This document shows, one piece after another, positions 1 to 64,000 of a stretch of 64,000 nt of DNA (its first letter is position 1; the number at the start of each line of letters is the position of its first letter). Location: assembly GCA_964530525.1 (NCBI GenBank), contig CAZHBH010000003.1:1002-65001 (forward strand), read 5' to 3'. The notes below the pieces were generated by a model. It did not search any database. It saw only the letters and a list, made by a program, of their open reading frames with translations, and was not told the origin of the DNA. A program made the translations under genes and the position numbers. The DNA is from an uncultured Rhabdothermincola sp. (lineage in GTDB: Bacteria > Actinomycetota > Acidimicrobiia > Acidimicrobiales > Acidimicrobilacustridaceae).

Positions 1-228
1 CACGATCTCGGCGTTCTGCAGCAGAGCCGTGAGGTGTCGGATCCGGCCCTCCATCTTCCCCTGCTCTTCCTTGGCGGCGTGGTAGTCGCCGTTCTCCGAG
101 AGGTCGCCCAGCTCCCTCGCCGCCTGGATCTTCTGGGCGATGTCGGTGCGCCCGTGGGTCGTCAGCTCGGTCAGCTCCGCTCGGAGCCGGTCGTGGGTCT
201 CCCTCGAGAGGTGGTGAGTGTCGTCCAC
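1..228 (-). CDS. greA: transcription elongation factor GreA, N-terminal part (3' end lies outside the window)
   Basis: Not in the ORF track because it runs off the window edge. The reverse-strand translation from GTG at 228 reads VDDTHHLSRETHDRLRAELTELTTHGRTDIAQKIQAARELGDLSENGDYHAAKEEQGKMEGRIRHLTALLQNAEIV. This fits the GreA coiled-coil, including the GDLSENxxYhAAKEEQ motif. Confidence 0.75.
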   Translation of the reverse strand, partial: MDDTHHLSRETHDRLRAELTELTTHGRTDIAQKIQAARELGDLSENGDYHAAKEEQGKMEGRIRHLTALLQNAEIV

Positions 229-405
229 GCGGGCATGGTATCCAGGTTCCGCGCCTGTGCTCGGTGCGGGGAACTTCGGGCGGCGACACCGGGCCGCTCC
301 CGTCCGCAACCTGTTTGCCGACGTTCCTCCCGCAAGACCACAATGGCAGCTCTGCTCGAAGCCCGCCAGGCCCCCGAGATCGGCTGAAGTGGGCTGCTTG
401 CACCA

Positions 406-1413
406 GTGGCCGCCGACGGATTGGCTGGGATTTTGAAGCACAAGATCGGAGTGATCGGGGGCGACGGCATCGGCCCGGAGGTGATCGCCGAAGCTCTCAA
501 GGTGGTGCGGGCCGCAGGAGTCGACGTCGAGACGGTCGACTACGACCTCGGTGGCGCACGCTACCTGCGAGACGGCACGGTCCTCCCAGACGAGGTGATC
601 GACGAGTGGCGTGGGCTGGACGCCCTTCTCCTCGGGGCGGTCGGGACCCCCGACGTCCCCCCTGGCCTCATCGAGCGGGGCCTGTTGCTGAAGATGCGCT
701 TCGATCTGGACCTCTACATCAACCAGCGGCCCTTCACCGCCCGCGACGGCTCGCACGACTTCGTCGTGATCCGCGAGAACACCGAGGGCACGTATGCAGG
801 GGAGGGCGGGTTCCTGCGCAAGGGAACCCCCAACGAGGTGGCGACCCAAGGGTCGGTCAACACGCGGATGGGGGTGGAGCGCTGCGTGCGGTACGCCTTC
901 GGCTTGGCTTCGCAGCGCGACCGCAGGCACCTCACCCTGGTGCACAAGACCAACGTGCTCACGTTCGCCGGCGACCTGTGGGAGCGCACGTTCGACGAGG
1001 TGGCCTCCGAGCACCCCGACGTGTCCACGGCGTACAACCACGTCGACGCCGCTTGCATCTACTTCGTCGAGTCGCCCCAGCGCTACGACGTGATCGTCAC
1101 CGACAACCTCTTCGGCGACATCCTCACCGATCTCGGCGGTGCGGTGTCCGGGGGGATCGGCTTCGCCGCTTCCGGCAACCTGAACCCGGACCGGACGGGC
1201 CCTTCCATGTTCGAGCCGGTCCACGGCTCGGCCCCCGACATCGCAGGTCAGCAGAAGGCGAACCCGATCGCCGCCATCGGTTCGGCCGCGATGATGCTCG
1301 ACTTCCTCGGCGAACCCGACGCCGCGGAGCGCGTCCGGAAGGCCTGCGCCGAGGTGTCGGGCCTGTCGGGCTCCACGTCGGCCGTAGGCGACGCGGTAGC
1401 CGAGCGCGTCTGA
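406..1413 (+). CDS. leuB: 3-isopropylmalate dehydrogenase
   Basis: 335-aa ORF with [14 protein letters not shown] near the N-terminus and [12 protein letters not shown], both typical of isocitrate/isopropylmalate dehydrogenases. The true start may be TTG at 433, which gives [12 protein letters not shown]. Confidence 0.9.
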
Positions 1414-1458
1414 GCCGACACGACCTCTACCCTTAGCTGAGCAGGGAGAACGAACCCG

Positions 1459-2379
1459 ATGGCCATCACACCTACCGAGAAGATCTGGATGAACGGCGAG
1501 CTCGTCGACTGGGACGACGCCCGCATCCACGTCCTCACCCACTCGCTTCACTACGGGATGGGTGTGTTCGAGGGCGTCCGGGCCTACGAGACCGACCAGG
1601 GCCCGGCGATCTTCCGCCTCACCGAGCACATGGAGCGGCTCCACCGCTCGGCGCAGATCATGCTCATGGAGATCCCCTTCTCGGTGCCGGAGCTGGTGGA
1701 GGCCACCAAGGAGGTCGTCAGGGCGAGCGGCCTGCCGTCGTGCTACATCAGGCCGATCGCGTACCTGGGCTACGGCGAGATGGGTCTCAACCCGCTCCCG
1801 TGCGACGTCGAGGTGGCCATCGCGTGCTGGCCGTGGGGTGCGTACCTGGGCGACGACGCTGCCACGAAGGGCGTGCGCATGAAGGTCTCGTCGTGGACGC
1901 GCCACGACCACAACTCCATGCCGCCGCTCGCCAAGACCACCGGCAACTACGTGAACTCCTCGCTCGCCAAGGTCGAGGCCCTCAAGGCCGGCTACGACGA
2001 GGCGATCATGCTGAACCCGCTCGGCTTCGTGAGCGAGTGCACGGGCGAGAACATCTTCTTGGGGAGGGACGGCACGCTGGTGATGCCGCCCCCCGCCGCC
2101 GGAGCCCTAGAAGGCCTCACCCAGGACTCGGCTGTCACCATCGCACGCGACCTGGGGATCGAGGTGGTGACCGACTTCATCAGCCGGAGCGACCTGTACA
2201 TCGCCGACGAGATCTTCGTGTGCGGGACCGCTGCGGAGGTGAGCGCGGTCAGCTCCGTGGACGATCGTCCCCTCACGTGCCCAGGGCCGATGACCACAGC
2301 CATCGCCGGGGAGTACTCCCGCGCCGTGCGGGGCCAGGTCGACCGCTACAAGAACTGGTTGGAACACGTCTATGAGTGA
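1459..2379 (+). CDS. ilvE: branched-chain amino acid aminotransferase
   Basis: 306-aa ORF reading KIWMNGELVDWDDARIHVLTHSLHYGMGVFEGVRAY, a class IV aminotransferase pattern. It sits in a leu/ilv gene context. Confidence 0.9.
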   Translation: MAITPTEKIWMNGELVDWDDARIHVLTHSLHYGMGVFEGVRAYETDQGPAIFRLTEHMERLHRSAQIMLMEIPFSVPELVEATKEVVRASGLPSCYIRPIAYLGYGEMGLNPLPCDVEVAIACWPWGAYLGDDAATKGVRMKVSSWTRHDHNSMPPLAKTTGNYVNSSLAKVEALKAGYDEAIMLNPLGFVSECTGENIFLGRDGTLVMPPPAAGALEGLTQDSAVTIARDLGIEVVTDFISRSDLYIADEIFVCGTAAEVSAVSSVDDRPLTCPGPMTTAIAGEYSRAVRGQVDRYKNWLEHVYE

Positions 2380-4042
2380 TCCCGCCCGAGCGGCGGGGAG
2401 CGGGGAGCCCGCCACCCCGGCGGCTGTCGACATATTCGACACCACCCTGCGCGACGGCGCCCAGTTCGAGGGGATCTCGCTGACCGTCGACGACAAGCTC
2501 CGCATCGCCGAGCAGCTCGATTGGCTCGGGGTGCGCTGGATCGAGGGGGGCTACCCCCAGGCCAACCCGAAGGACGAGGAGTTCTTCAGGCGGGCTCCCA
2601 CCGAGCTCTCCCTAGGCACCGCCGACCTGGTGGCCTTCGGCTCGACGCGCCGGCCTGCGGGCAAGGTCGACCACGACCCGACCCTCGAGGCACTCATCGC
2701 CGCGGGCACCTCCACGGTGTGCATCGTGGGCAAGAGCTGGGACTTCCACGTCACCGAGGCCCTGCGAACCACGCTCGACGAGGGCGTGGCCATGGTGGGC
2801 GAATCGGTGGCACACCTGAAGGGTGCAGGCCTACGGGTGTTCTTCGACTCCGAGCACTTCTTCGACGGCTACAAGGCGAACCCCGAGTACGCGCTTCGCG
2901 TGGTGGAGGCTGCGGCGGCGAGCGGTGCCGACTGCGTCGTCCTGTGCGACACCAACGGCGGATCGCTGCCACACGAGGTGCAGCGCATCACCGCCGAGGT
3001 GGTGTCGTTCCTGGGCGACGTCGCCGTGGGCATCCACACCCAGAACGACAGCGGGTGCGCGGTGGCCAACTCGATCGCGGCCGTCGTCTCAGGCGCCACC
3101 CAGGTGCAGGGGACGGTGAACGGCTACGGGGAGCGCACCGGGAACGCCAACCTGATGGCGGTCATACCGAACCTGACCTTGAAGATGGGCGTTGCCACGT
3201 TGCCGGAGGGTCGGCTGGAACGGCTCACGCTGGTGAGCCACCACGTCGCCGAGCTCGTCAACCTCCCGCCGCAACCCTCCGACCCCTTCGTCGGGATGTC
3301 GGCCTTCGCGCACAAGGGCGGCCTCCACACCTCAGCCCTGGGCCGGGCCGGCGGAGCCACCTACGAGCACGTCGACCCGCAGCTGGTGGGCAACCACACG
3401 CGCGTGCTCGTGTCGGACCTGGGGGGCCGGGCCGGCATGTCGATGAAGGCCCAGGAGCTGGGTGTGGACCTCGATGACCAGGCCGTGGCCGTGCTCACCG
3501 AGGAGCTGAAGCGACTGGAGTCGCGGGGTTGGCTCTTCGAGGCGGCGGACGCCTCTCTCGAGCTGCTCATGCGCCGGGCGACCGGATGGGAGCCCGACTT
3601 CTTCTCGATGGAGGCCTACCGGGTGTCCAGCTACCACCGGGAGCGCCCGAACGGCTTGGCCCAGGCCATGGAGGGATCCTCGGGTGCGGCGGTGCCCGGC
3701 GAGGAGGTGGAGGTCTCCGTGGAGGCCACCGTGAAGCTCTGGGTGGGTGACGACCGCAGGGTTGCCGTGGGGGAGGGGAACGGCCCGGTCAACGCGCTGG
3801 ACGTCGCCCTGCGCGCAGCGCTGGGCGACACCTTCCCGGCGCTCGATCGCATCCACCTCACCGACTTCAAGGTGCGCGTGCTCGACGGCGTGGCGGCCAC
3901 CGGCTCGGTGGTCAGGGTCCTCGTCGACTCCACCGACGGCGACCGCACCTGGACGACGGTGGGTGTCTCGGAGAACATCATCGAAGCCTCCTGGCAGGCC
4001 CTCGTGGACTCGATCGTCTACGGGTTGCTGCACGCTGGTTGA
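2372..4042 (+). CDS. cimA: citramalate synthase (2-isopropylmalate synthase family)
   Basis: 556-aa ORF with DTTLRDGAQFEGISLTVDDKLRIAEQLDWLGVRWIEGGYPQANPKDEEFF, a HMGL-like/LeuA-type N-terminus of the CimA flavour. Its start overlaps the ilvE stop by 8 nt. Confidence 0.75.
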   Translation: MSDPARAAGSGEPATPAAVDIFDTTLRDGAQFEGISLTVDDKLRIAEQLDWLGVRWIEGGYPQANPKDEEFFRRAPTELSLGTADLVAFGSTRRPAGKVDHDPTLEALIAAGTSTVCIVGKSWDFHVTEALRTTLDEGVAMVGESVAHLKGAGLRVFFDSEHFFDGYKANPEYALRVVEAAAASGADCVVLCDTNGGSLPHEVQRITAEVVSFLGDVAVGIHTQNDSGCAVANSIAAVVSGATQVQGTVNGYGERTGNANLMAVIPNLTLKMGVATLPEGRLERLTLVSHHVAELVNLPPQPSDPFVGMSAFAHKGGLHTSALGRAGGATYEHVDPQLVGNHTRVLVSDLGGRAGMSMKAQELGVDLDDQAVAVLTEELKRLESRGWLFEAADASLELLMRRATGWEPDFFSMEAYRVSSYHRERPNGLAQAMEGSSGAAVPGEEVEVSVEATVKLWVGDDRRVAVGEGNGPVNALDVALRAALGDTFPALDRIHLTDFKVRVLDGVAATGSVVRVLVDSTDGDRTWTTVGVSENIIEASWQALVDSIVYGLLHAG

Positions 4043-5259
4043 GCGCCGAGCCGGGATCCAAGACGCCTCGCATCCGCCGGGGCGCCCGTCTGAGGAGGAA
4101 GAGCGCCTGGAGGGCGCTGGCGATCGGGATGGTCGCCACAGCGGCGAGCTTCGTGCCGATGTTCCTCGTCGGGACGCTGGCGGTTTACCTCCAGGCCGAC
4201 TTGGGCATCGACGATGTGGGTCTGGGTCTGCTGGTGGCCGTAGGGGCCATGTCCGGCGCGCTTTTCTCCACGCTCGGCGGCCGGATGGTGGAGCGGATCG
4301 GTGTGGGCCGGGCACTGCGCCTCGGCGTCCTGCTCTCGGCGGTCAACATGGTCGGGATAGCCACGGTGGCACAGAGCTGGGCCGTGGCAGCCGCGCTGAT
4401 GGTGTTCGCCGGCGTCGGCCCCACGCTCTCCCAACCGGCGACCATCCTGTGGCTCTCCCGGGAGATCCCCGCCGAGCGCCAAGGCATCGTGTTCGGCATC
4501 AACCAGTGCGCGGGGCCGGCTTCGACCCTCGTGGCCGGCCTCTCCGTGCCCCTTATCGCCGGAACGCTCGGCTGGAGGTGGGCTTACGGCCTGATCGGTG
4601 CGGTGACCGTGGTGCTGGCGTTCTGCGTGCCACAGAACCGGCGTCGGCCCCGGCCCGCTCGCCGCTTCAGCCGGGATGGCGACATGCCGCTGCCACCGCT
4701 GATCGTCCTGATGCTCGCACTGCTGTTGAGCCTCTTCACCATCACCGCCTTCTCGGCCTTCGCCATGAGCAGCATGGCCTCAGCCGGTGTTCCCGAGGGC
4801 GTCGGCGGGGTGGTGATCGCCGGGGGCAGCATCGCTGCGATGATCACCCGGCTCTCGGCCGGGCAGTTGGCCGATCGCCGCACAGGCGGAAGCCACCTGA
4901 GGACGTCGGCGGTCATGGTGGCCACCGGGTCGTTGGGCTTCATCTTGCTGTCGACGGGGAGCGCTTGGGCGATGGTGGGAGGTGTGATCGTGGTGTTCTC
5001 CATGTCGTGGGGATGGCAGGGCCTGTTCACCCTGGCCCTCACGAGGATCAACCCCAACGCTCCAGCGGCTGCCATGGGCATCGTCTTCACGGGCGGGAAC
5101 ATCGGATCGGTCATCGGACCGGCTGCCTTCGGCATCGTGGCCGGCGTCCACCTGGCCTCGGCATGGTGGATGGCGGCGGGGATGGCGCTGCTCAACGCGG
5201 TCCTGCTCCTCGTCGCTCGCAGGATGGTCATGAGGCGCCTGGCTCCAACGGCCCGGTAG
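4039..5259 (+). CDS. MFS transporter
   Basis: 406-aa hydrophobic ORF with about 12 predicted TM stretches and a basic N-terminus. The TTG start overlaps the cimA stop; the start is uncertain. Confidence 0.7.
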   Translation: MSAEPGSKTPRIRRGARLRRKSAWRALAIGMVATAASFVPMFLVGTLAVYLQADLGIDDVGLGLLVAVGAMSGALFSTLGGRMVERIGVGRALRLGVLLSAVNMVGIATVAQSWAVAAALMVFAGVGPTLSQPATILWLSREIPAERQGIVFGINQCAGPASTLVAGLSVPLIAGTLGWRWAYGLIGAVTVVLAFCVPQNRRRPRPARRFSRDGDMPLPPLIVLMLALLLSLFTITAFSAFAMSSMASAGVPEGVGGVVIAGGSIAAMITRLSAGQLADRRTGGSHLRTSAVMVATGSLGFILLSTGSAWAMVGGVIVVFSMSWGWQGLFTLALTRINPNAPAAAMGIVFTGGNIGSVIGPAAFGIVAGVHLASAWWMAAGMALLNAVLLLVARRMVMRRLAPTAR

Positions 5260-5286
5260 CCGGCACTCACCCCGCAGGTGCCGGCT
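5258..5286 (+). terminator. possible hairpin terminator after the MFS gene
   Basis: AGCCGGCAC-N11-GTGCCGGCT, a 9-bp stem starting inside the stop codon. There is no clear U-tract. Confidence 0.3.
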
Positions 5287-5377
5287 AGCTGCCCGGGTCG
5301 TTGCAGAGGCGCCGCACCGAGGCCGGCTCAGATCTGGTCCGGGGCTGCGGGGGCGGCTGAGGGGGTAGCCTGCCGAC

Positions 5378-5905
5378 ATGGCCGCACCCAACTACGTGCC
5401 CAGTGCGCCCGACGAGCAGGTGCGCGTCTACGAGTCGCCCCCCTGGAACCCGGATCCGTGGGTGGCCCACCGCCCCTCCGACCTCGTGGACGGCCAGCCC
5501 AGGGGTGGCCAGCTGCTCGGCAACCCCGGCCCCGACCAGGGCTACGCCCTGCTGCTGGCCCGGCGGTTCCGCGACGCACTGGTGCTCAGCGCTTCCGAGG
5601 ACGTCGATGACGCGATCGCAGGCTGCGTGGCAGTTGCGAACAAGCGGGCTTCCCTGTTCGGCAGGGCCCCGATGATCCACGACCTCACCGTGGCGTTCAC
5701 GCTGTGGGGCTTCCTCGGCGAGGCACACCCCTCTCTAGTGGCGAAGCGGCAAGAGCTGTTCGCCGCGGCGTCGCTCGGGCAGCACTACGCGGAGCGCAGG
5801 AGGATCGCTGCGGCCGTGCCTGCCGAGGTGCTGCGCAAGCCGCACACCGAGATCGTCGCGCTCTGCGAGGTCGACCCCACCCGAGAGAGCCTCCTCGACT
5901 TCTAG
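5378..5905 (+). CDS. hypothetical protein
   Basis: 175-aa ORF with ordinary amino-acid composition. It fills an otherwise empty gap. I recognise no motif. Confidence 0.5.
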   Translation: MAAPNYVPSAPDEQVRVYESPPWNPDPWVAHRPSDLVDGQPRGGQLLGNPGPDQGYALLLARRFRDALVLSASEDVDDAIAGCVAVANKRASLFGRAPMIHDLTVAFTLWGFLGEAHPSLVAKRQELFAAASLGQHYAERRRIAAAVPAEVLRKPHTEIVALCEVDPTRESLLDF

Positions 5906-5973
5906 CTACCCGACCTGCGCATCCGTGCCGTCGATCTGACGACGAGCGCACGCCGGTTCGGCGGATCCGGCGA

Positions 5974-6858
5974 CTAGGGGACCACCTCTACGGGGGTGCC
6001 GGCGGGGATCGTCTCGGCGAGCATCGTCACCACGTCGTTCGGCATGCGCACGCAGCCGTTGGAGGCTGCCGAGCCGATCAGCTCAGGGCTCCCGGTGCCG
6101 TGGAACGCGATCACCGGAAGACCGTCGTCGAAGACGTCGAGGGCCTCCGAGTAGGCGCTGGTCGACAGCAGCCAGGGTCCGTACACCTGCTGGCTCGCGC
6201 CGATGGCTGCCGTGTCGAGGATCTCGTTCACGTACAGCCGGCCCACCGGCGTGGGTGTGACGTCCCGGCCGATCACGACGCTGGTCTCGGTGAGGAGGCG
6301 ATCTCCCTGCCACATCCTCAACAGCCGATCCGACAGGTCCAGCTCACCGTGGAAGTCGTGCTCCGCGACCGTCACGTCAGAGGCCCGCACCCAACCTTCC
6401 TGGCCGTTGGGTCTGGCCGCCACCATCACCTTGAACCAGCCGTCACGCTCGTCGGTCACGACGTTCACCAGGGGGTTGCCGAAGTAGGTGGGGTTCTCGA
6501 AGGCCCACCCGTCGGCGGTCTTGCGGACACCGGCGGAGTTGAGGCCGGGCCGGGGGATGGGCGGCCGCTCGCCCTCGGCTGGCGCGGGTGGAGGATCGCC
6601 CGACCCGGGTCGCACGGCGAAGACCTCGAGCGTGGGCCCCGTGGCGGTGACGACCTTGGTTCGGTAGCCACCCTGGGGGTCTACGAGGGTGGTGCTCGGA
6701 GCTGCGTCGGATCCCGAGTCTCCGACGAGGGAGCACCCGGAGAGCAAGGTGACGAGGACCAGCACAGCCGCCACGATCCGAGCCGGGCCGGAGTTGGCGG
6801 GTCCGGCTCGCCGGTTGGAGGCGCGGGGCAGCAGCGTCGCTGGGCTCGGAGAGTTCAT
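5974..6858 (-). CDS. L,D-transpeptidase lipoprotein (YkuD domain)
   Basis: The C-terminus FHGTGSPELIGSAASNGCVRMPNDVV matches the catalytic His and SxGC(V/I)R(M/L) Cys motif. The N-terminus has a signal peptide with lipobox LLSGC. Confidence 0.85.
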   Translation of the reverse strand: MNSPSPATLLPRASNRRAGPANSGPARIVAAVLVLVTLLSGCSLVGDSGSDAAPSTTLVDPQGGYRTKVVTATGPTLEVFAVRPGSGDPPPAPAEGERPPIPRPGLNSAGVRKTADGWAFENPTYFGNPLVNVVTDERDGWFKVMVAARPNGQEGWVRASDVTVAEHDFHGELDLSDRLLRMWQGDRLLTETSVVIGRDVTPTPVGRLYVNEILDTAAIGASQQVYGPWLLSTSAYSEALDVFDDGLPVIAFHGTGSPELIGSAASNGCVRMPNDVVTMLAETIPAGTPVEVVP

Positions 6859-6906
6859 CCAGCGGCGATGGTAGCGGCGGTCGGGTGCCGCCTAGCATCG
6901 GATGGG

Positions 6907-8340
6907 GTGAGCCCCCCCGTACGAGTCCGCTTCGCCCCCGCCCCCACCGGATACCTCCACATCGGCGGTGCCCGCACGGCCCTCTACAACTGGATGTTCG
7001 CTCGCCAGCAGGGAGGCGAGATGATCCTGAGGATCGAGGACACCGACGCCGAGCGGAGCAGGCCCGAGCTCGTCGACGTGATATTCCGCGCCCTCGAGTG
7101 GCTGGGCATCGACTGGGACGGCGAACCGGTGAAGCAGTCGGAGCGCTCACAGCTCTACCTCGACGCCGTGGAGGAGCTCCTGGCAGGCGGTCATGCCTAC
7201 TGGTGCGACTGCACGCCCGAGCAGGTGAAGGCCAGGGCCGAAGCGAGGGGCGGCAAGCCGGGCTACGACGGCCACTGCCGCGATCGAGGTCTGGGACCGC
7301 CGTCCGGCGGCCGGGGGGTCGGTGACGCTACCGGCCAGGTGGTTCGCTTCCGCGTCCCGCACGAGGGGATCACCTCGTTCGAGGACGTCATCCGCGGCCG
7401 GGTGGCCTTCGAGAACGAGCAGATCGAGGACTTCGTGGTCCTCCGCTCGAGCGGGGAGCCGATGTTCATCGTGGCCAACGCAGTCGACGACGCCGACCTC
7501 GGCATCACCCACGTGGTGCGGGGCGAAGACCTCATCAACGTCACACCCAAGGTGCTGCTGCTGAGGGAGGCCCTCGGCGTGGGTGCCGAGCCCGTGTTCG
7601 CCCACCTCCCCCTGATCGTCAACGAGAAGCGCCAGAAGCTCTCCAAGCGTCGCGACGACGTGTCTGTCGGCGACTACATCGATCGCGGGTACCTCTCCGA
7701 GGCGATGGCCAACTACCTGGTCACCCTCGGGTGGGGGCCACCCGATGGTGTCGAGATCCGACCCATGTCCGAGATCGTCGAGCTGTTCCGGCTCGAGAGC
7801 GTGAACTCGGCCAGCGCCTTCTTCGACCAGCGCAAGCTCGACCACTTCAACGGCGCCTACATTCGCGCGCTCCCCGTGGACGAGTTCATCGAGCGCTCAA
7901 GACCCTGGCTCTCCGGGTCGGCGCCGTGGACGCCGGAGCACTTCGACGAGGCCGCCTTCGAGCGCATGGCTCCGATGGTGCAAGAGCGCGTGACCCGGCT
8001 CGATGAGGTCCCCGGCTACGTCGACTTCCTCTTCCTTCCCGAGCCCGTGCGCGACGAGGGCTCCTGGGCCAAGGTGATGTCCAAGGACCCGGAGGCCACG
8101 ACCCGTCTCCTCGACGTGGCGACGGAGCTGCTGCTGGCTTGCGAGTGGAGCTCTTACGCGATCGCCCAGGCGTTCAACGACCACGCAGACAGCCACGAGA
8201 TCAAGCGAAAGGTGCTGCAGGCACCGTTGCGCGTGGCGGTCACCGGCCGCAGCGTCGGCCCCCCCCTGTGGGAGTCGATAGAGGTGCTCGGGCGAGAGGA
8301 GACGCTTCGTCGGATCAGCCTGGCTCGGGCAGACCTGTGA
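6907..8340 (+). CDS. gltX: glutamate--tRNA ligase
   Basis: VRVRFAPAPTGYLHIGGARTALYNWMF carries the HIGH motif and KLSKRR is the KMSKS equivalent. The track ORF (5704..8340) is an artefactual upstream extension that overlaps the opposite-strand transpeptidase. Start candidates are GTG 6907 and ATG 6868. Confidence 0.9.
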   Translation: MSPPVRVRFAPAPTGYLHIGGARTALYNWMFARQQGGEMILRIEDTDAERSRPELVDVIFRALEWLGIDWDGEPVKQSERSQLYLDAVEELLAGGHAYWCDCTPEQVKARAEARGGKPGYDGHCRDRGLGPPSGGRGVGDATGQVVRFRVPHEGITSFEDVIRGRVAFENEQIEDFVVLRSSGEPMFIVANAVDDADLGITHVVRGEDLINVTPKVLLLREALGVGAEPVFAHLPLIVNEKRQKLSKRRDDVSVGDYIDRGYLSEAMANYLVTLGWGPPDGVEIRPMSEIVELFRLESVNSASAFFDQRKLDHFNGAYIRALPVDEFIERSRPWLSGSAPWTPEHFDEAAFERMAPMVQERVTRLDEVPGYVDFLFLPEPVRDEGSWAKVMSKDPEATTRLLDVATELLLACEWSSYAIAQAFNDHADSHEIKRKVLQAPLRVAVTGRSVGPPLWESIEVLGREETLRRISLARADL

Positions 8341-8356
8341 GGTCGGCAGGCCTCGG

Positions 8357-8959
8357 ATGATGACGGTGGTCCGTTGGGGGGTGCGGGCCCTCTTGTTGGC
8401 GCTCGGGCTGTTGGTCCTGTACGTGGCGGTGACGTTCGCGCAGGTCTGGTGGGCCTCCCGCCAGAACGACGCCCGGTCCGCCAGCGCGATCGTCGTGATG
8501 GGTGCCGCGCAGTGGGATGGACGGCCCTCACCGGTGCTGCGCGAGAGGCTCGACCACGCGGCGGAGCTGTGGGAGCAGGGGTACGCCCCGATCGTGGTGG
8601 TCACCGGTGGCAAGCAGGTGGGCGACAGGTTCACGCAGGGCATGGCAGGTCACTCCTACCTGCGCGAGCTCGGTCTACCCGAGGAGGCGATACGGGTCGA
8701 GGTGGAGGGCACCAACAGCTACGAGGAGCTCTCCGCCTCCGCTGTCATCCTGAGCGAGGAGGGGGTTCCGCCGGACGTCCTGATCGTCTCGGATCCCTAC
8801 CACTCGCTCAGGGTGGTGAAGATCGCCGAGGAGGTGGGGATGACCGCATCGGTCTCGCCCACCGAGGCGGCACCTCAGTTGGAGTCGTTGGCCCGCGAGA
8901 CGGCTGCAGTGGCCGCAGGGCGGATCCTGGGCTTTCGCCGCCTGGCGAACCTCTCCTGA
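8357..8959 (+). CDS. YdcF/ElyC-family (DUF218) membrane-anchored protein
   Basis: N-terminal TM helix, then IVVMGAAQWDGRPSPVLRERLDHAAELWEQGYAPIVVVTGG, typical of DUF218. Confidence 0.75.
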   Translation: MMTVVRWGVRALLLALGLLVLYVAVTFAQVWWASRQNDARSASAIVVMGAAQWDGRPSPVLRERLDHAAELWEQGYAPIVVVTGGKQVGDRFTQGMAGHSYLRELGLPEEAIRVEVEGTNSYEELSASAVILSEEGVPPDVLIVSDPYHSLRVVKIAEEVGMTASVSPTEAAPQLESLARETAAVAAGRILGFRRLANLS

Positions 8960-9040
8960 GCGACGCTGCACCGCGGCATCGGCTCCGACCAGATCGGGTT
9001 CGGAGTCCGACTGGAGCACCACTAGAGTGTGGGCCGCCCT

Positions 9041-9112
9041 TCGGGGGTGGTGTAATTGGCAACACAGCAGGTTCTGGTCCTGTTATTGGGGGTTCGAGTC
9101 CTCCCCCCCGAG
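9041..9112 (+). tRNA. tRNA-Gln (anticodon CUG)
   Basis: Folded by hand into a 72-nt cloverleaf. Acceptor TCGGGGG/CCCCCGA gives U1:A72, as in bacterial tRNA-Gln. D stem GTGT/ACAC, anticodon stem GCAGG/CCTGT with loop TTCTGGT, T arm GGGGG-TTCGAGT-CCTCC, discriminator G. CCA is not encoded. Confidence 0.85.
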
Positions 9113-9214
9113 CTTTCGAACTCGAAGTAGGGATCCGGCGAACGGCCGGCACCGTCTCGTTTCACGTCGATCGCGAGCCGCACGGGACCCTTGTCGGAGA
9201 GGTCCCCTGGGGCA

Positions 9215-10165
9215 TCAGGAACGGGTTCGGTCCAGGCGGTGGAGCTCAACCAGGCGGTGCTCGTCCACGAGCTCGCCCGGCCCTGGGCCTTCGCACTCGG
9301 TGAGCTGGACCTGGCGCACCCGCTCCGAGACACCCCTCAGGGCACCTGGCGACCCGTCGGGCCGCACGAACTGCAGCTCCACCTCGTCCACGCCGTCGCC
9401 CGGCGTGACCGTGGCGGTCTTCTCGTAGTCGAGCGACGCCCAGCCTTCCTGCACCAGCAGAGCAGCCTCCACGAGTTGGCTCCCCGGGTGGTCGAAGCCG
9501 GCGGAGCCCCGGTAGTGGTCGATGATCGTCGCGGGCTCGGGGTCGCGGTGCAGCACGGCTCGTAGCGTGGGAGGGTCGAGGAAGCCCCAGTAGGCCCCCT
9601 CCGGGAAGGAGAGGGCAGTGGGGGCGTAGCGGTGTCCCCCGAGGTGGCTGCTGCGCCAGAGGCTCACCTCGTCGGGCACGTCGTCCAAGTCCGCGACCAG
9701 GCGGGGGCCGAGCCGTCCGCAGCACACGTCTCGACTGCCGTGCCCGCAGACCAGCACGTCCCGAGTGGCCCGAGCACTGCTCCCCGCTGCGTGCACCGAT
9801 CCGTTGCCGTTGACGCTCGTCGAAGGGACGGTGTGCATGATCTGCTCGCAGGCGGCGGCGAGGTCTTCCGGGGAGTCGACCTCCAGGCGTTGGCGCTCGA
9901 AGCCGCGGAACCCGCCTGGGATGCGCGACCAGCGCACGACGAAGTTGCCCTCGGGACGGCGGGCTCCGGCGGGCACCACGGCTTGCACCCGGACCCGCCG
10001 TGGCGGTCCGAGCTCGGCCAAGCGCGCCTCTATCTCACCCAGCGGACCCATGAGGGCGACCTTGCTCGGCCACGGCATCGCCCAACCCACCAGGAGGTAG
10101 TCGGTGTAGCTGGGCCCACTTCCGGCCGGGCTCAGGTCGGCGGCCCGGGTCTGGGCGGAGCACAT
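9215..10165 (-). CDS. sucrase/ferredoxin-like (thioredoxin-like [2Fe-2S]) family protein
   Basis: VLVCGHGSRDVCCGRLGPRLV ... WRSSHLGGHRYAPTAL matches the sucrase-ferredoxin-like Cys/His pattern. I chose the ATG at 10165 (MCSAQTR...). The longer track ORF to 10429 would overlap the divergent neighbour. Confidence 0.65.
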   Translation of the reverse strand: MCSAQTRAADLSPAGSGPSYTDYLLVGWAMPWPSKVALMGPLGEIEARLAELGPPRRVRVQAVVPAGARRPEGNFVVRWSRIPGGFRGFERQRLEVDSPEDLAAACEQIMHTVPSTSVNGNGSVHAAGSSARATRDVLVCGHGSRDVCCGRLGPRLVADLDDVPDEVSLWRSSHLGGHRYAPTALSFPEGAYWGFLDPPTLRAVLHRDPEPATIIDHYRGSAGFDHPGSQLVEAALLVQEGWASLDYEKTATVTPGDGVDEVELQFVRPDGSPGALRGVSERVRQVQLTECEGPGPGELVDEHRLVELHRLDRTRS

Positions 10166-10355
10166 CGTCTCGTTGAGGATCGCCACCAGACCACTATCGC
10201 CCAGATCGGACCGCGACGAGGAGGGCTGCGAACTGCGGTGCCATATCGGAGAGGCTCGTGCCTTCCGGGTCCACCGTGCACAGCGTGGGCCCTGAGGAGG
10301 AAAAGGCAGGGAATGACACCCGGATGTCCAGCGTCCTTCATGCAAACATGGGCAC

Positions 10356-10874
10356 ATGCCACCGATACAGCTCACCGGGCAGGCGGTGGTCGTGGTGGAC
10401 ATCATCGCGATCATCCTCATGCAGGGCATCGCTGGCTACACGGTCAACCGCATGCCCCTGTCGATGCTCCGCTACGACACCTGGCTGCTGCGTTCACGTC
10501 CCTTCGAGCGCGGCGGGCTCCTCTACACGCAGATGCTCAGGATCAAGCGCTGGAAGGACAGGGTCCCTGAGGCGGGTGACTTCTTCCGGGGCGGGATGTC
10601 GAAGAAGCACCTCCCCTCTGCCGAGCAGGGCGGCATATCGCGCTTCGCGTCCGAGACGCGGCGTGCCGAGCTGTGCCACTGGCTGGCCGTAGCACCCACG
10701 CCGCTATTCGCGCTTTGGAACCCGCCGTGGATGGTGGTTCTGGTGATGGTCTCGGTGTTCGGGGTCAACCTGCCCTTCATCACCATCCAGCGCTACAACC
10801 GGATCCGTGCCGAGAGGGTGCTCAGGCGTGAGGGCCCTCCCGAGCTCGGAGAGGCCACCTGGGCTCCAACCTGA
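10356..10874 (+). CDS. membrane acyltransferase-like protein (glycosyl-4,4'-diaponeurosporenoate acyltransferase-like)
   Basis: 172-aa ORF with TM helices at both ends. The central part RPFERGGLLYTQMLRIKRWKDRVPEAG and the C-terminal ITIQRYNR resemble the CrtO-type family. Recognised by eye only. Confidence 0.5.
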   Translation: MPPIQLTGQAVVVVDIIAIILMQGIAGYTVNRMPLSMLRYDTWLLRSRPFERGGLLYTQMLRIKRWKDRVPEAGDFFRGGMSKKHLPSAEQGGISRFASETRRAELCHWLAVAPTPLFALWNPPWMVVLVMVSVFGVNLPFITIQRYNRIRAERVLRREGPPELGEATWAPT

Positions 10875-10911
10875 ACCGCCGGGATCGTTGGCCGGCGTGG
10901 ACGGGTGCCGT

Positions 10912-11454
10912 CTACTTGGCGAGCTCCGCCTCCACAGCGGCGAGCAGTGAAGGGTGGTCTGGGGTGACGGCCGGGGCGAACCGCTCCACCACGGTGCCGT
11001 CCCTTCCCACGAGGAACTTCTCGAAGTTCCAGAGGACGTCGGGATCCTCGGTGGGAGTCAGGCCGTGGCCACGGAGCCGCTCGCGGAACTCGTCCTTGCC
11101 CTCGGCGGTGGGGGCTTGTCGGGTCAGCTCGCGGTAGAGGGGGTGCTGGTCGTCTCCCACGACGCTGATCTTCGACATGACGGGAAAGGTCACGGAGTAC
11201 TGGGTCGAGCAGAACTCGGCGATCTCCGCATCGGTGCCGGGCTCCTGGCTCCCGAAGTCGTTGGCGGGGAACCCCAGGATGGTCAGCCCTGCGTCGGCCT
11301 TGTCGGAGTAGAGGCGTTGCAGGGCCTCGTACTGAGGCGTGAGCCCGCACTGGGATGCGACGTTCACCACCAGCACAACCTCGCCCTCGTGTTCCGAGAG
11401 CTTTCCCGTGCTTCCGTCCATCTTGGTGAACTCGATCTCGCCGAGCGTGCTCAT
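10912..11454 (-). CDS. gpx: glutathione peroxidase
   Basis: VVLVVNVASQCGLTPQYEALQRLY and ILGFPANDFGSQEPG are canonical Gpx/BtuE motifs. The ATG at 11454 (MSTLGEIEF...) is preferred to the longer track ORF. Confidence 0.85.
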   Translation of the reverse strand: MSTLGEIEFTKMDGSTGKLSEHEGEVVLVVNVASQCGLTPQYEALQRLYSDKADAGLTILGFPANDFGSQEPGTDAEIAEFCSTQYSVTFPVMSKISVVGDDQHPLYRELTRQAPTAEGKDEFRERLRGHGLTPTEDPDVLWNFEKFLVGRDGTVVERFAPAVTPDHPSLLAAVEAELAK

Positions 11455-11549
11455 GGCCTGCCTCTCAGGATCTGGGGTGTACGCCGGGGAGCGTAGCGAG
11501 CGTCGGCTCGGCTCCGGGAGGATCACCTCGCGGAGTTACCATCCGGCTC

Positions 11550-12968
11550 ATGGAAGATCCCAGGTTCTCCGCGGTCGATCCGGCCTCGGTGCCCCAGCTG
11601 CGCGGCATCTTCGAGCCCGTGGTGACCGAGGTCGACGGGCCTGTCGAGGTGGTGCAGGGGAAGATCCCTGACGACCTCGCAGGCGTCTACCTCCGCAACG
11701 GCCCCAATCCCCGCTTCCCTCCGATCGGGAGCTACACCTACCCCCTCGACGGCGACGGCATGGTGCATGGGGTGTGGATCGAGGAAGGTGGCGCTCGCTA
11801 TCGGAACCGGTTCGTGCGCACCCCTGCCCTCGAGGCCGAGGAGAGGGTGGGTCACGCGCTGTGGTCCGGCGTGATGAGCGGTGGCCTACCCGATCCCGCC
11901 GCGGTGCGCCCGGAGCTGATGGGCACCGAGCGAGACCTGGTGGACATCAACGTGGTCGTCCACGCCGGCCGCTACCTCGCCCTCGCGGAGAGCGCACGAC
12001 CCTTCGAGCTCACGCCGGGGCTCGGGACCATCGGACCCTTCGACTTCGGGGGCGCGCTCGCCCAGGGGATCTGCGCGCACCCGAAGATCGACCCCATCAC
12101 GGGTGAGATGGTGGTGTTCCGCTACGACCTGGCCGAGCCCTTCCTCACCTGGGCATCGATCGGCCCCGACGGTGTGGCCACGCACCCCGAGGCCGTCATC
12201 GACGTCGACGGGCCTCACATGATCCACGACTGCGCGATCACCGCTCGGCATCTGGTGCTGTTCGTATCCCCGTGCGTCTTCGACCTGGAAGCGGTGGCAA
12301 GTGGTGGCTCGCTGCTGCAGTGGCGCCCGGAGCGGGGCACCCGCATCGCTCTCGTCCCTCGAGACGGCTCGCCGGTGCGTTGGGTCGAAGCGGAGCCCTT
12401 CTGGGTCTGGCACTTCGCCAACGGCTTCGAACCGGACGGCAGCGGTGACACCGTGGTGGTCGACTACGCAAGGTGGTCTTACCCTGGCTTCGGGGCGGGC
12501 GAGGCAGCCCCCGAGGGTCACCTGGAGCGTGCGACCATCGACGTGAAGGCGGGCACGGCCCGCTTCGATCCCCTCGACGATCAGCTAGCTGAGTTCGCCC
12601 GGATCGACGACCGCCTGATCGGGCAGGAGCACCGCTACTTCCACGCGGCCGCGAAGGATCCGGCTGACCCGCCTCAGGTGGCTGGCGAGTGGAACCGCCT
12701 CGTGCGCTACGACACAGCGAAGGGAGAGCTGGCCTCACGTCCCATGGGGCGGACCCGTCTAGGCGAGGCGGTGTTCGCCCCCCGGCACGGGCGCACCGGC
12801 GAGGACGACGGCTACATCATCGGCTTCACGTTCGATGCCGACTCGCTCGAGTCGCACCTCGTGATCCTCCACGCCGAGGACATCACGGCGGAGCCGGCGG
12901 CCACCGTGTCACTTCCCCAGCGCGTGCCGTTCGGGCTCCACGGCTGGTGGCAACCCACCCCAGGCTGA
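11550..12968 (+). CDS. carotenoid (apocarotenoid/stilbene) cleavage oxygenase, RPE65 family
   Basis: 472-aa ORF. GxYLRNGPNPRFPP, DGDGMVHG, and His-containing blocks (CAHPKIDP, HMIHDCAIT, VWHFANGF, GLHGWW) fit the 4-His iron site of carotenoid oxygenases. Confidence 0.85.
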   Translation: MEDPRFSAVDPASVPQLRGIFEPVVTEVDGPVEVVQGKIPDDLAGVYLRNGPNPRFPPIGSYTYPLDGDGMVHGVWIEEGGARYRNRFVRTPALEAEERVGHALWSGVMSGGLPDPAAVRPELMGTERDLVDINVVVHAGRYLALAESARPFELTPGLGTIGPFDFGGALAQGICAHPKIDPITGEMVVFRYDLAEPFLTWASIGPDGVATHPEAVIDVDGPHMIHDCAITARHLVLFVSPCVFDLEAVASGGSLLQWRPERGTRIALVPRDGSPVRWVEAEPFWVWHFANGFEPDGSGDTVVVDYARWSYPGFGAGEAAPEGHLERATIDVKAGTARFDPLDDQLAEFARIDDRLIGQEHRYFHAAAKDPADPPQVAGEWNRLVRYDTAKGELASRPMGRTRLGEAVFAPRHGRTGEDDGYIIGFTFDADSLESHLVILHAEDITAEPAATVSLPQRVPFGLHGWWQPTPG

Positions 12969-12982
12969 ACGAGGTGGGCCGG

Positions 12983-14608
12983 TCAGCCGGTGAAGCGCGG
13001 GACCATGGCCTGTGTGACGTGGATCGAGACCTCGGCGTGGCCCTTCGACGGGTCCGGGTCGGGAGCGGCCGACGTGGCGTCGGCCGCCGAGACCAGCGTG
13101 GTGCCAGCGCCGGCGGAGCTGGCGACCACGGCCTCGATGCCGAAGCTCAGGTTCGCTCCCGTGACCAGCTGGCCGCTCGAGCACTCGACGGCGGCCGACC
13201 CCCCGGCGGGGAGCTCGCACACCCAGCCTTGGGGTGGGCTCACCGAGGTCACCGAGAGCCCCGAGGGAACCGAGAGCACGAGTCGGGGCTCACCGGCGTC
13301 CGAGGGTCCTTCGTTGGTGATCGTCGCCGAGAGGTTCAGAGCGTCCCCCGGCGCCACTTCGCACTCCGCTGCCCCTTGGCAGTCGTAGGCGACCGCGAGG
13401 GTCGAGCGCGCTGCCACCACCTTGCCCAGCGAGCCCGAGGTGGGGCTGCCCTCCGTGGCGAACCACACCGTGCCGTCGGGGCCGGCCATCAAGTACGTGG
13501 TGCTGTCCGACGTGGGGAGCTCGGTGACGGTACCGGCCGGGGTGATCCTCCCGACGACGTGGTCCGACGACCCGTACCAGATGTTCCCGTCGGCTCCGAG
13601 CACGAGGAACTGCGGGAAGTTCGAGGTGTCGAACTCTGTGAGCGTCCCGTCGGGGGTGATCCTGCCGAGCTTCGGTCCGTACTGCCCGAACCAGATGTTC
13701 CCGTCGCTCCCTGTTGCGAGGTAGTCGGTGTCGTAGGAGGTGGGCCAGGTCCGGACCTCGTGGGAGGTCAGGTCGACGCGGCCGATCATCTCGTCGGCAC
13801 CGAACCAGATGTTCCCGTCGGGGCCGACGATCGGGTGCCGGGTCATCGTCGGGGTGTCGACGTAGGCGACCACCCCGTCCATGGAGACGTAGCCGATCTT
13901 GGCTTCGGGGAAGACCCCGAACCAGATGTTCCCGTCGGGAGCCGCGACCATCCCCGGCTTCCCGCCGGCGCCACTCGTGTAGCCGTCCACCGGGTACTCC
14001 ACCAGGTTGTTCTCCATGTCCACCTGCCCGATGAACACGTTGGAGGCGTCGCCGTCGTCGGCGAACCAGATGTTCCCGTTGGGACCGACGAGGAGGTCGC
14101 GGGTGGCATCGTGGGTCGCGTTCTCGAAGACCACACCGTTGGCGTCGACGTTCCCCACCCCGCCTGCGGAGTCGGAGAACCAGACCTTCCCGTCCGGCCC
14201 CAGGACCAGGTTGCCCGTGACAGCTCCTGCGGTGCTGAACTGCTCGACGGCGCCGTCACGGAACCGCCCGACGCTGCTGCCACCGAACGTCCCGAACCAC
14301 ATGGTCCCCTCAGGGTGCTCGAGGGGGTTGAGCGGCGCCCCGGTCGTGTCGCGGAGCACCACCTCACCGGTGGGCGTGATCTGCACGAGCTGGTTGGCGA
14401 AGCCCCCAGTCCAGATCGAACCGTCGGAGGAGGCGAGCATCGGCCCGGGCGACGAGCCCACGTCGTACTCCACCACGGTGCCGATCGGGTCGGTACCGGT
14501 GGCGGCTCCCGCCGCGGTGATGGAGATGGTCGACCACAGGAGCGCCATCAGGGCGATCGTCGCCACCGTCCACGTTCCGATCGCGTTCTTCCTCGAGCTG
14601 ACCATCAT
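12983..14608 (-). CDS. secreted beta-propeller repeat protein (virginiamycin-B-lyase-like GPDGNIWF repeats) with C-terminal DUF11-like domain
   Basis: N-terminal signal/TM segment. At least 9 repeats ending in (G)xxG(N/K/T)(I/V/M)W(F/Y). The C-terminal ~130 aa (LNLSATITNEGPSDAGEPRLVLSVPSGLSVTSVSPPQGWVCE) resembles a DUF11/CARDB-type Ig-like domain. Confidence 0.7.
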   Translation of the reverse strand: MMVSSRKNAIGTWTVATIALMALLWSTISITAAGAATGTDPIGTVVEYDVGSSPGPMLASSDGSIWTGGFANQLVQITPTGEVVLRDTTGAPLNPLEHPEGTMWFGTFGGSSVGRFRDGAVEQFSTAGAVTGNLVLGPDGKVWFSDSAGGVGNVDANGVVFENATHDATRDLLVGPNGNIWFADDGDASNVFIGQVDMENNLVEYPVDGYTSGAGGKPGMVAAPDGNIWFGVFPEAKIGYVSMDGVVAYVDTPTMTRHPIVGPDGNIWFGADEMIGRVDLTSHEVRTWPTSYDTDYLATGSDGNIWFGQYGPKLGRITPDGTLTEFDTSNFPQFLVLGADGNIWYGSSDHVVGRITPAGTVTELPTSDSTTYLMAGPDGTVWFATEGSPTSGSLGKVVAARSTLAVAYDCQGAAECEVAPGDALNLSATITNEGPSDAGEPRLVLSVPSGLSVTSVSPPQGWVCELPAGGSAAVECSSGQLVTGANLSFGIEAVVASSAGAGTTLVSAADATSAAPDPDPSKGHAEVSIHVTQAMVPRFTG

Positions 14609-14706
14609 CCGACCTCCGTCTCTACGTCAGACAGCGACGCTACTCGGCAAGACAGAGCTGTCGTGGACCTCTCCGGACCGTCGGTTCCTCAGACCGGGAC
14701 GGCAGG

Positions 14707-15687
14707 TCAGGGCCGCGCGTCGGGGACGATCGCGATCTTCCCGAAGACGTCCTGCGTGGCGAGACGCTCCAGGGCCTCCGTGGACCGGGCGAGCGGAAAG
14801 GTGGAATCGACAACAGGCTTGAGGCCCTCGGAGGCCATCAAGGCGAGCACGCCTTCCAGTTCTTCGCGGGTCCCCATGGTCGAGCCCAGGATCTCCAGCT
14901 GTTTGCGGAAGACCCGCCGGAGCTCGGCCTGTGGGTCGGATCCGGTGGTCGCGCCCGCCACCACGAGGCGCCCTCCTGGTCGCAGGCAACGCAGGGAGTG
15001 AGCCCAGGTCGCCTTGCCGACGGTCTCGATCACGGCGTCGACCCGATCGGGTAGGCGAGCCCCCGGCTCGAAGGTCGCCTCGGCCCCCAGCTCCTCGGCC
15101 CGGGCCCGCTTGCCGGCCTGCCGGCCGGTTACCCACATCCGCACTCCGGCGGCCGAGCCGAGCACCACAGCGGCCGTCGCCACACCACCGCCGGCGCCCT
15201 GCACCAGCACGGTGTCGCCCGGGCCCACGCCGGCCTTGGTGAACAACATGCGGAAGGCGGTGAGCCACGCCGTGGGCACGCAGGCGGCCTCCTCGAACGA
15301 GAGCTCGGCCGGCTTGGCCACCAGGTTCCTCTCTGGCACCCAGACGTACTCGGCGAGCGTCCCGTCATAGCGCTCGGACAGCAGCGACTGCTCGGGGTCG
15401 AGGGTCTCGTCGCCACGGCCGGCGGCTGGATCGCCGATCACCGCGTGGACGACCACCTCCGCGCCGCCCTCGGTCACGCCGGCGGCGTCGGTCCCCAGGA
15501 CGATCGGCAGGTTCTCCGGCGGTGTGGCCACCCCCCGCAGCGTCCAGAGGTCGTGGTGGTTCAGCGTGGCGGCCCGCACCTGCACGCGCACCCAGCCCGG
15601 CTGCGGCTCGGGTTCGGGGTGCTCACCCACGTGGAGGCCGGAGAGGGGATCGTCGGCAGACGATGAGCGGGCGACGGCAGCGAGCAT
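14707..15687 (-). CDS. zinc-type alcohol dehydrogenase / quinone oxidoreductase family protein
   Basis: MDR-family pattern: VRVQVRAATLNHHDLW, Rossmann motif VLVQGAGGGVATAAV, and C-terminal GKIAIVP. The ATG at 15687 (MLAAVARS...) is preferred to the longer track ORF. Confidence 0.85.
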   Translation of the reverse strand: MLAAVARSSSADDPLSGLHVGEHPEPEPQPGWVRVQVRAATLNHHDLWTLRGVATPPENLPIVLGTDAAGVTEGGAEVVVHAVIGDPAAGRGDETLDPEQSLLSERYDGTLAEYVWVPERNLVAKPAELSFEEAACVPTAWLTAFRMLFTKAGVGPGDTVLVQGAGGGVATAAVVLGSAAGVRMWVTGRQAGKRARAEELGAEATFEPGARLPDRVDAVIETVGKATWAHSLRCLRPGGRLVVAGATTGSDPQAELRRVFRKQLEILGSTMGTREELEGVLALMASEGLKPVVDSTFPLARSTEALERLATQDVFGKIAIVPDARP

Positions 15688-15754
15688 GGCGTGAGCATAG
15701 GGACGGGGGAGAGCGGGCGGCCTGGTCGTCGGGAAGGAGCCGACCGGCGTTACG

Positions 15755-16402
15755 GTGCCGACCGTGAACTTCGTGGGGCACATCGCGGCTGCGGCCTCGG
15801 CGCCGCAGTGGCCCGAGCCCGGGTTTCGGGTGGGTGTCGTCGCCCCCGACCTGTGCGCAAGCGCGGGAGTGACCCTGGATAGGCCCTCCGGAGCGCTCGG
15901 CGAGGGGATCGCCCACCACCGTCGCATCGATGCCCGCTTCCACGACCTGCCCTGGTTCCGCAGCTCGGTCCAAGAGCTCTCCGTCGATCTGCAAGCGGCC
16001 GGGGTGAGGCGAGGACCTGCCCGTGCCGCGGCCCACGTGGGATGCGAGCTGATGATCGACGGCGAGCTCCTGGCGGACCCCGACGTCGACCGGGCGCTTG
16101 CGGAGACCTGGCTGGTGCTCGCGTGCCACGGACCGGAGGTGTCCGGAGCGGTCGCCGTCAGCGACCGGCTCAGGTGGCGTAGGTGGTTGGACCGGTTCGT
16201 CGCAGGTGTAGAGCCGCGCCGCTACGCCGAACCGGCGGTGGCGGCGTTCGCCACCGGCCGCATCCTGCATCGGCGCCCTCGTCTCGCGATCGACGCGTCG
16301 GAGCAGCCGGCCGTCGTCGGAACCTTCGAGGCCCATGCCGCCTCGATCCGCAGCGGGGCCGCCCGAGCCCTTGCCGAGGCGAGCGAGGGGCTCGCCTGGT
16401 AG
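15755..16402 (+). CDS. possible acyl carrier protein phosphodiesterase (AcpH/DUF479-like)
   Basis: VNFVGHIAAA resembles E. coli AcpH MNFLAHLHLA. GIAHHRRIDARFHDLPWF resembles GIHMHRRIDVLTDNLPEV. ILHRRPRL resembles MASRRPRL. The start is either GTG 15755 or GTG 15764. Confidence 0.5.
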   Translation: MPTVNFVGHIAAAASAPQWPEPGFRVGVVAPDLCASAGVTLDRPSGALGEGIAHHRRIDARFHDLPWFRSSVQELSVDLQAAGVRRGPARAAAHVGCELMIDGELLADPDVDRALAETWLVLACHGPEVSGAVAVSDRLRWRRWLDRFVAGVEPRRYAEPAVAAFATGRILHRRPRLAIDASEQPAVVGTFEAHAASIRSGAARALAEASEGLAW

Positions 16403-16620
16403 GCCAGGGTCGCCACCTGCCACGGTCGCACCGGCACGCCGCTGGGCGGACGACCCGATCGCCCGCTCGACGAGGACGGCAACCTCACCGTCCCGCAGCT
16501 TGCGAACCCCGGAAGCAGCCGGCGTAGCCGCCGTAGAAGGTTTCGCTCGGCTCACAACCTCCGCCCAAACCATCGGAAGATCGACGGTTCTCACGCCCGC
16601 TGGCGAACGAACACACGACC

Positions 16621-16699
16621 CTCTGACCAGGACGTTCGTCCTGGTCAGAGGGAACTTCCTTGGCGCCCCCGCCAGGATTCGAACCTGGGCACACGGTTT
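16621..16699 (-). repeat. DR1: distal att-type copy of the tRNA-Arg 3' segment (36 nt + CCA) plus an 11-bp-stem hairpin
   Basis: 79 nt identical base-for-base to 19181..19259. Positions 16664..16699 equal the 3' 36 nt of the tRNA-Arg gene at 33992..34027. Hairpin CTCTGACCAGG-ACGTTCGT-CCTGGTCAGAG lies at 16621..16650. Confidence 0.9.
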
Positions 16700-17136
16700 G
16701 GGAACGACCATCCCTTAGGGGTGTAACCCCTGTCAGCGGCCCAGAGAATCCTCAAGGGACGTTGCTTCCCACCGCCTTCCCAAAGGATCTGGACCCCCAG
16801 ATCGGCTTAGGGGGGCGACGTTCGAGGAGGCGCCCCGTGCCCCGACCGACCCAACGCATCCAGCTGTTAGGCATCCAGGAGCGCCGATCGACCCCGCAGG
16901 CGACCCGACCCTGGGTCGTCTGCGTGCGGCGGGGACCTCGATCGGGAGCGAACCCGGGACCTCGCCCAGCGCGTCACCCTCAAGCTCGACGGCACACCGA
17001 TGGCCCCGAGCGGCGCGGCTCAGAGGCTCCGGTCGTCGTTCATGTCCATGAAGTCGACAGCGATGTCGACCGGCGGGGCGTCCATGTCGCTCAGAGGCTA
17101 GGCGTGGGCCGTCGCCTAGACCAGGGACGCAGCCGT

Positions 17137-17973
17137 TCAGTCCGGGTCGAGGAGCCTCGCGTGGAAGGCACCGACGGCGAGGACCGCGTCGGCTGACAGC
17201 GTGGCGGGATCGAGCTCCGGGTGGTCGAGGAACATCTGCTCGGAGTAGGCGGTCGGGCCTTGGTTGCCGGGGCTGGCGAAGTTCGCCGCCAGGTCGTCGA
17301 GCGTAGTGCGCATCGCTCCGACGAGTTCGGGGCCGAACGAGGCCCGCACCGCGTCGGCAGCGGGTTCGGGGCCACCTCGATCGTTGTGGAGCAGGACGAA
17401 CGCGATGTCGTACCAGTCCTTCGGCTTCCGCCGGCTGCCCGCTGCGGCTGCCTTGGCGAGGAGGAAGCCGGCAAGGCCGCTGACGTTGACCTCTGCCGTC
17501 AGCTCGACGCCACCGACCCGCGAGGTGAGCACGCGCACCTCGACATCGCGAGCGGCGAAGCCAGTGCCCCGCAGGTTGACGGCACCGAGGTTCTCGCAAG
17601 CGTCGAACTGCACGATCGCCTGGTTCGGCTGATCGTCGAGGTCTGCGAGCAGCTCGAACTTCACGACGGTCTTCGTCGGTGCGCCGTCGGCGACCCAGCG
17701 CCACACGCGTTCGGTGTCGGGCTCGAACTCGGCGTTCCTGAGGGCGTTCTCGAGCCTCGCGGTGTTGATGGCTCCGCAGGCGACCTCGAGATCGACCTGC
17801 ACGTCGACGTCAGTCGTGCCGGCGTGGCGCCAGGCGCTGCTTGCACACAGCAGCTCCGGAACGAGCCCACCGAGCACGACGAACTCGGGGCGACCGCCGT
17901 AGTGGTGCACCACGCGGACGAGCGCCGCCTCAGACGCGGCGCGAGCGGAGCGGGATCGCTCAGGTTCAGGCAT
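17137..17973 (-). CDS. nucleotidyltransferase-fold protein (AbiEii/DUF1814-like candidate toxin)
   Basis: FVVLGGLVPELLCASSAWRHAGTTDVDVQVDLEV fits the pol-beta NTase hGG-x(n)-DhDh signature. The ATG at 17973 overlaps the upstream stop (17966) by 8 nt, which suggests translational coupling. Confidence 0.6.
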   Translation of the reverse strand: MPEPERSRSARAASEAALVRVVHHYGGRPEFVVLGGLVPELLCASSAWRHAGTTDVDVQVDLEVACGAINTARLENALRNAEFEPDTERVWRWVADGAPTKTVVKFELLADLDDQPNQAIVQFDACENLGAVNLRGTGFAARDVEVRVLTSRVGGVELTAEVNVSGLAGFLLAKAAAAGSRRKPKDWYDIAFVLLHNDRGGPEPAADAVRASFGPELVGAMRTTLDDLAANFASPGNQGPTAYSEQMFLDHPELDPATLSADAVLAVGAFHARLLDPD

Positions 17974-18943
17974 CGCCGACAACCTCCCAGAGGTGCTCCG
18001 CAGCCTCCTCGCCACGGACGCCCGAGGCGCGCAGGTCGGCGTAGATGCGGGGCCATGGCGCGACGCGGAGGTCACCGGCCGGGGCCGACAGCCGCTTGGT
18101 CACTGACGTGGGGAACGGACGCAAGACCAGGCGACCTCCCTCGATCGGCTTGAGGCCAGCGCGGTCGGCGACCTCGTCGAGCGTGGCCGGGGTCGGCGCG
18201 TCGACGAAGACGTCCAGGCCGCTCACCTCGGTCAGGTAGGGAGCGAGGACTGCGGCGCCAGCCGGGCCGGTGGCTGCCCATGCCAGGCCGTCGGCATCCC
18301 ACCGCCGGCCGAGCTTCACCAGCTCGTCGGCGAGATCGCCGAGGACACCGACGCGGAGCATGAGGGGCTTGGTCGCAGTGAGAGCCGCATCGGCGTACGC
18401 CGTCAGCAGCGCCCGTCGGTCGCCGAGCTCCCGTGCCGAGGCCCTCCCACGTGGCGCGTCGGCCTCGAGCAGTCCGAGCGTCGTCAACGTCGCCAGCGCC
18501 TTCGTCGCAGAACCGGCCGACAGACCGGTCGTTCGCTCGACGTCGGCCACCGTGGGGCGCGTGCCGAGCAGCAGCGCCTCGGCCGTTCCGATGACCGATG
18601 GCGTCCAGCGCGGGGCCAGATCGGGCTTCGTCTCAGGCCGACCGCTCCGGGAGACGACAAGGCCGGGCAGGGAGATCTCTGCTCCACCCGCCTCGTCCAC
18701 CCACCCCAGCCCGGCGGCGGCGATCGCGGCACGGGCCCCGGGCGATATGCGCCGCGCGACCACGACGTCGACGTCGCCCTTCGGGCGATCCAACACGACG
18801 CGGACGTCGCCGAGCCAACCCTCGCCTGCCCATGCGGCTCGGACGCGAGCGCCGGCCACGTCGACCAGCGCGATGCCCTCGCCCGAACGGGCGAGGCGCA
18901 CAGGCGTGCCCGAAGGGAGGACGGCACGGATCGCCGTCTCCAT
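17966..18943 (-). CDS. AbiEi-like winged-helix protein (candidate type IV antitoxin / autorepressor)
   Basis: Central wHTH (TVADVERTTGLSAGSATKALATLTTLGLLEA). The C-terminus PWPRIYADLRASGVRGEEAAEHLWEV resembles the AbiEi C-terminal block. The start is uncertain: ATG 18943 or GTG 18979. Confidence 0.55.
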   Translation of the reverse strand: METAIRAVLPSGTPVRLARSGEGIALVDVAGARVRAAWAGEGWLGDVRVVLDRPKGDVDVVVARRISPGARAAIAAAGLGWVDEAGGAEISLPGLVVSRSGRPETKPDLAPRWTPSVIGTAEALLLGTRPTVADVERTTGLSAGSATKALATLTTLGLLEADAPRGRASARELGDRRALLTAYADAALTATKPLMLRVGVLGDLADELVKLGRRWDADGLAWAATGPAGAAVLAPYLTEVSGLDVFVDAPTPATLDEVADRAGLKPIEGGRLVLRPFPTSVTKRLSAPAGDLRVAPWPRIYADLRASGVRGEEAAEHLWEVVGDA

Positions 18944-18991
18944 CCTGCCGGAGCCAGCCTCCTGGTCGGTCGTGGTCACGACGACACAATA

Positions 18992-19048
18992 CCTCAGCCA
19001 AGTGAAATACTCACTGTGCAAGTGAGGATTTTGAATAGCTGAGGATTT
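18992..19048 (-). promoter_or_regulatory. repeat-rich, AT-richer putative promoter/operator region of the element A operon
   Basis: Inverted repeat CCTCAGC (18992-98) / GCTGAGG (19038-44). Palindrome AGTGA-N5-TCACT (19001-15). Direct repeat TGAGGATTT at 19023-31 and 19040-48. Confidence 0.4.
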
Positions 19049-19180
19049 CTTACGCGGGCTCGCCTGCCCGCGCAACAGAGGGGCAACCTCACGAAGCCGG
19101 CGCACATCTCCTCCCACACCCCTCCCAATCAGGTCGGGAGATGGTGGAGTCTGGCGGTCACCAGCGGTCAGGCCGCTACG

Positions 19181-19271
19181 CTCTGACCAGGACGTTCGTC
19201 CTGGTCAGAGGGAACTTCCTTGGCGCCCCCGCCAGGATTCGAACCTGGGCACACGGTTTAGGAAACCGATG
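19181..19271 (-). repeat. DR2: central att-type copy of the tRNA-Arg 3' segment (48 nt + CCA) plus hairpin
   Basis: 19181..19259 is identical to DR1. 19224..19271 is identical to 33992..34039, the 3' 48 nt of tRNA-Arg reaching through the anticodon arm. Confidence 0.9.
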
Positions 19272-19327
19272 GTTTATTTGCTTAAAAATGCTGGTCACAG
19301 GGTTGATTGTTGCTCATGATCTTGATT

Positions 19328-19373
19328 CTCCCCGAACTCTCCCCGTAAGATCTGGCTACGGTTAGCTACGGTT
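19328..19373 (+). promoter_or_regulatory. putative integrase arm-type sites (int-proximal end)
   Basis: TCTCCCCG occurs twice, 11 bp apart (19327-34 and 19338-45). GCTACGGTT occurs twice, 10 bp apart (19355-63 and 19365-73). All lie between the att core and the int start. Confidence 0.4.
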
Positions 19374-19400
19374 GGCTAAGCGGGGACAAGGGGGTCAGAG

Positions 19401-20771
19401 ATGGCGAGACCCGTGCAGGATGTGCGCATCTGGTCGCTCCAGGACCGGCGCAAGCACGCCATGGCCAAGCGGCCCTGGCTCGTGCGATGGGTGGTCGACG
19501 GCCGGGAGCACAACCGCTCCTACCGCACCCGAGCCGAAGCCGACCGCTACCGGTCTCAGCTCCTCGTGGCCCAGAGCAAGGCCGAGCGCTTCGACCACGA
19601 CAGCGGCGAGCCGGTGTCGTGGACACCAGTCACGGGCGACAAGCAGCTCGTCGCCTGGGTGCGCCAGTGGCTCGCCGAGCAGTGGCCGGAGTGGCAGCCC
19701 CGCACGCGAGCCTCAGCAGTGGAGGCGCTGGCCCGGTTCGTGCCCTTGGTGTGCTCGGCGTCGGCCCCAGAACCGCCAGCAGAGATGCGTGCCTATCTGG
19801 TCCAGTCCCTGCGCCCCGGTGCCGAGGTCGACGGCGCTCACCCGTGCGAACGGTGGCTGGCACGTTGGAGCCCGGCGCTCGGCCACCTCGACCGAGAGAT
19901 GATGGCCAACGTCGAACAGCAGTTGGCCATCGGCGCCAGTGGACAGCCCCTCTCGGCCAACGTCTCCAACCGCTACCGGACCACGGCGCACGCTTGCATC
20001 AAGCGAGCGGTGGAACTGGATGTGTTGGCAGCAGACCCGTGGCCACCTCCGCCGAGTGGTCGTCGGCGGCGCAAGAGCGCTCGCAAGCGCCGCTCGGTCG
20101 ACATCCGGCTCTTGCCCGATCCGGCCACGATGGAAGCCGCTATCGCTGCCATGCGCTCGCACCAGCCGGGCAGTCGCACCTACGAGGTCATGACCGCCGT
20201 GGCCTACTACGCCGGGCTCCGACCCTCCGAGGTGGTGGCGTTGCGCCCGCGATCGCTGGACCTGCCCGAGGAGGGCTGGGGTCGCATTGAGGTGGTCGAA
20301 GCCGACGTCGACTGGGACGAACCCGGCGAACCCAAGACCGGCCAGCGCTCCGTACCGATCCCGCCCCAGCTCGTGGCCATCCTGCGGTCGTGGATCGAGG
20401 ATGTCGGCGTGGGCGACGACAATCTGCTGTTTCGCACCAGAGGCAACAAGCGTCCGACCCAATCGAACTGGGGGAGAGCCTTGAAGCGTGGTCTGGCCGC
20501 CGTGGAGCACGACCCGATCCGGGTCTACGACTGCCGCCACGCTGCGGCCACCACATGGCTACGAGCAGGAGTCCCGCTCGGCGAGGTAGCTCGCCGCCTC
20601 GGCCACAGCGTCGAGACCCTGGTCTCCACCTACGTCGGCGCTCTCGAAGGCGACGAAGCCATCGCCAACGACCGCATCGAACAGGCTCTGTCCCCAACCG
20701 CCGAACGGTCGGCGTCTGCTGGATCTCAGCGGAGGAGACAAGCTCGATCGTCATCTTTCTATGTGGCCTAG
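19401..20771 (+). CDS. int: tyrosine-type site-specific integrase
   Basis: 456-aa ORF. Catalytic-domain landmarks are YYAGLRPSEVVAL (Arg), VYDCRHAAATTWL (H-x-x-R region) and LGHSVETLVSTYVG (His...Tyr). A Shine-Dalgarno AAGGGGG lies upstream. The gene is adjacent to the att repeat. Confidence 0.9.
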   Translation: MARPVQDVRIWSLQDRRKHAMAKRPWLVRWVVDGREHNRSYRTRAEADRYRSQLLVAQSKAERFDHDSGEPVSWTPVTGDKQLVAWVRQWLAEQWPEWQPRTRASAVEALARFVPLVCSASAPEPPAEMRAYLVQSLRPGAEVDGAHPCERWLARWSPALGHLDREMMANVEQQLAIGASGQPLSANVSNRYRTTAHACIKRAVELDVLAADPWPPPPSGRRRRKSARKRRSVDIRLLPDPATMEAAIAAMRSHQPGSRTYEVMTAVAYYAGLRPSEVVALRPRSLDLPEEGWGRIEVVEADVDWDEPGEPKTGQRSVPIPPQLVAILRSWIEDVGVGDDNLLFRTRGNKRPTQSNWGRALKRGLAAVEHDPIRVYDCRHAAATTWLRAGVPLGEVARRLGHSVETLVSTYVGALEGDEAIANDRIEQALSPTAERSASAGSQRRRQARSSSFYVA

Positions 20772-20902
20772 TCCGTCTCTAGGGACGCTTCGCCAACAGT
20801 GAGCGAACTAGCAGAGACTGAGTGGAAGATCTAGTCCAGTCGGAATTGATGAGTACGCCCTAGGTGCCTACTCTCAGTCTGAACGAGTTCTTCTCTGCAG
20901 GC

Positions 20903-22810
20903 TCAGGCGGCGATCTTCAGCGCCCGAGCGCCTGTAATGAGAGATTGGACGAGTTCAGGGACCTCTCCCTGCGCGTGGAGTGCTGCTTCTTGATAGGTCG
21001 CATGGTCCTTGCCGCTATATCCGAGACCGTCTTCTATTAGCGCCTCCTTCGCCTCTGCCCATGCTGGCCACATCTCCTCGAGGGCTTGTTCTAGGCCACC
21101 ATCGACGAATGTAAAGTTCGTAGCGACGCGACTGACGGGCCAGTCCAGTTCCGGGAGATTGAAAAAGCGTAGAAGTCTCCGATTCCAATCGATGGAGTCC
21201 TTGACGGAACCGGATAGCTTCTTTGCACGAACCTCGTCACCTCGGGACTCTACATCGGCCAATTCGTCCCGAAGGTGTGAATCGTTGTCCGCCACGAGAT
21301 ATACCGGGATGCCAATCTCGTCGAAGATTACGTAGGGCAAGAGGAGTCGTGTCTTGCCACCAGCCTCACCGATGAAGATGCCGTCCAACAGGAGTGGTAC
21401 AGATTCCTTGGTCGCGGCACCGGTCAAGACGGCGCGATCTGTGCTGCCCTCGACGAGAAGTACCACGTCAGCAAAGAATCCTTCTCCAAGCGCACCCAAG
21501 CAGACACCATCGAGTTGGCGCTGGATTGATTCTGGATCGATGAAAGTATCCAATCGTCGGACGACGTCGCCGACGCTCGAGCCCCGCACGATGACCCTCC
21601 CTTTGTTTCCAGACTGACGGGTCACGCGCCGAATCTGGTGAAACGACTTCGCTTCGATGAAGTATGGGCTGTGCGTCGCGTAGGTGACCTGGACACCCTT
21701 AGTTGCGTCCTCAGCGAGACCACGAAGCACAGCTGCGAACGATCTTGCTTGAAGTGGGTGCTGGTAGAGCTCGGGCTCTTCGATGGCTAGACACATGACT
21801 CCGTGGGTTGCCTCACGTCTCCCACGCTCAGCCAGCATCTTCAAGGCGGCGATCAGCAAGGCACGCTGAAATCCATGGCCCTGCCGCTCGACTCGCGTCT
21901 CAAGAGTGGAATCAAGAACCGCTACGTCAAATTGTACGCGCTGAGGCTTAAGTGGCTCTGACCGAGGAGTGACGGCCACGGCACGGCCCGTCGCGAACTC
22001 ACTGACTGCTGTCGTCAGCTCTGATGACAACTGGTCCAGTTGCTCCGACAGCAATCGGTTCTCGATCTCTGTCTGTGTTTTACCGAAGTTTTTGACTAGA
22101 TCTGCGATTTCCGCATCTACCTTCGTTCGATCGATTGCCTGCTCCAGGATCCGACCGATCACGGCGGTGCGTGAATCCGTCGTCTCCTCGGCAGCGCGGA
22201 GGTCGGCTGACACGAAGATGAAGTCGAAGAGCCCGGACATCAAGGCTTGGCCAGCGAAGCCGAAGAAATGGGACGTACTCTCGACGTCCGCGTCAGCGAG
22301 TTGATTCGGATGCTCCTGCTCCCACTCCGTCATCAGTTGGGACATGGCGGCATCGGTGGACCATGTAGGCAGCTCAAGTTCAGGCCTGTCAGCGCGAAGC
22401 GTTTGCCACAGACGCTTGCGTTCCGCCGCCGACCCGCCTGCGCGGACGGTGTCAAATCCCGCGAATGTCCGTCCGCGCCCGAAGATTTTGTCTTCGCCGT
22501 CGTGCCACCGTCTCCATAAGGTGACCGACTCGGCTGACGGAGGCGCGTACTTGCCCAAATGGCTCCGATCGTCGTCAGTAAGATGGTCGAACGTCACTTC
22601 GACCAGGACCACGCGCTCTGGATCGCGCTGGAAGACATCGTCCAAAGATAGAGACGAGCCCTTCGTTCCGTTGAAGAACCAGTCGAGTGCTCGGAGGATT
22701 GATGACTTCCCTGCACCGTTCGGACCTAGGAAGGTCGTGACTGCATCGAATCCTACCTCGATGTCCTCCAGGCCACGGAAGTTCTTGATGCGTAGCGAAG
22801 CGATCCTCAC
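20903..22810 (-). CDS. OLD-family nuclease (N-terminal ABC-type ATPase fused to C-terminal Toprim domain)
   Basis: IKNFRGLEDIEV...FLGPNGAGKSSILRAL is Walker A. QGHGFQRAL is signature-like. LAIEEPELYQHP is Walker B. YATHSP is the H-loop. The Toprim domain shows VVLLVEGSTDRAVL and VYLVADNDS. GTG start, preceded by GAGGGGGA. Confidence 0.85.
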   Translation of the reverse strand: MRIASLRIKNFRGLEDIEVGFDAVTTFLGPNGAGKSSILRALDWFFNGTKGSSLSLDDVFQRDPERVVLVEVTFDHLTDDDRSHLGKYAPPSAESVTLWRRWHDGEDKIFGRGRTFAGFDTVRAGGSAAERKRLWQTLRADRPELELPTWSTDAAMSQLMTEWEQEHPNQLADADVESTSHFFGFAGQALMSGLFDFIFVSADLRAAEETTDSRTAVIGRILEQAIDRTKVDAEIADLVKNFGKTQTEIENRLLSEQLDQLSSELTTAVSEFATGRAVAVTPRSEPLKPQRVQFDVAVLDSTLETRVERQGHGFQRALLIAALKMLAERGRREATHGVMCLAIEEPELYQHPLQARSFAAVLRGLAEDATKGVQVTYATHSPYFIEAKSFHQIRRVTRQSGNKGRVIVRGSSVGDVVRRLDTFIDPESIQRQLDGVCLGALGEGFFADVVLLVEGSTDRAVLTGAATKESVPLLLDGIFIGEAGGKTRLLLPYVIFDEIGIPVYLVADNDSHLRDELADVESRGDEVRAKKLSGSVKDSIDWNRRLLRFFNLPELDWPVSRVATNFTFVDGGLEQALEEMWPAWAEAKEALIEDGLGYSGKDHATYQEAALHAQGEVPELVQSLITGARALKIAA

Positions 22811-22832
22811 TCCATCCCCCTCTCGTCAGAAA

Positions 22833-22848
22833 ATCACACCAGTGTGAT
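22833..22848. promoter_or_regulatory. 7-2-7 inverted repeat (candidate operator) 23-38 nt upstream of the OLD gene start
   Basis: ATCACAC-CA-GTGTGAT inside the 149-bp spacer between the two nuclease genes. Confidence 0.3.
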
Positions 22849-22959
22849 CCGACAGCTCCGAACGTGCAACAGCTGGGGAAGATTCCAAGAGAAGGGGCAC
22901 TTCGGGACTGCCCGTACGTGCAGCGAGGAGGGTGACGCCCAGCTGGTGGAGGGCGGGAG

Positions 22960-24402
22960 TTAGAGATTCGATGCTGATGGGGGTTTACGAGCGTCGACAA
23001 GCGTACTCTTGAGATCGAGCCCGAGTTTATTGCCGAGTTCCCGCGTGCGCAGGGGCAGCGTCGTTCGTCGTTGACCTACGTCTGAGTTCCGCCGATGGCT
23101 TCGATATTGGATCGCGACGAATCGACCCACTGAACAACGGTCTGACTCAAGGTAGGAGGTCAGCTGATGTTCCAGCCCATTCCAGAACTTGCCATTGTGG
23201 AGTTTCTTAATCTCAAGCAGCGCACGGTTCTCATACCCACTGGAGAACTTGAAGTCGACTGGCCCGCGGCCAAGATCTACCTCGCGGTCGAGGACGATGT
23301 TGTGGGCGATGCAACGTGATTCAGCGAGAGCTCGGAAAAGGAGTTGAGCAGCTTCTTCATCCTTAGGGGTGCTATCATCATTGATCAGTCCATACCAGCC
23401 CCGTCGTTGTTCTACGAAGTGTTTGAAGTCCTTGATTAGCGAATCGATGAACGAGACGAAGGCTGGCTCATCTGTCACAGGAGCAAGGCTGAGTGGTGAT
23501 TCGGCAGCGTAGGCCTGTGCGTGGCGAAGCCAGTTGTAGATGCCCATGGGGTCCTGCTCGAGGTCATAGGGATCGGGGCTAATTCCCTCCCGCGCTCGGG
23601 TCCAGTTTTGGACCGCCTCAGGGTCGCGTCGTGCGAGATCGACGATGTCTTTTTTCCTCACATTGGATGAGATGTCGTAGTTGAGGTCAGCTCGGAGCTG
23701 TACAGCCTCCGAACTGGCCCAGAAGTCGTACGCATCGAGGCTGGGCAGCTTTCTGAGGAATCGCCTTGGCGTCAGGATCACGGGTAAGCCATTCTCCGGG
23801 TTGGTTGGCAACCTCACCTCGACAGGGTCCCAACGTAGGTATGTCGCATTGAACGCGCCTCGATCGATTCGATGCGGTTCCGTGGCAATCCCGTGCCGCG
23901 ACACCACTGTGATGGTGTACCTCGTGAACCTCTCGATGAGAACATTGCAGACGAGGTCGGAAATGCGGTCGCGCCCAATGCCTTCATTGAGAACCCCGAG
24001 GGTCTCGAAATGTGCAAGGTTCTCGATGCCTCTGTTGATCGAAAGCTCCATAGCTTCGCAGATACGCCGGGCATTGCCACGACCACTGCCAGATCCGCTG
24101 GTTCCGCTGTCAGTGAATCCGAGGCAGAACGGCCGTGGTTCGGGGAAGCGGAGAAGTTCCAGAGCCTTAGTCCGTTCCGGTGCGGAGGGTGTCTGTATCG
24201 TGTTCCCGACCATGTGGAACACGATGTTGAAGTAGGCAATCAGTTCAGCGTGAGCGCGGGCCCACAACTCCCCATCGTCCTTGAAGATTAGGAACGGATC
24301 TACGAACAACCGCGTGTCGGCACCGAGGATGGGGTCGAACCAGTCGTCGTCTTCTTCTATGAGTTCGATACCGAAGTAGTTTGAGAAGTAGTTTGCCGCC
24401 AT
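22960..24402 (-). CDS. hypothetical 480-aa protein with C-terminal PD-(D/E)xK nuclease-like domain
   Basis: ATG start, coding-like composition, low GC. The C-terminus reads DEEAAQLLFRALAE...DREVDLGRGPVDFKFSSGYENRALLEIKKL, which is the helix-E, D, ExK order of restriction-endonuclease-fold enzymes. I do not recognise the N-terminal ~350 aa. Confidence 0.6.
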   Translation of the reverse strand: MAANYFSNYFGIELIEEDDDWFDPILGADTRLFVDPFLIFKDDGELWARAHAELIAYFNIVFHMVGNTIQTPSAPERTKALELLRFPEPRPFCLGFTDSGTSGSGSGRGNARRICEAMELSINRGIENLAHFETLGVLNEGIGRDRISDLVCNVLIERFTRYTITVVSRHGIATEPHRIDRGAFNATYLRWDPVEVRLPTNPENGLPVILTPRRFLRKLPSLDAYDFWASSEAVQLRADLNYDISSNVRKKDIVDLARRDPEAVQNWTRAREGISPDPYDLEQDPMGIYNWLRHAQAYAAESPLSLAPVTDEPAFVSFIDSLIKDFKHFVEQRRGWYGLINDDSTPKDEEAAQLLFRALAESRCIAHNIVLDREVDLGRGPVDFKFSSGYENRALLEIKKLHNGKFWNGLEHQLTSYLESDRCSVGRFVAIQYRSHRRNSDVGQRRTTLPLRTRELGNKLGLDLKSTLVDARKPPSASNL

Positions 24403-24489
24403 CGACTGATCCTAGGTCTTTGGCTGCAATCATGAGGCTCATTGCGCGGGGATCGCTGGGACGGCGATGAGACTCACCACAGCTCACTC

Positions 24490-24720
24490 TCAGCGCGACG
24501 TGGTGTCGCGCGGTGATGGTGGCCAGGTTGGGTGGATGCGGGATTGGTTGACCCACTCGTCTATCTCGTCGGGGTCGAAGCGGATGAAGTGGCCAAGCTT
24601 GATGTAGGGGATGCGACGTTCGGCGATGAGGCGGCGGATGTAGCGGACTCGGACGCCGAGGCGTACAGCGAGCGAGTGGACGTCGAGGAGCTTGTCGTCG
24701 GGGTTCTGGGTGGTCGTCAT
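24490..24720 (-). CDS. xis: excisionase-family / AlpA-like HTH DNA-binding protein
   Basis: From the ATG at 24720: MTTTQNPDDKLLDVHSLAVRLGVRVRYIRRLIAERRIPYIKLGHFIRFDPDEIDEWV. This is the HTH_17 excisionase pattern (...IPyiKlG...rF....i..W). Confidence 0.75.
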   Translation of the reverse strand: MTTTQNPDDKLLDVHSLAVRLGVRVRYIRRLIAERRIPYIKLGHFIRFDPDEIDEWVNQSRIHPTWPPSPRDTTSR

Positions 24721-25044
24721 GAGGTTCCTTATTTGGTGTGGGCCATGGCCTCGCGGCCGTGGCACTCCGGTCCTGCCAGGAGAACAAGACGACGTCCTTG
24801 TTTCGGCACCTTCCAAGGCACCGGGATAGTCCCCGGTGGGCAGGGGGATTCCGATGAGAGGAGATCGAAGGTGCATCGGATCGATGGCTTTTGAGGCCGC
24901 TCGCGACCCCCGTGACCAGCGGTTGGGACGTCGACGAGGACGTGCACGGTGCCTCTACGGTGATATGTGGCATGACTCTCTAGGCCCCAGAGGGAACTTC
25001 CGCGTCGCGCAGGCTTCCGGGGTCGATCTAGCCTTCCAGACGCT

Positions 25045-25917
25045 GTGTCGGCGTGTTCCACCAACGTGAGGTCTAAACTCACTTTTGTGAAACGAGTTGA
25101 CTTTGAGGGCCTGTGGGATCGGTTCCTTGCCGAGGGGCGGGGAGTTGTCACAACCACCCAGCTCCGAGAGGAGACTGGGGCCAGCGCCGATGCCGTTCGG
25201 GCAGCCGCGGCCAACGCCGTGCGCAAGGGTCTTCTGTTCAGTCCCGCCAAGGGCCTCTACGTGCCCGTGCCCCCTAAGTACCGCAGTTGGGGCGTCATTC
25301 CTGCCGATCACTTCATCGACGCCATGATGAGCTACCTGGGCTGTGAGTACTACGTGGGCTTCCTCTCAGCTGCAGCGCACTGGGGGGCGTCGCATCAAGC
25401 GGTGCAGGAGTACCAGGTTGTCGTCGATCGCCACGTGCGCGACCGCGACATCGGGCGAGTGCGGATGCGGTTCCACCGCATCCGCCGCCTCGATGAACGC
25501 GAAACGGTTCGCATCGCAGGCACTGAAGCAATGCTGACCGTGGCGAGCCCCGAGCAGTGCGCTGTGGACCTGGTGGAGCACCCCTCTTGGGGTGGAGGGC
25601 TCTCCAACGTCGCCACGGTGCTTGCCGAGCTGCCCAACCTCGACGCCGTGAAGTTGTCCTCTCTCGCCGCCCGCCGTCCCCGGCCCCTGGCGCAACGGCT
25701 CGGGTGGCTCCTCGACAGCGCCGAAGTCGGCGTCGATCTCGAACCTCTGGCTCAGCTCGCTCGTTTGAGTACCCGGTCCACGCTGCTCGATTCCCGCCAG
25801 CCTCGTGGTGGTGAGCGCGACGAGCGCTGGGGTGTCATCGTGAACACCCGAGTCGACCCCGACACGTGGTCCTCGGGATGGGGCCTGCGAAAGTCCAGAC
25901 CGCTGGATTGCCCTTGA
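25045..25917 (+). CDS. AbiEi-family (COG5340-like) antitoxin/transcriptional regulator with no adjacent AbiEii
   Basis: N-terminal wHTH-like GVVTTTQLREETGASADAVRAAAANAVRKGLLFSPAKGLYVPVP. The middle block YYVGFLSAAAHWGASHQ is typical of AbiEi. The start is uncertain (GTG 25045 or GTG 25087). Confidence 0.65.
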   Translation: MSACSTNVRSKLTFVKRVDFEGLWDRFLAEGRGVVTTTQLREETGASADAVRAAAANAVRKGLLFSPAKGLYVPVPPKYRSWGVIPADHFIDAMMSYLGCEYYVGFLSAAAHWGASHQAVQEYQVVVDRHVRDRDIGRVRMRFHRIRRLDERETVRIAGTEAMLTVASPEQCAVDLVEHPSWGGGLSNVATVLAELPNLDAVKLSSLAARRPRPLAQRLGWLLDSAEVGVDLEPLAQLARLSTRSTLLDSRQPRGGERDERWGVIVNTRVDPDTWSSGWGLRKSRPLDCP

Positions 25918-25983
25918 AGTGAGTACGACGTATGATGTGACATATCCACGACATTGCAACCGGCTTTTCTGCGACGAGGATTC

Positions 25984-26319
25984 ATGACCACTCTGACCTC
26001 ACTACTTGACCACCTGTATGAAGGGGATGTGGTGGACACCGCGGATCTGGCGCGGGTCAGCGACACGAACCCACGGAGCGTGGCTCGTTGGAGGGCCGAA
26101 GCGGCTGCTCCGCGCCGGGACGCTGAGGAGCGACTGCTCGAGCTGCGCGCCGTCGTAGACCTGGCACGCAGGGTGATGAGAGATGACGCAGCCCGTCTCT
26201 GGATGCGGTCACCCAACCCCGATCTGGACTACGAGAAGCCGATCGATCTGGTTGCGGAAGGCCAGTACCAGCGAGTGATCGATCTTCTCCTCGCCTTGGC
26301 GGAGGGCGTCACCGCCTGA
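25984..26319 (+). CDS. DUF2384 (Xre/MbcA/ParS-type) antitoxin
   Basis: The C-terminal ARLWMRSPNPDLDYEKPIDLVAEGQYQRVIDLLLALAEGV is the classic DUF2384 block (W...pn..LgG..P.dl...g....v...L). The ATG at 25984 is preceded by GAGGA. The stop lies 1 nt before the RES gene. Confidence 0.75.
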   Translation: MTTLTSLLDHLYEGDVVDTADLARVSDTNPRSVARWRAEAAAPRRDAEERLLELRAVVDLARRVMRDDAARLWMRSPNPDLDYEKPIDLVAEGQYQRVIDLLLALAEGVTA

Positions 26320-26320
26320 G

Positions 26321-26857
26321 ATGCCGTCGTTCGACTCTCGAAAGATCGGACGGTTGGCGGGCACGGCGCTGTCCTCCGTCGGCTACCGAAACCAAGCCCC
26401 CGGATTCGATCCTCGCAGCGGTGAGGGGGCACGACGTCGTGGCGGTCGGTTCAACCCGCCTCACAGCTATCCGGTCCTGTACTTGTGTACGACTCGTCCC
26501 TGCGTCGCGGCCGAGCTCACACGGCAGGCTGCGCGACAGGGCCTCAGCGTCAGCGACCTCTTGCCCCGCGAGCTTTGGGAGATCAGCGCCCCGCTCGTGA
26601 AGGTGCTCGACCTGACCGACGTGACCACGCGCGACGCGCTTGATCTGTCGACATCCGACCTCCTCCGCGACGACCACCGCTTCACCCAGGAGATCGGCGA
26701 AGCTGCCCATGAACATGGCTTCCAGGGCATCCGCTCCCCATCTGCCACTGGTGTTGATGATGTCCTCGCCGTCCTTCCCGAGAATCTCGCCGGGGTCGTG
26801 CTTGAGGTTGAACGAGTCGGAGAATGGCGAACCATCGAGGACTTCGAAGCTCTCTAG
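26321..26857 (+). CDS. RES-domain toxin (MbcT/ParT-like NAD+-targeting enzyme family)
   Basis: GGRFNPP (R), CVAAELTR (E) and GIRSPSATG (S) appear in the expected order and spacing. It sits directly downstream of the DUF2384 gene. Confidence 0.8.
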   Translation: MPSFDSRKIGRLAGTALSSVGYRNQAPGFDPRSGEGARRRGGRFNPPHSYPVLYLCTTRPCVAAELTRQAARQGLSVSDLLPRELWEISAPLVKVLDLTDVTTRDALDLSTSDLLRDDHRFTQEIGEAAHEHGFQGIRSPSATGVDDVLAVLPENLAGVVLEVERVGEWRTIEDFEAL

Positions 26858-27069
26858 TCGCTCTAGCCAGCCCTTGTTATCAGCGCTCAGTGCTTTGTGC
26901 CTGATGTGAGGTCTCCGTGTCACTCATCCCTGAGACAGCGTATATAACCCTTAGTACCCAGTACTACTCGTCCAAGCAATGTGGCCACTATTCACCCATA
27001 TAACTCTCCATTTTCCGTTGTATAAAAGGAGAAAGGACGGCACATATGCACTCTCCGAGAGTGCTATGT

Positions 27070-28505
27070 GGGACTGTCCGACTGATTGTGTAAGTGGCGT
27101 GATCTGAGGGTCCGCGGCCTAGTGCCGTGGGCCAAGGAGGATCGCTGCGATGACAACCACTACTTCTACATCGATGACACCGGCTCCCGGCAAGGGTCTG
27201 CGCCTGCCCCGTATGGTGACCAAGGTGGGCGACGAGGAAGCAATGGGCGCCTGGGCCGATGAGCTCGTCGAGCGGGCTCGAGCCGAAGGCGTGGAGCTCA
27301 CCGGCGAGGACGGGCTGTTGACGGCTCTGGTTCGCCAGGTGCTCCAGACGGGCCTGGAGATCGAGATGACCGATCACCTCGGCTACGAACGCCACGACCC
27401 CGCTGGGCGAGGGTCGGGCAACTCCCGCAACGGGGCCTATCCCAAGACCCTCATCACCGAGATCGGAAAGGTCGACCTCGCTGTTCCGAGAGATCGCAAC
27501 GGCTCCTTCGAGCCGGCCACTGTGCCCAAGGGCCAGCGCCGCCTCGACGGGCTGACGGGTAACGTCACCTCGCTCTACGCGAAGGGCCTCAGCACCGGTG
27601 ACATCCAGGCGCACCTGGCGGAGATCTACGACTGCGACATCTCCCGAGACACCATTTCGCGCATCACCGATGCGGTGCTCGAAGACCTCGTCGCCTGGCA
27701 GAACCGGCCGCTGGATCGCATCCCGGTGATCTTGATCGACGCCATCGTGGTGAAGATCCGAGACGGCGCGGTGGCCAACCGCCCGATCTACGTGGCCATG
27801 GGCATCAACCTCGACGGTGAGCGAGACGTGCTGGGACTCTGGGTCGGGCCCACCGGCGGCGAGGGAGCCAAGTTCTGGCTCAACGTGCTCACAGAGCTGC
27901 GCAACCGTGGCATCCACGACACCTTCATCGTGTGCTGTGACGGCCTCAAGGGCCTCCCCGAGTCCATCCGGGCCACCTGGCCGTTGGCCGAGGTCCAGCT
28001 CTGCGTTGTTCACCTCGTGCGCTCTTCTATCCGTTACACCTCCAAGAAGCACTGGGGCCAGGTGTGCCGCGAGATGCGAGAGATCTACACCGCTCCGACG
28101 CTTGCTGCGGCAGAGGCCCGCTTCGGCGAGTTCTCCGACACCTGGCGCGAGAGATACCCCGCCATGGTGGAGACCTGGGAGCGGTCCTGGGCCGAGTTCG
28201 TCCCGTTCTTGGACTACCCGCCCGAGCTGCGCCAGGTCGTCTACACGACCAACGCCATCGAGAGTCTCAACGCCCGGTTCCGAAAGGCCGTGCGACATCG
28301 GGGCCACTTCCCAACTGAGCAGGCGGCCTTGAAGGTCCTCTACCTCGTGGCGATCGAGAGGAGGAAGAACCGCTCCAACCCCACCGGGAGGATCAACGGC
28401 TGGAAGCCGATCCTGAACGCACTGACCATCCACTACGGCGACCGCATCACCGCAGCTGCCTGACCATGACCGTCGCGTCGCTTACACAGAGAATCGGACA
28501 GTCCC
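27070..28505 (+). mobile_element. IS256-family insertion sequence (1436 bp)
   Basis: Terminal inverted repeats are GGGACTGTCCGACTGATTGTGTAAG (27070-94) and the reverse complement of 28481-505, GGGACTGTCCGATTCTCTGTGTAAG. They match at 21 of 25 positions. A single mutator-type transposase ORF lies inside. I could not find a flanking 8-9 bp target duplication. Confidence 0.8.
27150..28463 (+). CDS. tnp: IS256-family (mutator-type) transposase
   Basis: 437-aa ORF with LLTALVRQVLQTGLEIEMTDHLGYERHD...NSRNGAYPKTL...VPRDRNGSFEP...IDAIVVKIRDG...TTNAIESLN. These are canonical IS256 transposase blocks. Confidence 0.9.
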   Translation: MTTTTSTSMTPAPGKGLRLPRMVTKVGDEEAMGAWADELVERARAEGVELTGEDGLLTALVRQVLQTGLEIEMTDHLGYERHDPAGRGSGNSRNGAYPKTLITEIGKVDLAVPRDRNGSFEPATVPKGQRRLDGLTGNVTSLYAKGLSTGDIQAHLAEIYDCDISRDTISRITDAVLEDLVAWQNRPLDRIPVILIDAIVVKIRDGAVANRPIYVAMGINLDGERDVLGLWVGPTGGEGAKFWLNVLTELRNRGIHDTFIVCCDGLKGLPESIRATWPLAEVQLCVVHLVRSSIRYTSKKHWGQVCREMREIYTAPTLAAAEARFGEFSDTWRERYPAMVETWERSWAEFVPFLDYPPELRQVVYTTNAIESLNARFRKAVRHRGHFPTEQAALKVLYLVAIERRKNRSNPTGRINGWKPILNALTIHYGDRITAAA

Positions 28506-28639
28506 GAGTATGGAAGTGGAATCGCCTGGTATTGATCTCTAGCTCCGATCTTCTCTCATCACGGAGCTGGCGAATGGTGCCCCAGAGCCGCCGATAGGGG
28601 GATGCACTCGTCTCCCAGCAGGTGGGCGCGGGTCGGCCC

Positions 28640-31600
28640 CTACCAGCCCTCGGGATGCGGGAGACCGAGGCGGATGGCCTGTTCGACAACGACTCTGATG
28701 TGCGCTGGGTCACTCCCCACTCGAAGCCGCGGCATCAGTTCGTGCAGCTGGTACCCGCCCCACCACGGCTGCTCGGTGCTGCGCATCAGGTGGCCGATCA
28801 CCCTTGCGCACGCGTCCGGTGAGTCGTCGACGCGTCGTTCCAGGTGGCGTAGGACGTCGTCGTGCTCTCGGAAGCGGCCGGGCCGGCTGGTCACGAGGTG
28901 CGCTCCTGACTCAAAGGAGTTGCCCAGGAACGGGATCCACCCCACCATCGCTGTGGCCTCCTCGAATGAGAGCTGAGTCGGAATACTGGTCAGGCGGTTG
29001 CTCCAGTACGTATGCATCCACCGGGTCCACTGGTGTTCGACCGCTTCGCCGGGCAGTTTGTCCAGGATGTTGGCGACCTTGTCGGCGAACGTGGAGCGTT
29101 CGTCGTTGCTCAGGTCCACGATGACTCCTGGCAGCCACTCCAGGGGGTCACGGTCGCTGGTGAGGGCGATCCCGGCGAGGTGGCCGAGGATCGACCCTTG
29201 GTGCTTGTCATCGAGCTCACCTAGGTGACCGACGGCCTGGAGGTAGTGATCCATGAGCCCGGCGTCGAGCATCTGATCGTTCCAACGGCCCCAGCCGGTG
29301 AAGCTGTTCCAGGCTCGGCGAGCCCGAGGTGCATCGGACCAGTCGAGGAGCGGCATCACGTTCTGGATCGTCCAGTCCGGGTCGGCTGCAAACAGGAAGT
29401 GCAGCCGACTGGCGCAGATTACTTCAGCCATCTGCGTTCGGGACTCGCCCGAGGGGCCGCCGAGCATTGCCTCGAAGGCTTCGCGGTGCTCCTCTGTCAG
29501 GCCGGACCATGTCTCTTCATCTGCTCGCCAGTCGTGTTGGATGACGTGCAGCCAGAACTCAGCGAGGTTTCCCCCCGGGTGGTTGATCGCACGGGTGAGC
29601 CAGTCGATCTCGCCGAACACGACCTCTTCGTCGGGGATCAGCTGCCAGAGCTCTCGGGCCAGTTGCCGGGCTCCGGGCACGGCTGTCCAATCGGTGGGAT
29701 ATCCCTCGGATCGACCTCCGGCTGAGAGCATCCGAGCGAGATCCCGGGTGAGGGTCGTGTGGTCGAGAGCAGCGATGCGTCTAAGGACGTCTGCAGCCGC
29801 TTTGGCATCGAGTTCAGCGCGGCTCCATCCTTTGATGACAGCTTGTGTGACTTCGGCGTCTGGTGGATCGGCGTTGAGGAGCCGGTAGCCGTCATTCGGT
29901 TCGGTCTGAACCGCCGAGGTGATGAGGGTCAAGGAATCCTCCCAGGTGGGTACGCCCTCCCAATGGCCAACGCCCCTGGTCTCCTGCAGCGTCGAGAGCA
30001 GCGATGAAGGATCAGCTTCGAGCTGTTCATGGAGGTTCTCCACAGACATGGGGGGTCTTGAGGGAACAAACCCACTCTCCATCGAATGGGTCAGATCGGG
30101 GTTTGTTCGTGCTATCCAGGTCGGATCGACTGCGTGGGCCTCCGCCAGTGCCGCTGTGATGCGAGGGTGGTCAGGGCGGGACCGGTCCATCCAGACAAGT
30201 GCGTTGAACCGTTCGTAGGGCCGGTGCTCCGACTCCTCCTCGTCTGGTTCGAACACGGCACTGATGAGCGCCTCGATCGCCTCATCTGAGGCCCCTGGGA
30301 GAGCTGCAGCGATCAGGCGGAACGCCTCGTGGCGCACCCGGTGGTTGAAAAGCCAGCCGGAGCGCACCACCCAGTCGAGCTTGGCCGAGGAGTCGACGTC
30401 GCTCCGGTGGATCCAGCCATGGATAGCCAGGCGCTGGAGGATCTGCGAGTCTGCTGTGGCCCAGGACTGCAGATACCCGATTGCGATCGGATCAGAGGCA
30501 TTGAGCAGAGCTTCAATCCCATCGCGTGCCGCGTCGATCAGTACATCGATCGGCTCGGTGTATTCGTCCTGAGGATGTGGCTCAATGGCGCTCCGGCCGA
30601 ACGAGATTACATCAAAGCTGAGACTGCCTGGGTGAGCGGCGACCTGGAGATCACTCACTCGTCGTAGGTGCCGGTCGGCCATTGCGACGACCGCATGGAC
30701 AACCTCGGAGAGGTTCGGCTTGAGGATCTGAGCCCACGCCTCCTGGAGCCAGTGATCGTCGCCACGCAGGTGAATACCGAGGCGTGGCGGGCCCAACCCG
30801 AACGAGGATGTCAGCCCCGCGGTGGGTTCGGTCAAATGATCGAACAGCAGCAGAATCTGCTCCCGGTCATCTGGCCAGGTCGAGGCATTGAGCGCGAAAT
30901 CGAACCAGTTGCGAGTTGAGGTAGGCGCATCACGGAGCAGAAGCACGAGCCAGATTCCCAGCCAACCGGGCCGAGGTGCTCCACGACGGTGAAGTTGAAA
31001 CCCGATCTCGTCGCAGATCTCAGGTCCGAGGTAGCCACCGCTCTCGCTTACAAGGCCGAGCGCACGCTCTGTGTGCTCCTCCACCATTACAAAGAACTCA
31101 ACGAACCACCTGGCAAGGGCTCGTCCAGCTTCCGAGGGCGGCGATCCTCGGGCGAGCAACATCCTGAACACGGGCTGCGTAGCCGCCCAGTCGAGCCATT
31201 CTGGTGCTCGTGCGACCTTGGTGAAGAGCCCGACCCGGTCGGGATCAGCAATCAGCTCCTCAAGGTAAGAGGTGTCCTCAGGGATCTCCGAAGGCGGAGA
31301 CGCGACCAACTCGGCGACCCGCTGGCGATGGTCGAGCAGCCCCATCCCTGCGATCTCCGCCCAGCGGGCAAGCACATCTCCGAGCGCGGCGTGCGAGCCT
31401 GCAACAACCTCGTACCCAATAGGCCGAAGGCCAAGGTCCATCCAATCCCGCGCCCCGGGCGTGTCAGTGAGTATGTATCGGTGGCCATCAGGTCCGAGTG
31501 CTCGCGCCAGGTAACGCATGACCACGTCGCCATGGCTGTAGCCGATGAACAGCACACTGAACTTGGCGAACATCCGCTCCAAGAACCGCGCCGCCCAAGC

Positions 31601-32128
31601 ATCACGCAGGTACGCCTTGCCGAAGTCACCGTCGGTCACGACAAGGCGCTCTGGGGGCTGGCAAAGGGTACCGTGCAGGTACACCAGCCCGGTGAAGTCG
31701 TTGCCCACCGGTAGTGCCGGTGCTGCGTACTCCTCGACCTCGACTCCTCTGGCATGGATCACCGATGTCAGATGCCGATCGAAGTTGGTCGTGACGATCC
31801 TTAGATGTGGCGCTGTCAGCCCAAGATCCACGACTGCTTCGTGGAGGCGGTTGTGTTGCGACCGTGGAGCTCTGAGGTGCTCCGCAACACGGAGGTGAAC
31901 ATCGACACCTCGATCCTTGATACGCCCGAGCACGACGTCCGGGTGAAGGAGGTCGCCGTCATGCAGGGCGTAGCGTGTTTCATCGGCGATCGATCTCGTC
32001 AGCCGTTGGAAATCAGGAAGGTCAGACGGGGTGTCTCGGGAGGCACCTGCGCCAACGAACAGAACAAGGCGACCTGCTCGGTGCGCGTCGACCAGCTCCG
32101 AGGGAACCTCAACGCCACCGGCCCACAC
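28640..32128 (-). CDS. 1162-aa SIR2-domain protein with long helical C-terminal region (SIR2_2 + DUF4020-like; DSR-like single-gene defence candidate)
   Basis: The N-terminal ~230 aa read RLVLFVGAGASRD, IVTTNFDRHL, LVYLHGTL and VLFIGYSHGD, which is the SIR2_2 family with catalytic Asn/His positions present. The rest is about 900 aa rich in Trp, Leu and Asp with no motif I recognise. GTG start with no obvious SD. Confidence 0.8.
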   Translation of the reverse strand: MWAGGVEVPSELVDAHRAGRLVLFVGAGASRDTPSDLPDFQRLTRSIADETRYALHDGDLLHPDVVLGRIKDRGVDVHLRVAEHLRAPRSQHNRLHEAVVDLGLTAPHLRIVTTNFDRHLTSVIHARGVEVEEYAAPALPVGNDFTGLVYLHGTLCQPPERLVVTDGDFGKAYLRDAWAARFLERMFAKFSVLFIGYSHGDVVMRYLARALGPDGHRYILTDTPGARDWMDLGLRPIGYEVVAGSHAALGDVLARWAEIAGMGLLDHRQRVAELVASPPSEIPEDTSYLEELIADPDRVGLFTKVARAPEWLDWAATQPVFRMLLARGSPPSEAGRALARWFVEFFVMVEEHTERALGLVSESGGYLGPEICDEIGFQLHRRGAPRPGWLGIWLVLLLRDAPTSTRNWFDFALNASTWPDDREQILLLFDHLTEPTAGLTSSFGLGPPRLGIHLRGDDHWLQEAWAQILKPNLSEVVHAVVAMADRHLRRVSDLQVAAHPGSLSFDVISFGRSAIEPHPQDEYTEPIDVLIDAARDGIEALLNASDPIAIGYLQSWATADSQILQRLAIHGWIHRSDVDSSAKLDWVVRSGWLFNHRVRHEAFRLIAAALPGASDEAIEALISAVFEPDEEESEHRPYERFNALVWMDRSRPDHPRITAALAEAHAVDPTWIARTNPDLTHSMESGFVPSRPPMSVENLHEQLEADPSSLLSTLQETRGVGHWEGVPTWEDSLTLITSAVQTEPNDGYRLLNADPPDAEVTQAVIKGWSRAELDAKAAADVLRRIAALDHTTLTRDLARMLSAGGRSEGYPTDWTAVPGARQLARELWQLIPDEEVVFGEIDWLTRAINHPGGNLAEFWLHVIQHDWRADEETWSGLTEEHREAFEAMLGGPSGESRTQMAEVICASRLHFLFAADPDWTIQNVMPLLDWSDAPRARRAWNSFTGWGRWNDQMLDAGLMDHYLQAVGHLGELDDKHQGSILGHLAGIALTSDRDPLEWLPGVIVDLSNDERSTFADKVANILDKLPGEAVEHQWTRWMHTYWSNRLTSIPTQLSFEEATAMVGWIPFLGNSFESGAHLVTSRPGRFREHDDVLRHLERRVDDSPDACARVIGHLMRSTEQPWWGGYQLHELMPRLRVGSDPAHIRVVVEQAIRLGLPHPEGW

Positions 32129-32256
32129 AGTCGACGATCGTAGGCTGAAAGTTCATCGTGGCCGATGAAGCCCCGACGGAACGGTAGGCCGAGAGTCCCC
32201 ACTCGGCAGGAAGATTCCCAACCCGGCACGCCACTCTGAGATAAGGAGGACCAACC

Positions 32257-32799
32257 ATGATGCACACTGACGACGACCTCATAGCCGCAGCCCACCTCAT
32301 TGCCACCGAGTGGACCGAGCTTGCCGAGATCGCTGGGCTTCTCGCTCGGTTTTCTGGTATCAGGGGGGCTGCTGAGCAGGCGTGGATGGATGCCTTCTTC
32401 GTCCACGACCGGTGCCTCATCAACTTCCTCTGCGGCGGGTACAAGGGCAGGTGGCAGGTCGACGACATCAAGCCCGCCGATTTCCTCGGCGATCTGTGGA
32501 CCCTTGAGGACGAGGACCTCGACCGTCAGCTACGCGGCCGCCTCGCCACCATCAATTCCAAGATGGCTCACCTAACGTGGAAGAACTTCACCGACGACGC
32601 GCCGATCATCTGGAACGCCGGGTCCCTTGCGCACGAAACGCACTACGCCATGGGGCTGTTCGTCGCTGCACTGGAGGCCGCAGGCCGGCCCGGGCTTGGA
32701 GTGCTCAAACAGGCCCAGGCGACAGCGCAGACCTCTCTCCCGGCTCTCCGAAAAGTCCGTCAGACCGCAGCGCCCCAAGCGCCGCTGCGGCACCAATAG
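32257..32799 (+). CDS. hypothetical protein (180 aa)
   Basis: ATGATG start 7-8 nt after a perfect AAGGAGG. Coding-like codon usage. Divergent from the SIR2 gene. No recognisable motif. Confidence 0.6.
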   Translation: MMHTDDDLIAAAHLIATEWTELAEIAGLLARFSGIRGAAEQAWMDAFFVHDRCLINFLCGGYKGRWQVDDIKPADFLGDLWTLEDEDLDRQLRGRLATINSKMAHLTWKNFTDDAPIIWNAGSLAHETHYAMGLFVAALEAAGRPGLGVLKQAQATAQTSLPALRKVRQTAAPQAPLRHQ

Positions 32800-32915
32800 C
32801 GGAGATTCCCGACGTGTCCCCGCTGTGCCGTTCGAGGTGAGCACGATGCTCGCTGGCGGCGCTGAGGCTGAGTATGGGAAAGAAATGATGGCAGCGGTTC
32901 TTCTTTGGTTTCGAA

Positions 32916-33449
32916 CTACGTGCTGCCTTGAGCCCCGATGAGTTGGAGGGCTGCGCTGGGGCTGTGGGTTTCGGTGAGGGTTCGCCAGTGGTCGACGAGG
33001 TTGTCGGGGACTTGGAGGGCGGCGTCGACGTAGTCGAGGTGGAGGTGGGGGTCTCGGCAGGTGTCGCCTGGGTTGATCGAGTAGTCGTAGGTCAGCTGCT
33101 GGAGCAGGTCCTCAGCGGTGTCGGCGACCTCGCACCACAGGCGGGCTGGCCAGGAGTCGATTCCCTTGTGGTGGATCACGTACTCCACGTAGTGGCCGAG
33201 CGTGTGGAGGGCACGCATCACTGACTCGCAGGCGGAGTCGACGCCGCCCTCGCTGAAAGTGATCGCCCAGTCGGCTCGATTCAGATCGTCGGCTGCTATA
33301 GCGGCGATGTCCCTCCCAGCGGGATCGTCGAAGTGCTGGGCGACCCTCCAGCAGGCGAGCACTAGCTCTCGGCACGTCGAGGCGATCACCTCGGGTGTCA
33401 TAGGTCCGTTCCCTGGGCCGTGACGGGGCGCTCTCGTAGAATCCGTCAT
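32916..33449 (-). CDS. hypothetical protein (177 aa)
   Basis: The ATG at 33449 lies 7 nt after a perfect AAGGAGG. Acidic and His-rich. No recognisable motif. Confidence 0.6.
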   Translation of the reverse strand: MTDSTRAPRHGPGNGPMTPEVIASTCRELVLACWRVAQHFDDPAGRDIAAIAADDLNRADWAITFSEGGVDSACESVMRALHTLGHYVEYVIHHKGIDSWPARLWCEVADTAEDLLQQLTYDYSINPGDTCRDPHLHLDYVDAALQVPDNLVDHWRTLTETHSPSAALQLIGAQGST

Positions 33450-33522
33450 GTCAGTACCTCCTTGCAGGTGCTGGCACGGGCTGGGGGGAGGGCCAACTCC
33501 CCTCAGCCCACCTTCACTTGTT

Positions 33523-33556
33523 GATCACCAAATCCTATCTCCACCATTTGGTGATC
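33523..33556. promoter_or_regulatory. perfect 11-bp inverted repeat with 12-bp spacer (candidate operator) in a divergent intergenic region
   Basis: GATCACCAAAT (33523-33) - N12 - ATTTGGTGATC (33546-56), between the start of 32916..33449(-) and the start of 33603..33788(+). Confidence 0.45.
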
Positions 33557-33602
33557 GTCAAGGGATTCAAAGGGGAGGGGAACTGCTGACTACGGTGGTG
33601 GC

Positions 33603-33788
33603 GTGAAGCTCGACCTGGTGGGCGTGGCCGAGATCGCTACTCTTCTCAGCGTCACGACGCAAAGGGTCGACCAGCTGGCTCGGACCAAGGGGTTCCCTGA
33701 GCCGGTAGCCGTCATCTCGGCCGGGCGCATCTGGCTTCTCAAGGACATCGAGCGCTGGGCGAAGCAGACCGGCCGCTCTCCCGGCTGA
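33603..33788 (+). CDS. small HTH DNA-binding protein (excisionase/AlpA-like, HTH_17-type)
   Basis: The 61-aa product reads VAEIATLLSVTTQRVDQLARTKGFPEPVAVISAGRIWLLKDIERWAKQ, a pattern of HTH followed by a conserved W. The start codon is uncertain (several in-frame GTGs). Confidence 0.6.
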   Translation: MKLDLVGVAEIATLLSVTTQRVDQLARTKGFPEPVAVISAGRIWLLKDIERWAKQTGRSPG

Positions 33789-33862
33789 AGCATCCCTGGC
33801 CCTAGCCAGCCCGACCTCCACTCGTCGCGCGCAGCCGGTACGGGCCTTCTGATCCGGCAATC

Positions 33863-33891
33863 CTCCCCGTGCTCTCCCCGTAGCCTCCCCG
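33863..33891 (+). promoter_or_regulatory. putative integrase arm-type sites (tRNA-proximal end)
   Basis: CTCCCCGT occurs three times with exact 11-bp phasing, starting at 33863, 33874 and 33885. The motif and strand are the same as the pair at 19328/19339. Confidence 0.4.
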
Positions 33892-33946
33892 TGAACGAGG
33901 GGAAATCGAGGTCAGAAGGGGTGAACGGCGGTTACCAGCGGCGAAG

Positions 33947-33976
33947 CTCTGACCAGGGTGTTTATCCTGGTCAGAG
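33947..33976 (-). terminator. hairpin immediately 3' of tRNA-Arg
   Basis: CTCTGACCAGG-GTGTTTAT-CCTGGTCAGAG. The 11-bp stems are the same as in DR1 and DR2 but the loop differs. It lies 15 nt downstream of the tRNA 3' end on the minus strand. Confidence 0.5.
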
Positions 33977-33991
33977 CCAATCTCTGCACTG

Positions 33992-34063
33992 CGCCCCCGC
34001 CAGGATTCGAACCTGGGCACACGGTTTAGGAAACCGATGCTCTATCCCCTGAGCTACGAGGGC
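33992..34063 (-). tRNA. tRNA-Arg (anticodon CCU)
   Basis: The reverse complement folds by hand. Acceptor GCCCTCG/CGGGGGC, D arm GCTC-AGGGGATA-GAGC, anticodon loop TTCCTAA, T arm CCAGG-TTCGAAT-CCTGG, discriminator G. Length 72 nt. CCA is not encoded; the next bases are CAG. Confidence 0.9.
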
Positions 34064-34238
34064 GGGGCCTCGGATCTTACCCTCGAAGGCCCACGTGGCC
34101 GCAGTGGCGTGACCACGCCGGATGTCCGACCCATGCCTTGAGCGAATCCCGTGGTTGCCCGAGAGTTGGCGAACGACGCGTCTTGAAGGTCATCGTGACC
34201 GACGGCGCAGACATCGAAGCCAGGTGTACAGCGAACTA

Positions 34239-34303
34239 TTCAACCAAGTAGTTGACAAGCCGCCAGTGGGCTCGTACGTTTAGCTCAACCAAGGAGTTGA
34301 ACA
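34239..34303 (+). promoter_or_regulatory. two copies of a TCAAC-N6-GTTGA palindrome (candidate ArsR-family operators)
   Basis: TCAACCAAGTAGTTGA at 34240-55 and TCAACCAAGGAGTTGA at 34285-300, just upstream of the probable ArsR start. Confidence 0.45.
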
Positions 34304-34308
34304 AGCCT

Positions 34309-34740
34309 GTGTCCGTTCCCGACGACCAACTGTCCCGGATCTTCGCCGCCCTGGCCGATCCGACGAGGAGGGACATCGTGTCGCGCCTCGCGGTGGGTGA
34401 CGCCACGGTGGGAGAGCTCGCCAGTCCCTATGACGTGTCGCTGCAAGCGGTGTCGAAGCACATCAGGGTGCTCGCCGACGCCGGCCTGGTGAGCCAGAGC
34501 AAGGATGCCCAGAGGCGGCCGTGCCACCTGGAGGCCGAGGTCTTCGACCTGATGACCAAGTGGATCGAGCGGTACAGGCAGCAGGCCCAGGAGCGCTACG
34601 AGCGCCTCGACGCCGTCCTCGCCGAGATGCAGGACGGCGATCTGCCAGCGTCCGAGTCCGAGTCCGAGTCCGAGTCCGAGTCCGAGTCCGAGTCCGAGTC
34701 CGAGTCCGAACACCTACGACAGCAAGGAGCCGCATCATGA
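34309..34740 (+). CDS. ArsR/SmtB-family transcriptional regulator with C-terminal (Ser-Glu)10 tail
   Basis: LSRIFAALADPTRRDIVSRLAVGDATVGELASPYDVSLQAVSKHIRVLADAGLV is a canonical ArsR wHTH. GTG 34309 is preferred to the track start at 34252. The stop overlaps the next start (ATGA). Confidence 0.8.
   Translation: MSVPDDQLSRIFAALADPTRRDIVSRLAVGDATVGELASPYDVSLQAVSKHIRVLADAGLVSQSKDAQRRPCHLEAEVFDLMTKWIERYRQQAQERYERLDAVLAEMQDGDLPASESESESESESESESESESEHLRQQGAAS
34651..34710 (+). repeat. coding hexanucleotide microsatellite (TCCGAG)9 + TCCGAA
   Basis: Ten tandem 6-nt units read directly from the sequence. They encode SESESESESESESESESESE. Confidence 0.95.
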
Positions 34741-35222
34741 ACCCCGCAACCCCCCGATACCAGGCATCGATCGAAACCGACCCCGACGTGCCCATCATCC
34801 ACCTCACCCGCGACTTCGACGCCACGCCGGCCCAGCTAATGCGGGCTCACACCGATCCCGAGCTCTTCGCGCGCTGGGTGGGGCCCGATGGCATGACCAA
34901 CAGGATCCTCGAATGGGAAGCCGTCACGGGCGGCCGCTGGCGCTACGTCGCCGAGCACGACGGTGCCGAGTACGGCTTCCACGGCTGCTTCCACGAGGTC
35001 TCCGACGATCGGATCGTTCAGACCTTCACCTTCGACGGCCAGCCCGAGGGAGTCGCGCTGGAGACCCTGTGGTTCGAGGACCTGGGGGATGGCCGCAGCC
35101 GCCTCCACGCCCAGTCGCTGGTCGACAGCTTCGAGGCGCGCGACCAGTGGCTCGCCAGCGGCATGGAGACCGGGGTGGACCAGGGCTACGCGAAGCTCGA
35201 CGCGCTGGTTGCCGAGATCTGA
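34737..35222 (+). CDS. SRPBCC-superfamily protein (Aha1/AHSA1-like domain)
   Basis: PELFARWVGPDGMTNRILEWEAVTGGRWRY...HGCFHEVSDDRIVQTFTFDG is the typical activator-of-Hsp90-ATPase-homologue-like fold family that often follows ArsR regulators. Confidence 0.75.
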   Translation: MNPATPRYQASIETDPDVPIIHLTRDFDATPAQLMRAHTDPELFARWVGPDGMTNRILEWEAVTGGRWRYVAEHDGAEYGFHGCFHEVSDDRIVQTFTFDGQPEGVALETLWFEDLGDGRSRLHAQSLVDSFEARDQWLASGMETGVDQGYAKLDALVAEI

Positions 35223-35776
35223 TGCACGACCCGGCAGACGAGCACCGCCGCGTCGCAGCGGCCTTCACCGCGACCGTCGAGGTCACCTCCGCGGCGGCGT
35301 GGGACCACCCCGCGCCGCCGGAGGGCTGGGTCGCCCGTGACGTGGTGCGCCACCTCGTCGAGTGGTTCCCGGAGCTCCTCCGGCGCTCCACGGGCATCGC
35401 GATCCCCACGGGCCCGTCGGTCGACGACGACCCCGTCGCCGCCTGGCGCGCCCACTGCGACGCCGTGCAGGCGTTGCTCGACGACCCGGAGGTCGCCGGT
35501 GCGGAGCACGACCTCCCCCACATCGGCACCATGACCCTCGGTAGGGCCATCGACACGATCTACACCAGCGACGTGTTCCTCCATCGCTGGGATCTCGCCA
35601 GGGCAACCGGCCAGGACGAGACGCTCGACCCCGACAAGTGCGCCGAGTTGTTGGAAGGCATGTTGCCCATGGACGAGGCGCTTCGTCAGAGCGGCCACTA
35701 CGGACCCCGCGTCGAGGTGCCCGACGAGGCCGACGTCCAGACCAGACTCCTGGCGTTCATCGGCCGAACGCCCTAG
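35222..35776 (+). CDS. DinB-superfamily / TIGR03086-like (mycothiol maleylpyruvate isomerase N-terminal domain) protein
   Basis: From the ATG at 35222 (TGATG overlap): WDHPAPPEGWVARDVVRHLVEW ... TSDVFLHRWDLARATGQD, typical of this actinobacterial family. Confidence 0.65.
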   Translation: MHDPADEHRRVAAAFTATVEVTSAAAWDHPAPPEGWVARDVVRHLVEWFPELLRRSTGIAIPTGPSVDDDPVAAWRAHCDAVQALLDDPEVAGAEHDLPHIGTMTLGRAIDTIYTSDVFLHRWDLARATGQDETLDPDKCAELLEGMLPMDEALRQSGHYGPRVEVPDEADVQTRLLAFIGRTP

Positions 35777-35799
35777 GACGTCCTCCTGCACCGGGAAGG

Positions 35800-36564
35800 T
35801 CAGGTGTGGACGACCTCTGGTGGGCCGAAGCGCGCCGTCATGTGCGTCGTGGCCGTCGTCATGAGGGCTCGCTTGGGCAGGCCCAGAGAACGGAGCTCGT
35901 CGGCCACCGGGTGGCGGCTCCCCAGCTCCAACGTGGTGCCCCCCAGCGTTGCGCGCATGCCCTCGCTACGAGTGGTCCAGCGCGTCTTGCGCAGCACGCC
36001 ACCTCCGCCCGGGGCATCCGTGTCGAACGAGTAGGAGGTCATCTCCATGTCGTTGGCCGGCAGCGGCACCGGCCCGCGGCGCGACTCCAGCGCCACGATC
36101 AGCTCGCCGTCGTCGACCACCCGGCAACGGGTTCGCCCTCCAGCCCGGGAGTAGTCGATGTCGCAGATCCACTTGGGAAAGCCCCAGAGGCCCTTGCCGA
36201 CCTCGCAGGTGAAGCTCTGGTTCACGGGAAGGCGGTGGATGTACGACACCGGGGCCTTCATCGAGGGCTTGGTCCCTGGCGGAGCATCGTGGGGCTCCAC
36301 CACGAACGCCACCGCGAGCTCGTGGTAGGGGCCAAGGTCGTTGTCGGTGTACTGCACCGCTGAGATGGCGCAGATGGCCTTGCCACCGATCTGACGGGCG
36401 ATCCTCAACCCGGTGGGCTCGACCAGGCGCTGAGCGGCGTCCGCGGACACGAGGAACTGCGCAGCGACCATCGAGGCGGAGCGCACCTCCACCGGGATGG
36501 TCACCTTCTCGCCGGCCACCTCGAAGAACGCGTCCTGTGTCGGTGTGATCACGTCTACTCCCAC
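35800..36564 (-). CDS. acetoacetate decarboxylase-family protein
   Basis: ICAISAVQYTDNDLGPYHELAVAFVVEP ... YIHRLPVNQSFTCEVGKGLWGFPK resembles the ADC family. GTG 36564 was chosen. The longer track ORF (to 37251) runs antisense through the crotonase gene. Confidence 0.65.
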   Translation of the reverse strand: MGVDVITPTQDAFFEVAGEKVTIPVEVRSASMVAAQFLVSADAAQRLVEPTGLRIARQIGGKAICAISAVQYTDNDLGPYHELAVAFVVEPHDAPPGTKPSMKAPVSYIHRLPVNQSFTCEVGKGLWGFPKWICDIDYSRAGGRTRCRVVDDGELIVALESRRGPVPLPANDMEMTSYSFDTDAPGGGGVLRKTRWTTRSEGMRATLGGTTLELGSRHPVADELRSLGLPKRALMTTATTHMTARFGPPEVVHT

Positions 36565-36657
36565 ATGGCGAGAGTACCCCTCCAGCCTGGGTGCGGCCTT
36601 GGGGGAGGGGAAGGAGCGGGGTGGAAGCGAACTAGAACGCGTTCTAGTGTTCCGGCC

Positions 36658-37491
36658 ATGGCAGAGCAGAACGAGAGCAGAGAGCCGCGCTCTGGCGAAC
36701 AGGAGCCACACCTCCTGTTCGAGAGGCAGGACCACACGGCGATCGTCACCCTCAACCGTCCGGCCAAGCGCAACGCCCTGAGCAGCGAGATGCTCGTGCG
36801 GATGCACGATGCTTGGCAGGAGATCGACTCCAACCCCGACATCAGGGTGGCCGTGGTGACCGGCGCCGGTGGGAACTTCTGCTCCGGTGCCGACCTGAAG
36901 GCCATGGCGGCGGGACATCCAGACGACGAGTACACCAAGCGCTTCGCCACCGACAAGGACCTGCACTGGAAGGCGCTCCTGCGGCACTTCATCCCCGGCA
37001 AGCCCATGATCGCTGCCGTAGAGGGCTACGCCGTGGCCGGAGGCACCGAGATCCTGCAGGCCTTCGACATCCGCGTGGCAGGCGAGGGCGCCCAGTTCGG
37101 CGTCGCCGAGGTGCGCCGGGGCCTGTTCCCGCTGGGGGGCTCGACGGTGCGCCTCTCCCGCCAGATCCCCTACACGGTTGCCGCCGAGCTCCTGCTCACC
37201 GGCAAGTTCATCCCGGCTTCCGAGGCGAAGGACGTCGGTCTGATCGGTCACGTCGTGCCCGACGGCCAGGCCCTGGCCAAGGCACTCGAGATCGCACAGC
37301 AGATCTCGGAGAACGGCCCGTTGGCGGTGCAGGCGGTGCTCAAGTCGATGCGGATGACCCGCGAGATGCCCGAGAAGATCGGCCTGGCCTACGAGCTCGA
37401 GGTGGGCGGACCGATCTTCCTCACCGAGGACGCCATGGAAGGTCCGCTGGCCTTCTCGGAGAAGCGCAAGCCCAACTACAAGGGCAAGTAG
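36658..37491 (+). CDS. enoyl-CoA hydratase/isomerase (crotonase) family protein
   Basis: AIVTLNRPAKRNALS, VVTGAGGNFCSGADLK and AAVEGYAVAGGTEILQAFDIRVA are crotonase oxyanion-hole motifs. Confidence 0.85.
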   Translation: MAEQNESREPRSGEQEPHLLFERQDHTAIVTLNRPAKRNALSSEMLVRMHDAWQEIDSNPDIRVAVVTGAGGNFCSGADLKAMAAGHPDDEYTKRFATDKDLHWKALLRHFIPGKPMIAAVEGYAVAGGTEILQAFDIRVAGEGAQFGVAEVRRGLFPLGGSTVRLSRQIPYTVAAELLLTGKFIPASEAKDVGLIGHVVPDGQALAKALEIAQQISENGPLAVQAVLKSMRMTREMPEKIGLAYELEVGGPIFLTEDAMEGPLAFSEKRKPNYKGK

Positions 37492-37515
37492 CCGCCCACG
37501 CCCCCGGTGGCCGGC

Positions 37516-37842
37516 CTAGCGGCCTGGCCGCTGGGCTCTGGGATCCTCCCCGAGCGTGCGAGCCGTCGCCTGCTCGCGTCGGCGCTGGAGCTCTTGTCGC
37601 AGCACTCGCTGCTCCTCTTGGGTTCGCGCCGCAGCCGGCTGCCGCGGTGCCGGTGCGGGCAGGCCCAGTCTCGTCCTGAGGTGCGAACCCATGGGATGGG
37701 TGAGCCTGAGCACGGCAGTCACGGCTGCCGCGCCGAGCAAGAAGAGCACGAGCCCCCCCAGCCGCGACCAGACCAGGAAGAGGAACACGCCGACCACCAG
37801 GACAGAGCCGTATGCGGCAAGGGCCTTCTGCTCGCGGGTCAC
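37516..37842 (-). CDS. possible small membrane protein
   Basis: 108-aa ORF with two hydrophobic helices followed by an Arg/Gln-rich tail. No homology recognised. In high-GC DNA this could be a spurious ORF. Confidence 0.35.
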   Translation of the reverse strand: MTREQKALAAYGSVLVVGVFLFLVWSRLGGLVLFLLGAAAVTAVLRLTHPMGSHLRTRLGLPAPAPRQPAAARTQEEQRVLRQELQRRREQATARTLGEDPRAQRPGR

Positions 37843-37922
37843 GACGCAACGATAGGCGCTGAGACGAGGGGAGGTGGGCGTGCGAGGAGGACGTTCCGCG
37901 TCCCCCTCGCAGCCTTGAGTCG

Positions 37923-39371
37923 CTACCCGTCGTAGTCGGCGGGAAGGAGGATCGACTGGTCCTCCAGGTAGGCGGCAAGACCCTCGGGGCCCAGCTCGCG
38001 GCCCACGCCGGAGGACTTGAAACCTCCGAAGGGCGAGCCGAACTCCATGCCCAGCGCGTTAACCGCGTACGTGCCGGTGCGCACCTGCTTGGCCACCTCG
38101 ATGCCGTGATCGGTGTCGGCCGTGTACACCGACCCGGACAGCCCGTAGTCGGAGTCGTTTGCGATGGCGATGGCCTCTGCCTCGTCGTCGTAGGGGATGA
38201 GGGAGAGGACTGGGCCGAAGATCTCCTCCTGCGCGATGGTCATCGAGTTGTCGACGTCGGCGAAAAGCGTCGGCTCCACGTACCAGCCCCGGTCGAAGCC
38301 GGCAGGCCTGCCGCCTCCCACCACCAAGGTGGCGCCCTCGTCGCGGCCCTTCGCGATGTAGCCCTCCACCCGGTCGCGCTGGCGCTCCGCCACGAGTGGT
38401 CCGCACTCCGTCTCGGGATCGAGGGGATCGCCCACCTTGAAGTGGGCCACCTTTTCGGCCAGGGCGTCACGGATCTCGTCGTATCGGCTGCGCGGAGCGA
38501 GGATCCTCGTCTGGGCGACGCACGCCTGACCGTTGTTCATGAGGGCGAACGGGATCAGGTTGCCCCAGGTCTCCTCGAGGTTTACGTCGTCGAGAAGGAT
38601 CGCAGCAGACTTGCCACCCAGCTCGAGGGTGACCCGCTTGAGCTGCTCGCCGCAGATGGCGCCGATCTTGCGGCCTGCGGCGGTGCTGCCGGTGAAGCCC
38701 ACCTTGTCGACCCCGGGGTGGCGCACCAGGTGCTCTCCCACCTCGCGGCCGGCTGGCACGATGTTCACCACGCCGGGCGGCAGGCCCACCTCCTGGATGA
38801 CCTCGGCGAGCAGGTACGAGTCGAGAGGCGTCTCCGGGGCGGGCTTGATCACGATGGTGCTGCCCGAGGCCAGGGCAGGACCCAGCTTGAGGACGGTGAT
38901 GAACAGCGGCACGTTCCACGGGATGATCCCTGCGGCCACGCCCACCGGCGTGCGGCGAACCAGGGTCGGTCCCAGCAAGCCGGTGCGGCGCTCCTCGAAG
39001 GGGAAGTCGGGAGTGATCCCGGCGAAGAAGTCGAGGACGGCCGTAGCGGCGTACACCTGGCCCATCTGCGAGAAGGTGAACGGCGCCCCGTTCTCGTTGG
39101 TGATGAGAGTGGCGAACTCGTCCATCCTGCCCATGATCGAGGCCGAGATGGCGGCGATGACGTCTGCCCGCTCCTTGGGGCTCGTCTGCGGCCACGGGCC
39201 GTTGTCGAAGGCCTCACGGGCCGCCGCCACGGCGCGGTCCATGTCGGCCGGGGTGGACTCGGGCACCCGACCGACGATCTCCTCCGTTGCCGGGGAGATC
39301 ACGTCGAGCGTGCCGGTACCCGCCGGGTCGACCCACTCACCGCCGATGAAGAACTTGTCGTAGGCCTGCAC
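37923..39371 (-). CDS. NAD(P)-dependent aldehyde dehydrogenase
   Basis: 482-aa ORF with GIIPWNVPL, FTGSTAAGRKI, ELGGKSAAI (catalytic Glu), NNGQACVAQTR (catalytic Cys) and EEIFGPV. Confidence 0.9.
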   Translation of the reverse strand: MQAYDKFFIGGEWVDPAGTGTLDVISPATEEIVGRVPESTPADMDRAVAAAREAFDNGPWPQTSPKERADVIAAISASIMGRMDEFATLITNENGAPFTFSQMGQVYAATAVLDFFAGITPDFPFEERRTGLLGPTLVRRTPVGVAAGIIPWNVPLFITVLKLGPALASGSTIVIKPAPETPLDSYLLAEVIQEVGLPPGVVNIVPAGREVGEHLVRHPGVDKVGFTGSTAAGRKIGAICGEQLKRVTLELGGKSAAILLDDVNLEETWGNLIPFALMNNGQACVAQTRILAPRSRYDEIRDALAEKVAHFKVGDPLDPETECGPLVAERQRDRVEGYIAKGRDEGATLVVGGGRPAGFDRGWYVEPTLFADVDNSMTIAQEEIFGPVLSLIPYDDEAEAIAIANDSDYGLSGSVYTADTDHGIEVAKQVRTGTYAVNALGMEFGSPFGGFKSSGVGRELGPEGLAAYLEDQSILLPADYDG

Positions 39372-39454
39372 TTCGTGGACCCCCTAGTGGTCTGTTCGTC
39401 TCGCTTGATTCCTTGTACTTCGATCTAACGGGCCCATGGCCCGGGCCGGGAGGC

Positions 39455-41104
39455 TCAGCTGTGCCCCGCGCCCACCTCGGCGCCCGAGCTCTCGGCGATG
39501 CCCTTGGCCCAGCGGTAGTCGGGCTTGCCGGCCGGGGAGCGGGCGATCTCGTCCACCAGGTGCAGCTGGCGCGGCACCTTGTAACCCGCGATGTGGTTCC
39601 GGCAGTGGGCGTCCAAGTCGTCCAGGCTAGGGGAAGCCCCCTGCCTCGGCTGGACGATGGCTGCGACTCGGTGGCCCCAGCGCTCGTCCGGCACGCCGAT
39701 GACGACGGCGTCGAACACGTCGGGGTGGGCCTTGAGGGCCTGCTCGACCTCTTCGGGGTAGACCTTCTCGCCCCCGGTGTTGATGCACACCGATCCCCGC
39801 CCCAGCAGCGTGATCGAACCGTCCGCCTCCACCGTGGCGAAGTCGCCCGGCATCGAGTAGCGGCGGCCGTCGGCGCCGGTGACGAAGACCTCCTTCGTCT
39901 TGGCCTCGTCCTTGTAGTAGCCGATGGGGATGTTGCCGCCCCTGGCGACCTTGCCCACGACGCCCGATCCGGGCTCCACCGGCTTCAGGTCGTCGTCGAG
40001 CACGACCGTGTCCCTCCCGGGCTGCACGGTGGGGCCGCCGCCCTTCATGGCCGTGTTGCCCTTGCCAACGGTGACGAGCCCGTTGAACCCGCTCTCGGTC
40101 GCGCCGATGGAGTCGGTGATCACGAGGTTGGGGAAGCGCTCGAGGAAGCGCTCCTTCACGACGGGCGAGAACACCGCCGCGCTGGAGCTGAGGCTGAGCA
40201 CGCACGAGAGGTCCAGCTGCTCGCCCTCGGCCTCCATCTTCTCCAGGGCCTCGATGAGGGGGCGGCCGATGGCGTCGCCGGCTATGAGCATGGAGTTCAC
40301 CCTGTGCTCGTCCACCTGGCGCCACACGTCTGCCCCGTCGAACTTGCGGATCAGCACGTTCACGTTGCCCTGGAAGAGCTGCATCATCGTGCTCACGAAG
40401 GCCGCGCCGTGCATCAGCGGCGGGATGTTCATGAAGATCAGCTGTCCCGGGGACGCAGCGGCTGCCCGCGACTGCTCCCACTCGCTCGACACGGGCTCGC
40501 GCGTGAACGGGTCGATGCCGCCCGCCAGGGCGAAGAAGATGTCCTCGCTCCTCCACATCACGCCCTTGGGCATCCCCGTGGTGCCGCCGGTGTAGATGAT
40601 GACGATGTCGTCCGCCGACCGCTCCGGGAAGTCACGCTCGGGCGAGCCCGACGCCATCGCCGCCTCGTAGTCGACGTGCTCCAGGCCCTCCTGGTCGGTG
40701 CCCAGCCCCCGGTCCATCTTCACGGCGTGGCTCAGCAGGGGGAGGGAGTCGGCGATGGGGGCGATGCGGGGCCCGTACTCCTCCTCGTACACGACCGCCT
40801 TCAGGTCGGCGTTGTCGAACAGGTAGCGCAGCTCGTCGGTGACGTAGCGGTAGTTGATGTTGATGGGAACCGCCCGCAGCTTGAAGCAGGCGATCATGGT
40901 CTCGACCCACTCGACGCTGTTGGGTCCGTAGACGCCGACGTGGTCGCCGTGGCCTATCCCGTGCTCGGCCAGGTGGTGTGCCAGGCGGTTCGAGCGCTCC
41001 TCTAGCTCGGCGAAGGTGCGCCGGTCGGAGCCGCATATGAGGGCCGTGCGGTCGGGGATCACGTCGACGACGTGCTCGAACATGTCTGCCACCTGATACG
41101 CCAT
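39455..41104 (-). CDS. acyl-CoA synthetase / AMP-dependent ligase
   Basis: IIYTGGTTGMPKGV (AMP-binding P-loop), GYYKDEAKT, and INTGGEKVYPEEVE are present. The ATG at 41104 (MAYQVADMFEH) is preferred to the longer track ORF. Confidence 0.9.
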   Translation of the reverse strand: MAYQVADMFEHVVDVIPDRTALICGSDRRTFAELEERSNRLAHHLAEHGIGHGDHVGVYGPNSVEWVETMIACFKLRAVPININYRYVTDELRYLFDNADLKAVVYEEEYGPRIAPIADSLPLLSHAVKMDRGLGTDQEGLEHVDYEAAMASGSPERDFPERSADDIVIIYTGGTTGMPKGVMWRSEDIFFALAGGIDPFTREPVSSEWEQSRAAAASPGQLIFMNIPPLMHGAAFVSTMMQLFQGNVNVLIRKFDGADVWRQVDEHRVNSMLIAGDAIGRPLIEALEKMEAEGEQLDLSCVLSLSSSAAVFSPVVKERFLERFPNLVITDSIGATESGFNGLVTVGKGNTAMKGGGPTVQPGRDTVVLDDDLKPVEPGSGVVGKVARGGNIPIGYYKDEAKTKEVFVTGADGRRYSMPGDFATVEADGSITLLGRGSVCINTGGEKVYPEEVEQALKAHPDVFDAVVIGVPDERWGHRVAAIVQPRQGASPSLDDLDAHCRNHIAGYKVPRQLHLVDEIARSPAGKPDYRWAKGIAESSGAEVGAGHS

Positions 41105-41147
41105 CCGCCTAGTAGAACACGTTGCAAACCGTCCTTCAAACGCTCGT

Positions 41148-42449
41148 TTGGTGGTCTGGCAGACTTGTTGCGTGGTCTCCTGGTCCTTCCTGGTTGCGAG
41201 CGTCGTCGGAGCGCTGTTCACCTTCAACGCCTACAGGCCCGTCCGCCGGAACCGGGTCCTGTACGTTCCCAGCTTCTTCGCCTCGTGGCTCACCATCGAG
41301 CTCGCCTGGGTGCACGTCGTCTGGCAGCTGGCGGCCACGGGCCTCTTCGTCTGGGCCGGCGCGCTGGAGCGCTGGCCGGGGTGGGTGGGGCTCGGCCTCT
41401 GCGTCGTCAGCTGGGTTGCCCTGGGAGCATCGGTCGTCGCCAGCCGTGCCACCGCCGGGGTGGCGGAACGAGCGCTCCAGGCCCTGGGAGCCGATCCCGT
41501 AGCACCAGAGCCCAGGCAGAAGACCAAGGTCGTCCGGGGCGTCGAGTTCTCCCGGGTGGCGGGCAGGACCCTACGCCTGGACGTTCGGATGCCCGCCGGG
41601 CCCCCGCCCGAAGGCGTGCGCAGGCCGGCGCTCCTGCAGGTCCACGGCGGGGCGTGGATCATCGGGTTCAAGCGGGACCAGGCCAGACCCCTGCTCAAGC
41701 TCATGGCGAGCCACGGATGGGTCACCTTCAACGTCGACTACCGCCTGAGCCCAGGCGCCACCTGGCCCGACCACCTGGTCGACGTGAAGGCAGCGCTGGC
41801 GTGGATCCGCGAGCATGCCGACGAGTACCACGTGGACCCCGGCTTCGTAGCGGTCACGGGTGGGTCGGCGGGAGGTCACCTCACCGCCATGATGGCCCTC
41901 ACCCAGGGCGAGGCCGAGTACCAGCAGGGGTTCGAGGACGCCGACACGTCCGTGCAGGCGGCCGTGCCGCTCTACGGCGTGTACGACTTCACGAACCGCC
42001 AGGGCACCATGGACCCCGAGTTCATCTCCTGGGTGCTGGAGCCCCTGGTCATGAAGCGCTTCTTGGCCGACGAGCCCGAGGCGTTCTCCTCGGCCTCTCC
42101 CATCGACAGGGTTCGGGAGGATGCTCCTCCCACGATGGTCGTGCACGGCGACCGCGACACCCTGGCCCCGGTCGAGGATGCCCGCTTGTTCGTGGAGCGC
42201 CTGGCGGACGTCTCGAAGGCTCCGGTGCTCTACTGCGAGCTGCATGGCGCCCAGCACGCCTTCGACACCTTCGGCTCCATCAGGACCCGCCGTGCTGTGA
42301 GGGCGGTGCACCGGTTCCTGTGCGTGGTCCACGACCGCTACCGCAGGGGCGAGGAGGCCGAGGAGATGGATATCTCCGAGGAGTCCATGCCCGACGAGGT
42401 CGTCGCCGTCGACGACCCGGGTGACGTGGAGCGCGCCAGCCGCTCGTAG
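41148..42449 (+). CDS. alpha/beta-hydrolase (esterase/lipase, HGG type) with N-terminal membrane segment
   Basis: LLQVHGGAWIIG (oxyanion HGG), VTGGSAGGHL (GxSxG nucleophile) and VVHGDRDTLAP. Three N-terminal hydrophobic helices. Confidence 0.8.
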   Translation: MVVWQTCCVVSWSFLVASVVGALFTFNAYRPVRRNRVLYVPSFFASWLTIELAWVHVVWQLAATGLFVWAGALERWPGWVGLGLCVVSWVALGASVVASRATAGVAERALQALGADPVAPEPRQKTKVVRGVEFSRVAGRTLRLDVRMPAGPPPEGVRRPALLQVHGGAWIIGFKRDQARPLLKLMASHGWVTFNVDYRLSPGATWPDHLVDVKAALAWIREHADEYHVDPGFVAVTGGSAGGHLTAMMALTQGEAEYQQGFEDADTSVQAAVPLYGVYDFTNRQGTMDPEFISWVLEPLVMKRFLADEPEAFSSASPIDRVREDAPPTMVVHGDRDTLAPVEDARLFVERLADVSKAPVLYCELHGAQHAFDTFGSIRTRRAVRAVHRFLCVVHDRYRRGEEAEEMDISEESMPDEVVAVDDPGDVERASRS

Positions 42450-42509
42450 CCGAGGAAGCTGCTGGCGCACCTCCGAGCCGGAGTCGGAGTCGGGGTCAGC
42501 GAAGGTGCA

Positions 42510-43340
42510 TCAGCGCAGGCGCCACTCGATGCGCTTGCCCGAGGCGAAGGTCTCCTGGCCCTGCCGAAGCGACTCGTCGTCGGTGCCCAGTCCGATCAGG
42601 GCGTAGCTCATGGCGAGCGCCTGCGAGCGGGTGTGCTCCAGGCCCGTCCAGATGGAGCGCACGGTGCCCTGCACGGCTAGGGGAGGGGCCGAGGCGATGG
42701 CCTCCGCGCTCCAGGCGGCGGCCTCCAGCAGCTCCCCGCCGGGCACGACCTCTTGCACGAGTCCCACCTGGAAGGCTCGCTGCGCCGACATCCGCTCGTG
42801 GTTCCCCAGCAGCGACAGCCGCATTATCTCGCCGAAGGGCATCTTCTGGAGCATGTGGATGGGCTCGAAGGCAGAGGTCATCCCGTAGGTCACGTGCGGG
42901 TCGAAGAAGGTGGCGTGCTCTGCCGCGATGATGAACTCCACCTCGCCGAGCAGGTAGAAGGCTCCCCCGCACGCCATGCCGTTCACGGCGGCTATGACCG
43001 GCTTCCAGAGGTCGTTGCTCTTGGGGCCGATGATGTCGCCCACGTCGTCGAAGTGGAACGGCGTCGAGACCTCACCCACCAGCTTGGTCTCGCCGTCGGC
43101 GGGCCGGTCGCGATCGTCGGCCGTACCGAGGGCCTCGGTGCGGTCGATCCCGGTGCAGAAGGCCTTCTCTCCCGCACCAGTGAGCACCACGACACGGACG
43201 TCGTCGTTGCCCCTCAAGCCGCGCCAGAGCTGCTGGAGCTCACGTTGCATCGTCACGTTGAACGCGTTGTGCACCTCGGGGCGATCCAGCGTCACCCAAG
43301 CGACGCCCTCGCGCTCCTCGTAGCCCAGCGTCTCGAACAT
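42510..43340 (-). CDS. enoyl-CoA hydratase/isomerase family protein
   Basis: From the ATG at 43340: VAWVTLDRPEVHNAFN, VVLTGAGEKAFCTGID and AAVNGMACGGAFYLL. Confidence 0.85.
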   Translation of the reverse strand: MFETLGYEEREGVAWVTLDRPEVHNAFNVTMQRELQQLWRGLRGNDDVRVVVLTGAGEKAFCTGIDRTEALGTADDRDRPADGETKLVGEVSTPFHFDDVGDIIGPKSNDLWKPVIAAVNGMACGGAFYLLGEVEFIIAAEHATFFDPHVTYGMTSAFEPIHMLQKMPFGEIMRLSLLGNHERMSAQRAFQVGLVQEVVPGGELLEAAAWSAEAIASAPPLAVQGTVRSIWTGLEHTRSQALAMSYALIGLGTDDESLRQGQETFASGKRIEWRLR

Positions 43341-43534
43341 CGGGTCCTCCCGTTGGCTGGCGGCTCTCGCCGCTCGACGACTCCGCCCCACCTCGTCGGC
43401 AGATCCGGACCTCCCAAATCTCGCACGTCGGGCGATCTCGTGGGTACTCCCCGGCCGTGCTAGGCAGCTGTCGGCAAGCACGAGCGGGTGCGGCGCCCAA
43501 ACGGCTGCCGGGCCGGGGACGGAGGGGGAGAGCA

Positions 43535-44413
43535 TTGGAGATCGGGCTCACGTTGCCGACGATGGTGCCGGGGATCGACCGTGCGACGTTGCTGGAGTGG
43601 TCGAGGCGGATCGACGACGGTCCGTTCTCGACCCTGGCGGTGGGGGAGCGCATCTCGTACCCGAACCCTGAGATGTTCGTGACGCTGGCCGCTGCAGCGG
43701 CCGTCACCGAGCGAGTCCGCATCATGTCGACGGTCGTGATCCTGCCCATGCACCCCGCTGTGGAGGTGGCCAAGATGGCCGCCTCCATCGACTTGCTCTC
43801 GGGCGGGCGCTTCGTGATGGGTGTCGGCGTGGGAGGGCGCGAGGAGGACTTCCGTTGCCTCGATGCGCCGTTCGAGGGCCGCCACGCCCGCCTCGACCAA
43901 CAGGTGGCAGCCATGCGACGCATCTGGGCAGGCGAGCCGCCGTTCGAAGGCGCGGCCGCCGTCGGCCCGTCCCCACTCCAGCCCGGGGGCCCGCCCGTGT
44001 ACGCCGGGGCGATCGGACCCAAGGCGATAGCCCGAGCGTCGCGATGGGCCGACGGGATCAGCGGCTTCCTGCTCGACCCCGTAGGTGACGACGTTGCCAC
44101 CACCTTCCGCGCCATCGAGCAGGCGTGGGCCGATGCGGGCCGTACCGAACCACCGCGCCACGTCACCTCGTTCTGGTGCGCGCTCGGCGAGGGGGCTGCC
44201 GATCAGCTGGCTGCCTACGCCCGTCGCTACCTGGGGATCTTCGGCCCGGAGGCGTCGGGAGCCATGGCCGAGGTCTGCAGCGCCCACGGTGAGGCCAACG
44301 TGCGCAAGGCCCTGGAGCGCCTCTCGGAGGCAGGCTGCGACGAGGTGGTGCTCGTGCCCACGACCTCCGACGTGGACGAGGTCGGGCGCCTCGGCTCGCT
44401 CGCCCTGCCGTAG
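43535..44413 (+). CDS. LLM-class (luciferase-like) flavin-dependent oxidoreductase
   Basis: IGLTLPTMVPG...FSTLAVGERISYPNPEMFVTLAAAAAVTERVRIMSTVVILPMHP is typical of the F420/FMN LLM family. The TTG at 43535 lies 4 nt after GGAGGGGGAG. The track start is 43457. Confidence 0.7.
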   Translation: MEIGLTLPTMVPGIDRATLLEWSRRIDDGPFSTLAVGERISYPNPEMFVTLAAAAAVTERVRIMSTVVILPMHPAVEVAKMAASIDLLSGGRFVMGVGVGGREEDFRCLDAPFEGRHARLDQQVAAMRRIWAGEPPFEGAAAVGPSPLQPGGPPVYAGAIGPKAIARASRWADGISGFLLDPVGDDVATTFRAIEQAWADAGRTEPPRHVTSFWCALGEGAADQLAAYARRYLGIFGPEASGAMAEVCSAHGEANVRKALERLSEAGCDEVVLVPTTSDVDEVGRLGSLALP

Positions 44414-44487
44414 GCCACCGAGCACGGCGGCGCCGCATCCGACAGGATGGGAGCGGACACGTTCTCAAACCACGAGGAGATGCGCAG

Positions 44488-45504
<1,017 letters not shown>

Positions 45505-45550
45505 GGCCGGGATCGGCAGGACCCAGCCTGGAGCAGAGGAGGTCCCTGCA

Positions 45551-46501
45551 GTGGACGAGGCGCGGGGGAAGGCCTCCGTAGCGGACTTCCGCGGCCAGAG
45601 CGCTGCAAGGCTCGTCGCCGGCGACGTGGAGGCCACCTTCCTGCCTGGCCTCGGCATGCTCGGTGCGTCGCTGCGGTTCGCCGGGCGAGAGCACCTGAGC
45701 CTCCACGGCGGCCTGGGCGCGTTTCGTTCGGGCCACACCACGGGGCTCCCCCTGCTCGCGCCGTGGGCCAACCGCCTCGGGGGGCCGCGGTACCGGGTGG
45801 GATCGCACCGCGTCGACCTCACGGGTGTCCATGGCCTTCACACGGATGCAGCGGGCCTGCCCATGCACGGGACGATGCTCGGACAGCGCCGCTGGGAGGT
45901 CGTGCACCTCGAGTGGGATGCCTCCCAGGCGTGCGCGAGCCTGCTGGCGTGCTTTCGCTACGAGGGCGAGGCGCTCCTCGCCGCCTTCCCGTTCCCTCAT
46001 GAGATAGAGGTTCTGGCCAGCGTCACACCCGAGGGCCTGGCGGTGTCGACGACGATCAGACCCATCGGTCGCCGCTCAGCACCCATCTCGTTCGGTTGGC
46101 ACCCCTACTTCCGGATCCCGGGAGTCAGGCGGCGTTCCGAGCTGACGCTGGAGCTCCCCGCCATGCGACGCCTTCACACCGACGAGCGTCAGATACCTGA
46201 CGGCCGGGAGTCCGCCGAGCGCGCCCAGGTGGTGGGACTCGGGGGAGTCGCGTTCGACACCGGGTACCGGCTGGGTCGCACAAGGCGCTTCCGCCTGTCC
46301 TCAACCGAACGATCCCTCATCGTCGAGATGGACAGCGGCTACTCGTTCGCCCAGGTGTTCGCGCCTGGCGGCAAGCCCTACGTGGCCATCGAGCCGATGA
46401 CCGCCCCCGCCAACGCGCTGCTCACCGGTGAGCACCCCGTGGTCGGCCCCGGGGAGTCGTTCACAGCTACGTTCACCGTGCAGGTCCGAACCAAGGAGTG
46501 A
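45551..46501 (+). CDS. aldose 1-epimerase-family protein
   Basis: From GTG 45551, 8 nt after GAGGAGG: [31 protein letters not shown] and [11 protein letters not shown] fit the galactose-mutarotase-like fold. Confidence 0.65.
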
Positions 46502-46506
46502 GTGCA

Positions 46507-48141
46507 GTGCCCGACCGACACCCCATCACCGAGACCGAGGAGTGGACGGCCCTGGCCTCCCACCACGGAGAGATCTCCGAGGTGCACCTCCGCCAGCTCT
46601 TCGCCGACGATCCCAAGCGTGGCGACACGATGAACCTGGAGGTGGGCGACCTATACCTCGACTACTCGAAGCACCGCCTCACGCACGAGACCCTCTCGCT
46701 GCTCGCGGCCGTCGCACGCAAGGCTGGTGTGGAGGAGCTGCGGGACGCGATGTTCCGGGGCGAGGAGATCAACCTCACCGAGCGCAGGGCCGTCCTGCAC
46801 GTCGCGCTGCGCGCGCCCGCGGAGGAGGTGATCGAGGTAGAAGGCGTGAACGTCGTCCCGCAGGTGCACGCGGTGCTGGCCAAGATGCGCCGGTTCGCCG
46901 ACAAGGTCCGTTCCGGCGAGTGGAGGGGCCACACCGGCAAGCGCATCCGCACGGTGATCAACGTCGGGATCGGGGGTAGCGATCTCGGGCCCCACATGGC
47001 CTACGACGCCCTCGTCGACTTCAGCGACCGCGACATCGAGTGCCGCTTCGTGAGCAACGTCGACGGCAACGAGTTCTGGGAGCTCACGCACGACCTGGAT
47101 CCCACCGAGACGCTGTTCGTGATCGCCTCCAAGACCTTCACGACGCTCGAGACGATGACCAACGCCCACACGGCGCGCGACTGGGTGCTGGGCGCGGTGG
47201 GCGGCGACGAGACCGCGACGCAGAAGCACTTCGTGGCGGTCTCCACGAACGCCGGGGCGGTAGCGGAGTTCGGCATAGACACCGACAACATGTTCGAGTT
47301 CTGGGACTGGGTGGGCGGCCGCTACTCGTACGACTCGGCCATCGGGCTCTCGCTCATGATCGCCATCGGCTCCGACCGCTTCGACGAGATGCTCAGGGGG
47401 TTCCACCTGGTCGACGAGCACTTCCGGACTGCTCCGATCGAGCAGAACATGCCGATGCTCATGGGTCTCATCGGCGTCTGGTACAACAACCTGTTCGGAG
47501 CCCAGACGCTCGCCGTCCTTCCCTACAGCCACTACCTGGGTCGCCTCACCCCCTACTTCCAGCAGCTCTCCATGGAGAGCAACGGCAAGTCGGTGGATCG
47601 TGAGGGACGGCCGCTGGGCATGCAGTCCGGAGAGATCGTCTGGGGCCAGCCGGGCACCAACGGCCAGCACGCCTTCTACCAGCTGATCCACCAGGGAACG
47701 AAGCTCATCCCCGCCGACTTCATCGGGTTCGCCCGGTCACGCCACCAGGTGGGCGACCACCAGGACGTCTTCATGGCCAACTTCTTCGCCCAGCCCGAGG
47801 CTCTGGCGTTCGGCAAGACGGCAGAGGAGGTGGCCGCCGAGGGCGTGCCCGAGCACCAGGTGGCCGCCCGCACCTTCCCCGGCAACCGCCCCACCAGCTC
47901 GATCCTCATCTCCGAGCTGTCACCGTTCACGCTCGGCCAGCTGATCGCCCTCTACGAGCACAAGACCTTCACCCAGGGCGCGATCTGGAACATCGACAGC
48001 TTCGACCAGTGGGGGGTCGAGCTGGGCAAGAAGCTGGCGCAGGCGATCATCCCGCAGCTCACGGCCCCGGGGGAGCCCGACCTGGCCCACGACAGCTCGA
48101 CCAACGCCCTCATCCGCAGGTATCGCGCGCTCAAGTCGTAG
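46507..48141 (+). CDS. pgi: glucose-6-phosphate isomerase
   Basis: [40 protein letters not shown] and [15 protein letters not shown] are PGI signatures. GTG 46507 lies 8 nt after AAGGAG. The track start is 46498. Confidence 0.9.
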
Positions 48142-48209
48142 TCGGGAGCGAGCGGAGCGCTCGTCTGGCAACAGGCGCCCCGTGCGCTCAGCCGTGGCAG
48201 GCTTCAGGC

Positions 48210-48992
48210 ATGAAGGTCTTCGGAATCGACATCGGCGGCACGGGGATCAAGGGCGGGGTCGTCGACACCAAGCGAGGTGTGCTCAAGAGCGACCGACTGC
48301 GCCTGCTCACGCCGCACCCCGCGAACCCCGACGACGTCGCAGAGGTCGTGCGGAAGCTGGTCAGCCACTTCGACTGGGACGGGCACGTGGGCTGCACCTA
48401 CCCGGGCGTCGTCCAGAACGGCATCTCGCACACGGCGGCGAACCTCACCCCCGATTGGATAGGCCTCGACGTCGACGCGCTTTTCACGAAGGCCACCGGG
48501 TGTGATGTGACCGTCCTCAACGACGCCGACGCCGCGGGCCTGGCCGAGGTCCGATTCGGTGCTGCGGCGGGACATCGGGGGACGGTGCTCCTCCTCACCC
48601 TCGGCACCGGCATCGGGTCGGCGCTCATCGCCGACGGCCAGCTGGTGCGCAACACCGAGCTCGGTCACATCAAGCTGCACGGCGACGACGCGGAGCGCTA
48701 CGCCTCAGGTCTTGTGCGTGAGACGGAGAAGCTGGACTACCCAGAGTGGGCTGCGCGGCTCACCGAGTACCTGGAGCTGGTCGAGGGCCTGCTGTGGCCA
48801 GACCTGTTCATCCTCGGCGGCGGGATCAGCAAGAACTTCGACAAGTTCTCGTCACACCTGACGTGTCGTACACCTGTCGTGGCGGCCAAGCTCCACAACC
48901 TGGCGGGGATCGTCGGGGCTGCCATAGCCGCCGAGTCCGGCAAGCACCAGTCGTCCCACGACAAGGGAAAAGGCAAGGGCAAGGGCAAGTAG
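48210..48992 (+). CDS. ppgK: polyphosphate glucokinase (ROK family)
   Basis: From the ATG at 48210: MKVFGIDIGGTGIKGGVVD, LNDADAAGLAE, TLGTGIGSALI and TELGHIKLHG. There is a C-terminal KGKGKGKGK tail. Confidence 0.8.
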   Translation: MKVFGIDIGGTGIKGGVVDTKRGVLKSDRLRLLTPHPANPDDVAEVVRKLVSHFDWDGHVGCTYPGVVQNGISHTAANLTPDWIGLDVDALFTKATGCDVTVLNDADAAGLAEVRFGAAAGHRGTVLLLTLGTGIGSALIADGQLVRNTELGHIKLHGDDAERYASGLVRETEKLDYPEWAARLTEYLELVEGLLWPDLFILGGGISKNFDKFSSHLTCRTPVVAAKLHNLAGIVGAAIAAESGKHQSSHDKGKGKGKGK

Positions 48993-49002
48993 AGCCGGGG
49001 CG

Positions 49003-49827
49003 CTACCAGCCCTTGAACTCGGGGGAGCGGCGCTCCACGAACGCCCGAACCCCTTCCTGCGCGTCCCGGGTGCCCATGACCAGCTCTTGGGCGAAGCCCT
49101 CCTCGTCGAAGGCCGTCTCTCGGCTCGACTCGAAGGATCGGTTCAGAAGCCACTTCGTCATGGCGAGCGCCTTGGTCGGGGCTCCCGCCAAGCGTGCCGC
49201 GAGGTCGCGGGCCGTGGCCTGAAGATCCGCGGCGGGCACCACCTGGTTGGCGATCCCGATCCTCTCGGCCTCCTGGGCGCTCACCTCGTCGCCCAGGAAC
49301 ATCAGCTCCTTGGCCTTGTGCAAGCCGACCAGGCGCGGGAGCAGGTAGGCACCGCCGGCATCGGGGATGATCCCTCGTCGCACGAACACCTCGATGAGCC
49401 TGGCCGTGTCTGCCATCACCACCAGGTCGCTGGCCAGGACCAGCTGGGCGCCTCCTCCTGCTGCAGTGCCGTTCACCGCCGCGACCACCGGCTTGGCGCA
49501 GTCGAGTATGGATGCCGCCAGCCTCTGCCACCCGTGGCGGATCATGGCGGCCACCTCCCCCAGCGACTTGTCGGGCGCACCCTCGGGCTGCTGTGGGCCG
49601 GGCTGGGGGGATCCGAGGGCAGCACCGGTGCAGAAGTGGCGGTCGCCGGCGCCGGTGAGCACCACAGCGCGCACGGAGAGGTCTTCGGACGCCCGCCCCA
49701 AGAGCTCGGTGAGCCGGTCCCGCCGGGCTGGATCCAGTGCGTTGCCGTGGTCGGGAGCGTTGATCGTGATGTGGGCGATCGAGTCCTCGACCTGCCAGGA
49801 GACCTGCTCGTCCAGGGGGTTGCTCAT
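49003..49827 (-). CDS. enoyl-CoA hydratase/isomerase family protein
   Basis: From the ATG at 49827: IAHITINAPDHGNAL, VVLTGAGDRHFCTGAAL and AAVNGTAAGGGAQLVLASD. Confidence 0.85.
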   Translation of the reverse strand: MSNPLDEQVSWQVEDSIAHITINAPDHGNALDPARRDRLTELLGRASEDLSVRAVVLTGAGDRHFCTGAALGSPQPGPQQPEGAPDKSLGEVAAMIRHGWQRLAASILDCAKPVVAAVNGTAAGGGAQLVLASDLVVMADTARLIEVFVRRGIIPDAGGAYLLPRLVGLHKAKELMFLGDEVSAQEAERIGIANQVVPAADLQATARDLAARLAGAPTKALAMTKWLLNRSFESSRETAFDEEGFAQELVMGTRDAQEGVRAFVERRSPEFKGW

Positions 49828-50067
49828 GGGGGAGACCTTGACACAGGGCGACGCGTCGGCCAAGAATGCAGTCACCGCGTGACAAAGGACACACCGATCC
49901 GACCCTCCAGGAGGGAACCGGAGGTGTCCTGCGAACAACACGGGGGGATATCGGGGGGTTGAACTGGGACAGGCTGGGGGGCCTGTCCCAGTTCGCGCTT
50001 GCGACCTCTGGGACCTGGAGCTGAAGCGGGCGTCAGCCCCGCCCCCGGGGCCCGGTTCAAACCAGCG

Positions 50068-51735
50068 TCAGCACAGGACCCCTTCGGCGGGTTGGTAGAG
50101 AGCCGAGAAGTAGTCGGTCTCGCTGTGCCCGTCGTTCAGCCAGGTGCGGGTCCGCTCGGTCCTCACCCTGGTGCACGCTCCGGCGGGCGACTCGCTCTGG
50201 CCGGTCTGCTCGCCGGTCACCCAAGGGGAGGAGTACAGGGTCACGGTTATGGAGGTGCCCGTGTACGTCGGCCAGAGCAGGACCCCGAACGGCGTGTTGT
50301 TGGTGATCTTCAGATCCGGCGCGGGGTACGACAGGGTGGCCTCCCGGCCGTACGGGTAGCGGGAGATGTAGATCGTGTGGGCCATGTACTCCGGGATCTC
50401 CAGGCCGGCGAAGAAGGCGGCGTTGAAGGCGGTGGTGGCGAACTGCGACACTCCGCCCCCGACGTCGGTCGTGAACTCGCCGGCGTAGATGACGCCGGCT
50501 TCGGCGAAGCCCTTGGATGTGGTGCGCCTGCCGACGTGCTCGTTTATCGAGAACGTCTCGCCCGGCGCTATGACCGCTCCCCGCACCAGGTCGGCCATGC
50601 GGTGGATGTTCTCAACCCTCGACTCGCAGCAGGCGTGGTTCGTGGTGAAGCTGGCTATCGGCTCGACGATCTTCATCGACTCGGCCCACGCCGCGTCGTG
50701 GACGGGTGGCACGGCCGTGAGGTCCAGCCGCACCGAGGTCTGGCCCCCCTCGAGGGCTGTGATGATCCGATCTGCCGAATCGGGGGCACAGCATCCGGTG
50801 CCGTCGGATCCTGGCGTGTACGACACCGTCCCGTCAGAGGCCACCTGCCAGCTCAGCTGCACCGCCGGCGTCCCGACGTCACCCATGTCCTCGGCGAGCG
50901 TCGTCCTGATGGCAACGGGGTCGAGCGACAGCCTCAGATCGCCCGTCCCGGTCGGTACGGCCCTGGCCCACGATCGCAGGGTGCCCGCTGCGATCGTCGC
51001 GGACGAGCCGTCCAGGGAGACCTCGAGGTCACGGCTCAGCAGCTCGTTGGCCCGGGTCGCCAGCTCGCTCGCCGCCGAGTCGGGAGCCGTGGGGGCCATC
51101 GGAACCGGGGAGAGCTCGACGTGGATGGTGGGTCGATCACCCGACGACCCCCGCCGGAGGCCTTGCGCGATCTGCTCACCCAGGTCGCGCAGGTCGATTC
51201 CCTGCCCCCCCTCGCCAGCCACGGGCACCAGCTCGCCCTCCTCCTCGGCGATCGAGGGCTCGACCGGAGGGGTCAGGTTCGCCGCGACCAGCTCGGCCGT
51301 TGCGGCTTCCAGCGCCGACTGGTTGGTGTCGTAGACCGGGTCCACCTCGTGGTGGCGGAGGGTCGAACCCAGCCATCCGAACGGCCGTACCAGGAAGCTC
51401 TCGTCGCGGCCCGCCCCCATCGCTGCGGCCACGGTGGCCGCTACGTCCATATCCATCCCCAGCTCGCCGGCAGTCGAGCGCAGAGAAGCTGCCGGGGTCA
51501 CGATCTCCACCTGCTGGCGGGCAGCCTCGCCTGCCAGGCGTTCGACCGTCGTTCGAAGCTCGTCCTCGGTGAGCCCTCCCACCGGCTCACCATCGACGTC
51601 GACGTTGCGCATCACCTGGCCGGAGTGAGCGGCGCTGTCGATCGCCCACGCCCCGAAGAGGACCACGAGCACCGCCCCCACGACCGCGATCGCGACGATC
51701 AGCGTGTTGCGAAGCGATGCGGGCACGCCGACCAC
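50068..51735 (-). CDS. VanW-family protein, membrane-anchored
   Basis: N-terminal TM helix. The C-terminus has IAPGETFSINEHVG...GVSQFATTAFNAAFFAGL...HTIYISRYPYGREATLSYPAPDLKITNNTPFGVLLW, the VanW domain. Confidence 0.8.
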   Translation of the reverse strand: MVGVPASLRNTLIVAIAVVGAVLVVLFGAWAIDSAAHSGQVMRNVDVDGEPVGGLTEDELRTTVERLAGEAARQQVEIVTPAASLRSTAGELGMDMDVAATVAAAMGAGRDESFLVRPFGWLGSTLRHHEVDPVYDTNQSALEAATAELVAANLTPPVEPSIAEEEGELVPVAGEGGQGIDLRDLGEQIAQGLRRGSSGDRPTIHVELSPVPMAPTAPDSAASELATRANELLSRDLEVSLDGSSATIAAGTLRSWARAVPTGTGDLRLSLDPVAIRTTLAEDMGDVGTPAVQLSWQVASDGTVSYTPGSDGTGCCAPDSADRIITALEGGQTSVRLDLTAVPPVHDAAWAESMKIVEPIASFTTNHACCESRVENIHRMADLVRGAVIAPGETFSINEHVGRRTTSKGFAEAGVIYAGEFTTDVGGGVSQFATTAFNAAFFAGLEIPEYMAHTIYISRYPYGREATLSYPAPDLKITNNTPFGVLLWPTYTGTSITVTLYSSPWVTGEQTGQSESPAGACTRVRTERTRTWLNDGHSETDYFSALYQPAEGVLC

Positions 51736-51795
51736 GATGGCATGTCGGGGGCTTCGCTGCTGTTCATGCAGGCCCGTGATGGCCCGTACTGGACC

Positions 51796-53403
51796 TCAGC
51801 TGACGTTGCGGCGGGCGAGGCGCTCCCGGATGAGCGCCCTTCGTCGTTGCAGGTCGCGGTAGGTGAGTCGTCTCGTGGTCCTGTCCACGCCGAGGCTGTC
51901 CTTGAAGCCGGTCAGGTCCACCTCGTGCTCTCGGGGGTCGATGCCGATCTCGGTGCTGATGCGTTCGCCGTGGGTCTGCGCGAAGTACACGGAGATGTTG
52001 GTGATCTCCGCGAACAGGTCGAGGTTGGGGGCCAAGGCCGCTATCGCACCGTCGAGGAACACCAGGTTCTTGATGAACAGCATCAGCTCCTTCGGGAGTC
52101 GCGCCCCGTAGGCCAGGAGCTGCTTGGTGGTCCTCTGCATCTCTCCCACCAGCTCGTCGGCGCTCATGGTGGTGGGGTCCACCGGCGGGCGGTCGAGACC
52201 CAGGTCTCGGGCTACTGCCTCCAGATCCGTGTCGGGGGGCAGGGCCCCGAGGTCGCGCAGCGCGGCGAGCTGCATGGGCACGTCGTTCATGGTCCCGCCG
52301 ACCATGAGGCGGAGGAAGGCGAGGCGTTGGGTGTCGTCCATGCGCCCGGTGATCCCGAAGTCGAGCAGAGCCACCCGGTTGTCGGGGAGGACGAAGAGGT
52401 TTCCGGCGTGGAGGTCGCCGTGGAAGACGCCTTCGATGATTGCTCCCTCCAAGAACCCGATCATCCCGGTGCGCACCACCGCCTCGGTGTCGAGGTCCAC
52501 CGCTCGCATCCGCTCCACGTCGTAGAAGGCGAAGCCCTCCAACCTCTCCATCACCAGCACCCTGGGCGACACGAGCCTGGGATGGGGACGAGGCACCACG
52601 AAGCTCCGCTGGCCCAGGACCGCCAGAGCCTTCGCCACCGCCAGCATGTTGTCGGCTTCAAGGCGGAAGTCCAGCTCCTCCACGATGGTCTCCGCGAACA
52701 GCTCCACGAGCGCCGGGGGGTTGGCCAGCGATGCCACCGGGATGCGGCCCACGAGGAGGGGGGCCAGCCACGCCAGGACGGCCAGGTCGTCACGGACCAA
52801 GCGGCTCACCGAGGGTCGTTGCACCTTCACCACCACGTCTTCACCGGTCCGCAGCCGCGCCCGGTGGACCTGGGCGATGGAAGCGGCGGCCAGCGGAGCA
52901 CGTTCGAAGCTCTCGAACACCTCGCCGAGGGGGGCGCCGAGCTCCGCTTCGACGACGGCTCGCACGTCGTCGAACGGCTCCGCCGGCACCTTGTCGCGCA
53001 GCCCCTGGAACTCCACGACCACGTCCGGGGGGAAGAGCCCCTCGCCGGCGCTGATGATCTGCCCCAGCTTGATGTAGGTGGGACCTAGCCGCTCCGCAGC
53101 CACCCTCAAGCGGTGGCAGAGGTCCCGGGTGGAGCTCCAGCCACGGGGGTGCGTCCCGTTCCGGGCCTTCCTCCTGCCCCAGAGCCACCAACCCGCCAGC
53201 GCCCTCCCGAGCTGCCAGAGGGTCGTGAAGATCCTGCTGCCCGGTGGGAGAGTCCTCGGCGTGCTCAGCTCCACCGCCTGGCGGTCGGTGACCCAGCGCA
53301 CCGTGGGCACGGATCGCCTCCAGGAGAGGGCCTCGGGCTCGACCAGCCAGGGTGGCTCGTCGCTGAAGGTGCCGTGGGCGAGGTCGGGCGGGGACGGTCC
53401 CAT
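51796..53403 (-). CDS. ABC1/UbiB-family atypical kinase
   Basis: LGPTYIKLGQIISAGEGLFPPDVVVEFQGLRDKVP, AAASIAQVHRARL, VKVQRP and FHGDLHAGNLFV. The ATG at 53403 overlaps the cysQ stop by 1 nt (TGATG). Confidence 0.8.
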   Translation of the reverse strand: MGPSPPDLAHGTFSDEPPWLVEPEALSWRRSVPTVRWVTDRQAVELSTPRTLPPGSRIFTTLWQLGRALAGWWLWGRRKARNGTHPRGWSSTRDLCHRLRVAAERLGPTYIKLGQIISAGEGLFPPDVVVEFQGLRDKVPAEPFDDVRAVVEAELGAPLGEVFESFERAPLAAASIAQVHRARLRTGEDVVVKVQRPSVSRLVRDDLAVLAWLAPLLVGRIPVASLANPPALVELFAETIVEELDFRLEADNMLAVAKALAVLGQRSFVVPRPHPRLVSPRVLVMERLEGFAFYDVERMRAVDLDTEAVVRTGMIGFLEGAIIEGVFHGDLHAGNLFVLPDNRVALLDFGITGRMDDTQRLAFLRLMVGGTMNDVPMQLAALRDLGALPPDTDLEAVARDLGLDRPPVDPTTMSADELVGEMQRTTKQLLAYGARLPKELMLFIKNLVFLDGAIAALAPNLDLFAEITNISVYFAQTHGERISTEIGIDPREHEVDLTGFKDSLGVDRTTRRLTYRDLQRRRALIRERLARRNVS

Positions 53404-54182
53404 CACGGGAGCTGCTTCAGGGCCTCTAGCGTCGCGCGAGCCAGCTCTGGTCGGCAGATGACGAGATCGGGGAGGTAGGGGTCCGGGTTGTTGTAAGCGA
53501 GCGGGCTCCCGTCCAGCCTGGAGCAGTGGCAACCAGCGGCCAGGGCCACGGCCACCGGGGCACACGAGTCCCACTCGTACTGGCCCCCGGCGTGCAGGTA
53601 GATGTCCACTTCCCCTCGCACCACGGCCATCGCCTTGGCTCCCGCAGAGCCCATGGGCACCAGCTCTGCCCCGAGGGCTTCGGCGACGTGGGTGGCAGCG
53701 GCGGGGGGTCGGCTGCGCGAGACCGCCATTCGGACCCGGTTGCCGTGCGCGGGAGGGAGCGATGGAGGGTCCTCGGTCGACAGCACCGTGCCGAGCGCCG
53801 GTAGGGCAACCGCTCCCACGACCGGGGCCCCGCCTATCGCGAGCGCCACGTGGACGGCCCAGTCGTCACGTCCTGCTTCGCCGTACTCCCTCGTGCCGTC
53901 GAGGGGGTCGACGATCCAGACGCGGGCCTTGGCCAGGCGGGCCTCCGTGTCGGCCGTCTCCTCCGAGAGCACGCCGTCGTCGGGGACCCGCTCGGCCAGG
54001 GCCCCGAGGATCAGATCGTCCGAGCGCCTGTCTCCTGCGTCTCGCAGCTCGGTGGCCTCCAGCGCGGGGCGAGAGGAGGGATCCCCCAGCCCCCTGCGCA
54101 TCTCAACCAGGAGCTCGCCGGCCCTCCGGGCCAGCTCTCGAGCCAGGGCGTGGTCGGGTTCTGTTGCACGGGTTGGGGCCAA
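53403..54182 (-). CDS. cysQ: 3'(2'),5'-bisphosphate nucleotidase (inositol monophosphatase superfamily)
   Basis: DGVLSEE, WIVDPLDGTREY and WDSCAPVAVALAAG. It is divergent from cysDNC. Confidence 0.75.
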   Translation of the reverse strand: MAPTRATEPDHALARELARRAGELLVEMRRGLGDPSSRPALEATELRDAGDRRSDDLILGALAERVPDDGVLSEETADTEARLAKARVWIVDPLDGTREYGEAGRDDWAVHVALAIGGAPVVGAVALPALGTVLSTEDPPSLPPAHGNRVRMAVSRSRPPAAATHVAEALGAELVPMGSAGAKAMAVVRGEVDIYLHAGGQYEWDSCAPVAVALAAGCHCSRLDGSPLAYNNPDPYLPDLVICRPELARATLEALKQLP

Positions 54183-54266
54183 GGCGATCGTGGGCCTATT
54201 CTTTACCGGAATTGTCGGGATTCGGACCTCTCACGGCCGTACCCTACGTCGCCAGAAAGCGAGCCG

Positions 54267-55172
54267 ATGGACTACGAGCTGACTCACCTCGCCACCCTCG
54301 AGGCGGAGTCGATCCACATCATCCGCGAGGTCGCCGCCGAGTTCGAGCGGCCCGTGCTCCTCTTCTCGGGAGGCAAGGACTCGGTGGTGATGCTCCACCT
54401 GGCCATGAAGGCCTTCCGTCCGAGCCGGCTCCCGTTCCCGGTGATGCACGTGGACACGGGGCACAACTTCGACGAGGTCATCGAGTTCCGCGATCGCGTC
54501 GTGGCGGAGCACGGCGTGAACCTGGTCGTCGCCAGCGTGGAGGAGTCGATCCGCCAGGGCAAGGTCGTGGACGAGACGGGGCCCCGAGCGAGCCGCAACC
54601 GGCTGCAGATCACGACCCTCCTCGATGCGATCACCGACAACGGGTTCGACGCGGTCTTCGGCGGGGGCCGGCGCGACGAGGAGAAGGCCAGGGCCAAGGA
54701 GCGCGTCTTCTCGTTTCGAGACGAGTTCGGCCAGTGGGACCCCAAGAACCAGCGACCCGAGCTGTGGAGCCTCTACAACGGCCGCCACCGCCAGGGCGAG
54801 CACATCAGGGTGTTCCCCCTGTCGAACTGGACCGAGCTCGACATATGGCAGTACGTGGAATCAGAGGCGATCGAGCTGCCCGCCATCTACTACGCGCATC
54901 GAAGGAAGGTGTTCCGTCGTGACGGGATGCTGTTGGCTGTCACCCCCTACGTCACGCTGGCCGAGGACGAGGAGCCGTTCGAGGAGCTCGTCAGGTACCG
55001 CACCGTGGGCGACGCCAGCTGCACCGGGGCCGTGGAGTCGGCCGCGGCGGACGCGGCGGCCGTGATCATGGAGGTCGCCTCCACCCGCATCACCGAGCGC
55101 GGTGCAACCCGCGCGGACGACCGCTTCTCGGAAGCGGCCATGGAGGATCGCAAGAAGGAGGGCTACTTCTGA
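54267..55172 (+). CDS. cysD: sulfate adenylyltransferase subunit 2
   Basis: From the ATG at 54267: LEAESIHIIREVAAEF, LLFSGGKDSVVMLHL, MHVDTGHNFDE and LSNWTELDIWQY. Confidence 0.9.
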   Translation: MDYELTHLATLEAESIHIIREVAAEFERPVLLFSGGKDSVVMLHLAMKAFRPSRLPFPVMHVDTGHNFDEVIEFRDRVVAEHGVNLVVASVEESIRQGKVVDETGPRASRNRLQITTLLDAITDNGFDAVFGGGRRDEEKARAKERVFSFRDEFGQWDPKNQRPELWSLYNGRHRQGEHIRVFPLSNWTELDIWQYVESEAIELPAIYYAHRRKVFRRDGMLLAVTPYVTLAEDEEPFEELVRYRTVGDASCTGAVESAAADAAAVIMEVASTRITERGATRADDRFSEAAMEDRKKEGYF

Positions 55173-56431
55173 TGAGCGAGCTTCTTCGACTTGCCACGGC
55201 GGGCTCGGTCGACGACGGGAAGTCGACCCTCATAGGGCGCCTGCTCTACGACAGCAAGGCCATCTTCGAGGATCAGCTCGAGGCGGTGGAGCGGACCAGT
55301 CGCCAGCGAGGGGACGAGTACACGAACCTGGCTCTGCTCACCGATGGACTCCGTGCCGAGCGTGAGCAGGGCATCACGATCGATGTCGCCTACCGCTACT
55401 TCGCCACCCCCCGGCGCAAGTTCATAATCGCCGACACCCCGGGGCACCTCCAGTACACCCGCAACATGGTGACGGGCTGCTCCACCGCCGACCTCGCGCT
55501 GATCCTGGTGGACGCCCGCAACGGCATCGTCGAGCAGTCGAGGCGCCACGCCTTCCTCGCCTCGCTCCTGCGGGTGCCCCACCTGGTGCTCTGCGTGAAC
55601 AAGATGGACCTCGTCGACTACGACCAGTCGGTCTTCGAGTCGATCAAGGAGGAGTTCAGGGCCTTCGCCACGAAGCTCGACGTCGCCGACCTGGCGTTCA
55701 TACCGGTGTCGGCGCTGAACGGCGACAACATCGTGCACCGGTCGGAGAACATGGACTGGTACGAGGGCACGTCGCTCCTGCACCACCTCGAAGAGGTGTT
55801 CATCGCCTCCGACCGGAACCTCATCGACGCCCGCTTCCCGGTGCAGTACGTGCTGCGTCCCATGAGCGGCGCCCACCACGACTACCGCGGCTACGCGGGC
55901 ACGATCGTGGGGGGAGTGCTCAAGGTCGGCGACGAGGTCCTCGTGCTCCCTTCGGGTTTCACCACCACGATCACAGGCATCGAGACGCCGGCGGGCTCTG
56001 CCCAGGAGGCGTTCGCCCCGATGTCCGTCGCCGTGACGCTCGCCGACGACATCGACATCAGTCGCGGCGACATGATCTGCCGGCCGCACAACCGGCCTTC
56101 GGTCGGACAGGACGTGGACGCCATGGTGTGCTGGATGACCGAGCAGTCGCAGCTCCGCACGGGAGCCAAGCTCGCCATCAAGCACACGACGCGCTCCGCT
56201 CGGGCTCTGGTGAAGGACCTCCACTACCGGCTCGACGTCAACACCCTGCACCGAGACCACGACGCAGAGAGCCTCGGGCTGAACGAGATCGGCCGCGTGA
56301 GCATGCGCACGACGGTTCCGCTGTTCTTCGACGAGTACCGCCGCAACCGCGAGACCGGGAGCTTCGTGCTCATCGACGAGACGACGAACAACACCGTCGG
56401 CGCCGGGATGATCACCGGCCCCACCCAGTAG
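55172..56431 (+). CDS. cysN: sulfate adenylyltransferase subunit 1 (GTPase)
   Basis: LATAGSVDDGKSTLIGRLL (G1), DGLRAEREQGITID, ADTPGH (G3) and CVNKMDL (G4). The ATGA overlaps the cysD stop. Confidence 0.9.
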   Translation: MSELLRLATAGSVDDGKSTLIGRLLYDSKAIFEDQLEAVERTSRQRGDEYTNLALLTDGLRAEREQGITIDVAYRYFATPRRKFIIADTPGHLQYTRNMVTGCSTADLALILVDARNGIVEQSRRHAFLASLLRVPHLVLCVNKMDLVDYDQSVFESIKEEFRAFATKLDVADLAFIPVSALNGDNIVHRSENMDWYEGTSLLHHLEEVFIASDRNLIDARFPVQYVLRPMSGAHHDYRGYAGTIVGGVLKVGDEVLVLPSGFTTTITGIETPAGSAQEAFAPMSVAVTLADDIDISRGDMICRPHNRPSVGQDVDAMVCWMTEQSQLRTGAKLAIKHTTRSARALVKDLHYRLDVNTLHRDHDAESLGLNEIGRVSMRTTVPLFFDEYRRNRETGSFVLIDETTNNTVGAGMITGPTQ

Positions 56432-56442
56432 CGAGCGACGAG

Positions 56443-57039
56443 ATGGCCGAGGGCACGAGCCCGGACGTGGTGTGGCACCCAGGCTTGGTCGCCCGCGAGG
56501 CGCGCTGGTCGGCGAGCCAGCTCGGAGGAGCGACGGTGTGGTTCACGGGCCTGTCGGGGTCGGGCAAGTCCTCGGTGGCCGTCGCGGTGGAGGAGTCGCT
56601 CGTGCGATCGGGCAGGGCTGCCTACCTGTTGGACGGTGACAACCTACGGCACGGTCTCAACGGCGACCTCGGCTTCGGTGCCGCCGACCGCGCCGAGAAC
56701 GTCCGTCGCGCCTCGGAGGTCGCACGCCTGTTCGCGGACGCGGGGGTGGTCGCCCTGGTACCTCTGATCTCGCCCTACCGCGCAGACCGCGACAGGGCTC
56801 GCCAGGTTCATCGTGAGGCCGGGCTGAGGTTCTTGGAGGTCTACGTGGACACCCCCGTGGACGAGTGCGAGCGTCGTGATCCCAAGGGTCTCTACGCCAA
56901 GGCCAGGGCGGGGGAGATCACCGGGTTCACGGGTGTGGATGACCCCTACGAGGCTCCCCTCGCACCCGAGTTGGTCCTCACGCCCTCCGACGGCGACCCC
57001 TACGAGCAGGCCCGCAAGGTCTTGGCGCTGCTCGGCTAG
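56443..57039 (+). CDS. cysC: adenylylsulfate (APS) kinase
   Basis: From the ATG at 56443: VWFTGLSGSGKSSVA, LLDGDNLRHGLNGDLGF, SPYRADR and KGLYAKARAGEITGFTGVDDPYE. Confidence 0.9.
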   Translation: MAEGTSPDVVWHPGLVAREARWSASQLGGATVWFTGLSGSGKSSVAVAVEESLVRSGRAAYLLDGDNLRHGLNGDLGFGAADRAENVRRASEVARLFADAGVVALVPLISPYRADRDRARQVHREAGLRFLEVYVDTPVDECERRDPKGLYAKARAGEITGFTGVDDPYEAPLAPELVLTPSDGDPYEQARKVLALLG

Positions 57040-57096
57040 CAGCTCCTCGGCGGCGGCCAGACCGCAGCTGGTCCCGGTCTTCTGCTCGGGCGCGCT

Positions 57097-57123
57097 GCGG
57101 CCCCGGCCTAAGGCCGGGGCCGC
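57097..57123. terminator. GC-rich hairpin between convergent genes (candidate bidirectional terminator)
   Basis: GCGGCCCCGGCC-TAA-GGCCGGGGCCGC, a perfect 12-bp stem, between the cysC stop (57039) and the stop of the Lys-rich gene (57144). Confidence 0.55.
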
Positions 57124-57143
57124 AAGGTGACCATCTGGGGAGA

Positions 57144-57491
57144 TCAGCGCCGTCGCGCTGCTGCCTTCTTCTTGGTCGCCCGCTTCTTCGCGGGGGCCTT
57201 CTTGGCCGTGGCCTTCTTCTTGGCCGGAGCCTTCTTCTTGGTCGCCCGCTTCTTCGCCGTGGCCTTCTTCTTGGCCGGGCGCTTGGCAGTCGCCTTCTTC
57301 TTGGTCGCCCGCTTCTTCGCGGGGGCCTTCTTCGTGGTGCGCTTGGCAGTCACCTTCTTCTTGGTGGTCCGCTTCTTCGCGGGAGCCTTCTTCGTGGTGC
57401 GCTTGGCTGCTGCCTTCTTCTTGGTGGCCCGCTTCTTGGCGGGCGCTTTCTTGGCCGCCTTCTTGGTGGCGGCTCGCTTTACAGGTGTCAC
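57144..57491 (-). CDS. Lys/Ala/Thr-rich histone-H1-like repetitive basic protein
   Basis: The sequence is almost entirely (A/T)KK(A/R)(A/T)xKK repeats, e.g. KRATKKKAAAKRTTKKAPAKKRTTKKK. GTG 57491 lies 6 nt after GAGGAGG; the track start 57524 is a TTG. The underlying DNA is tandemly repetitive. Confidence 0.6.
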   Translation of the reverse strand: MTPVKRAATKKAAKKAPAKKRATKKKAAAKRTTKKAPAKKRTTKKKVTAKRTTKKAPAKKRATKKKATAKRPAKKKATAKKRATKKKAPAKKKATAKKAPAKKRATKKKAAARRR

Positions 57492-57698
57492 CGGGCGCCT
57501 CCTCGGCGTGTTGGTTGTTAGCAAAGTTGTAGCAAGTGTTGGAGGCCAAGTGTGGGCTTTCGACGCGCGCGAGGTGCGTCCCTCTCGCGTCCACGTTGCA
57601 TGGGTGTGCTCGCGCGCCCATTGGGTGATACCTGACGAGCACGTACGCGAAGCATCGCAACGGGGTGCGCGCGGACGAGCTCGATCCGTGAGGGCCGA

Positions 57699-60600
57699 CT
57701 AGGTCGGGATGTCTGCGAAGGCCTTTGCGAGGATCTCGCGCTGCTCCTGGTGGTGCACAGCGTGCACTCCTGTGGCCGGACTGCTCGATTCGGGGCGTGA
57801 CACGCGCATGATCTGATGCGTGTCCTCGTGCGCCTCGTAGAAGCGGCCCTTGACGAAGTTCCAGGAGCCCATGTTCTCCGGCTCTTCCTGGAGCCAGACG
57901 ATCTGGCGGGCGTTGGGGTAGCGCTCGAGGACCTCTGCCACTCGGGCCGCGGGCCACGGGAACAGCTGCTCCACACGGACGATCGCCGCAGGGGTGCCCG
58001 ACTCGTCGCGAGCGGCCATGGCTTCGTAGGCCACCTTCCCGGAGGTGAAGACGACCCTGCGGACGGAGCCGGGATCGTCGACACCCGGGTCGTCCAGGAC
58101 CTCCTGGAACGACCCTTCGGTCAGCTCCGAGATGTGCGAGCGCGCCGAGCGTGCACGCAGCAGCGACTTGGGCGTGAAGACCACCAGCGGCTTGCGCACC
58201 TCGGAGCGCGCCTGACGCCGCAGGAGGTGGAAGTACTGGGCCGCGGTGGTGGGGTTGCAGCACCGGATGTTGTCGTTGGCCGCCAAGGTCAAGAAGCGCT
58301 CGATGCGCGCCGAGGAGTGCTCGGGACCCTGGCCCTCGTAGCCGTGCGGCAGGAGCATCACCAGGCCGGACCGCTGGTCCCACTTGTCCTCGGCTGTCAC
58401 GACGAACTGGTCGATGATCACCTGGGCGCCGTTCATGAAGTCGCCGAACTGCGCCTCCCAGATCACCAGGGCGTCCTCGTTCTCCACCGAGTACCCGTAC
58501 TCGAAGCCCAGCACGGCGAACTCCGAGAGGAGGGAGTCGTAGAGCCAGAACCGGGCGCCGTCCTGGGCGACCGAGCGCAGCGGCACGTGCTCCTCGCCGG
58601 TCTCGTAGCAGACGAGCACCGCGTGGCGGTGGGAGAACGTCCCCCGGCGGGTGTCCTCCCCCGATAGCCGCACAGATCGGCCCTCGTTCAGGAGGGTGCC
58701 GAAGGCGAGGGCTTCGCCGAGGGCCCAGTCGACCTCGCCCTGCTCCACGTACATCGCGTGTCGGGCATCGAACTGCCTGACGAGCTTCGGGTGAGTGGAG
58801 AAGCCCTCCGGCACGGTCTCCAGGGCTGCGAACACCTCGTCGAGGACCCCACGGTCGACCGACGTCTCCACCGCGGGGGCGGCGTGCGCCTTGGAACGCG
58901 GCTTGTAGTCGGAGGGTTCGGGTGGGGTGTGCGAGCGCGTCTCGTCGAGGGCGCCCTGGAGGCGGCGTCCGAAGTCGTCGAGAGCCGCCTCGGCCTCCTC
59001 CAGGGAGATGTCGCCGCGCTTCACGAGGGCCTCGGTGTAGAGCTTGCGGACAGAGCGCTTGGCCTCGATCCGCTTGTACATGATGGGCTGCGTGTAGCTG
59101 GGGTCGTCCGCCTCGTTGTGGCCCTGCCGGCGGTAGCAGAGCATGTCGATCACCACGTCGCGGTGGAAGGCCTGGCGGTACGCGAACGCGAGCCGCGCCA
59201 CCTGCGTGCACGCCTCCGGGTCGTCGCCGTTCACGTGGAGGATGGGAGCCTGGACCATCTTGGCCACGTCGGTCGCGTACTCCGACGAGCGGGCTGCAGC
59301 GGGTGGTGTGGTGAAGCCCAGTTGGTTGTTGATGATCAGGTGGATCGTCCCACCCACGCGGTAGCCCCTCACCTGGCTGAGGTTCAGCGTCTCGGCCACC
59401 ACGCCTTGACCCGCGAACGCGGCGTCTCCGTGGATGAGCAGGGGGAGCACCGCGTAGTTCCCCGGGGGCTCGATGAGGTCCATCTTCGCCCGAGCCATGC
59501 CGACGACGACCGGGTCGACCGCCTCCAGGTGGGAGGGGTTGGCCGCCAGGCCGACGGGGATCACGTTGCCCTTGGGGCTCACGAACTTGCCGCTCTGGCC
59601 CAGGTGGTACTTGACGTCCCCCGATCCTTGGATCGAGTCGGGGTCGATGTTGCCCTCGAACTCGCTGAAGAGCTGCTGGTAGCTCTTGCCCACGATGTTC
59701 ACGAGGACGTTCAGGCGACCCCTGTGCGCCATCCCCATCATGACCGAGTCCATGTGGCTGTCGGCCGCCTCGCTGAGGATGGCGTCGAGCAAGGGGATGG
59801 CCGACTCTGCCCCGTCTATGCCGAAGCGCTTCTGCCCCACGTACTTGGTGTTGAGGAACCTCTCCAGGGCCTCGGCGGCGTTCAGGCGCTCGAGGATGTG
59901 GCGCTTCTCGGCGGTGGTCAGCTCGAACGAGGCGCCCTCCACCTGCTCTTGGATCCAGCGCTTCTGAGCGGGCTCCGAGATGTGCATGTACTCGATGCCG
60001 ATCGATCGGCAGTAGGCGTCACGCAGGAGGTGCAGCAGATCGCCGAGGCGCATGGTCTCGCGCCCGGCGATGCCACCCGTGAGGAACTCTCGGTCAAGGT
60101 CCCAGATGGTCAACCCGTAGGTGGCGGGATCGAGCTCGGGATGCATCACCGGCTCTTCGGCCGAGAGCGGGTCGAGGTCGGCGATCAGGTGGCCTCGCAC
60201 CCGGTGCATGTTCACGAGGGCCTGCACCTTGAGCTGCTTGCGCAGCATCGCAGAGTCGTGCTCGGCGGGGTTCACGTCCCGGCGCCAGCGCACCGCCTCG
60301 TAGGGAACGCCCAGGTCTCGGAAGATGCGCTCGTAGAAGTCGTGCGCGCCGAGGAGGAGCTCGTGGACGCGCTGGAGGAACAGCCCCGACTCCGCACCCT
60401 GGATGATGCGGTGGTCGTAGGTGGAGCTGATCGTCATCACCTTCGAGACGCCGAGGTCGGCGAGCTTTCCGGGGTCGGCCCCCTGGTACTCGGCAGGGAA
60501 GTCGAGTGCTCCAACCCCGACGATCGTGCCCTGGCCCACCATCAGGCGGGGCACCGACTGGGTGGTCCCTATCGTTCCGGGGTTCGTGAGCGTCACCGTG

Positions 60601-61310
60601 ACGCCGCTGAAGTCGTCGGGGCTGAGCTGGTTGTTGCGCACCTTGCGGATCAGGTCCTGGTACGCACGCCAGTAGGCGTCGAAGCCGAGCGTGTCCGCCT
60701 GGCGGATGCACGGCACCAGGAGCGTCCGGCTGCCGTCCGACTTCTCCACGTCGACAGCGAGGCCGAGCCCCACGTGCTCGTGGCGGACCACCCTGGGCTT
60801 GCCGTCGGATCCGGGGACGAAGGCCGAGCTCATCACCGGGACGCCGTCCGCGATCGCGCGCACGACGGCGTAGCCGATGATGTGGGTGAAGCTCACCTTC
60901 CCCTGCTGCTTGCGCTCCAGGTAGTCGTTGATGATGGAGCGGTTGACCTCGAGCAGCTTCGCCGGGACGTCGCGGTAGCTGGTCGCCGTCGGGACGGTGA
61001 GGCTGGTCTCCATGTTCGCCACCACGCGGGCAGCGGCTCCTCGCAACGGCTCACCGACCTCTTCGACCTCTCCGGCGCCGCCGCCGGGGGCCTCGCCTCC
61101 CGGACCCGCCGAAGTCCCCGCGGGGCGGTCGGCCGCCGGTTCCGCTGGTTGGGGGGCGGGCCCCGGTTCGGCCGAAGGGCGATAGTCCTTGAAGAACTCC
61201 TGCCAGCTCTCGCTCACCGATGACGGATCGTCGAGGTACTGGTGGTACATCTCGTCGACCAACCAGGCGTTGGGACCGGCGAAGGAGGAGGGGGGAATAC
61301 CGTCAGTCAC
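57699..61310 (-). CDS. kgd: multifunctional 2-oxoglutarate dehydrogenase E1 / decarboxylase (Kgd/SucA with E2-like segment)
   Basis: FGPNAWLVDEMYHQYLDDPSSV at the N-terminus, an internal acyltransferase-like DHRIIQGAESG, and E1 blocks (RGHL, GMAHRGRLNVL, HGDAAFAGQGVV, LLPHGYEGQGPEHSS). GTG 61310 was chosen; the track ORF extends to 61502. Confidence 0.9.
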   Translation of the reverse strand: MTDGIPPSSFAGPNAWLVDEMYHQYLDDPSSVSESWQEFFKDYRPSAEPGPAPQPAEPAADRPAGTSAGPGGEAPGGGAGEVEEVGEPLRGAAARVVANMETSLTVPTATSYRDVPAKLLEVNRSIINDYLERKQQGKVSFTHIIGYAVVRAIADGVPVMSSAFVPGSDGKPRVVRHEHVGLGLAVDVEKSDGSRTLLVPCIRQADTLGFDAYWRAYQDLIRKVRNNQLSPDDFSGVTVTLTNPGTIGTTQSVPRLMVGQGTIVGVGALDFPAEYQGADPGKLADLGVSKVMTISSTYDHRIIQGAESGLFLQRVHELLLGAHDFYERIFRDLGVPYEAVRWRRDVNPAEHDSAMLRKQLKVQALVNMHRVRGHLIADLDPLSAEEPVMHPELDPATYGLTIWDLDREFLTGGIAGRETMRLGDLLHLLRDAYCRSIGIEYMHISEPAQKRWIQEQVEGASFELTTAEKRHILERLNAAEALERFLNTKYVGQKRFGIDGAESAIPLLDAILSEAADSHMDSVMMGMAHRGRLNVLVNIVGKSYQQLFSEFEGNIDPDSIQGSGDVKYHLGQSGKFVSPKGNVIPVGLAANPSHLEAVDPVVVGMARAKMDLIEPPGNYAVLPLLIHGDAAFAGQGVVAETLNLSQVRGYRVGGTIHLIINNQLGFTTPPAAARSSEYATDVAKMVQAPILHVNGDDPEACTQVARLAFAYRQAFHRDVVIDMLCYRRQGHNEADDPSYTQPIMYKRIEAKRSVRKLYTEALVKRGDISLEEAEAALDDFGRRLQGALDETRSHTPPEPSDYKPRSKAHAAPAVETSVDRGVLDEVFAALETVPEGFSTHPKLVRQFDARHAMYVEQGEVDWALGEALAFGTLLNEGRSVRLSGEDTRRGTFSHRHAVLVCYETGEEHVPLRSVAQDGARFWLYDSLLSEFAVLGFEYGYSVENEDALVIWEAQFGDFMNGAQVIIDQFVVTAEDKWDQRSGLVMLLPHGYEGQGPEHSSARIERFLTLAANDNIRCCNPTTAAQYFHLLRRQARSEVRKPLVVFTPKSLLRARSARSHISELTEGSFQEVLDDPGVDDPGSVRRVVFTSGKVAYEAMAARDESGTPAAIVRVEQLFPWPAARVAEVLERYPNARQIVWLQEEPENMGSWNFVKGRFYEAHEDTHQIMRVSRPESSSPATGVHAVHHQEQREILAKAFADIPT

Positions 61311-61416
61311 ACCCCCGAGCCTACCGGTCGGCCATGTGTGGGATTCCCCCCCTCGGTGACTCCATCGCCTGGCGCGGAGGGCGATGGGGCAGAGGGGAGT
61401 TCCGTAGAGTGTCCCG

Positions 61417-62190
61417 ATGCGGCTGGCCACCTGGAACGTCAACTCACTGAACGCACGCCTAGAGCGGGTGGAGGAGTGGTTGACGGCCGTGGAGCCCGAC
61501 ATCGTCTGCCTTCAAGAGACGAAGCTCGCCGACTCGGCCTTCCCGCTGCTCACCTTCCAGGCCCTGGGCTACGAGGCGGCTCACGTCGGGCAGGGTCGCT
61601 GGAACGGCGTGGCGATACTCAGCCGCGTGGGTCTCGACGACGTGGTCCCCGGCTTCGACGACACCGACGAGCCAGATCCCGAGGCTCGGCTCCTGTGGGC
61701 CACCTGCGGCGGGCTGAGGGTGGCGTCCGTCTACGTACCCAACGGTCGAGAGGTGGGCTGCGACCACTACCGCTACAAGCTCGAGTTCCTCGACCGGCTT
61801 CGCAGGTCGGTAGCCCGAGCTGCCTCCCCATCCGATCCCCTCGTGATCGCAGGCGACTTCAACGTGGCGCCCGACGACGTAGACGTCTGGGATCCCGACG
61901 TCTTCGAGGGCTCTACCCACGTCAGCCCGCCCGAGCGCGAGCAGGTGGAGCGACTGCTGGAGTGGGGGATGGTCGACGTCTTCCGGCTGCACCACGAGGT
62001 GGGCGGGCTCTTCTCCTGGTGGGACTACCGCTCCGGTAACTTCCACAAGGGCAAGGGCATGCGCATCGACCTGGTGCTGGCCACGGCTCCCGTAGCGGCT
62101 CGGGTGCGCACCGCGCTCATCGACCGCAACGCCCGCAAGGGCAAGTCGCCGTCTGACCACGCACCGGTGATCGTCGACCTCCACCCCTAG
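61417..62190 (+). CDS. xthA: exodeoxyribonuclease III
   Basis: MRLATWNVNSLNARL, DIVCLQETK, GDFNVAPDD and SDHAPVIVDL. Confidence 0.9.
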   Translation: MRLATWNVNSLNARLERVEEWLTAVEPDIVCLQETKLADSAFPLLTFQALGYEAAHVGQGRWNGVAILSRVGLDDVVPGFDDTDEPDPEARLLWATCGGLRVASVYVPNGREVGCDHYRYKLEFLDRLRRSVARAASPSDPLVIAGDFNVAPDDVDVWDPDVFEGSTHVSPPEREQVERLLEWGMVDVFRLHHEVGGLFSWWDYRSGNFHKGKGMRIDLVLATAPVAARVRTALIDRNARKGKSPSDHAPVIVDLHP

Positions 62191-62296
62191 GCCGATCCTG
62201 CGACCGAGGGAAGACGGCCAGGACTCGCAGCCCCGGGTCGCCCACCGTTGCGCCTGGATCTGTGTGCATGGGGCCCATCTGGGCAACGATGGGGGG

Positions 62297-63088
62297 ATGA
62301 GCGTGAAAGACGGCTTCGCTGCAGCCCAACCCGACCCGAGCCTGGTGCGCAACGCGCTGTTCGCTCGCTGGCAGGAGCCCAACGAGGAGGAGCTGTCGCC
62401 TCGCCGCATGGAGATGCGTCGTCTCACCGACTCGATGCGCACCATCATCGAACGCCTGGTGGCAACGGATGCACCGCAGGAGATGATCTCGGAGGCAGCA
62501 GACGAGCTCGCCCGTGTGGCCCTTGGCTTCGACAGCTTCGCCCCGTCCAAGCGCTACGAGGGCTTCGCGGAGGTCACTCTGGGGGGAGGGGATCCCCACG
62601 CCCTGTTCGAGCACAGCCCCTTCGTGGGACGGGCCAACCCGCTGGCGCCTCCGATAAGGCTCCGAGAGGTGGACGGGTCGGTCCACGCCGAGGTCACCTT
62701 CGGATCGGCCTACGAGGGGCCACCGGGCTGCGTCCACGGTGGCTACGTCGCCGGAGCCTTCGACGAGGTGCTGGGAGCCACCCAGACCCTCACGGGGCGC
62801 CCGGGCATGACCGGGACCCTCACGGTCAAGTACCGCAACCCCACGCCGCTGCACCGGGAGGTGCGGTTCGTCGGCGAGCTCGTGAAGATCGAGGGCAGGC
62901 GCATCCACACCCAGGGACGCCTGTACTTCAACGACGTCCTGTGTGCTGAGGCCGAGGGCATCTTCGTGTCCATCGACGTCGGAAAGTTCGTAGCGCTCAA
63001 GGCCCAGCGCGAGGCGGCCGAGAGGGCTCGCCGCGGCGAGGAAGAGCCAGACGAGGGATCCGACCTGACCGGCGACGCCTCGGTGTAG
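62297..63088 (+). CDS. PaaI-family (hotdog-fold) thioesterase-like protein
   Basis: GPPGCVHGGYVAGAFDEVLGATQ and TLTVKYRNPTPL fit the PaaI/YdiI hotdog pattern. The start is uncertain (GTG 62264, ATG 62297 or GTG 62303). Confidence 0.6.
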   Translation: MSVKDGFAAAQPDPSLVRNALFARWQEPNEEELSPRRMEMRRLTDSMRTIIERLVATDAPQEMISEAADELARVALGFDSFAPSKRYEGFAEVTLGGGDPHALFEHSPFVGRANPLAPPIRLREVDGSVHAEVTFGSAYEGPPGCVHGGYVAGAFDEVLGATQTLTGRPGMTGTLTVKYRNPTPLHREVRFVGELVKIEGRRIHTQGRLYFNDVLCAEAEGIFVSIDVGKFVALKAQREAAERARRGEEEPDEGSDLTGDASV

Positions 63089-63095
63089 CTCCTCG

Positions 63096-64000
63096 TCAGC
63101 TGCGAGCGGATGCCCGGCTCGCCTCCAGCTGCCGGCGAAGGCGGGTTAGCTCGGCGGGCTTTCCTCGGGTCCCGGGACCTCCCGTCTTCGACTGGAGGTG
63201 GTCGAGGAACATGGAGGGCTCCCGTGCCACGGTCCTTCCGGAGAAGGTCCGCTGCTCGGCCCAGGTGCAGTGCAACTCGTCGCGCGCCCGGGTGAGGGCG
63301 ACGTAGAGGAGGCGGCGCTCCTCTGCCAGAGCGGCCGGCGTGCGGGCGTGCCCGATGGGCACCAGGCCCTGCTCGAGGCCTGCCACGTGGACCACTGGCC
63401 ACTCCAGACCCTTGGCAGCGTGGAAGGTCACCACCTCGACGGCATCACCGGGTCCGCCTGGACCTCCACGGCCCTCGATCGAGGTGACGGAGAAGCCCCT
63501 CCCGGCGTCGGCGCTCCCTCCCGGGTCGAGCGGGCCGGAGCGATGCTCGACGCGAAGGCGGTGGGGGATGGACGCCTTCGCGAGCGCCTCGGCGATGAGG
63601 TTGGCCTGAGCGTGGGTGCGCACGAGGACGGCTTGTGCCGACCACCGTCCCAGATCGCCGTGGCGGTCGCGTGCGGCCCGTGCGACCGCCGCCGCCTCGG
63701 CGAGGTCGTCGGGCGCTTGTCGGAGGGTGGGCTCCGGGCCCCCCGAGCGGTTGGAGCGCAGGCCTTGGCGGCCGCCGATCACGCGGTTGGCCGCAGAGAG
63801 GATCTCAGGCGTCGACCGGTAGTTGTCGGAGAGGCGCACCACCTCGGCTCCGGAGCCGTCGGAGGCCAGAGCATCCAGGTACGAGGCGTCTGCGCCGTTC
63901 CAGCTGTAGATCGCCTGTCGCGGATCGCCCACCACGCACAGGTCGGCCCTGTCGCCGAGCCACGCCTGCAGCAGCCTGTACTGGGCTGCGTTCACGTCTT
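63096..64000 (-). CDS. UvrD/PcrA/Rep-type superfamily 1 DNA helicase, C-terminal part (5' end outside the window)
   Basis: VVGDPRQAIYSWNGA (motif III), NYRSTPEIL (motif IV), VVTFHAAKGLEWPVVHVAG (motif V) and LLYVALTRARDEL (motif VI). The frame stays open to the window edge. Confidence 0.8.
   Translation of the reverse strand, partial: DVNAAQYRLLQAWLGDRADLCVVGDPRQAIYSWNGADASYLDALASDGSGAEVVRLSDNYRSTPEILSAANRVIGGRQGLRSNRSGGPEPTLRQAPDDLAEAAAVARAARDRHGDLGRWSAQAVLVRTHAQANLIAEALAKASIPHRLRVEHRSGPLDPGGSADAGRGFSVTSIEGRGGPGGPGDAVEVVTFHAAKGLEWPVVHVAGLEQGLVPIGHARTPAALAEERRLLYVALTRARDELHCTWAEQRTFSGRTVAREPSMFLDHLQSKTGGPGTRGKPAELTRLRRQLEASRASARS

Follow-up and report, generated by a model that had tools for sequence, protein, structure and literature searches.

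Organization of the locus

Within the 64-kb window (the whole stretch of DNA analysed), a live tRNA-Arg(CCU) gene lies on the minus strand, where the first-pass annotation had placed it, at one end of a 17.4-kb interval that contains two displaced copies of its own 3' end, DR1 and DR2 (Table 1). Extension of exact matches showed that DR2 repeats 49 nt of the tRNA (33991-34039) and DR1 repeats 37 nt (33991-34027), both fragments being co-oriented with the gene; the copies are exact as first described, with lengths of 49 and 37 nt in place of the 48 and 36 nt given earlier. The same procedure upheld the reported identity of DR1 (16621-16699) with DR2 (19181-19259) over 79 of 79 nt, hairpin and CCA included. 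The hairpin in both has the form CTCTGACCAGG-N8-CCTGGTCAGAG. The CCA encoded in the two repeats (in DR1 as TGG on the plus strand) is absent from the live tRNA gene, where the next letters are CAG. An intact tRNA at one end, a co-oriented displaced 3' fragment at the other and a tyrosine integrase inside the interval, here the 456-aa PF00589 protein of element B, are among the features by which Islander defines a tDNA island.

Table 1. Features of the tRNA-Arg(CCU) locus, in window coordinates.
Feature	Position	Strand	Details
DR1, attR of A	16621-16699	-	Hairpin 16621-16650; CCA 16661-16663; 37-nt tRNA 3' fragment 16663-16699
Element A	16700-19180		Non-autonomous
P arm of A	16700-16839	+	CCCCTGTCAGCGG 16727-16739; arm repeats TCCCACCGCCTTCCCA 16767-16782
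Integrase pseudogene remnant of A	16840-17047	+	
Stump of third cargo gene	17020-17085	-	21 codons; full length 403 aa in L091
AbiEii-like nucleotidyltransferase toxin of A	17137-17973	-	278 aa, intact
AbiEi-like HTH regulator/antitoxin of A	17966-19021	-	351 aa, intact by comparison with L091
P' arm of A	19108-19180		Arm repeats TCCCACACCCCTCCCA 19112-19127; GGCGGTCACCAGCGG 19153-19167
DR2, attR of B fused to attL of A	19181-19271	-	Hairpin 19181-19210; spacer; CCA 19221-19223; 49-nt tRNA 3' fragment 19223-19271
Element B, integrative genomic island	19272-33990		14.7 kb; 57-65% GC
P arm of B	19272-19400	+	Family motif GCTGGTCACAGGG 19290-19302, offset ~66 from fragment 3' end; two CTCCCCG arm repeats 19328-19345
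Tyrosine integrase of B	19401-20771	+	456 aa, intact; PF00589
OLD-family ATPase-TOPRIM nuclease	20903-22810	-	PADLOC Old
Candidate defence family protein	22960-24402	-	480 aa; PDC-M36A and phrog_30194 matches
Excisionase-like protein	24490-24720	-	76 aa; HTH_17, E 6.5e-9
AbiEi antitoxin-like regulator	25045-25917	+	
Xre/ParS antitoxin and RES-domain toxin	25954-26857	+	Antitoxin 25954-26319; toxin 26321-26857
IS256-family insertion sequence	27070-28505	+	Mutator-type transposase 27150-28463; imperfect inverted repeats 27070-27102, 28473-28505
SIR2_2 and DUF4020 protein	28640-32128	-	1162 aa; PADLOC Dsr1
Two ORFs without assigned function	32257-33449		180 aa (+) and 177 aa (-)
P' arm of B (attL side)	33860-33990		Three CTCCCCG arm repeats 33863-33891; GGCGGTTACCAGCGG 33927-33941; hairpin CTCTGACCAGG-GTGTTTAT-CCTGGTCAGAG 33947-33976
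tRNA-Arg(CCU), live	33991-34063	-	ARAGORN 33991-34063; Rfam 33992-34063

Element B carries a complete integration module

The integrase of B, whose reading frame starts 130 bp beyond the end of DR2 as had been noted, matches PF00589 over residues 244-412, and its residues R274, K312, R379, H402 and Y411 are invariant throughout the family alignment. The excisionase-like gene, also recognized at first reading, encodes a protein 68% identical to the xis products of two related elements (L005 and L006). The cargo of B includes predicted defence genes (Old, Dsr1, PDC-M36A, AbiEi and Xre/RES) plus the IS256 element, with no AbiEii gene adjoining its AbiEi-like gene, and the gene annotation of A and B together bears out the earlier description of the DNA between the repeats as accessory. 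Searches with Pfam, NCBIfam, PHROGs and PADLOC identified neither a relaxase nor an FtsK-like TraB in B, which places it outside the IME, ICE and AICE classes; L005 and L006, which are closer relatives of B, encode a TrwC relaxase that has no match within the window. Nor does B qualify as a prophage, Pfam having identified no capsid, tail or terminase domains; its PHROGs matches are confined to the integrase, the excisionase and one family of unknown function, and its integrase is at most 32% identical to phage integrases, over the catalytic domain only.

Element A is a decayed remnant

Neither relaxase or transfer genes nor an intact integrase gene are present in A. A remnant of the N-terminus of an integrase is found where the layout of the family (see below) puts int: positions 16840-16920 align with residues 3-29 of the family integrases (45-59% identity, E 2e-6 to 3e-4, several members), and 16931-17047, in a shifted frame, weakly match residues ~160-200. 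The preceding CCCCTGTCAGCGG is a degenerate form of the family motif at an offset of 65, and the 21-codon stump marks the deletion junction of the element. The family of the AbiEii-like toxin is widespread in Acidimicrobiia, and the toxin-antitoxin cargo of A has counterparts of 87-93% nucleotide identity in other metagenomes (L091-L093), there too next to a tRNA-Arg(CCU) 3' end or a P' arm. Among the defining properties of a CIME, which also include excision or mobilization in cis by the integrase of a neighbour, loss of the integrase and transfer functions and retention of attL and attR are both seen in A, the latter at the sequence level (DR1 and DR2, with arm repeats at 16767-16782 and 19112-19127). 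As judged from its sequence, A is thus a CIME-like remnant, since only a scrap of int is left, the third gene is cut short and both att arms are kept. The windowed GC scan suggested alongside the original description separates the two elements: B, at 57-65%, lies below the host value of about 69%, whereas A, at 70-73%, is host-like, so that composition lends no support to a foreign origin of A.

Architecture of the attachment sites

A constant layout can be read from about 46-55 non-redundant homologous junctions of the integrase family, in which the tRNA-Arg 3' fragment is followed by the motif CCWGGTCAGRG (offset ~66), two direct arm repeats (~100-108) and the int ATG. In the complete elements L013, L021 and L045 each end bears arm repeats. 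Independent contigs of the family (L007, L031, L063-L064 and L085) show P'-core-P junctions and arrays of several fragments. A limited literature search returned no description of the att layout of this tRNA-Arg-targeting family of Acidimicrobiia. At the present locus the sequence TCCCA-N4-CYTCCCA occurs only twice in the window, once at each end of A (0.02 expected), and CTCCCCG repeats are found at both ends of B (0.06 expected). The arm repeats differ between the elements (A, CYTCCCA; B, CTCCCCG), and the integrase of B therefore probably does not service A. The 14/15 match GGCGGTNACCAGCGG that had been reported for the flanks beside DR2 and the tRNA was recovered at 19153 and 33927, its only two occurrences in the window.

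The pattern TGACCNG-N4-12-CNGGTCA is present at only three places in the 64 kb (0.13 expected), namely in DR1, in DR2 and at 33947-33976, where the stem is identical and the loop differs. Its placement across 80 related metagenomic loci suggests that the hairpin next to the 3' end of the tRNA is a conserved part of the P' arm of the elements and not a terminator of the host tRNA; among the complete elements the hairpin beside the full tRNA is perfect in L021, imperfect in L045 and not evident in L013. Since the hairpin appears to belong to the P' arm, that in DR1 probably marks a still earlier occupant, and in the simplest view it is the scar of an A-type element that preceded A, which would add a third, earlier event to the history of the site. 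For the same reason the empty site predicted by the first-pass annotation, in which the tRNA is followed directly by the hairpin and the AcpH-like gene, is probably not the ancestral state, as the hairpin appears to be element-borne. More speculatively, and in our estimation with a small chance of being right, the hairpin may be more than a terminator: it could represent two copies, in palindromic arrangement, of the CCWGGTCAGRG motif, which stands singly in the P arm and always at an offset of ~66 nt. It might then be a conserved site bound by Int, Xis or a host factor and define an undescribed attP architecture of a large tRNA-Arg-specific element family of Acidimicrobiia and Actinomycetota. 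If this were true, hairpin scars of decayed occupants (DR1, and those of L084 and L075) could prime the site for repeated capture, and such priming would account for the frequent multi-element arrays in this family.

Relatives of the locus

The only genome match is L001, a Rhabdothermincola MAG in which the AcpH-like gene of the left flank lies 0.7 kb from tRNA-Arg(CCU), compared with 17.6 kb here. L001 is only 78-84% identical, the 0.7 kb between its AcpH-like gene and the tRNA is unrelated DNA, and the 5' flank of its tRNA is not syntenic, the ArsR block being elsewhere in that genome. Our search revealed neither a close relative nor a variant within the population in which the site is empty or half-filled. 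Logan contigs of this organism, assembled at k=31, all break within the repeats, and the A-B junction is read solely from the submitted assembly.

Discussion

Islands in tRNA genes are a well-known route by which bacteria gain foreign DNA. In the case described here, the 17.4-kb stretch probably results from serial integration, with an intact element B stacked on a related, decayed element A, both having used one att site in tRNA-Arg(CCU). The tandem accretion of related elements put forward in the first-pass annotation is thus sustained by the complete integration module of B and, for A, by the arm repeats that flank it, its int remnant and the recurrence of its cargo at such sites in other metagenomes; its notion of two elements needs amending, however, in that A is a decayed, non-autonomous remnant rather than a second complete element.

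In the proposed history, tyrosine integrases of one actinobacterial family would integrate serially into the segment of tRNA-Arg genes that runs from the anticodon loop to the 3' end, with a crossover centred on the anticodon, since the block of identity begins at or within the anticodon stem-loop. The P' arm of each incoming element would supply its own tRNA 3' half, followed by the hairpin, so regenerating the tRNA and displacing the older 3' end outward as a fragment; the 3' 49 nt of the tRNA-Arg(CCU) gene are today contributed by B. A would have entered first and then decayed through internal deletions that took most of the integrase and other genes, while retaining both att arms and the intact AbiE-like toxin-antitoxin pair, which may plausibly make the remnant hard to lose. 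B, with its lower GC content, would have integrated later into the regenerated tRNA to give the order tRNA-B-DR2-A-DR1 in the direction of tRNA transcription. On this basis B should be excisable alone through recombination between the tRNA and DR2, and A would not be expected to move unless supplied in trans with a cognate integrase, because it has other arm repeats and lacks an integrase. Counting against serial integration, the 79-nt identity of DR1 and DR2 reaches past the tRNA and needs an extra event, and the final structure does not fix the order in which the elements arrived.

Among the alternatives, it is conceivable but unlikely that A and B accreted in a previous host and arrived as a 17.4-kb composite in one step via the outer att sites, with no sequential accretion in this lineage. 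Transfer of a CIME-ICE tandem as a unit is on record (PMC5704250), the complete identity of DR1 and DR2 over 79 nt would fit a recent single arrival, and the end structure is identical under either history. The GC contents of A and B, on the other hand, suggest unlike residence times or donors, and a single integrase would have had to act on mismatched arms, as the repeats in the P arm of A are unlike those in the P' arm of B. It is quite improbable that the tandem order is an artefact in which a short-read assembler joined, through repeats of 37-79 nt, an A and a B resident in the same tRNA of different cells. The sequence is apparently a metagenome-derived contig of 69 kb and the breaks in the k=31 assemblies fall exactly at the repeats, but the DR2 junction (P' arm of A, fragment, P arm of B) spans only ~92 nt, within reach of 150-nt reads, and equivalent junctions in independent contigs of the family indicate that the arrangement is biologically common. 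That A is a native chromosomal toxin-antitoxin operon bracketed by duplicated tRNA 3' ends, B alone being mobile, would agree with its host-like GC, its want of a functional integrase and the frequency of AbiE-like pairs as chromosomal genes in Acidimicrobiia, but is largely refuted and scarcely credible given the family-specific arm repeats, which in this window occur only at the two ends of A, the Int remnant and P-arm motif at canonical offsets, the matching module that other samples carry next to tRNA-Arg 3' ends or P' arms, and the interval from the AcpH-like gene to the tRNA in L001, from which A is absent.

Serial integration at one tRNA gene has clear precedents, which include the ICESt1/CIME arrays of Streptococcus thermophilus, pathogenicity-island accretion in Streptomyces and a three-step route from ICE or IME to CIME to new IME (PMC5704250), and tandem arrays in tDNAs have been catalogued (PMC4383910). 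The present locus resembles ICESt1/CIME accretion in that an integrase-less element with attL and attR stands in tandem with an integrase-bearing one and shares its att repeat. It differs in its target, the tRNA-Arg(CCU) gene of a member of the Acidimicrobiia, in the lack of conjugation or mobilization genes in both A and B, and in the unlike arm-type repeats of the two elements, which make cis-mobilization of A by the integrase of B doubtful. With Islander/TIGER islands (PMC4383910) the locus shares an intact tDNA at one end, co-oriented displaced 3' fragments, an internal tyrosine integrase and a crossover centred on the anticodon, and several elements in one tDNA form a recorded category of array; since an Islander array call needs an integrase in every member, A with its ~27-codon int scrap would be missed or merged, and any tool with this demand would miss it. 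A pSAM2-like AICE of 13.5 kb from Streptomyces sp. NBC_00859 (NZ_CP108827.1) shares with B an int-xis module, an integrase ~31% identical over its full length and an attP composed of a hairpin, the tRNA 3' fragment and then a CTG-TC-AGAGG-like motif. Unlike AICEs, B lacks an FtsK/TraB translocase, Spd proteins and prim-pol/Rep, and the NBC_00859 element targets tRNA-Ser, not tRNA-Arg. The cargo, mostly anti-phage and toxin-antitoxin genes (Old, Dsr1, PDC-M36A, AbiE-like and RES/Xre), is that of defence islands on integrative elements and contains nothing unusual, every system fitting a PADLOC or Pfam model already available.

Tandem islands and CIME accretion being already established, the locus is real but ordinary and changes no concept. 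It provides a clean, fully annotated case of one tRNA gene reused as a landing pad, in which the island boundaries are fixed and two tRNA-like fragments explained. The att-site layout of this widespread tRNA-Arg-targeting integrase family of Acidimicrobiia could also help to delimit islands in metagenome-assembled genomes.

Organization of the tRNA-Arg(CCU) locus

The tRNA-Arg(CCU) locus of the window is a real and ordinary case of phenomena already established, namely tRNA-gene islands, tandem arrays and CIME accretion. Islander holds 125 tandems among 3919 islands (PMC4383910), and the route from integration through decay to a CIME and new integration has been described, including a Streptomyces example (PMC5704250). 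The first-pass annotation, which had read two elements stacked in the tRNA gene, was judged to be sound and well interpreted, although tandem islands and CIME accretion were known beforehand. Its tRNA and repeat coordinates are correct within one base by ARAGORN and exact-match extension, which finds the 3′ 49 nt of the tRNA in DR2 (19223-19271) and the 3′ 37 nt in DR1 (16663-16699), all three copies sharing one orientation. Extension likewise bears out the 79-nt identity that it reported for DR1 and DR2 (79/79 nt); this identity runs 43 nt past the tRNA through a hairpin and ends sharply at the hairpin base. The encoded CCA that it described follows the discriminator base in both repeats, and the live tRNA has no CCA and reads on as CAG. 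Three matches to the hairpin pattern TGACCNG-N4-12-CNGGTCA are present in the 64 kb (expected 0.13), at DR1, DR2 and the live tRNA only, and the proposed GGCGGTNACCAGCGG match beside DR2 (19153) and the tRNA (33927) is a unique pair in the window. Rfam matched two tRNAs and nothing else.

Features of the composite locus and its flanks (window coordinates)
Feature	Coordinates	Location	Remarks
DR1	16621-16699		displaced copy of tRNA 3′ end and hairpin
Element A	16700-19180		remnant
AbiEii-like gene	17137-17973	A	intact
AbiEi-like gene	17966-19021	A	intact; putative start codon 19021
DR2	19181-19259		displaced copy of tRNA 3′ end and hairpin
Element B	19272-33990		integrase-bearing
Tyrosine integrase	19401-20771	B	456 aa
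OLD nuclease		B	
PDC-M36A-like protein	22960-24402	B	480 aa; between OLD nuclease and excisionase
HTH_17 excisionase	24490-24720	B	76 aa
AbiEi orphan (AbiEi_1 antitoxin/regulator)	25045-25917	B	
Xre/RES pair		B	directly after AbiEi_1
IS256-family insertion sequence	27070-28505	B	33-nt imperfect terminal inverted repeats
Dsr1-type SIR2 protein		B	
Two ORFs		B	unknown
tRNA-Arg(CCU)	33991-34063		minus strand; ARAGORN (Rfam: 33992-34063)
Zn-dependent alcohol dehydrogenase (ADH)		left flank	
AcpH-like protein		left flank	
ArsR-type regulator		right flank	
DinB/MDMPI-type protein		right flank	
Acetoacetate-decarboxylase-like protein		right flank	

The integrase and excisionase-like genes that had been noticed both lie in B, the accessory content described between the repeats was found as defence, toxin-antitoxin and IS256 genes, and the flanking genes look like ordinary chromosomal genes, in keeping with the housekeeping role assigned to them. 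A windowed GC scan, proposed at the same time, sets B (57-65%) below the flanks (~69%) but not A, which at 70-73% is host-like. The cargo of B consists of known defence and toxin-antitoxin systems; relaxase, replication and phage structural genes were looked for in B and none was found. Closer relatives carry TrwC relaxases and are IMEs, whereas B fails the IME, ICE and prophage tests alike.

Several genes merit separate mention. The 480-aa protein of B has no Pfam domain and matches phrog_30194 end to end (E 3.5e-57) as well as the PDC-M36A candidate defence family. No AbiEii toxin adjoins the AbiEi_1 gene, which is directly followed by the Xre/RES pair, and it is either an orphan regulator or an antitoxin with a swapped toxin partner. 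The IS256 copy shows no clear 8-9-bp target-site duplication, and no evidently interrupted gene could be reconstructed. The 5′ end of the AbiEi-like gene in A is surrounded by an inverted repeat CTCACTGTGCAAGTGAG with TGAGGATTT direct repeats close by (19004-19050); both features are kept in the compared contigs L091 and L093 and are probably an AbiEi autoregulatory operator. In the right flank, a perfect (GTCCGA)n hexanucleotide tandem repeat of ~10 units (34650-34715) lies in the C-terminal coding region of the ArsR-family gene (34252-34740, plus strand), giving an in-frame (Ser-Glu)n tail that could vary in length.

The integrase family and its att layout

The B integrase has hundreds of metagenome homologues at 55-73% identity, the few named ones coming from Acidimicrobiales and Nocardioidaceae. 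It is ~31% identical to AICE integrases and ~29% identical, in the catalytic domain only, to mycobacteriophage integrases, with no sequence match in the PDB. Across a comparison set of 80 metagenomic loci and several Logan and ENA contigs, nearly all loci present one order upstream of int: a tRNA-Arg 3′ fragment, whose anticodon varies by locus (CCG, CCU or UCG); a CCWGGTCAGRG-like motif that keeps a fixed distance of ~66 nt from the fragment 3′ end; two arm direct repeats at an offset of ~100-108, reading TCCCA-N4-CYTCCCA in most cases; and the int start codon another 60-80 nt beyond. The CCWGGTCAGRG-like motif was matched by strict regex at 35 of 46 non-redundant junctions and by eye at ~45 of 55. 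Three contigs (L013, L021 and L045) span complete elements (7.5-9.6 kb), fragment and full tRNA included, and in each the arm repeats of the int side (P arm) are found again at the tRNA-proximal end (P′ arm). This initial outline of the attP layout conserved in a widespread, tRNA-Arg-targeting family of Acidimicrobiia is modestly new.

At two loci (L031, 4797-5045; L068, 10-256) a complete tRNA-Arg(CCG) has an integrase gene on its 5′ side and the P′ arm of a neighbouring element on its 3′ side, which represents either an attP with a whole tRNA copy or one tRNA between two elements. An AICE from Streptomyces, with an integrase 31% identical, presents a hairpin, tRNA fragment and CTG..TCAGAGG in the order seen here, although its hairpin sequence is unrelated to the family hairpin. 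This free AICE, a 13.5-kb 'plasmid' (NZ_CP108827.1) whose record duplicates ~50 nt between its two ends, carries int, xis, prim-pol, FtsK/TraB and SpdB; its attP (1-200, 13300-13544) parallels the window layout, combining a strong hairpin with the 3′ fragment of a tRNA-Ser(UGA) and a CTGTTCTCAGAGG motif.

Element A as a family remnant

Exactly two copies of the arm repeat TCCCA-N4-CYTCCCA exist in the window (expected 0.02). They mark the two ends of A (16767 and 19112) and agree in orientation and offset with the family prediction, and a degenerate CCCCTGTCAGCGG lies at offset 65. A tblastn search of the window with the B integrase detected no paralogue or remnant in A. Only when 16700-17200 was compared by blastx with 120 family integrases did PRPTQRIQLLGIQERRSTPQATRPWVV (16840-16920) align with Int residues 3-29 of numerous members, at 45-59% identity and E values of 2e-6 to 3e-4, followed by a weak, frame-shifted but collinear match of 16931-17047 to Int residues ~160-200. 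In two Logan contigs (L091 and L092) the A-type toxin-antitoxin pair, at 93% nucleotide identity, adjoins a tRNA-Arg(CCU) 3′ end and runs on into a 403-aa gene, of which the window retains 21 codons (17020-17085) before homology ends. A third contig, L093, is 87% identical to A, begins within the P′ hairpin and shares the P′ arm. Taken together, the arm repeats, Int remnant and 21-codon stump lead us to conclude that A once carried int and more cargo, lost through deletion. The residue, namely attL, the toxin-antitoxin pair, some gene scraps and attR, corresponds to a CIME as defined in PMC5704250, and this demonstration of a decayed remnant is modestly new. In B the arms instead carry CTCCCCG repeats, the P arm having two and the P′ arm three (expected 0.06); the two elements are thus related, with arm specificities that have diverged.

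Assignment of the hairpin

The hairpin lies within the element in L011 and L031 and beside the tRNA in L021, where a GGCCCTGACCAGG...CCTGGTCAGGGCC-type hairpin is 10-20 nt from the tRNA 3′ end, and is missing on the host side of 39 of the 46 int-proximal fragments. We therefore conclude that it is part of the element P′ arm and not the host's native tRNA terminator, a reassignment that is modestly new. Near the tRNA 3′ end, L045 has an imperfect hairpin and L013 a single CTGGTCA copy with no hairpin pair. The hairpin is very stable, folded 76-77-nt segments containing it reaching -37 to -42 kcal/mol (z about -5). A consensus scan found no T-run and gave no support for a canonical intrinsic terminator; in actinobacteria, U-tracts may be missing from terminators. 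It may serve as an element-supplied terminator for the regenerated tRNA, as a protein-binding palindrome, or as both. A role as a lox/dif-like (11-8-11) crossover site was rejected, because the attL/attR identity blocks of B and the complete L013 sit within the tRNA and exclude the hairpin; the loop and spacer of the B hairpin are also unlike those of DR2.

Insertion and history of the array

Scanning contigs with the AcpH-like flank protein recovered a single, rather distant relative, a Rhabdothermincola MAG (L001; Iamiaceae, Acidimicrobiia) with 78-84% nucleotide identity. Here a 0.7-kb interval containing no hairpin and no A or B genes separates the ADH and AcpH-like genes from the tRNA-Arg(CCU) that comes next in the same orientation. 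The comparison supports insertion from one side only, since the ArsR block is elsewhere and inverted and the other tRNA flank differs; tblastx of that right flank against the window gave only noise. The ArsR block occupies 34321-35223 in the window, right of the tRNA, and 6801-7640 in L001, inverted and on the opposite side of the ADH/AcpH-like genes, so the chromosome has been rearranged around the tRNA hotspot. Within the 0.7-kb interval, whose DNA is unrelated to any in the window, two small minus-strand ORFs (9532-9959; 68 and 73 aa) abut each other in a layout resembling a toxin-antitoxin pair. Same-organism Logan contigs, obtained by exact-protein look-ups of window genes, are short and, as k-mer branching would produce, all end within the repeats; they were uninformative about population variants and about attB and attP. 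As the main caveat, the contiguity of A and B is seen in the metagenome-derived assembly alone.

For A, the identity block begins inside the anticodon loop; for B, it begins on the 5′ side of the anticodon stem. Anticodon-centred sites are the commonest class in Islander (PMC4383910). The family integrases would appear to recombine within the tRNA, the element P′ arm supplying a new 3′ half of the tRNA and displacing the previous one. The most economical history, judged from the anatomy, has four steps: an A-type element would have integrated; it would have decayed, keeping an addictive toxin-antitoxin pair and its att sites; B would then have entered the regenerated tRNA, which still offered a complete anticodon stem-loop; and the IS256 copy would have landed in B later. 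The host-like GC and decay of A against the low GC and intact module of B are consistent with A arriving first, although the final structure alone is no proof. On this history B is predicted to excise by recombination between the tRNA and DR2, while A would stay put unless a CYTCCCA-type integrase were supplied.

Because the hairpin is an element feature, we infer that the sequence displaced by A already held an A-type P′-proximal segment. The simplest origin of the DR1 hairpin would be an earlier A-type copy, lost through a deletion that reached as far as the hairpin and left it as a scar. The 218 nt left of DR1 (16403-16620) match no family P′ arm, so it is the hairpin alone that points to this third element. 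Similar hairpin-only scars are found at the outer fragments of two compared loci (L084 and L075). In L007 (1180-1300 and 9600-9900) a larger array of the A/B kind is present, its co-oriented tRNA-Arg(CCG) fragments numbering three or more (about 1293, 9606 and 9821). Between two of its fragments lies an 8.3-kb integrase-less segment with metabolic genes, and P′-arm-like sequence is seen left of the first.

What the first reader, a model, noticed from the sequence alone, without database searches (positions are those of the whole stretch)
20903..24402. Candidate undescribed two-nuclease module: an unknown 480-aa PD-(D/E)xK-like protein upstream of an OLD-family ATPase-Toprim nuclease
Two co-directional minus-strand genes occupy the lowest-GC patch of the tRNA-Arg island, directly downstream of the excisionase-like gene.

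The distal gene (20903..22810) is an intact OLD-family protein. It has Walker A GPNGAGKSS, a QGHGFQRAL signature, Walker B LAIEEPELYQHP, H-loop ATHSP, and Toprim LLVEGSTD and LVADNDS.

The proximal gene (22960..24402) has an N-terminal ~350 aa that I cannot assign to any family. Its C-terminus has the order of a restriction-endonuclease fold: helix with DEEAAQLLF, then GPVDFKF, then ALLEIKKL, i.e. E...D...ExK.

The OLD contexts I know of are:
- solitary (P2 Old type);
- paired with a UvrD-like helicase (Gabija GajA/GajB);
- linked to a retron;
- split as ATPase plus DUF4435 (PARIS AriA/AriB).

No helicase, reverse transcriptase or split Toprim gene is adjacent here. The neighbour is instead a second, different nuclease fold. 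A sensor/ATPase plus two effector nuclease domains on a mobile element is a plausible anti-phage or anti-plasmid system that may not be catalogued.
Basis: partly seen in the sequence, partly recalled or inferred. Interest (0 to 1): 0.85.

Follow-up and report, generated by a model that had tools for sequence, protein, structure and literature searches.

The report
Two unlinked nuclease genes, one island
Two neighbouring nuclease genes on a mobile island look like separate single-gene defence genes that merely sit side by side, not a new two-part system; the less-known one belongs to a widespread, uncharacterised family that is worth testing alone.

Summary
Both ORFs and all quoted motifs are present exactly as described. 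The distal gene (20903-22810, minus strand) is an intact OLD-family ATPase-Toprim nuclease. Its best solved relative is the Class 1 Thermus OLD (6P74, E=5e-24), and no helicase, reverse transcriptase or split Toprim gene lies nearby. The proximal 480-aa gene belongs to a large family (3,376 clusters at 50% identity) that a newer Pfam release lists as DUF8370+DUF8371. Its C-terminal 176 aa has invariant E...D...ExK...QxxxY residues, a confident alpha-beta-beta-beta-alpha-beta model, and only weak fold hits, most of them to restriction-type nucleases. The N-terminal domain matches nothing solved.

- A full OLD gene lies within 8 kb of only 1 of 80 homologue loci, and that one is a Gabija GajA.
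- None of the closest relatives of either gene carries the other.
- 1 of 80 OLD-relative loci has even a partial family match.
- DNA similarity to the closest relatives stops at each gene's borders.

The neighbours of the 480-aa family are varied defence genes. In 5 of 78 loci the gene sits in the toxin position behind a RosmerTA-type antitoxin. Best reading: two independent single-gene systems in a 14.8-kb tRNA-Arg defence island. Interest is modest.

The parts
20903..22810 (-). OLD-family nuclease, Class 1-like (single polypeptide, N-terminal ABC ATPase plus C-terminal Toprim), 635 aa
   Evidence: ORF. Pfam AAA_15 8e-38 and OLD-like_TOPRIM 4e-13. PADLOC best match 'Old' 3e-52. Best PDB relative is the Class 1 TsOLD 6P74, E=5e-24, whereas GajA structures match only the P-loop at about 2e-4.
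22811..22959 (-). 149-bp intergenic spacer. It holds a 7-bp inverted repeat (ATCACAC-TG-GTGTGAT, 22848-22833) followed by TTTTCT, then the OLD ribosome-binding site GAGAGGGGGA (22824-22815).
   Evidence: Read directly. The consensus scan found no promoter or terminator here, so co-transcription can be neither shown nor excluded.
23491..24402 (-). N-terminal domain (aa 1-304, by order DUF8370) of the 480-aa protein. Orphan fold with invariant motifs DDWFDP..DT.LFVDPF, GYT..GT.G.G.G, HFE and GIG.DRISD.
   Evidence: Alignment A1. PADLOC PDC-M36A 2.6e-28 over aa 6-276. No PDB or BFVD fold match to this part.
22960..23490 (-). C-terminal PD-(D/E)xK-type nuclease domain (aa 305-480, by order DUF8371) plus stop codon. 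Putative catalytic residues are E349, D383, E397 and K399, followed by Q413 and Y417.
   Evidence: These residues are invariant in 25 homologues. The domain model has pLDDT 90.8 and pTM 0.88 with alpha-beta-beta-beta-alpha-beta order. Foldseek top hits are PD-(D/E)xK enzymes, but all have E>=0.04, or E>=0.0014 in BFVD.
24490..24876 (-). Excisionase/AlpA-like HTH_17 gene (longest ORF form; the HTH is at aa 66-112)
   Evidence: Pfam HTH_17 6.5e-9
19401..20771 (+). Tyrosine integrase of the island
   Evidence: Pfam Phage_integrase 3.5e-14
19223..19277 (.). Distal att copy (a duplicate of the 3' part of tRNA-Arg)
   Evidence: 55-nt direct repeat, 96% identical to 33991-34045
33991..34063 (-). tRNA-Arg(CCT) gene containing the proximal att copy (33991-34045)
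   Evidence: ARAGORN; repeat
25045..32128 (.). Other island cargo: AbiEi antitoxin (25045-25917 +), Xre/MbcA antitoxin plus RES toxin (25954-26857 +), Mutator/IS256-type transposase (27150-28463 +), and a Dsr1-like SIR2_2-DUF4020 protein (28640-32128 -)
   Evidence: Pfam; PADLOC Dsr1 3.7e-55

Best explanation
The 3.5-kb segment holds two independent single-gene nuclease systems. They lie next to each other in the cargo region of a ~14.8-kb integrative element inserted at tRNA-Arg, which is a small defence island.

Gene 1 is a Class 1-type OLD nuclease. By analogy with P2 Old, Vc OLD and E. coli YbjD (inferred), it acts alone. ATP binding and hydrolysis by the ABC ATPase would gate a two-metal Toprim nuclease that nicks or degrades replicating phage DNA.

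Gene 2 is a member of the uncharacterised DUF8370-DUF8371 family. It has an N-terminal domain of unknown fold fused to a C-terminal PD-(D/E)xK nuclease. The most likely mechanism (inferred) is a stand-alone sensor-effector. The N-terminal domain would hold the nuclease inactive, or target it, until an infection- or stress-related cue arrives. The nuclease would then cut DNA, either directly restricting the invader or killing the cell. Its toxicity potential is suggested by relatives that sit in the toxin slot behind RosmerTA-type HTH-Zn-peptidase antitoxin or regulator genes.

Shown here: gene integrity, domain content, motif conservation, island structure, and lack of conserved linkage. Inferred: nuclease activity, anti-phage role, and gating by the N-terminal domain.
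For: Lack of linkage:
- tblastn with the window OLD finds a neighbour in 1 of 80 homologue loci.
- An HMM built from 59 OLD relatives finds a full ATPase+Toprim protein only in L001. It also finds two Toprim-less ATPases, identified as Septu PtuA and a retron-I-B/PARIS-type ATPase.
- The L001 protein is a GajA (1e-214) followed by a second co-directional 575-aa gene. That gene is presumed to be GajB but was not scanned.
- No neighbour family recurs in more than 8 of 80 loci.
- The closest relatives of the 480-aa gene (86%, 69%, 69%, 68%) have other genes downstream. DNA identity to L082 (84%) covers only window 22962-24418.
- The closest OLD relatives (85-61%) lack the family. DNA identity to L086 (78%) covers exactly 20903-22810.
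- 1 of 80 metagenomic OLD loci has a family hit.

Defence-island setting:
- Homologue neighbours include type I and type III R-M, GmrSD, SNF2, Schlafen-type helicase, YobI/Tmn NTPase, CHAT, RT and C5-methylases.
- The window island also carries a Dsr1-like SIR2 protein, RES-Xre and AbiEi.
- Plasmid copies are solitary 'hypothetical proteins' among TA and SIR2 genes.

OLD acting alone:
- Class 1 is defined as a single-gene system (PMC10568477, PMC12392090).
- Single-gene OLDs give anti-phage phenotypes (PMC12392090, PMC13261556).
- The best solved relative is the Class 1 TsOLD.

480-aa nuclease:
- Invariant E349, D383, E397-x-K399, Q413 and Y417.
- Confident domain model with canonical topology.
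- Nuclease-dominated fold hits.

Toxin slot:
- In 5 of 78 loci an HTH+Peptidase_M78 (RmrA/CapP-like) gene lies immediately upstream and co-directional, overlapping by 4 bp or separated by 18 bp.
Against: - The two genes are co-directional and only 149 bp apart, with no detectable terminator between them.
- They share an almost identical GC3 (0.643 and 0.644) that is lower than every other island gene. They may therefore have arrived together and may be co-transcribed.
- One OLD-side locus (L114) pairs a same-clade OLD, in convergent orientation, with a protein sharing the N-terminal domain.
- Absence of conserved linkage does not prove absence of functional interplay in this particular island.
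- The PD-(D/E)xK assignment rests on motifs and topology. No fold or profile hit reaches significance.
- No experimental datum exists for any member of the DUF8370/DUF8371 family.
Confidence: 0.78

Rival explanations
1. One reading: the 480-aa PD-(D/E)xK protein and the OLD nuclease form one co-transcribed two-gene anti-phage or anti-plasmid system, in which the OLD ATPase senses and two different nuclease domains act as effectors.
For: The genes are co-directional and 149 bp apart, with no terminator-like site between them. GC3 is identical at 0.643/0.644 and distinct from the rest of the island. L114 shows a same-clade OLD next to a PDC-M36A-type relative.
Against: Linkage is absent in both directions: 1 of 80, 0 of 3, 0 of 4 and 1 of 80. 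The single full-OLD case is a GajA followed by another gene. Homology to the closest relatives ends at each gene's borders. Class 1 OLDs have been reported to work alone. In L114 the genes are convergent and the partner lacks the nuclease domain match.
Confidence: 0.07
2. The 480-aa protein is primarily an addiction or toxin module, or a solitary modification-dependent (type IV-like) restriction enzyme, that stabilises or protects the mobile element. It would not be an infection-triggered sensor-effector. OLD remains an unrelated neighbour.
For: In 5 of 78 loci it occupies the toxin position behind an RmrA-type antitoxin. It is found on 22 plasmids, 10 of them conjugative, among TA genes, and on no phage record. 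The architecture, an N-terminal unknown domain plus a C-terminal PD-(D/E)xK, resembles type IV enzymes, and BFVD hits include an Mrr-domain protein.
Against: In the window and in most loci there is no adjacent antitoxin. The upstream gene here is only an HTH_17 Xis-like protein. No known modified-base reader fold was detected in the N-terminal domain. The neighbours are mainly anti-phage systems.
Confidence: 0.12
3. The 480-aa protein is not a nuclease. The E/D/ExK pattern sits on a restriction-endonuclease-like fold used only for binding, or the N-terminal domain is the real enzyme.
For: No fold or profile match reaches significance. The N-terminal domain has at least as many invariant acidic and glycine motifs as the C-terminal domain.
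Against: All four canonical catalytic positions, plus the QxxxY positions, are invariant across phyla at about 50% overall identity. Topology and residue placement are canonical. Inactive PD-(D/E)xK domains usually lose these residues (general knowledge).
Confidence: 0.03

Closest known systems
Class 1 OLD family nucleases (P2 Old, Thermus scotoductus OLD 6P74, Vibrio cholerae Vc OLD, E. coli YbjD)
   Same: [quoted passage not shown] All catalytic motifs are present. There is no helicase, RT or split-Toprim partner. The best solved relative is TsOLD (E=5e-24) and the best PADLOC profile is 'Old'.
   Different: It is only distantly related to the characterised members. It matches the 'Old' profile at 3e-52 in two stretches, and TsOLD over aa 284-531 only. 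It belongs to a ~630-aa clade common in Actinomycetota. Unlike the review's description of Class 1, it sits inside a defence island.
Gabija (GajA/GajB, Class 2 OLD)
   Same: The OLD domain architecture. Many GajA profiles hit at 1e-15 to 4e-30.
   Different: No UvrD-like helicase gene is adjacent. The flanking genes are the integrase (convergent) and the 480-aa gene. GajA structures match only the P-loop. A true GajA scores 1e-214 on its own profile.
PADLOC phage-defence candidate PDC-M36 (protein A)
   Same: The N-terminal ~270 aa of the 480-aa protein match profile PDLC04597 at 2.6e-28. This is a bioinformatic candidate without experimental support; the 'PDC' label is defined in PMC11514479.
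   Different: Only profile positions 8-266 of 457 are matched, so the C-terminal nuclease domain is not part of that profile. A better PDC-M36A member (L114, 1e-45) shares only the N-terminal domain (30% over 212 aa). What PDC-M36B is could not be established.
RosmerTA (RmrT toxin / RmrA HTH-Zn-peptidase antitoxin) and CapH/CapP-type regulated defence genes
   Same: In 5 of 78 homologue loci the family member lies directly behind a fused HTH+Peptidase_M78 gene (RmrA profiles up to 4e-105, CapP 6e-17), with a 4-bp overlap or an 18-bp gap. That is the toxin or effector position.
   Different: The window copy has no such partner. The described RmrT is a 'toxin of unknown function', and its homology to this family was not tested.
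Solitary PD-(D/E)xK enzymes with the RecB/Cas4-like QxxxY motif, and type IV restriction enzymes (Mrr-like)
   Same: E...D...ExK followed by Q...Y on the next helix. The core is alpha-beta-beta-beta-alpha-beta. The weak fold hits go to EcoO109I, PspGI, EcoRV, EndoMS/NucS, the DdmD nuclease domain, Card1/Can2, a Cas4-family ACE1 and an Mrr-domain protein.
   Different: There is no significant sequence or structure match to any of them, no Cas4-type cysteine cluster was looked for, and the N-terminal domain is unlike their partner domains.

Membership tests
OLD family, Class 1 | N-terminal ABC ATPase and C-terminal Toprim in one polypeptide | tested here: met
   Pfam AAA_15 aa 1-385 (8e-38) and OLD-like_TOPRIM aa 445-510 (4e-13)
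OLD family, Class 1 | Intact catalytic motifs (Walker A Lys, signature, Walker B, H-loop, Toprim Glu and DxD) | tested here: met
   GPNGAGKSS, QGHGFQRAL, LAIEEPELYQHP, ATHSP, LLVEGSTD and LVADNDS are read in the translation
OLD family, Class 1 | Single-gene context: no UvrD-like helicase, no RT/ncRNA, ATPase and Toprim not split (definition in PMC10568477 and PMC12392090) | tested here: met
   The neighbours are the integrase and the DUF8370/71 gene. The large island ORFs scanned against Pfam (a 177-aa ORF at 32916-33449 gave no match; a 180-aa ORF at 32257-32799 was not scanned) are AbiEi, Xre, RES, transposase and SIR2. A retron ncRNA was not searched for.
OLD family, Class 1 | Closer to Class 1 than to Class 2 solved structures | tested here: met
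   6P74 TsOLD E=5e-24 against GajA entries at about 2e-4, P-loop only
OLD family, Class 1 | Lacks the Class 2 helical insert in Toprim | not tested
   No structure-based alignment of the Toprim region was made
OLD family, Class 1 | ATPase and nuclease activity; anti-phage phenotype when expressed alone | not testable with these tools
   Requires experiments
Gabija (Class 2 OLD) | Adjacent gajB (UvrD/PcrA/Rep-like helicase) | tested here: not met
   No helicase domain in any scanned island ORF
Retron-associated OLD (Class 3) | Adjacent reverse transcriptase and ncRNA | tested here: not met
   No RVT domain in the neighbours. NCBIfam retron Eco8 effector scores 46.6 bits against a cutoff of 250. 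The ncRNA was not searched.
PARIS (Class 4 OLD, AriA/AriB) | ATPase (AriA) and DUF4435 Toprim (AriB) as separate adjacent genes | tested here: not met
   The domains are fused in one 635-aa protein. The AriA profile matches only the ATPase part.
PD-(D/E)xK nuclease superfamily (C-terminal domain of the 480-aa protein) | Conserved acidic/Lys catalytic signature D...(D/E)xK with an upstream helix Glu | tested here: met
   E349, D383, E397 and K399 are invariant in 25 sequences at about 50% identity and in the 20-sequence domain alignment
PD-(D/E)xK nuclease superfamily (C-terminal domain of the 480-aa protein) | alpha-beta-beta-beta-alpha-beta core with the signature residues on the N-terminal helix (Glu), at the start of the second core strand (Asp) and on the third core strand (ExK) | tested here: met
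   Domain model pLDDT 90.8. Elements are H45-62, E66-68, E80-84, E88-96, H102-116 and E121-128. E45 lies on the helix, D79 just before the second strand, and E93/K95 on the third strand.
PD-(D/E)xK nuclease superfamily (C-terminal domain of the 480-aa protein) | Significant structural or profile similarity to a known member | tested here: inconclusive
   Foldseek PDB best E=0.04-0.08 (EcoO109I, DdmD, PspGI, EndoMS). In BFVD a 'Restriction endonuclease' hit has E=0.015, prob 1.00. Pfam and PDB sequence profiles give nothing significant.
Pfam DUF8370 + DUF8371 | Matches both Pfam models | tested here: met
   Precomputed PF28123 and PF28130 on the identical protein P0001 and on all 120 listed homologues. 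The local Pfam copy lacks these models.
PADLOC candidate PDC-M36 | Full-length match to PDC-M36A | tested here: not met
   Only aa 6-276 match positions 8-266 of the 457-position profile
PADLOC candidate PDC-M36 | Presence of the partner gene PDC-M36B | tested here: inconclusive
   No PDC-M36B profile appears in any visible hit list for OLD, its fragments or the homologue neighbours. Lists are truncated at 25 rows, and the identity of PDC-M36B is unknown to me.
RosmerTA-type toxin-antitoxin | Adjacent HTH + Zn-peptidase (RmrA) antitoxin gene | tested here: not met
   The window's upstream gene is HTH_17 only. The feature is met in 5 of 78 homologue loci.

The most novel reading that the evidence does not exclude
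DUF8370-DUF8371 proteins are a new, widespread single-gene defence or toxin family. An N-terminal domain of a so far unseen fold, carrying invariant acidic and glycine-rich motifs, would act as a new sensor or second enzymatic activity that gates a PD-(D/E)xK nuclease. In this particular island the gene may additionally have been acquired together with, and act in synergy with, the neighbouring Class 1 OLD.
Probability: 0.35. Interest if true: 0.55.

Novelty: new member of a known kind. Interest (0 to 1): 0.3.

Why it matters
As a two-gene system the finding does not hold up, so it does not add a fifth OLD context. Two things remain useful.

First, it is a clean example of an actinobacterial Class 1-type OLD on a tRNA-Arg integrative element. 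Class 1 is an OLD class with few characterised anti-phage members.

Second, it points to the DUF8370-DUF8371 family. The family has 3,376 clusters at 50% identity, spans many phyla, and occurs on plasmids and islands but not in phage records. It has no literature. It is a strong candidate for a stand-alone nuclease effector whose N-terminal domain has no known fold. Its occasional placement behind RosmerTA/CapP-type regulators gives a ready experimental handle, through toxicity and antitoxin rescue.

Tried and rejected
1. Conserved OLD linkage: tested by tblastn, BLAST clustering of neighbours, Pfam and PADLOC scans of the immediate neighbours and an OLD HMM over +/-8 kb. Rejected.

2. Linkage limited to close relatives: contexts of P0002, P0003, P0004 and P0006 and of OLD relatives P0122, P0124, P0125 and P0128. 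Rejected. The P0003 contig ends 181 bp after the gene, so it is uninformative.

3. The pair equals PADLOC PDC-M36: only the N-terminal domain matches PDC-M36A. PDC-M36B was never seen, even with OLD fragments chosen to shorten the hit lists. Not supported, though not fully excludable.

4. Sequence-profile assignment of the C-terminal domain: Pfam at E<=5 on 20 domain sequences and a PDB profile search. Only noise was found (SfsA 0.083, DUF2887 0.034, Schlafen-12 0.31).

5. Fold assignment of the N-terminal domain: no hit covers it in PDB or BFVD.

6. Phage origin: no tblastn hit in 50,697 phage records.

7. Literature: no paper mentions PF28123, PF28130, DUF8370, DUF8371 or PDC-M36.

8. Source organism: the exact-sequence look-ups gave no name or record.

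9. A promoter or terminator in the spacer: the consensus scan found none. Only a weak AT-rich inverted repeat was seen by eye.

Full report
OBSERVATION. The first is 20903..22810 (-), 635 aa, GTG start preceded by GAGAGGGGGA. The second is 22960..24402 (-), 480 aa, ATG start. They are co-directional and 149 bp apart. All quoted motifs can be read in the translations. The segment is the GC minimum of the window at 0.56-0.58, against about 0.69 in the flanks. Upstream lies an HTH_17 excisionase-like ORF (24490..24876, 6.5e-9), and a tyrosine integrase lies at 19401..20771. A 55-nt direct repeat (19223-19277 and 33991-34045) duplicates the 3' part of tRNA-Arg(CCT). It delimits a ~14.8-kb integrative element.

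GENE 1, OLD. Pfam gives AAA_15 (aa 1-385, 8e-38) and OLD-like_TOPRIM (aa 445-510, 4e-13). The best PADLOC profile is 'Old' (3e-52), ahead of AriA (ATPase part only) and many GajA profiles. Against solved structures, the Class 1 Thermus scotoductus OLD 6P74 is by far the best hit (5e-24, covering aa 284-531). GajA entries match only the first 75 residues at about 2e-4. The protein belongs to a well-populated ~630-aa clade annotated 'ATP-dependent nuclease' in Streptomyces, Kitasatospora, Actinomadura and others. OLD classes are defined by gene context: 1 is a single gene, 2 has a UvrD-like helicase, 3 is in a retron, and 4 has a split ATPase and Toprim (PMC10568477, PMC12392090). The scanned island ORFs include no helicase or reverse transcriptase, and the Toprim is not split. 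The gene therefore fits Class 1. Single-gene OLDs have been reported to give anti-phage phenotypes on their own: P2 Old, Vc OLD and E. coli YbjD. No partner is needed.

GENE 2, the 480-aa protein. The local Pfam copy finds nothing. The identical database protein and all listed homologues carry PF28123 and PF28130, which are named DUF8370 and DUF8371. The family is large. More than 860 hits came from the word-indexed search, and 369 loci from the one-genome-per-species collection. An exhaustive profile search found 3,376 representatives at 50% identity, of which 758 have E<=1e-30. Almost all are about 475 aa and match end to end. Members occur in Actinomycetota, Acidobacteriota, Bacteroidota, Cyanobacteria, Pseudomonadota, Bacillota and candidate phyla. 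They occur on 22 plasmids and on none of 50,697 phage records. Every annotation is 'hypothetical protein', and no paper mentions the DUFs.

So are D372, E374, K400, Q413, Y417, S420 and D421. A domain-only AlphaFold model (aa 305-480) is confident, with pLDDT 90.8 and pTM 0.88. It shows helix / three strands / helix / strand. The Glu lies on the first helix, the Asp at the start of the second strand, the ExK on the third strand, and Q...Y on the following helix. This is the canonical PD-(D/E)xK layout with a RecB/Cas4-like QxxxY.

Foldseek gives no significant hit. Its top ranks are nonetheless dominated by this superfamily: EcoO109I, the DdmD nuclease domain, PspGI, EndoMS/NucS, Card1/Can2, EcoRV, Mus81, a Cas4-family ACE1, PaqCI and BstYI in PDB. 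In BFVD the named hits are 'Restriction endonuclease', 'PD-(D/E)XK nuclease' and 'Mrr domain'. Sequence profiles (Pfam, PDB) give nothing usable. I take the nuclease fold as well supported by motif and topology, and not proven by homology.

The N-terminal ~300 aa have no fold match at all. They carry striking invariant motifs: DDWFDP..DT.LFVDPF, GYT..GT.G.G.G, HFE and GIG.DRISD. This domain, and only this domain, matches PADLOC's candidate PDC-M36A (2.6e-28, profile positions 8-266 of 457). 'PDC' marks unvalidated phage-defence candidates (PMC11514479).

IS IT A MODULE? I fetched 80 genomic loci of homologues with +/-8 kb of flank.
- tblastn with the window OLD finds a neighbour in one locus, L001.
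- Pfam scans of the 75 downstream and 76 upstream neighbours find AAA_15 in two.
- An HMM built from 59 OLD relatives, searched over all ORFs in the flanks, finds one full ATPase+Toprim protein, again in L001. It also finds two Toprim-less ATPases, which are a Septu PtuA and a retron-I-B/PARIS-type ATPase.
- The L001 protein matches a GajA profile at 1e-214 and is followed by a second co-directional 575-aa gene. I presume that gene is GajB but did not scan it. On that reading it is an ordinary Gabija system next door.
- No neighbour family recurs in more than 8 of 80 loci.

The closest relatives tell the same story. The 86%-identical gene (L082) is followed by the start of an HmaA-type SNF2 helicase. 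The 68-69% relatives are followed by unrelated genes. DNA similarity between the window and L082 (84%) spans only 22962-24418, which is just that gene.

The reciprocal test agrees. The four closest OLD relatives (85, 66, 61 and 61%) have no DUF8370/71 gene, and DNA similarity to L086 (78%) spans exactly 20903-22810. Among 80 further OLD loci, one (L114) has a family hit. That hit is a convergent 476-aa PDC-M36A-type protein sharing only the N-terminal domain, at 30% over 212 aa. Linkage is therefore not conserved at any evolutionary distance, and each gene behaves as its own cassette.

WHAT THE NEIGHBOURHOODS SAY. Neighbours of the family are type I R-M subunits, type III and GmrSD enzymes, SNF2 and Schlafen-type helicases, YobI/Tmn NTPases, CHAT, RT and C5-methylases. 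That is classic defence-island content. The window island itself also carries a Dsr1-like SIR2-DUF4020 protein, an Xre/MbcA-RES pair, an AbiEi gene and an IS256-type transposase. Two annotated plasmid contexts show a lone 'hypothetical protein' among TA modules, an integrase, and SIR2 and DUF3427 genes.

The only tight, repeated arrangement is in Microbacteriaceae and Micrococcaceae. In 5 of 78 loci a fused HTH+Peptidase_M78 gene lies immediately upstream and co-directional, overlapping by 4 bp or 18 bp away. This gene matches RmrA profiles up to 4e-105 and CapP at 6e-17. RosmerTA is described as a Zn-peptidase antitoxin with a toxin of unknown function (bioRxiv 10.1101/2022.05.11.491447). The family can therefore occupy a toxin or effector slot, which fits a potentially self-harmful nuclease.

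MECHANISM (inferred). OLD: an ATP-gated two-metal Toprim nuclease that acts alone on replicating invader DNA, as in the characterised Class 1 members. The 480-aa protein: a stand-alone sensor-effector whose N-terminal domain restrains or directs a PD-(D/E)xK nuclease until a cue arrives. It would be either abortive or directly restrictive. Rivals are a plain toxin or addiction function, or a type IV-like restriction enzyme.

The genes are close and co-directional, and no terminator is detectable between them. They share GC3 of 0.643/0.644, below every other island gene at 0.70-0.85. They may thus have arrived together and may be co-transcribed. This does not amount to evidence of a joint mechanism, and I give the module reading about 7%.

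VERDICT. Novelty: a new member of known kinds, namely a Class 1-type OLD and a member of a Pfam-listed DUF family related to a PADLOC candidate. Interest is 0.3. The residual value lies in the uncharacterised DUF8370-DUF8371 family itself.

Noticed in passing
window 28640-32128 (-): A 1,162-aa SIR2_2 + DUF4020 protein matching PADLOC Dsr1 (3.7e-55 over the N-terminal ~290 aa). It is probably a third single-gene defence system on the same island.
   Followed up: partly
window 25954-26319 (+) and 26321-26857 (+): An Xre/MbcA/ParS-type antitoxin followed, 1 bp later, by a RES-domain toxin. This is a complete TA pair in the island cargo.
   Followed up: partly
window 25045-25917 (+): An AbiEi antitoxin gene (AbiEi_1 1.9e-26) with no AbiEii toxin gene next to it. 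It may be an orphan or a remnant.
   Followed up: no
window 27150-28463 (+): A Mutator-family (IS256-like) transposase (7e-121) inserted in the middle of the island cargo.
   Followed up: no
window 19172-19210 and 33938-33976: A second direct repeat (39 nt, 82% identical) containing a hairpin lies next to each of the two att copies. The duplicated segment therefore extends beyond the tRNA 3' end.
   Followed up: no
window 34638-34715: A tandem hexamer array (GTCCGA)n about 600 bp beyond the tRNA-Arg gene, outside the island.
   Followed up: no
window 22848-22827 (minus strand): A 7-bp inverted repeat ATCACAC-TG-GTGTGAT followed by TTTTCT, a few bases upstream of the OLD ribosome-binding site. 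It could be an operator or a weak terminator between the two genes.
   Followed up: no
window 20903-24402: The OLD and 480-aa genes have nearly identical GC3 (0.643 and 0.644), lower than all other island genes (0.70-0.85). This suggests a shared history even though the closest relatives of each gene lack the other.
   Followed up: partly
L088 5115-7914: A 61%-identical OLD gene starts 17 bp after a SMODS (CBASS-type cyclase) gene. This may be a cyclase + OLD pairing that I did not pursue.
   Followed up: no
L087 426-3560: A 66%-identical OLD gene is followed, 22 bp later, by an RNase_T/BRCT exonuclease-like gene.
   Followed up: no
L029, L033, L040 (about 9458-13171): In three Microbacteriaceae genomes the DUF8370/71 homologue overlaps by 4 bp a 1,234-aa gene. 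The three genes share length and position, and YobI-ATPase was found in three downstream neighbours. Only the L029 gene was scanned individually, giving PADLOC Tmn at 2e-47. This may be a lineage-specific operon.
   Followed up: partly
L114 1038-4610: A same-clade OLD gene lies convergent, 260 bp away, with a 476-aa protein that is a better PDC-M36A match (1e-45). That protein shares only the N-terminal domain with the window protein.
   Followed up: partly
window 17137-19117 (-): Two overlapping ORFs lie just outside the island. One is 312 aa with no Pfam match. The other is 383 aa with weak IclR/MarR-type HTH hits. Their function is unknown.
   Followed up: no

Follow-up and report, generated by a model that had tools for sequence, protein, structure and literature searches.

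A divergent actinobacterial Dsr1 homologue, probably a single-polypeptide anti-phage NADase, in an integrative genomic island

The window, a 64,000-nucleotide stretch of one contig from an uncultured Rhabdothermincola sp., encodes a 1162-residue protein that, judged by its sequence, is a distant homologue of Dsr1 and not an equivalog. We consider it probable that this protein is a divergent Dsr1 of an actinobacterial clade, in other words a single-polypeptide anti-phage system in which a sensor triggers an NADase. The finding extends a known family by one member; it reveals no new kind of system and no new mechanism. The gene and its parts are the following.

28640..32128, minus strand: Dsr1-like coding sequence, 1162 aa, GTG start, TAG stop at 28640-28642 (open reading frame list and translation)
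31343..32128, minus strand: SIR2-type NADase effector domain, approximately residues 1-262, alpha/beta fold
28643..31342, minus strand: all-helical solenoid, the Dsr1-type sensor, approximately residues 263-1162
28880..29140, minus strand: DUF4020 match within the sensor (Pfam, residues 997-1083)
32039..32053, minus strand: GAGAS NAD-binding glycine motif, residues 26-30, codons checked
31784..31786, minus strand: codon AAC of the predicted catalytic Asn115, in TTNFD
31673..31675, minus strand: codon CAC of the predicted catalytic His152, in YLHGT

Translation of the 1162-aa frame reveals no internal stops, and the protein agrees with its homologues, which are 1160-1170 aa long, in length and at both termini. 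No recognisable promoter or ribosome-binding site was found upstream of the GTG start, and scanning the surroundings of the gene for promoters and terminators gave no signal beyond the shuffle expectation. Pfam detects two families only in the protein: SIR2_2 (PF13289) at residues 111-211 (E 5.2e-17) and DUF4020 at residues 997-1083 (E 8.8e-6; 26.0 bits, where the gathering score is 22.7). In the AlphaFold2 model (mean pLDDT 88.3) a SIR2 fold passes directly into a helical solenoid, and the C-terminal ~900 residues are nearly all helix at high confidence. Their composition is 4.1% Trp, 11.1% Leu, 7.3% Asp and 7.8% Glu.

Within the effector domain, VLFVGAGAS begins at residue 22, TTNFD at 113, YLHGT at 150 and FIGYSHGD at 194. 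The alignment of 82 family members shows conserved GAGxS, TTN(F/Y)D and (Y)LHG motifs; G26, A27, G28, S30, T113, T114, D117 and H152 are invariant, and Asn115 is kept in at least 90%. The predicted catalytic residues are Asn115 and His152; both positions aligned with them are changed to Ala in the KomBC mutant 9v12 relative to 9v0g. An earlier note on this DNA had read from the letters a 1162-aa frame at 28640-32128, the same four SIR2 motifs with catalytic and NAD-binding positions in place, a helical Trp/Leu/Asp/Glu-rich C-terminal part of ~900 aa and, as a guess, a likeness to DUF4020. All of these readings hold: the frame is intact, the motifs are present and conserved in the 82-sequence alignment, composition and AlphaFold2 agree on the C-terminal part, and the DUF4020 match lies above the gathering score.

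The best structural matches in the PDB (Foldseek) are the SIR2 NADases DSR2, KomC and ThsA, with DSR2 chains at the top; TM scores are 0.65-0.70 against the isolated SIR2 domains of DSR2 and KomC. Other matches are generic karyopherin- and CAND1-like solenoids. Sequence searches of the PDB matched the SIR2 domains of KomC and DSR2 over residues 6-208, and when a solved relative of the sensor was sought there with both the single protein and the 82-sequence profile, only SIR2 domains were matched.

Homology to Dsr1, by comparison, extends over the full length of the protein. The Dsr1 model NF041818 is the sole NCBIfam match (E 4.5e-77), although its 259.9 bits, spread over three stretches, miss the equivalog cut-off of 1400 bits. 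Two PADLOC Dsr1 models also match, PDLC04167 at E 3.7e-55 and PDLC02183 at E 1e-54, as model scores taken without PADLOC coverage thresholds; the second-best PADLOC family, LmuA, reaches just E 1.7e-5. BLASTP against Pantoea Dsr1 returns a single colinear alignment (residues 3-1098 against 5-1218, E 1e-47), and residues 300-1162 alone align with the C-terminal region of that protein (E 1.6e-18, 681 columns). An E. coli Dsr1 shares 33% identity with the protein across the SIR2 region (E 2e-35) and matches a segment of the sensor at E 5e-7. When the 82-sequence family was compared with three PGAP-named Dsr1 proteins by hhalign, the probability was 100% (E 3.6e-58) over 1055 aligned columns, spanning 25-1142 of the family and 6-1237 of Dsr1.

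The sensor, which had been described as uncharacterised and without recognised relatives, is thus over ~900 aa a colinear homologue of the Dsr1 sensor (BLASTP, hhalign). The earlier note took close full-length homology to DSR1 as the mark of a known system. By that measure the full-length homology places the protein in a known system; the homology is not close, however, since identity to validated-type Dsr1 is ~24% overall and ~22% in the sensor, and the score falls under the NCBIfam cut-off. Given this identity and a bit score so far below the equivalog level, function, and above all trigger specificity, is not confidently transferable from characterised members.

The protein belongs to a clade with 302 matches in a one-genome-per-species collection, mostly from Actinomycetota, and GenBank names clade members just "SIR2 family" or "DUF4020 domain-containing". 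Close relatives in GenBank include WP_155543364.1, WP_144759194.1 and MBF6555942.1. A phmmer search with the sensor only retrieved 1950 representative proteins. The best 150 of these 1950 have the same architecture, are SIR2 plus DUF4020 proteins or are apparent fragments, and matches of odd length in the representative search are likewise SIR2 plus DUF4020 proteins or apparent fragments. The distribution of the clade across taxa is patchy and synteny is not shared; no identical protein is on record, and the nearest relative, at 82% identity, sits in an unrelated genomic context. A literature search for "DUF4020" returned no papers, and in the literature searched we found no experimental test of any member of the actinobacterial clade. 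Searching plasmids by tblastn with the sensor for fusions to Avs7 or other effectors yielded Dsr1 or SIR2 proteins only; with the E. coli Dsr1 sensor as query, the matches were again Dsr1 or SIR2 proteins, together with a single IS-flanked fragment and a single pair in which SIR2 and sensor are split.

The gene is carried by a small mobile defence island of the integrative type, bounded by a direct repeat.

19223..34063, no strand assigned: integrative genomic island, 14.8 kb
19223-19277 and 33991-34045: 55-nt direct repeat, 96% identical, equal to the 3' part of tRNA-Arg(CCT)
33991-34063, minus strand: tRNA-Arg(CCT), at the island boundary
19401-20771, plus strand: tyrosine integrase (phrog_1, E 6e-38)
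27070..28505, plus strand: IS256-family insertion sequence, downstream context and not part of the system

Besides the Dsr1-like gene, the island cargo includes an Old/GajA-like nuclease with PDC-M36A, AbiEi and an Xre/RES pair. A separate observation is that RES and SIR2, both predicted NAD+-attacking modules, occur together on the island. GC content is 57-64% inside the element against 67-71% in the high-GC host flanks, a minor correction to the earlier note, which spoke of a high-GC element. The IS256 open reading frame (27150-28463) matches Transposase_mut at E 7e-121 and lies between imperfect 33-nt terminal inverted repeats at 27070-27102 and 28473-28505; no clean 8-bp target-site duplication was found flanking the element. 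With the inverted repeat ending at 28505, 134 bp separate the element from the stop codon of the Dsr1-like gene, in line with the ~135 bp noted before.

Two alternatives place the protein outside a stand-alone defence role. If the system were multi-gene, the adjacent island genes would be required, either the unannotated open reading frames at 32257-32799 and 32916-33449 or the Xre/RES pair. These two frames have coding-like GC3 (0.78-0.81) without a family match, and RES toxins also target NAD+. Yet the candidate partners never recur beside homologues in 80 loci, IS256 stands between the gene and Xre/RES, and Dsr1 is reported to work as a single protein. More generally, the commonest cluster of neighbours occurs in just 9 of the 80 loci and none is conserved; any one Pfam family is found in at most 8 of the 118 flanking open reading frames, where relaxases, integrases, restriction-modification genes and ArdC are the recurrent families. 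The closest relatives share ~75% nucleotide identity, and the similarity ends at the gene borders. TIR/ThsB, HerA and Argonaute are absent from the island genes, as had been claimed, and so is a KomB partner. None of the four recurs among the clustered neighbours in the 80 loci or among the commonest Pfam families (for the first three, the top 25) in the 118 flanking frames. Because no neighbour is conserved, we interpret the gene as a single-gene system and reject the multi-gene reading, which we regard as very improbable. This is also what the earlier note proposed in calling it a stand-alone DSR-type SIR2 protein, with Asn and His positions that look intact and no ThsB/TIR, HerA or Argonaute neighbour.

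Very improbable, too, is a role unconnected with defence, in which the protein would be a sirtuin of housekeeping or regulation that deacylates proteins or transfers ADP-ribose and carries a large scaffold. Deacylase activity does occur among SIR2 folds. The Pfam match, however, is to SIR2_2 (PF13289) and not to the canonical SIR2 family, and the canonical model PF02146 finds no match in the protein at E up to 1. With C156 as the only Cys of residues 1-262, the SIR2 region lacks the Cys4 zinc ribbon that deacylase sirtuins have. The nearest solved relatives, KomC, DSR2 and ThsA, are phage-defence NADases, and both the setting in a low-GC integrative island amid defence and toxin-antitoxin genes and the patchy taxonomic spread without shared synteny argue against such a role.

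Returning to the reading as a divergent Dsr1, we infer NADase activity, autoinhibition, a trigger and a defence phenotype along the following lines. Without infection, the helical sensor of ~900 residues would keep the N-terminal SIR2 domain inactive. Upon infection the sensor would bind a phage protein, for which the precedent of E. coli Dsr1 makes the major capsid protein the likeliest candidate, and the SIR2 domain would then hydrolyse NAD+ to ADP-ribose and nicotinamide by way of Asn115 and His152. Falling cellular NAD+ would in turn block phage replication. For DSR1 itself, depletion of NAD+ upon infection has been reported (bioRxiv 10.1101/2021.12.14.472415), and other Dsr1 proteins have been shown to protect against phage.

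The trigger had been called unknown. For the family this no longer wholly stands, as the major capsid protein of phages is reported to trigger EcDsr1, the only Dsr1 for which this is known, by way of a sensor common to it and Avs7 (PMC12803255, PMC13581612); for the protein in the window, the major capsid protein is a putative trigger suggested by that analogy. Both Avs7-type sensors screened, SeAvs7 and EcDsr1, are reported to respond to the major capsid protein (PMC13581612, Nature 2026;657:735), and in the hhalign comparison colinear homology to Dsr1 spans the entire sensor. These observations weigh against the possibility, which we regard as unlikely though worth keeping in view, that a Dsr1-type NADase here senses another phage component or is activated by another route, such as a host co-factor, the part that EF-Tu plays for Avs7. 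That possibility draws on a sensor just ~22% identical to proteobacterial Dsr1 and on residues 700-850, the most variable stretch of the clade (32-43% mean identity to the window protein), which fits an evolving specificity. Many phage proteins are also reported to be recognised by several unrelated sensors (Nature 2026, PMC13581612). DSR2, with the same effector, senses the tail tube protein.

More doubtful is the proposal that the DUF4020-bearing actinobacterial clade forms a functionally distinct Dsr1 subfamily, in which the sensor, ~22% identical to that of E. coli Dsr1, recognises another actinophage protein or needs another co-factor. If this were true, the sensor scaffold of Dsr1 and Avs7 could be re-targeted to proteins other than those of the capsid.

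The analysis shows that a large actinobacterial set now labelled just "SIR2 family" or "DUF4020" consists of full-length Dsr1 homologues, amounting to hundreds of species genomes and approximately two thousand representative clusters. Pfam DUF4020 can now be seen in context, within the phage-sensing region of Dsr1-type proteins. The preferred reading as a divergent Dsr1 also supplies a testable hypothesis for defence in Actinomycetota, with the actinophage major capsid protein as the candidate trigger. Few defence systems have been tested in this phylum, which is relevant to wastewater (Microthrixaceae) and to the biology of antibiotic producers.

Looking across the known systems, ThsA of Thoeris, SIR2-HerA, SIR2/pAgo and KomC have a related SIR2 NADase effector fold and share its catalytic Asn and His with the window protein. 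They differ in being multi-gene, with short SIR2 proteins and the partners ThsB/TIR, HerA, Argonaute and KomB. Membership in Thoeris (as ThsA), SIR2-HerA or SIR2-pAgo was rejected, as the protein has no SLOG domain and the island no partner gene.

DSR2 of Bacillus subtilis (PDB 8K98, 8WY8 and others) resembles the window protein in joining an N-terminal SIR2 NADase to a long alpha-solenoid sensor in one polypeptide. Sequence similarity, however, covers residues 6-207 only, in the SIR2 domain (E 0.0025 with the single sequence and 5e-5 with the profile), the global TM score is just 0.20-0.25 (Foldseek), and no PADLOC Dsr2 model matches. A sensor of the DSR2 MID/CTD type was rejected on these grounds, the PDB matches being to SIR2 only; DSR2 represents a separate sensor lineage that recognises the tail tube protein.

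Avs7 is a STAND NTPase with a Dsr1-type TPR sensor, and the Dsr1 and Avs7 sensors are reported to be homologous (PMC13581612). By transitivity, the sensor in the window would join the same sensor family, for which a list of 9,097 Avs7-sensor proteins has been published (PMC12803255, PMC13581612). Unlike Avs7, the window protein has no STAND NTPase domain (Pfam, AlphaFold2) and carries a SIR2 effector instead.

Dsr1 is the closest counterpart. It shares the single-gene organisation, the N-terminal SIR2_2 NADase domain with the motifs GAGxS, TTNxD and LHG, and a homologous helical sensor that is colinear to the C-terminus; Dsr1 genes are often found beside integrases or on plasmids, a setting like that of the window gene. 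The Dsr1 proteins of E. coli, Pantoea, Ralstonia and Shewanella are ~1275 aa long, whereas the window protein is ~110 residues shorter. The DUF4020 match is present in the window protein and its clade but absent from Pantoea Dsr1 (Pfam), and therefore we place the actinobacterial proteins and Pantoea Dsr1 in distinct clades of one family.

The defence-specific libraries, PADLOC and NCBIfam, point to a single family, Dsr1, for the protein encoded at 28640..32128. The Dsr1 models of PADLOC matched at E 3.7e-55 and 1e-54 (next family 1.7e-5), and the sole NCBIfam match was NF041818, "anti-phage defense-associated sirtuin Dsr1" (E 4.5e-77), whose score of 259.9 bits is far under the 1400-bit equivalog cut-off and fails that threshold. 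The four SIR2 motifs quoted in the earlier note were all found in the translated reading frame:

28640..32128, minus strand: Dsr1-like ORF, GTG start, 1162 codons, uninterrupted
Residue 22, minus strand: VLFVGAGAS motif (translation)
Residue 113, minus strand: TTNFD motif, Asn115 being codon 31784-31786 (translation and codon check)
Residue 150, minus strand: YLHGT motif, His152 being codon 31673-31675 (translation and codon check)
Residue 194, minus strand: FIGYSHGD motif (translation)

Pfam places SIR2_2 at residues 111-211 (E 5.2e-17) and DUF4020 at residues 997-1083 (E 8.8e-6, slightly over the gathering score), in line with the guess that the C-terminal region is DUF4020-like. The composition of these ~900 residues agrees with the description of them as rich in Trp (4.1%), Leu, Asp and Glu. 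Their helical look was matched by an AlphaFold2 model built from an 82-sequence alignment of homologues (mean pLDDT 88.3, pTM 0.65). In this model, residues 1 to ~262 form an alpha/beta SIR2 fold, followed up to the C-terminus by a solenoid that is helical almost throughout.

Deacylase sirtuins carry a zinc ribbon. The SIR2 region has only one cysteine, so this ribbon is missing, and the region fits an NADase rather than a protein deacylase. Across the 82-member alignment, G26, A27, G28, S30, T113, T114, D117, H152 and G153 are invariant and N115 is kept in at least 90% of members; the NAD-binding and catalytic positions, which had looked intact from the sequence, are thus conserved. In the KomBC mutant (PDB 9v12, compared with entry 9v0g), Ala occupies both positions that align with Asn115 and His152.

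To ask whether similarity to Dsr1 extends past the SIR2 domain, we used genes that PGAP names dsr1, from Pantoea, Ralstonia and Shewanella plasmids and one E. coli chromosome. BLASTP against Pantoea Dsr1 (1279 aa) gave a single colinear alignment (3-1098 versus 5-1218, 24% identity, E 1e-47), and residues 300-1162 by themselves matched the Dsr1 C-terminal region (E 1.6e-18, 681 columns). Profile-profile comparison of the 82 family members with three Dsr1 proteins (probability 100%, E 3.6e-58, 1055 aligned columns) extended to both termini, and tblastn of the sensor alone against plasmids returned Dsr1 or "SIR2 family" genes and nothing else. By these comparisons the ~900-aa region is the Dsr1-type sensor, and Pfam DUF4020 forms a part of it. 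The DSR-type architecture named in the earlier note was right, and its view that neither the sensor nor its trigger was known has been overtaken by this full-length homology and by literature from 2026.

DSR1 depletes NAD+ upon infection, and in Bacillus with phi29 the loss is transient and occurs without culture collapse (bioRxiv 10.1101/2021.12.14.472415). The trigger of E. coli Dsr1 is the phage major capsid protein, sensed through a bilobed TPR-type sensor that is also found in Avs7, a STAND protein. In that study, mutating the effector abolished both defence and toxicity (PMC12803255, which appeared as PMC13581612). Because of these precedents, we propose that the sensor of the Dsr1-like protein would bind a structural protein of the phage, with the capsid protein as the likeliest candidate, that binding would release or assemble the SIR2 domain, and that this domain would hydrolyse NAD+ via Asn115 and His152, presumably protecting against phage. 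The analysis itself shows the homology, the intact catalytic positions, the organisation as a single gene and the setting on a defence island, from which NADase activity, protection and the trigger are inferred. The trigger is the weakest step, as sensor identity is ~22%. The DUF4020-positive actinobacterial clade might instead have a trigger or activation requirement unlike that of E. coli Dsr1, which we regard as rather unlikely; capsid sensing is the reading we prefer.

The gene stands alone, as had been claimed. Clustering of all flanking ORFs at 80 loci found no conserved partner gene; the largest clusters were tyrosine integrases (9/80), relaxases (8/80) and type I HsdR (5/80). No Pfam family recurred in more than 8 of the 118 immediately flanking ORFs, and those recurring were TrwC relaxases, UvrD helicases, type I and type IIG restriction-modification, ArdC, integrases and IS genes. 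Nucleotide similarity of ~75% to the two closest genomic relatives stops a few bases from the gene borders. With no conserved partner and with similarity confined to the gene itself, it acts as a single-gene module that is self-contained and moves horizontally.

A protein search returned 939 clusters, the best 120 of which were nearly all ~1160-aa SIR2_2(+DUF4020) proteins. GenBank names members of the family no more specifically than "SIR2 family protein" or "DUF4020 domain-containing protein". Among 302 confirmed matches in a species-level genome scan, the top ones were two MAGs, one from Microthrixaceae (74% identity) and one from Acidimicrobiia (72%). Next in rank were Amycolatopsis, Micromonospora, Mycobacterium, Nocardioides and Streptomyces, and a handful of matches fell in Gemmatimonadota, Firmicutes, Chloroflexota, Verrucomicrobiota and Proteobacteria. 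The sensor alone matched 1950 representative clusters (E <=1e-3), the best 150 being of identical architecture or shorter, and none of ten odd-geometry shorter proteins scanned from these carried an alternative effector.

At four loci (L028, L032, L034 and L076, from Nocardioides, Phycicoccus, Janibacter and Propionibacteriaceae) the Dsr1-like gene immediately follows a type I restriction HsdR gene, and in the first three a TrwC-type relaxase/helicase gene comes next after it, which suggests that a common conjugative or integrative element carries both genes. On Bradyrhizobium japonicum plasmid NZ_CP066352.1 (L088, 1906-5867), a Dsr1-like locus is annotated as two ORFs, the first for a SIR2 family protein of 408 aa and the second for a hypothetical protein of 890 aa matching the E. 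coli Dsr1 sensor. This locus is a Dsr1 with a frameshift or else a truly split two-gene form.

The gene lies among other defence-related genes on an integrative island, where GC content drops to 57-64% from the 67-71% of the flanks:

19223-34063, unstranded: integrative genomic island, 14.8 kb (direct repeat, tRNA, integrase, GC)
19223-19277 and 33991-34045, unstranded: 55-nt direct repeat, the tRNA 3' part, 96% identity
19401-20771, plus strand: tyrosine integrase (family match)
Within 20903-24402, minus strand: Old/AriA/GajA-like ATPase-TOPRIM nuclease, 635 aa (PADLOC Old E 3e-52; Pfam AAA_15 and OLD-like TOPRIM)
Within 20903-24402, minus strand: 480-aa protein after the Old-like gene (PADLOC candidate PDC-M36A E 2.6e-28; phrog_30194 E 3.5e-57)
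25045-25917, plus strand: AbiEi antitoxin-like gene (PADLOC AbiEi E 3e-67)
25954-26857, plus strand: Xre/ParS-type antitoxin (121 aa) and RES-domain toxin (178 aa) pair (domain matches)
27070-28505: IS256-family element, 1436 bp (Transposase_mut E 7e-121)
32257-32799, plus strand: small ORF, 180 aa (GC3 coding-like)
32916-33449, minus strand: small ORF, 177 aa (GC3 coding-like)
33567-33860, minus strand: small ORF, 97 aa (ORF call)
33991-34063, minus strand: tRNA-Arg(CCT), the integration site (tRNA call)

Both repeat copies also have a hairpin shortly downstream, so that it too is duplicated (19172-19210 and 33938-33976, 82% alike), and CTCTCCCCGTA-like motifs that are likewise present close to both island ends (19325-19347 and 33860-33893) may be integrase arm sites. 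The Old-like and PDC-M36A genes probably form a two-gene candidate defence system. No AbiEii nucleotidyltransferase was recognisable beside the AbiEi-like gene. ORF 24245-24973 (minus strand) is non-coding-like (GC3 0.51) and without a family match, so no gene is assigned to the stretch at 24.4-25.0 kb. RES toxins degrade NAD+. RES-based phage defence was described in a 2026 preprint (10.64898/2026.01.28.702374), and the island may thus hold two NAD+-targeting modules, RES and the Dsr1-like SIR2 protein.

An AT-rich 210-bp stretch (26858-27069) runs from the RES stop to the IS256 end. The IS256 copy, previously placed ~135 bp downstream of the Dsr1-like gene, ends 134 bp past its stop codon by its imperfect 33-nt terminal inverted repeats (27070-27102 and 28473-28505); its flanks (left TGCTATGT, right GAGTATGG) show no clean 8-bp target-site duplication. 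On the other side, the three small ORFs separate the gene from the tRNA. Those at 32257-32799 and 32916-33449 have coding-like GC3 (0.78-0.81); none of the three matched Pfam, NCBIfam, PADLOC or PHROGs, or recurs beside homologues of the Dsr1-like gene elsewhere.

Among known systems, DSR2 was set aside as the family: sequence similarity to its structures is limited to residues 6-207 and global superposition is poor (TM 0.20-0.25), the likeness being that isolated SIR2 domains superpose (TM 0.65-0.70). To Dsr1, in contrast, the protein is homologous across its full length, from which we predict that it acts as Dsr1 does. It differs in falling under the curated equivalog threshold and in belonging to a distinct, mainly actinobacterial, DUF4020-positive clade.
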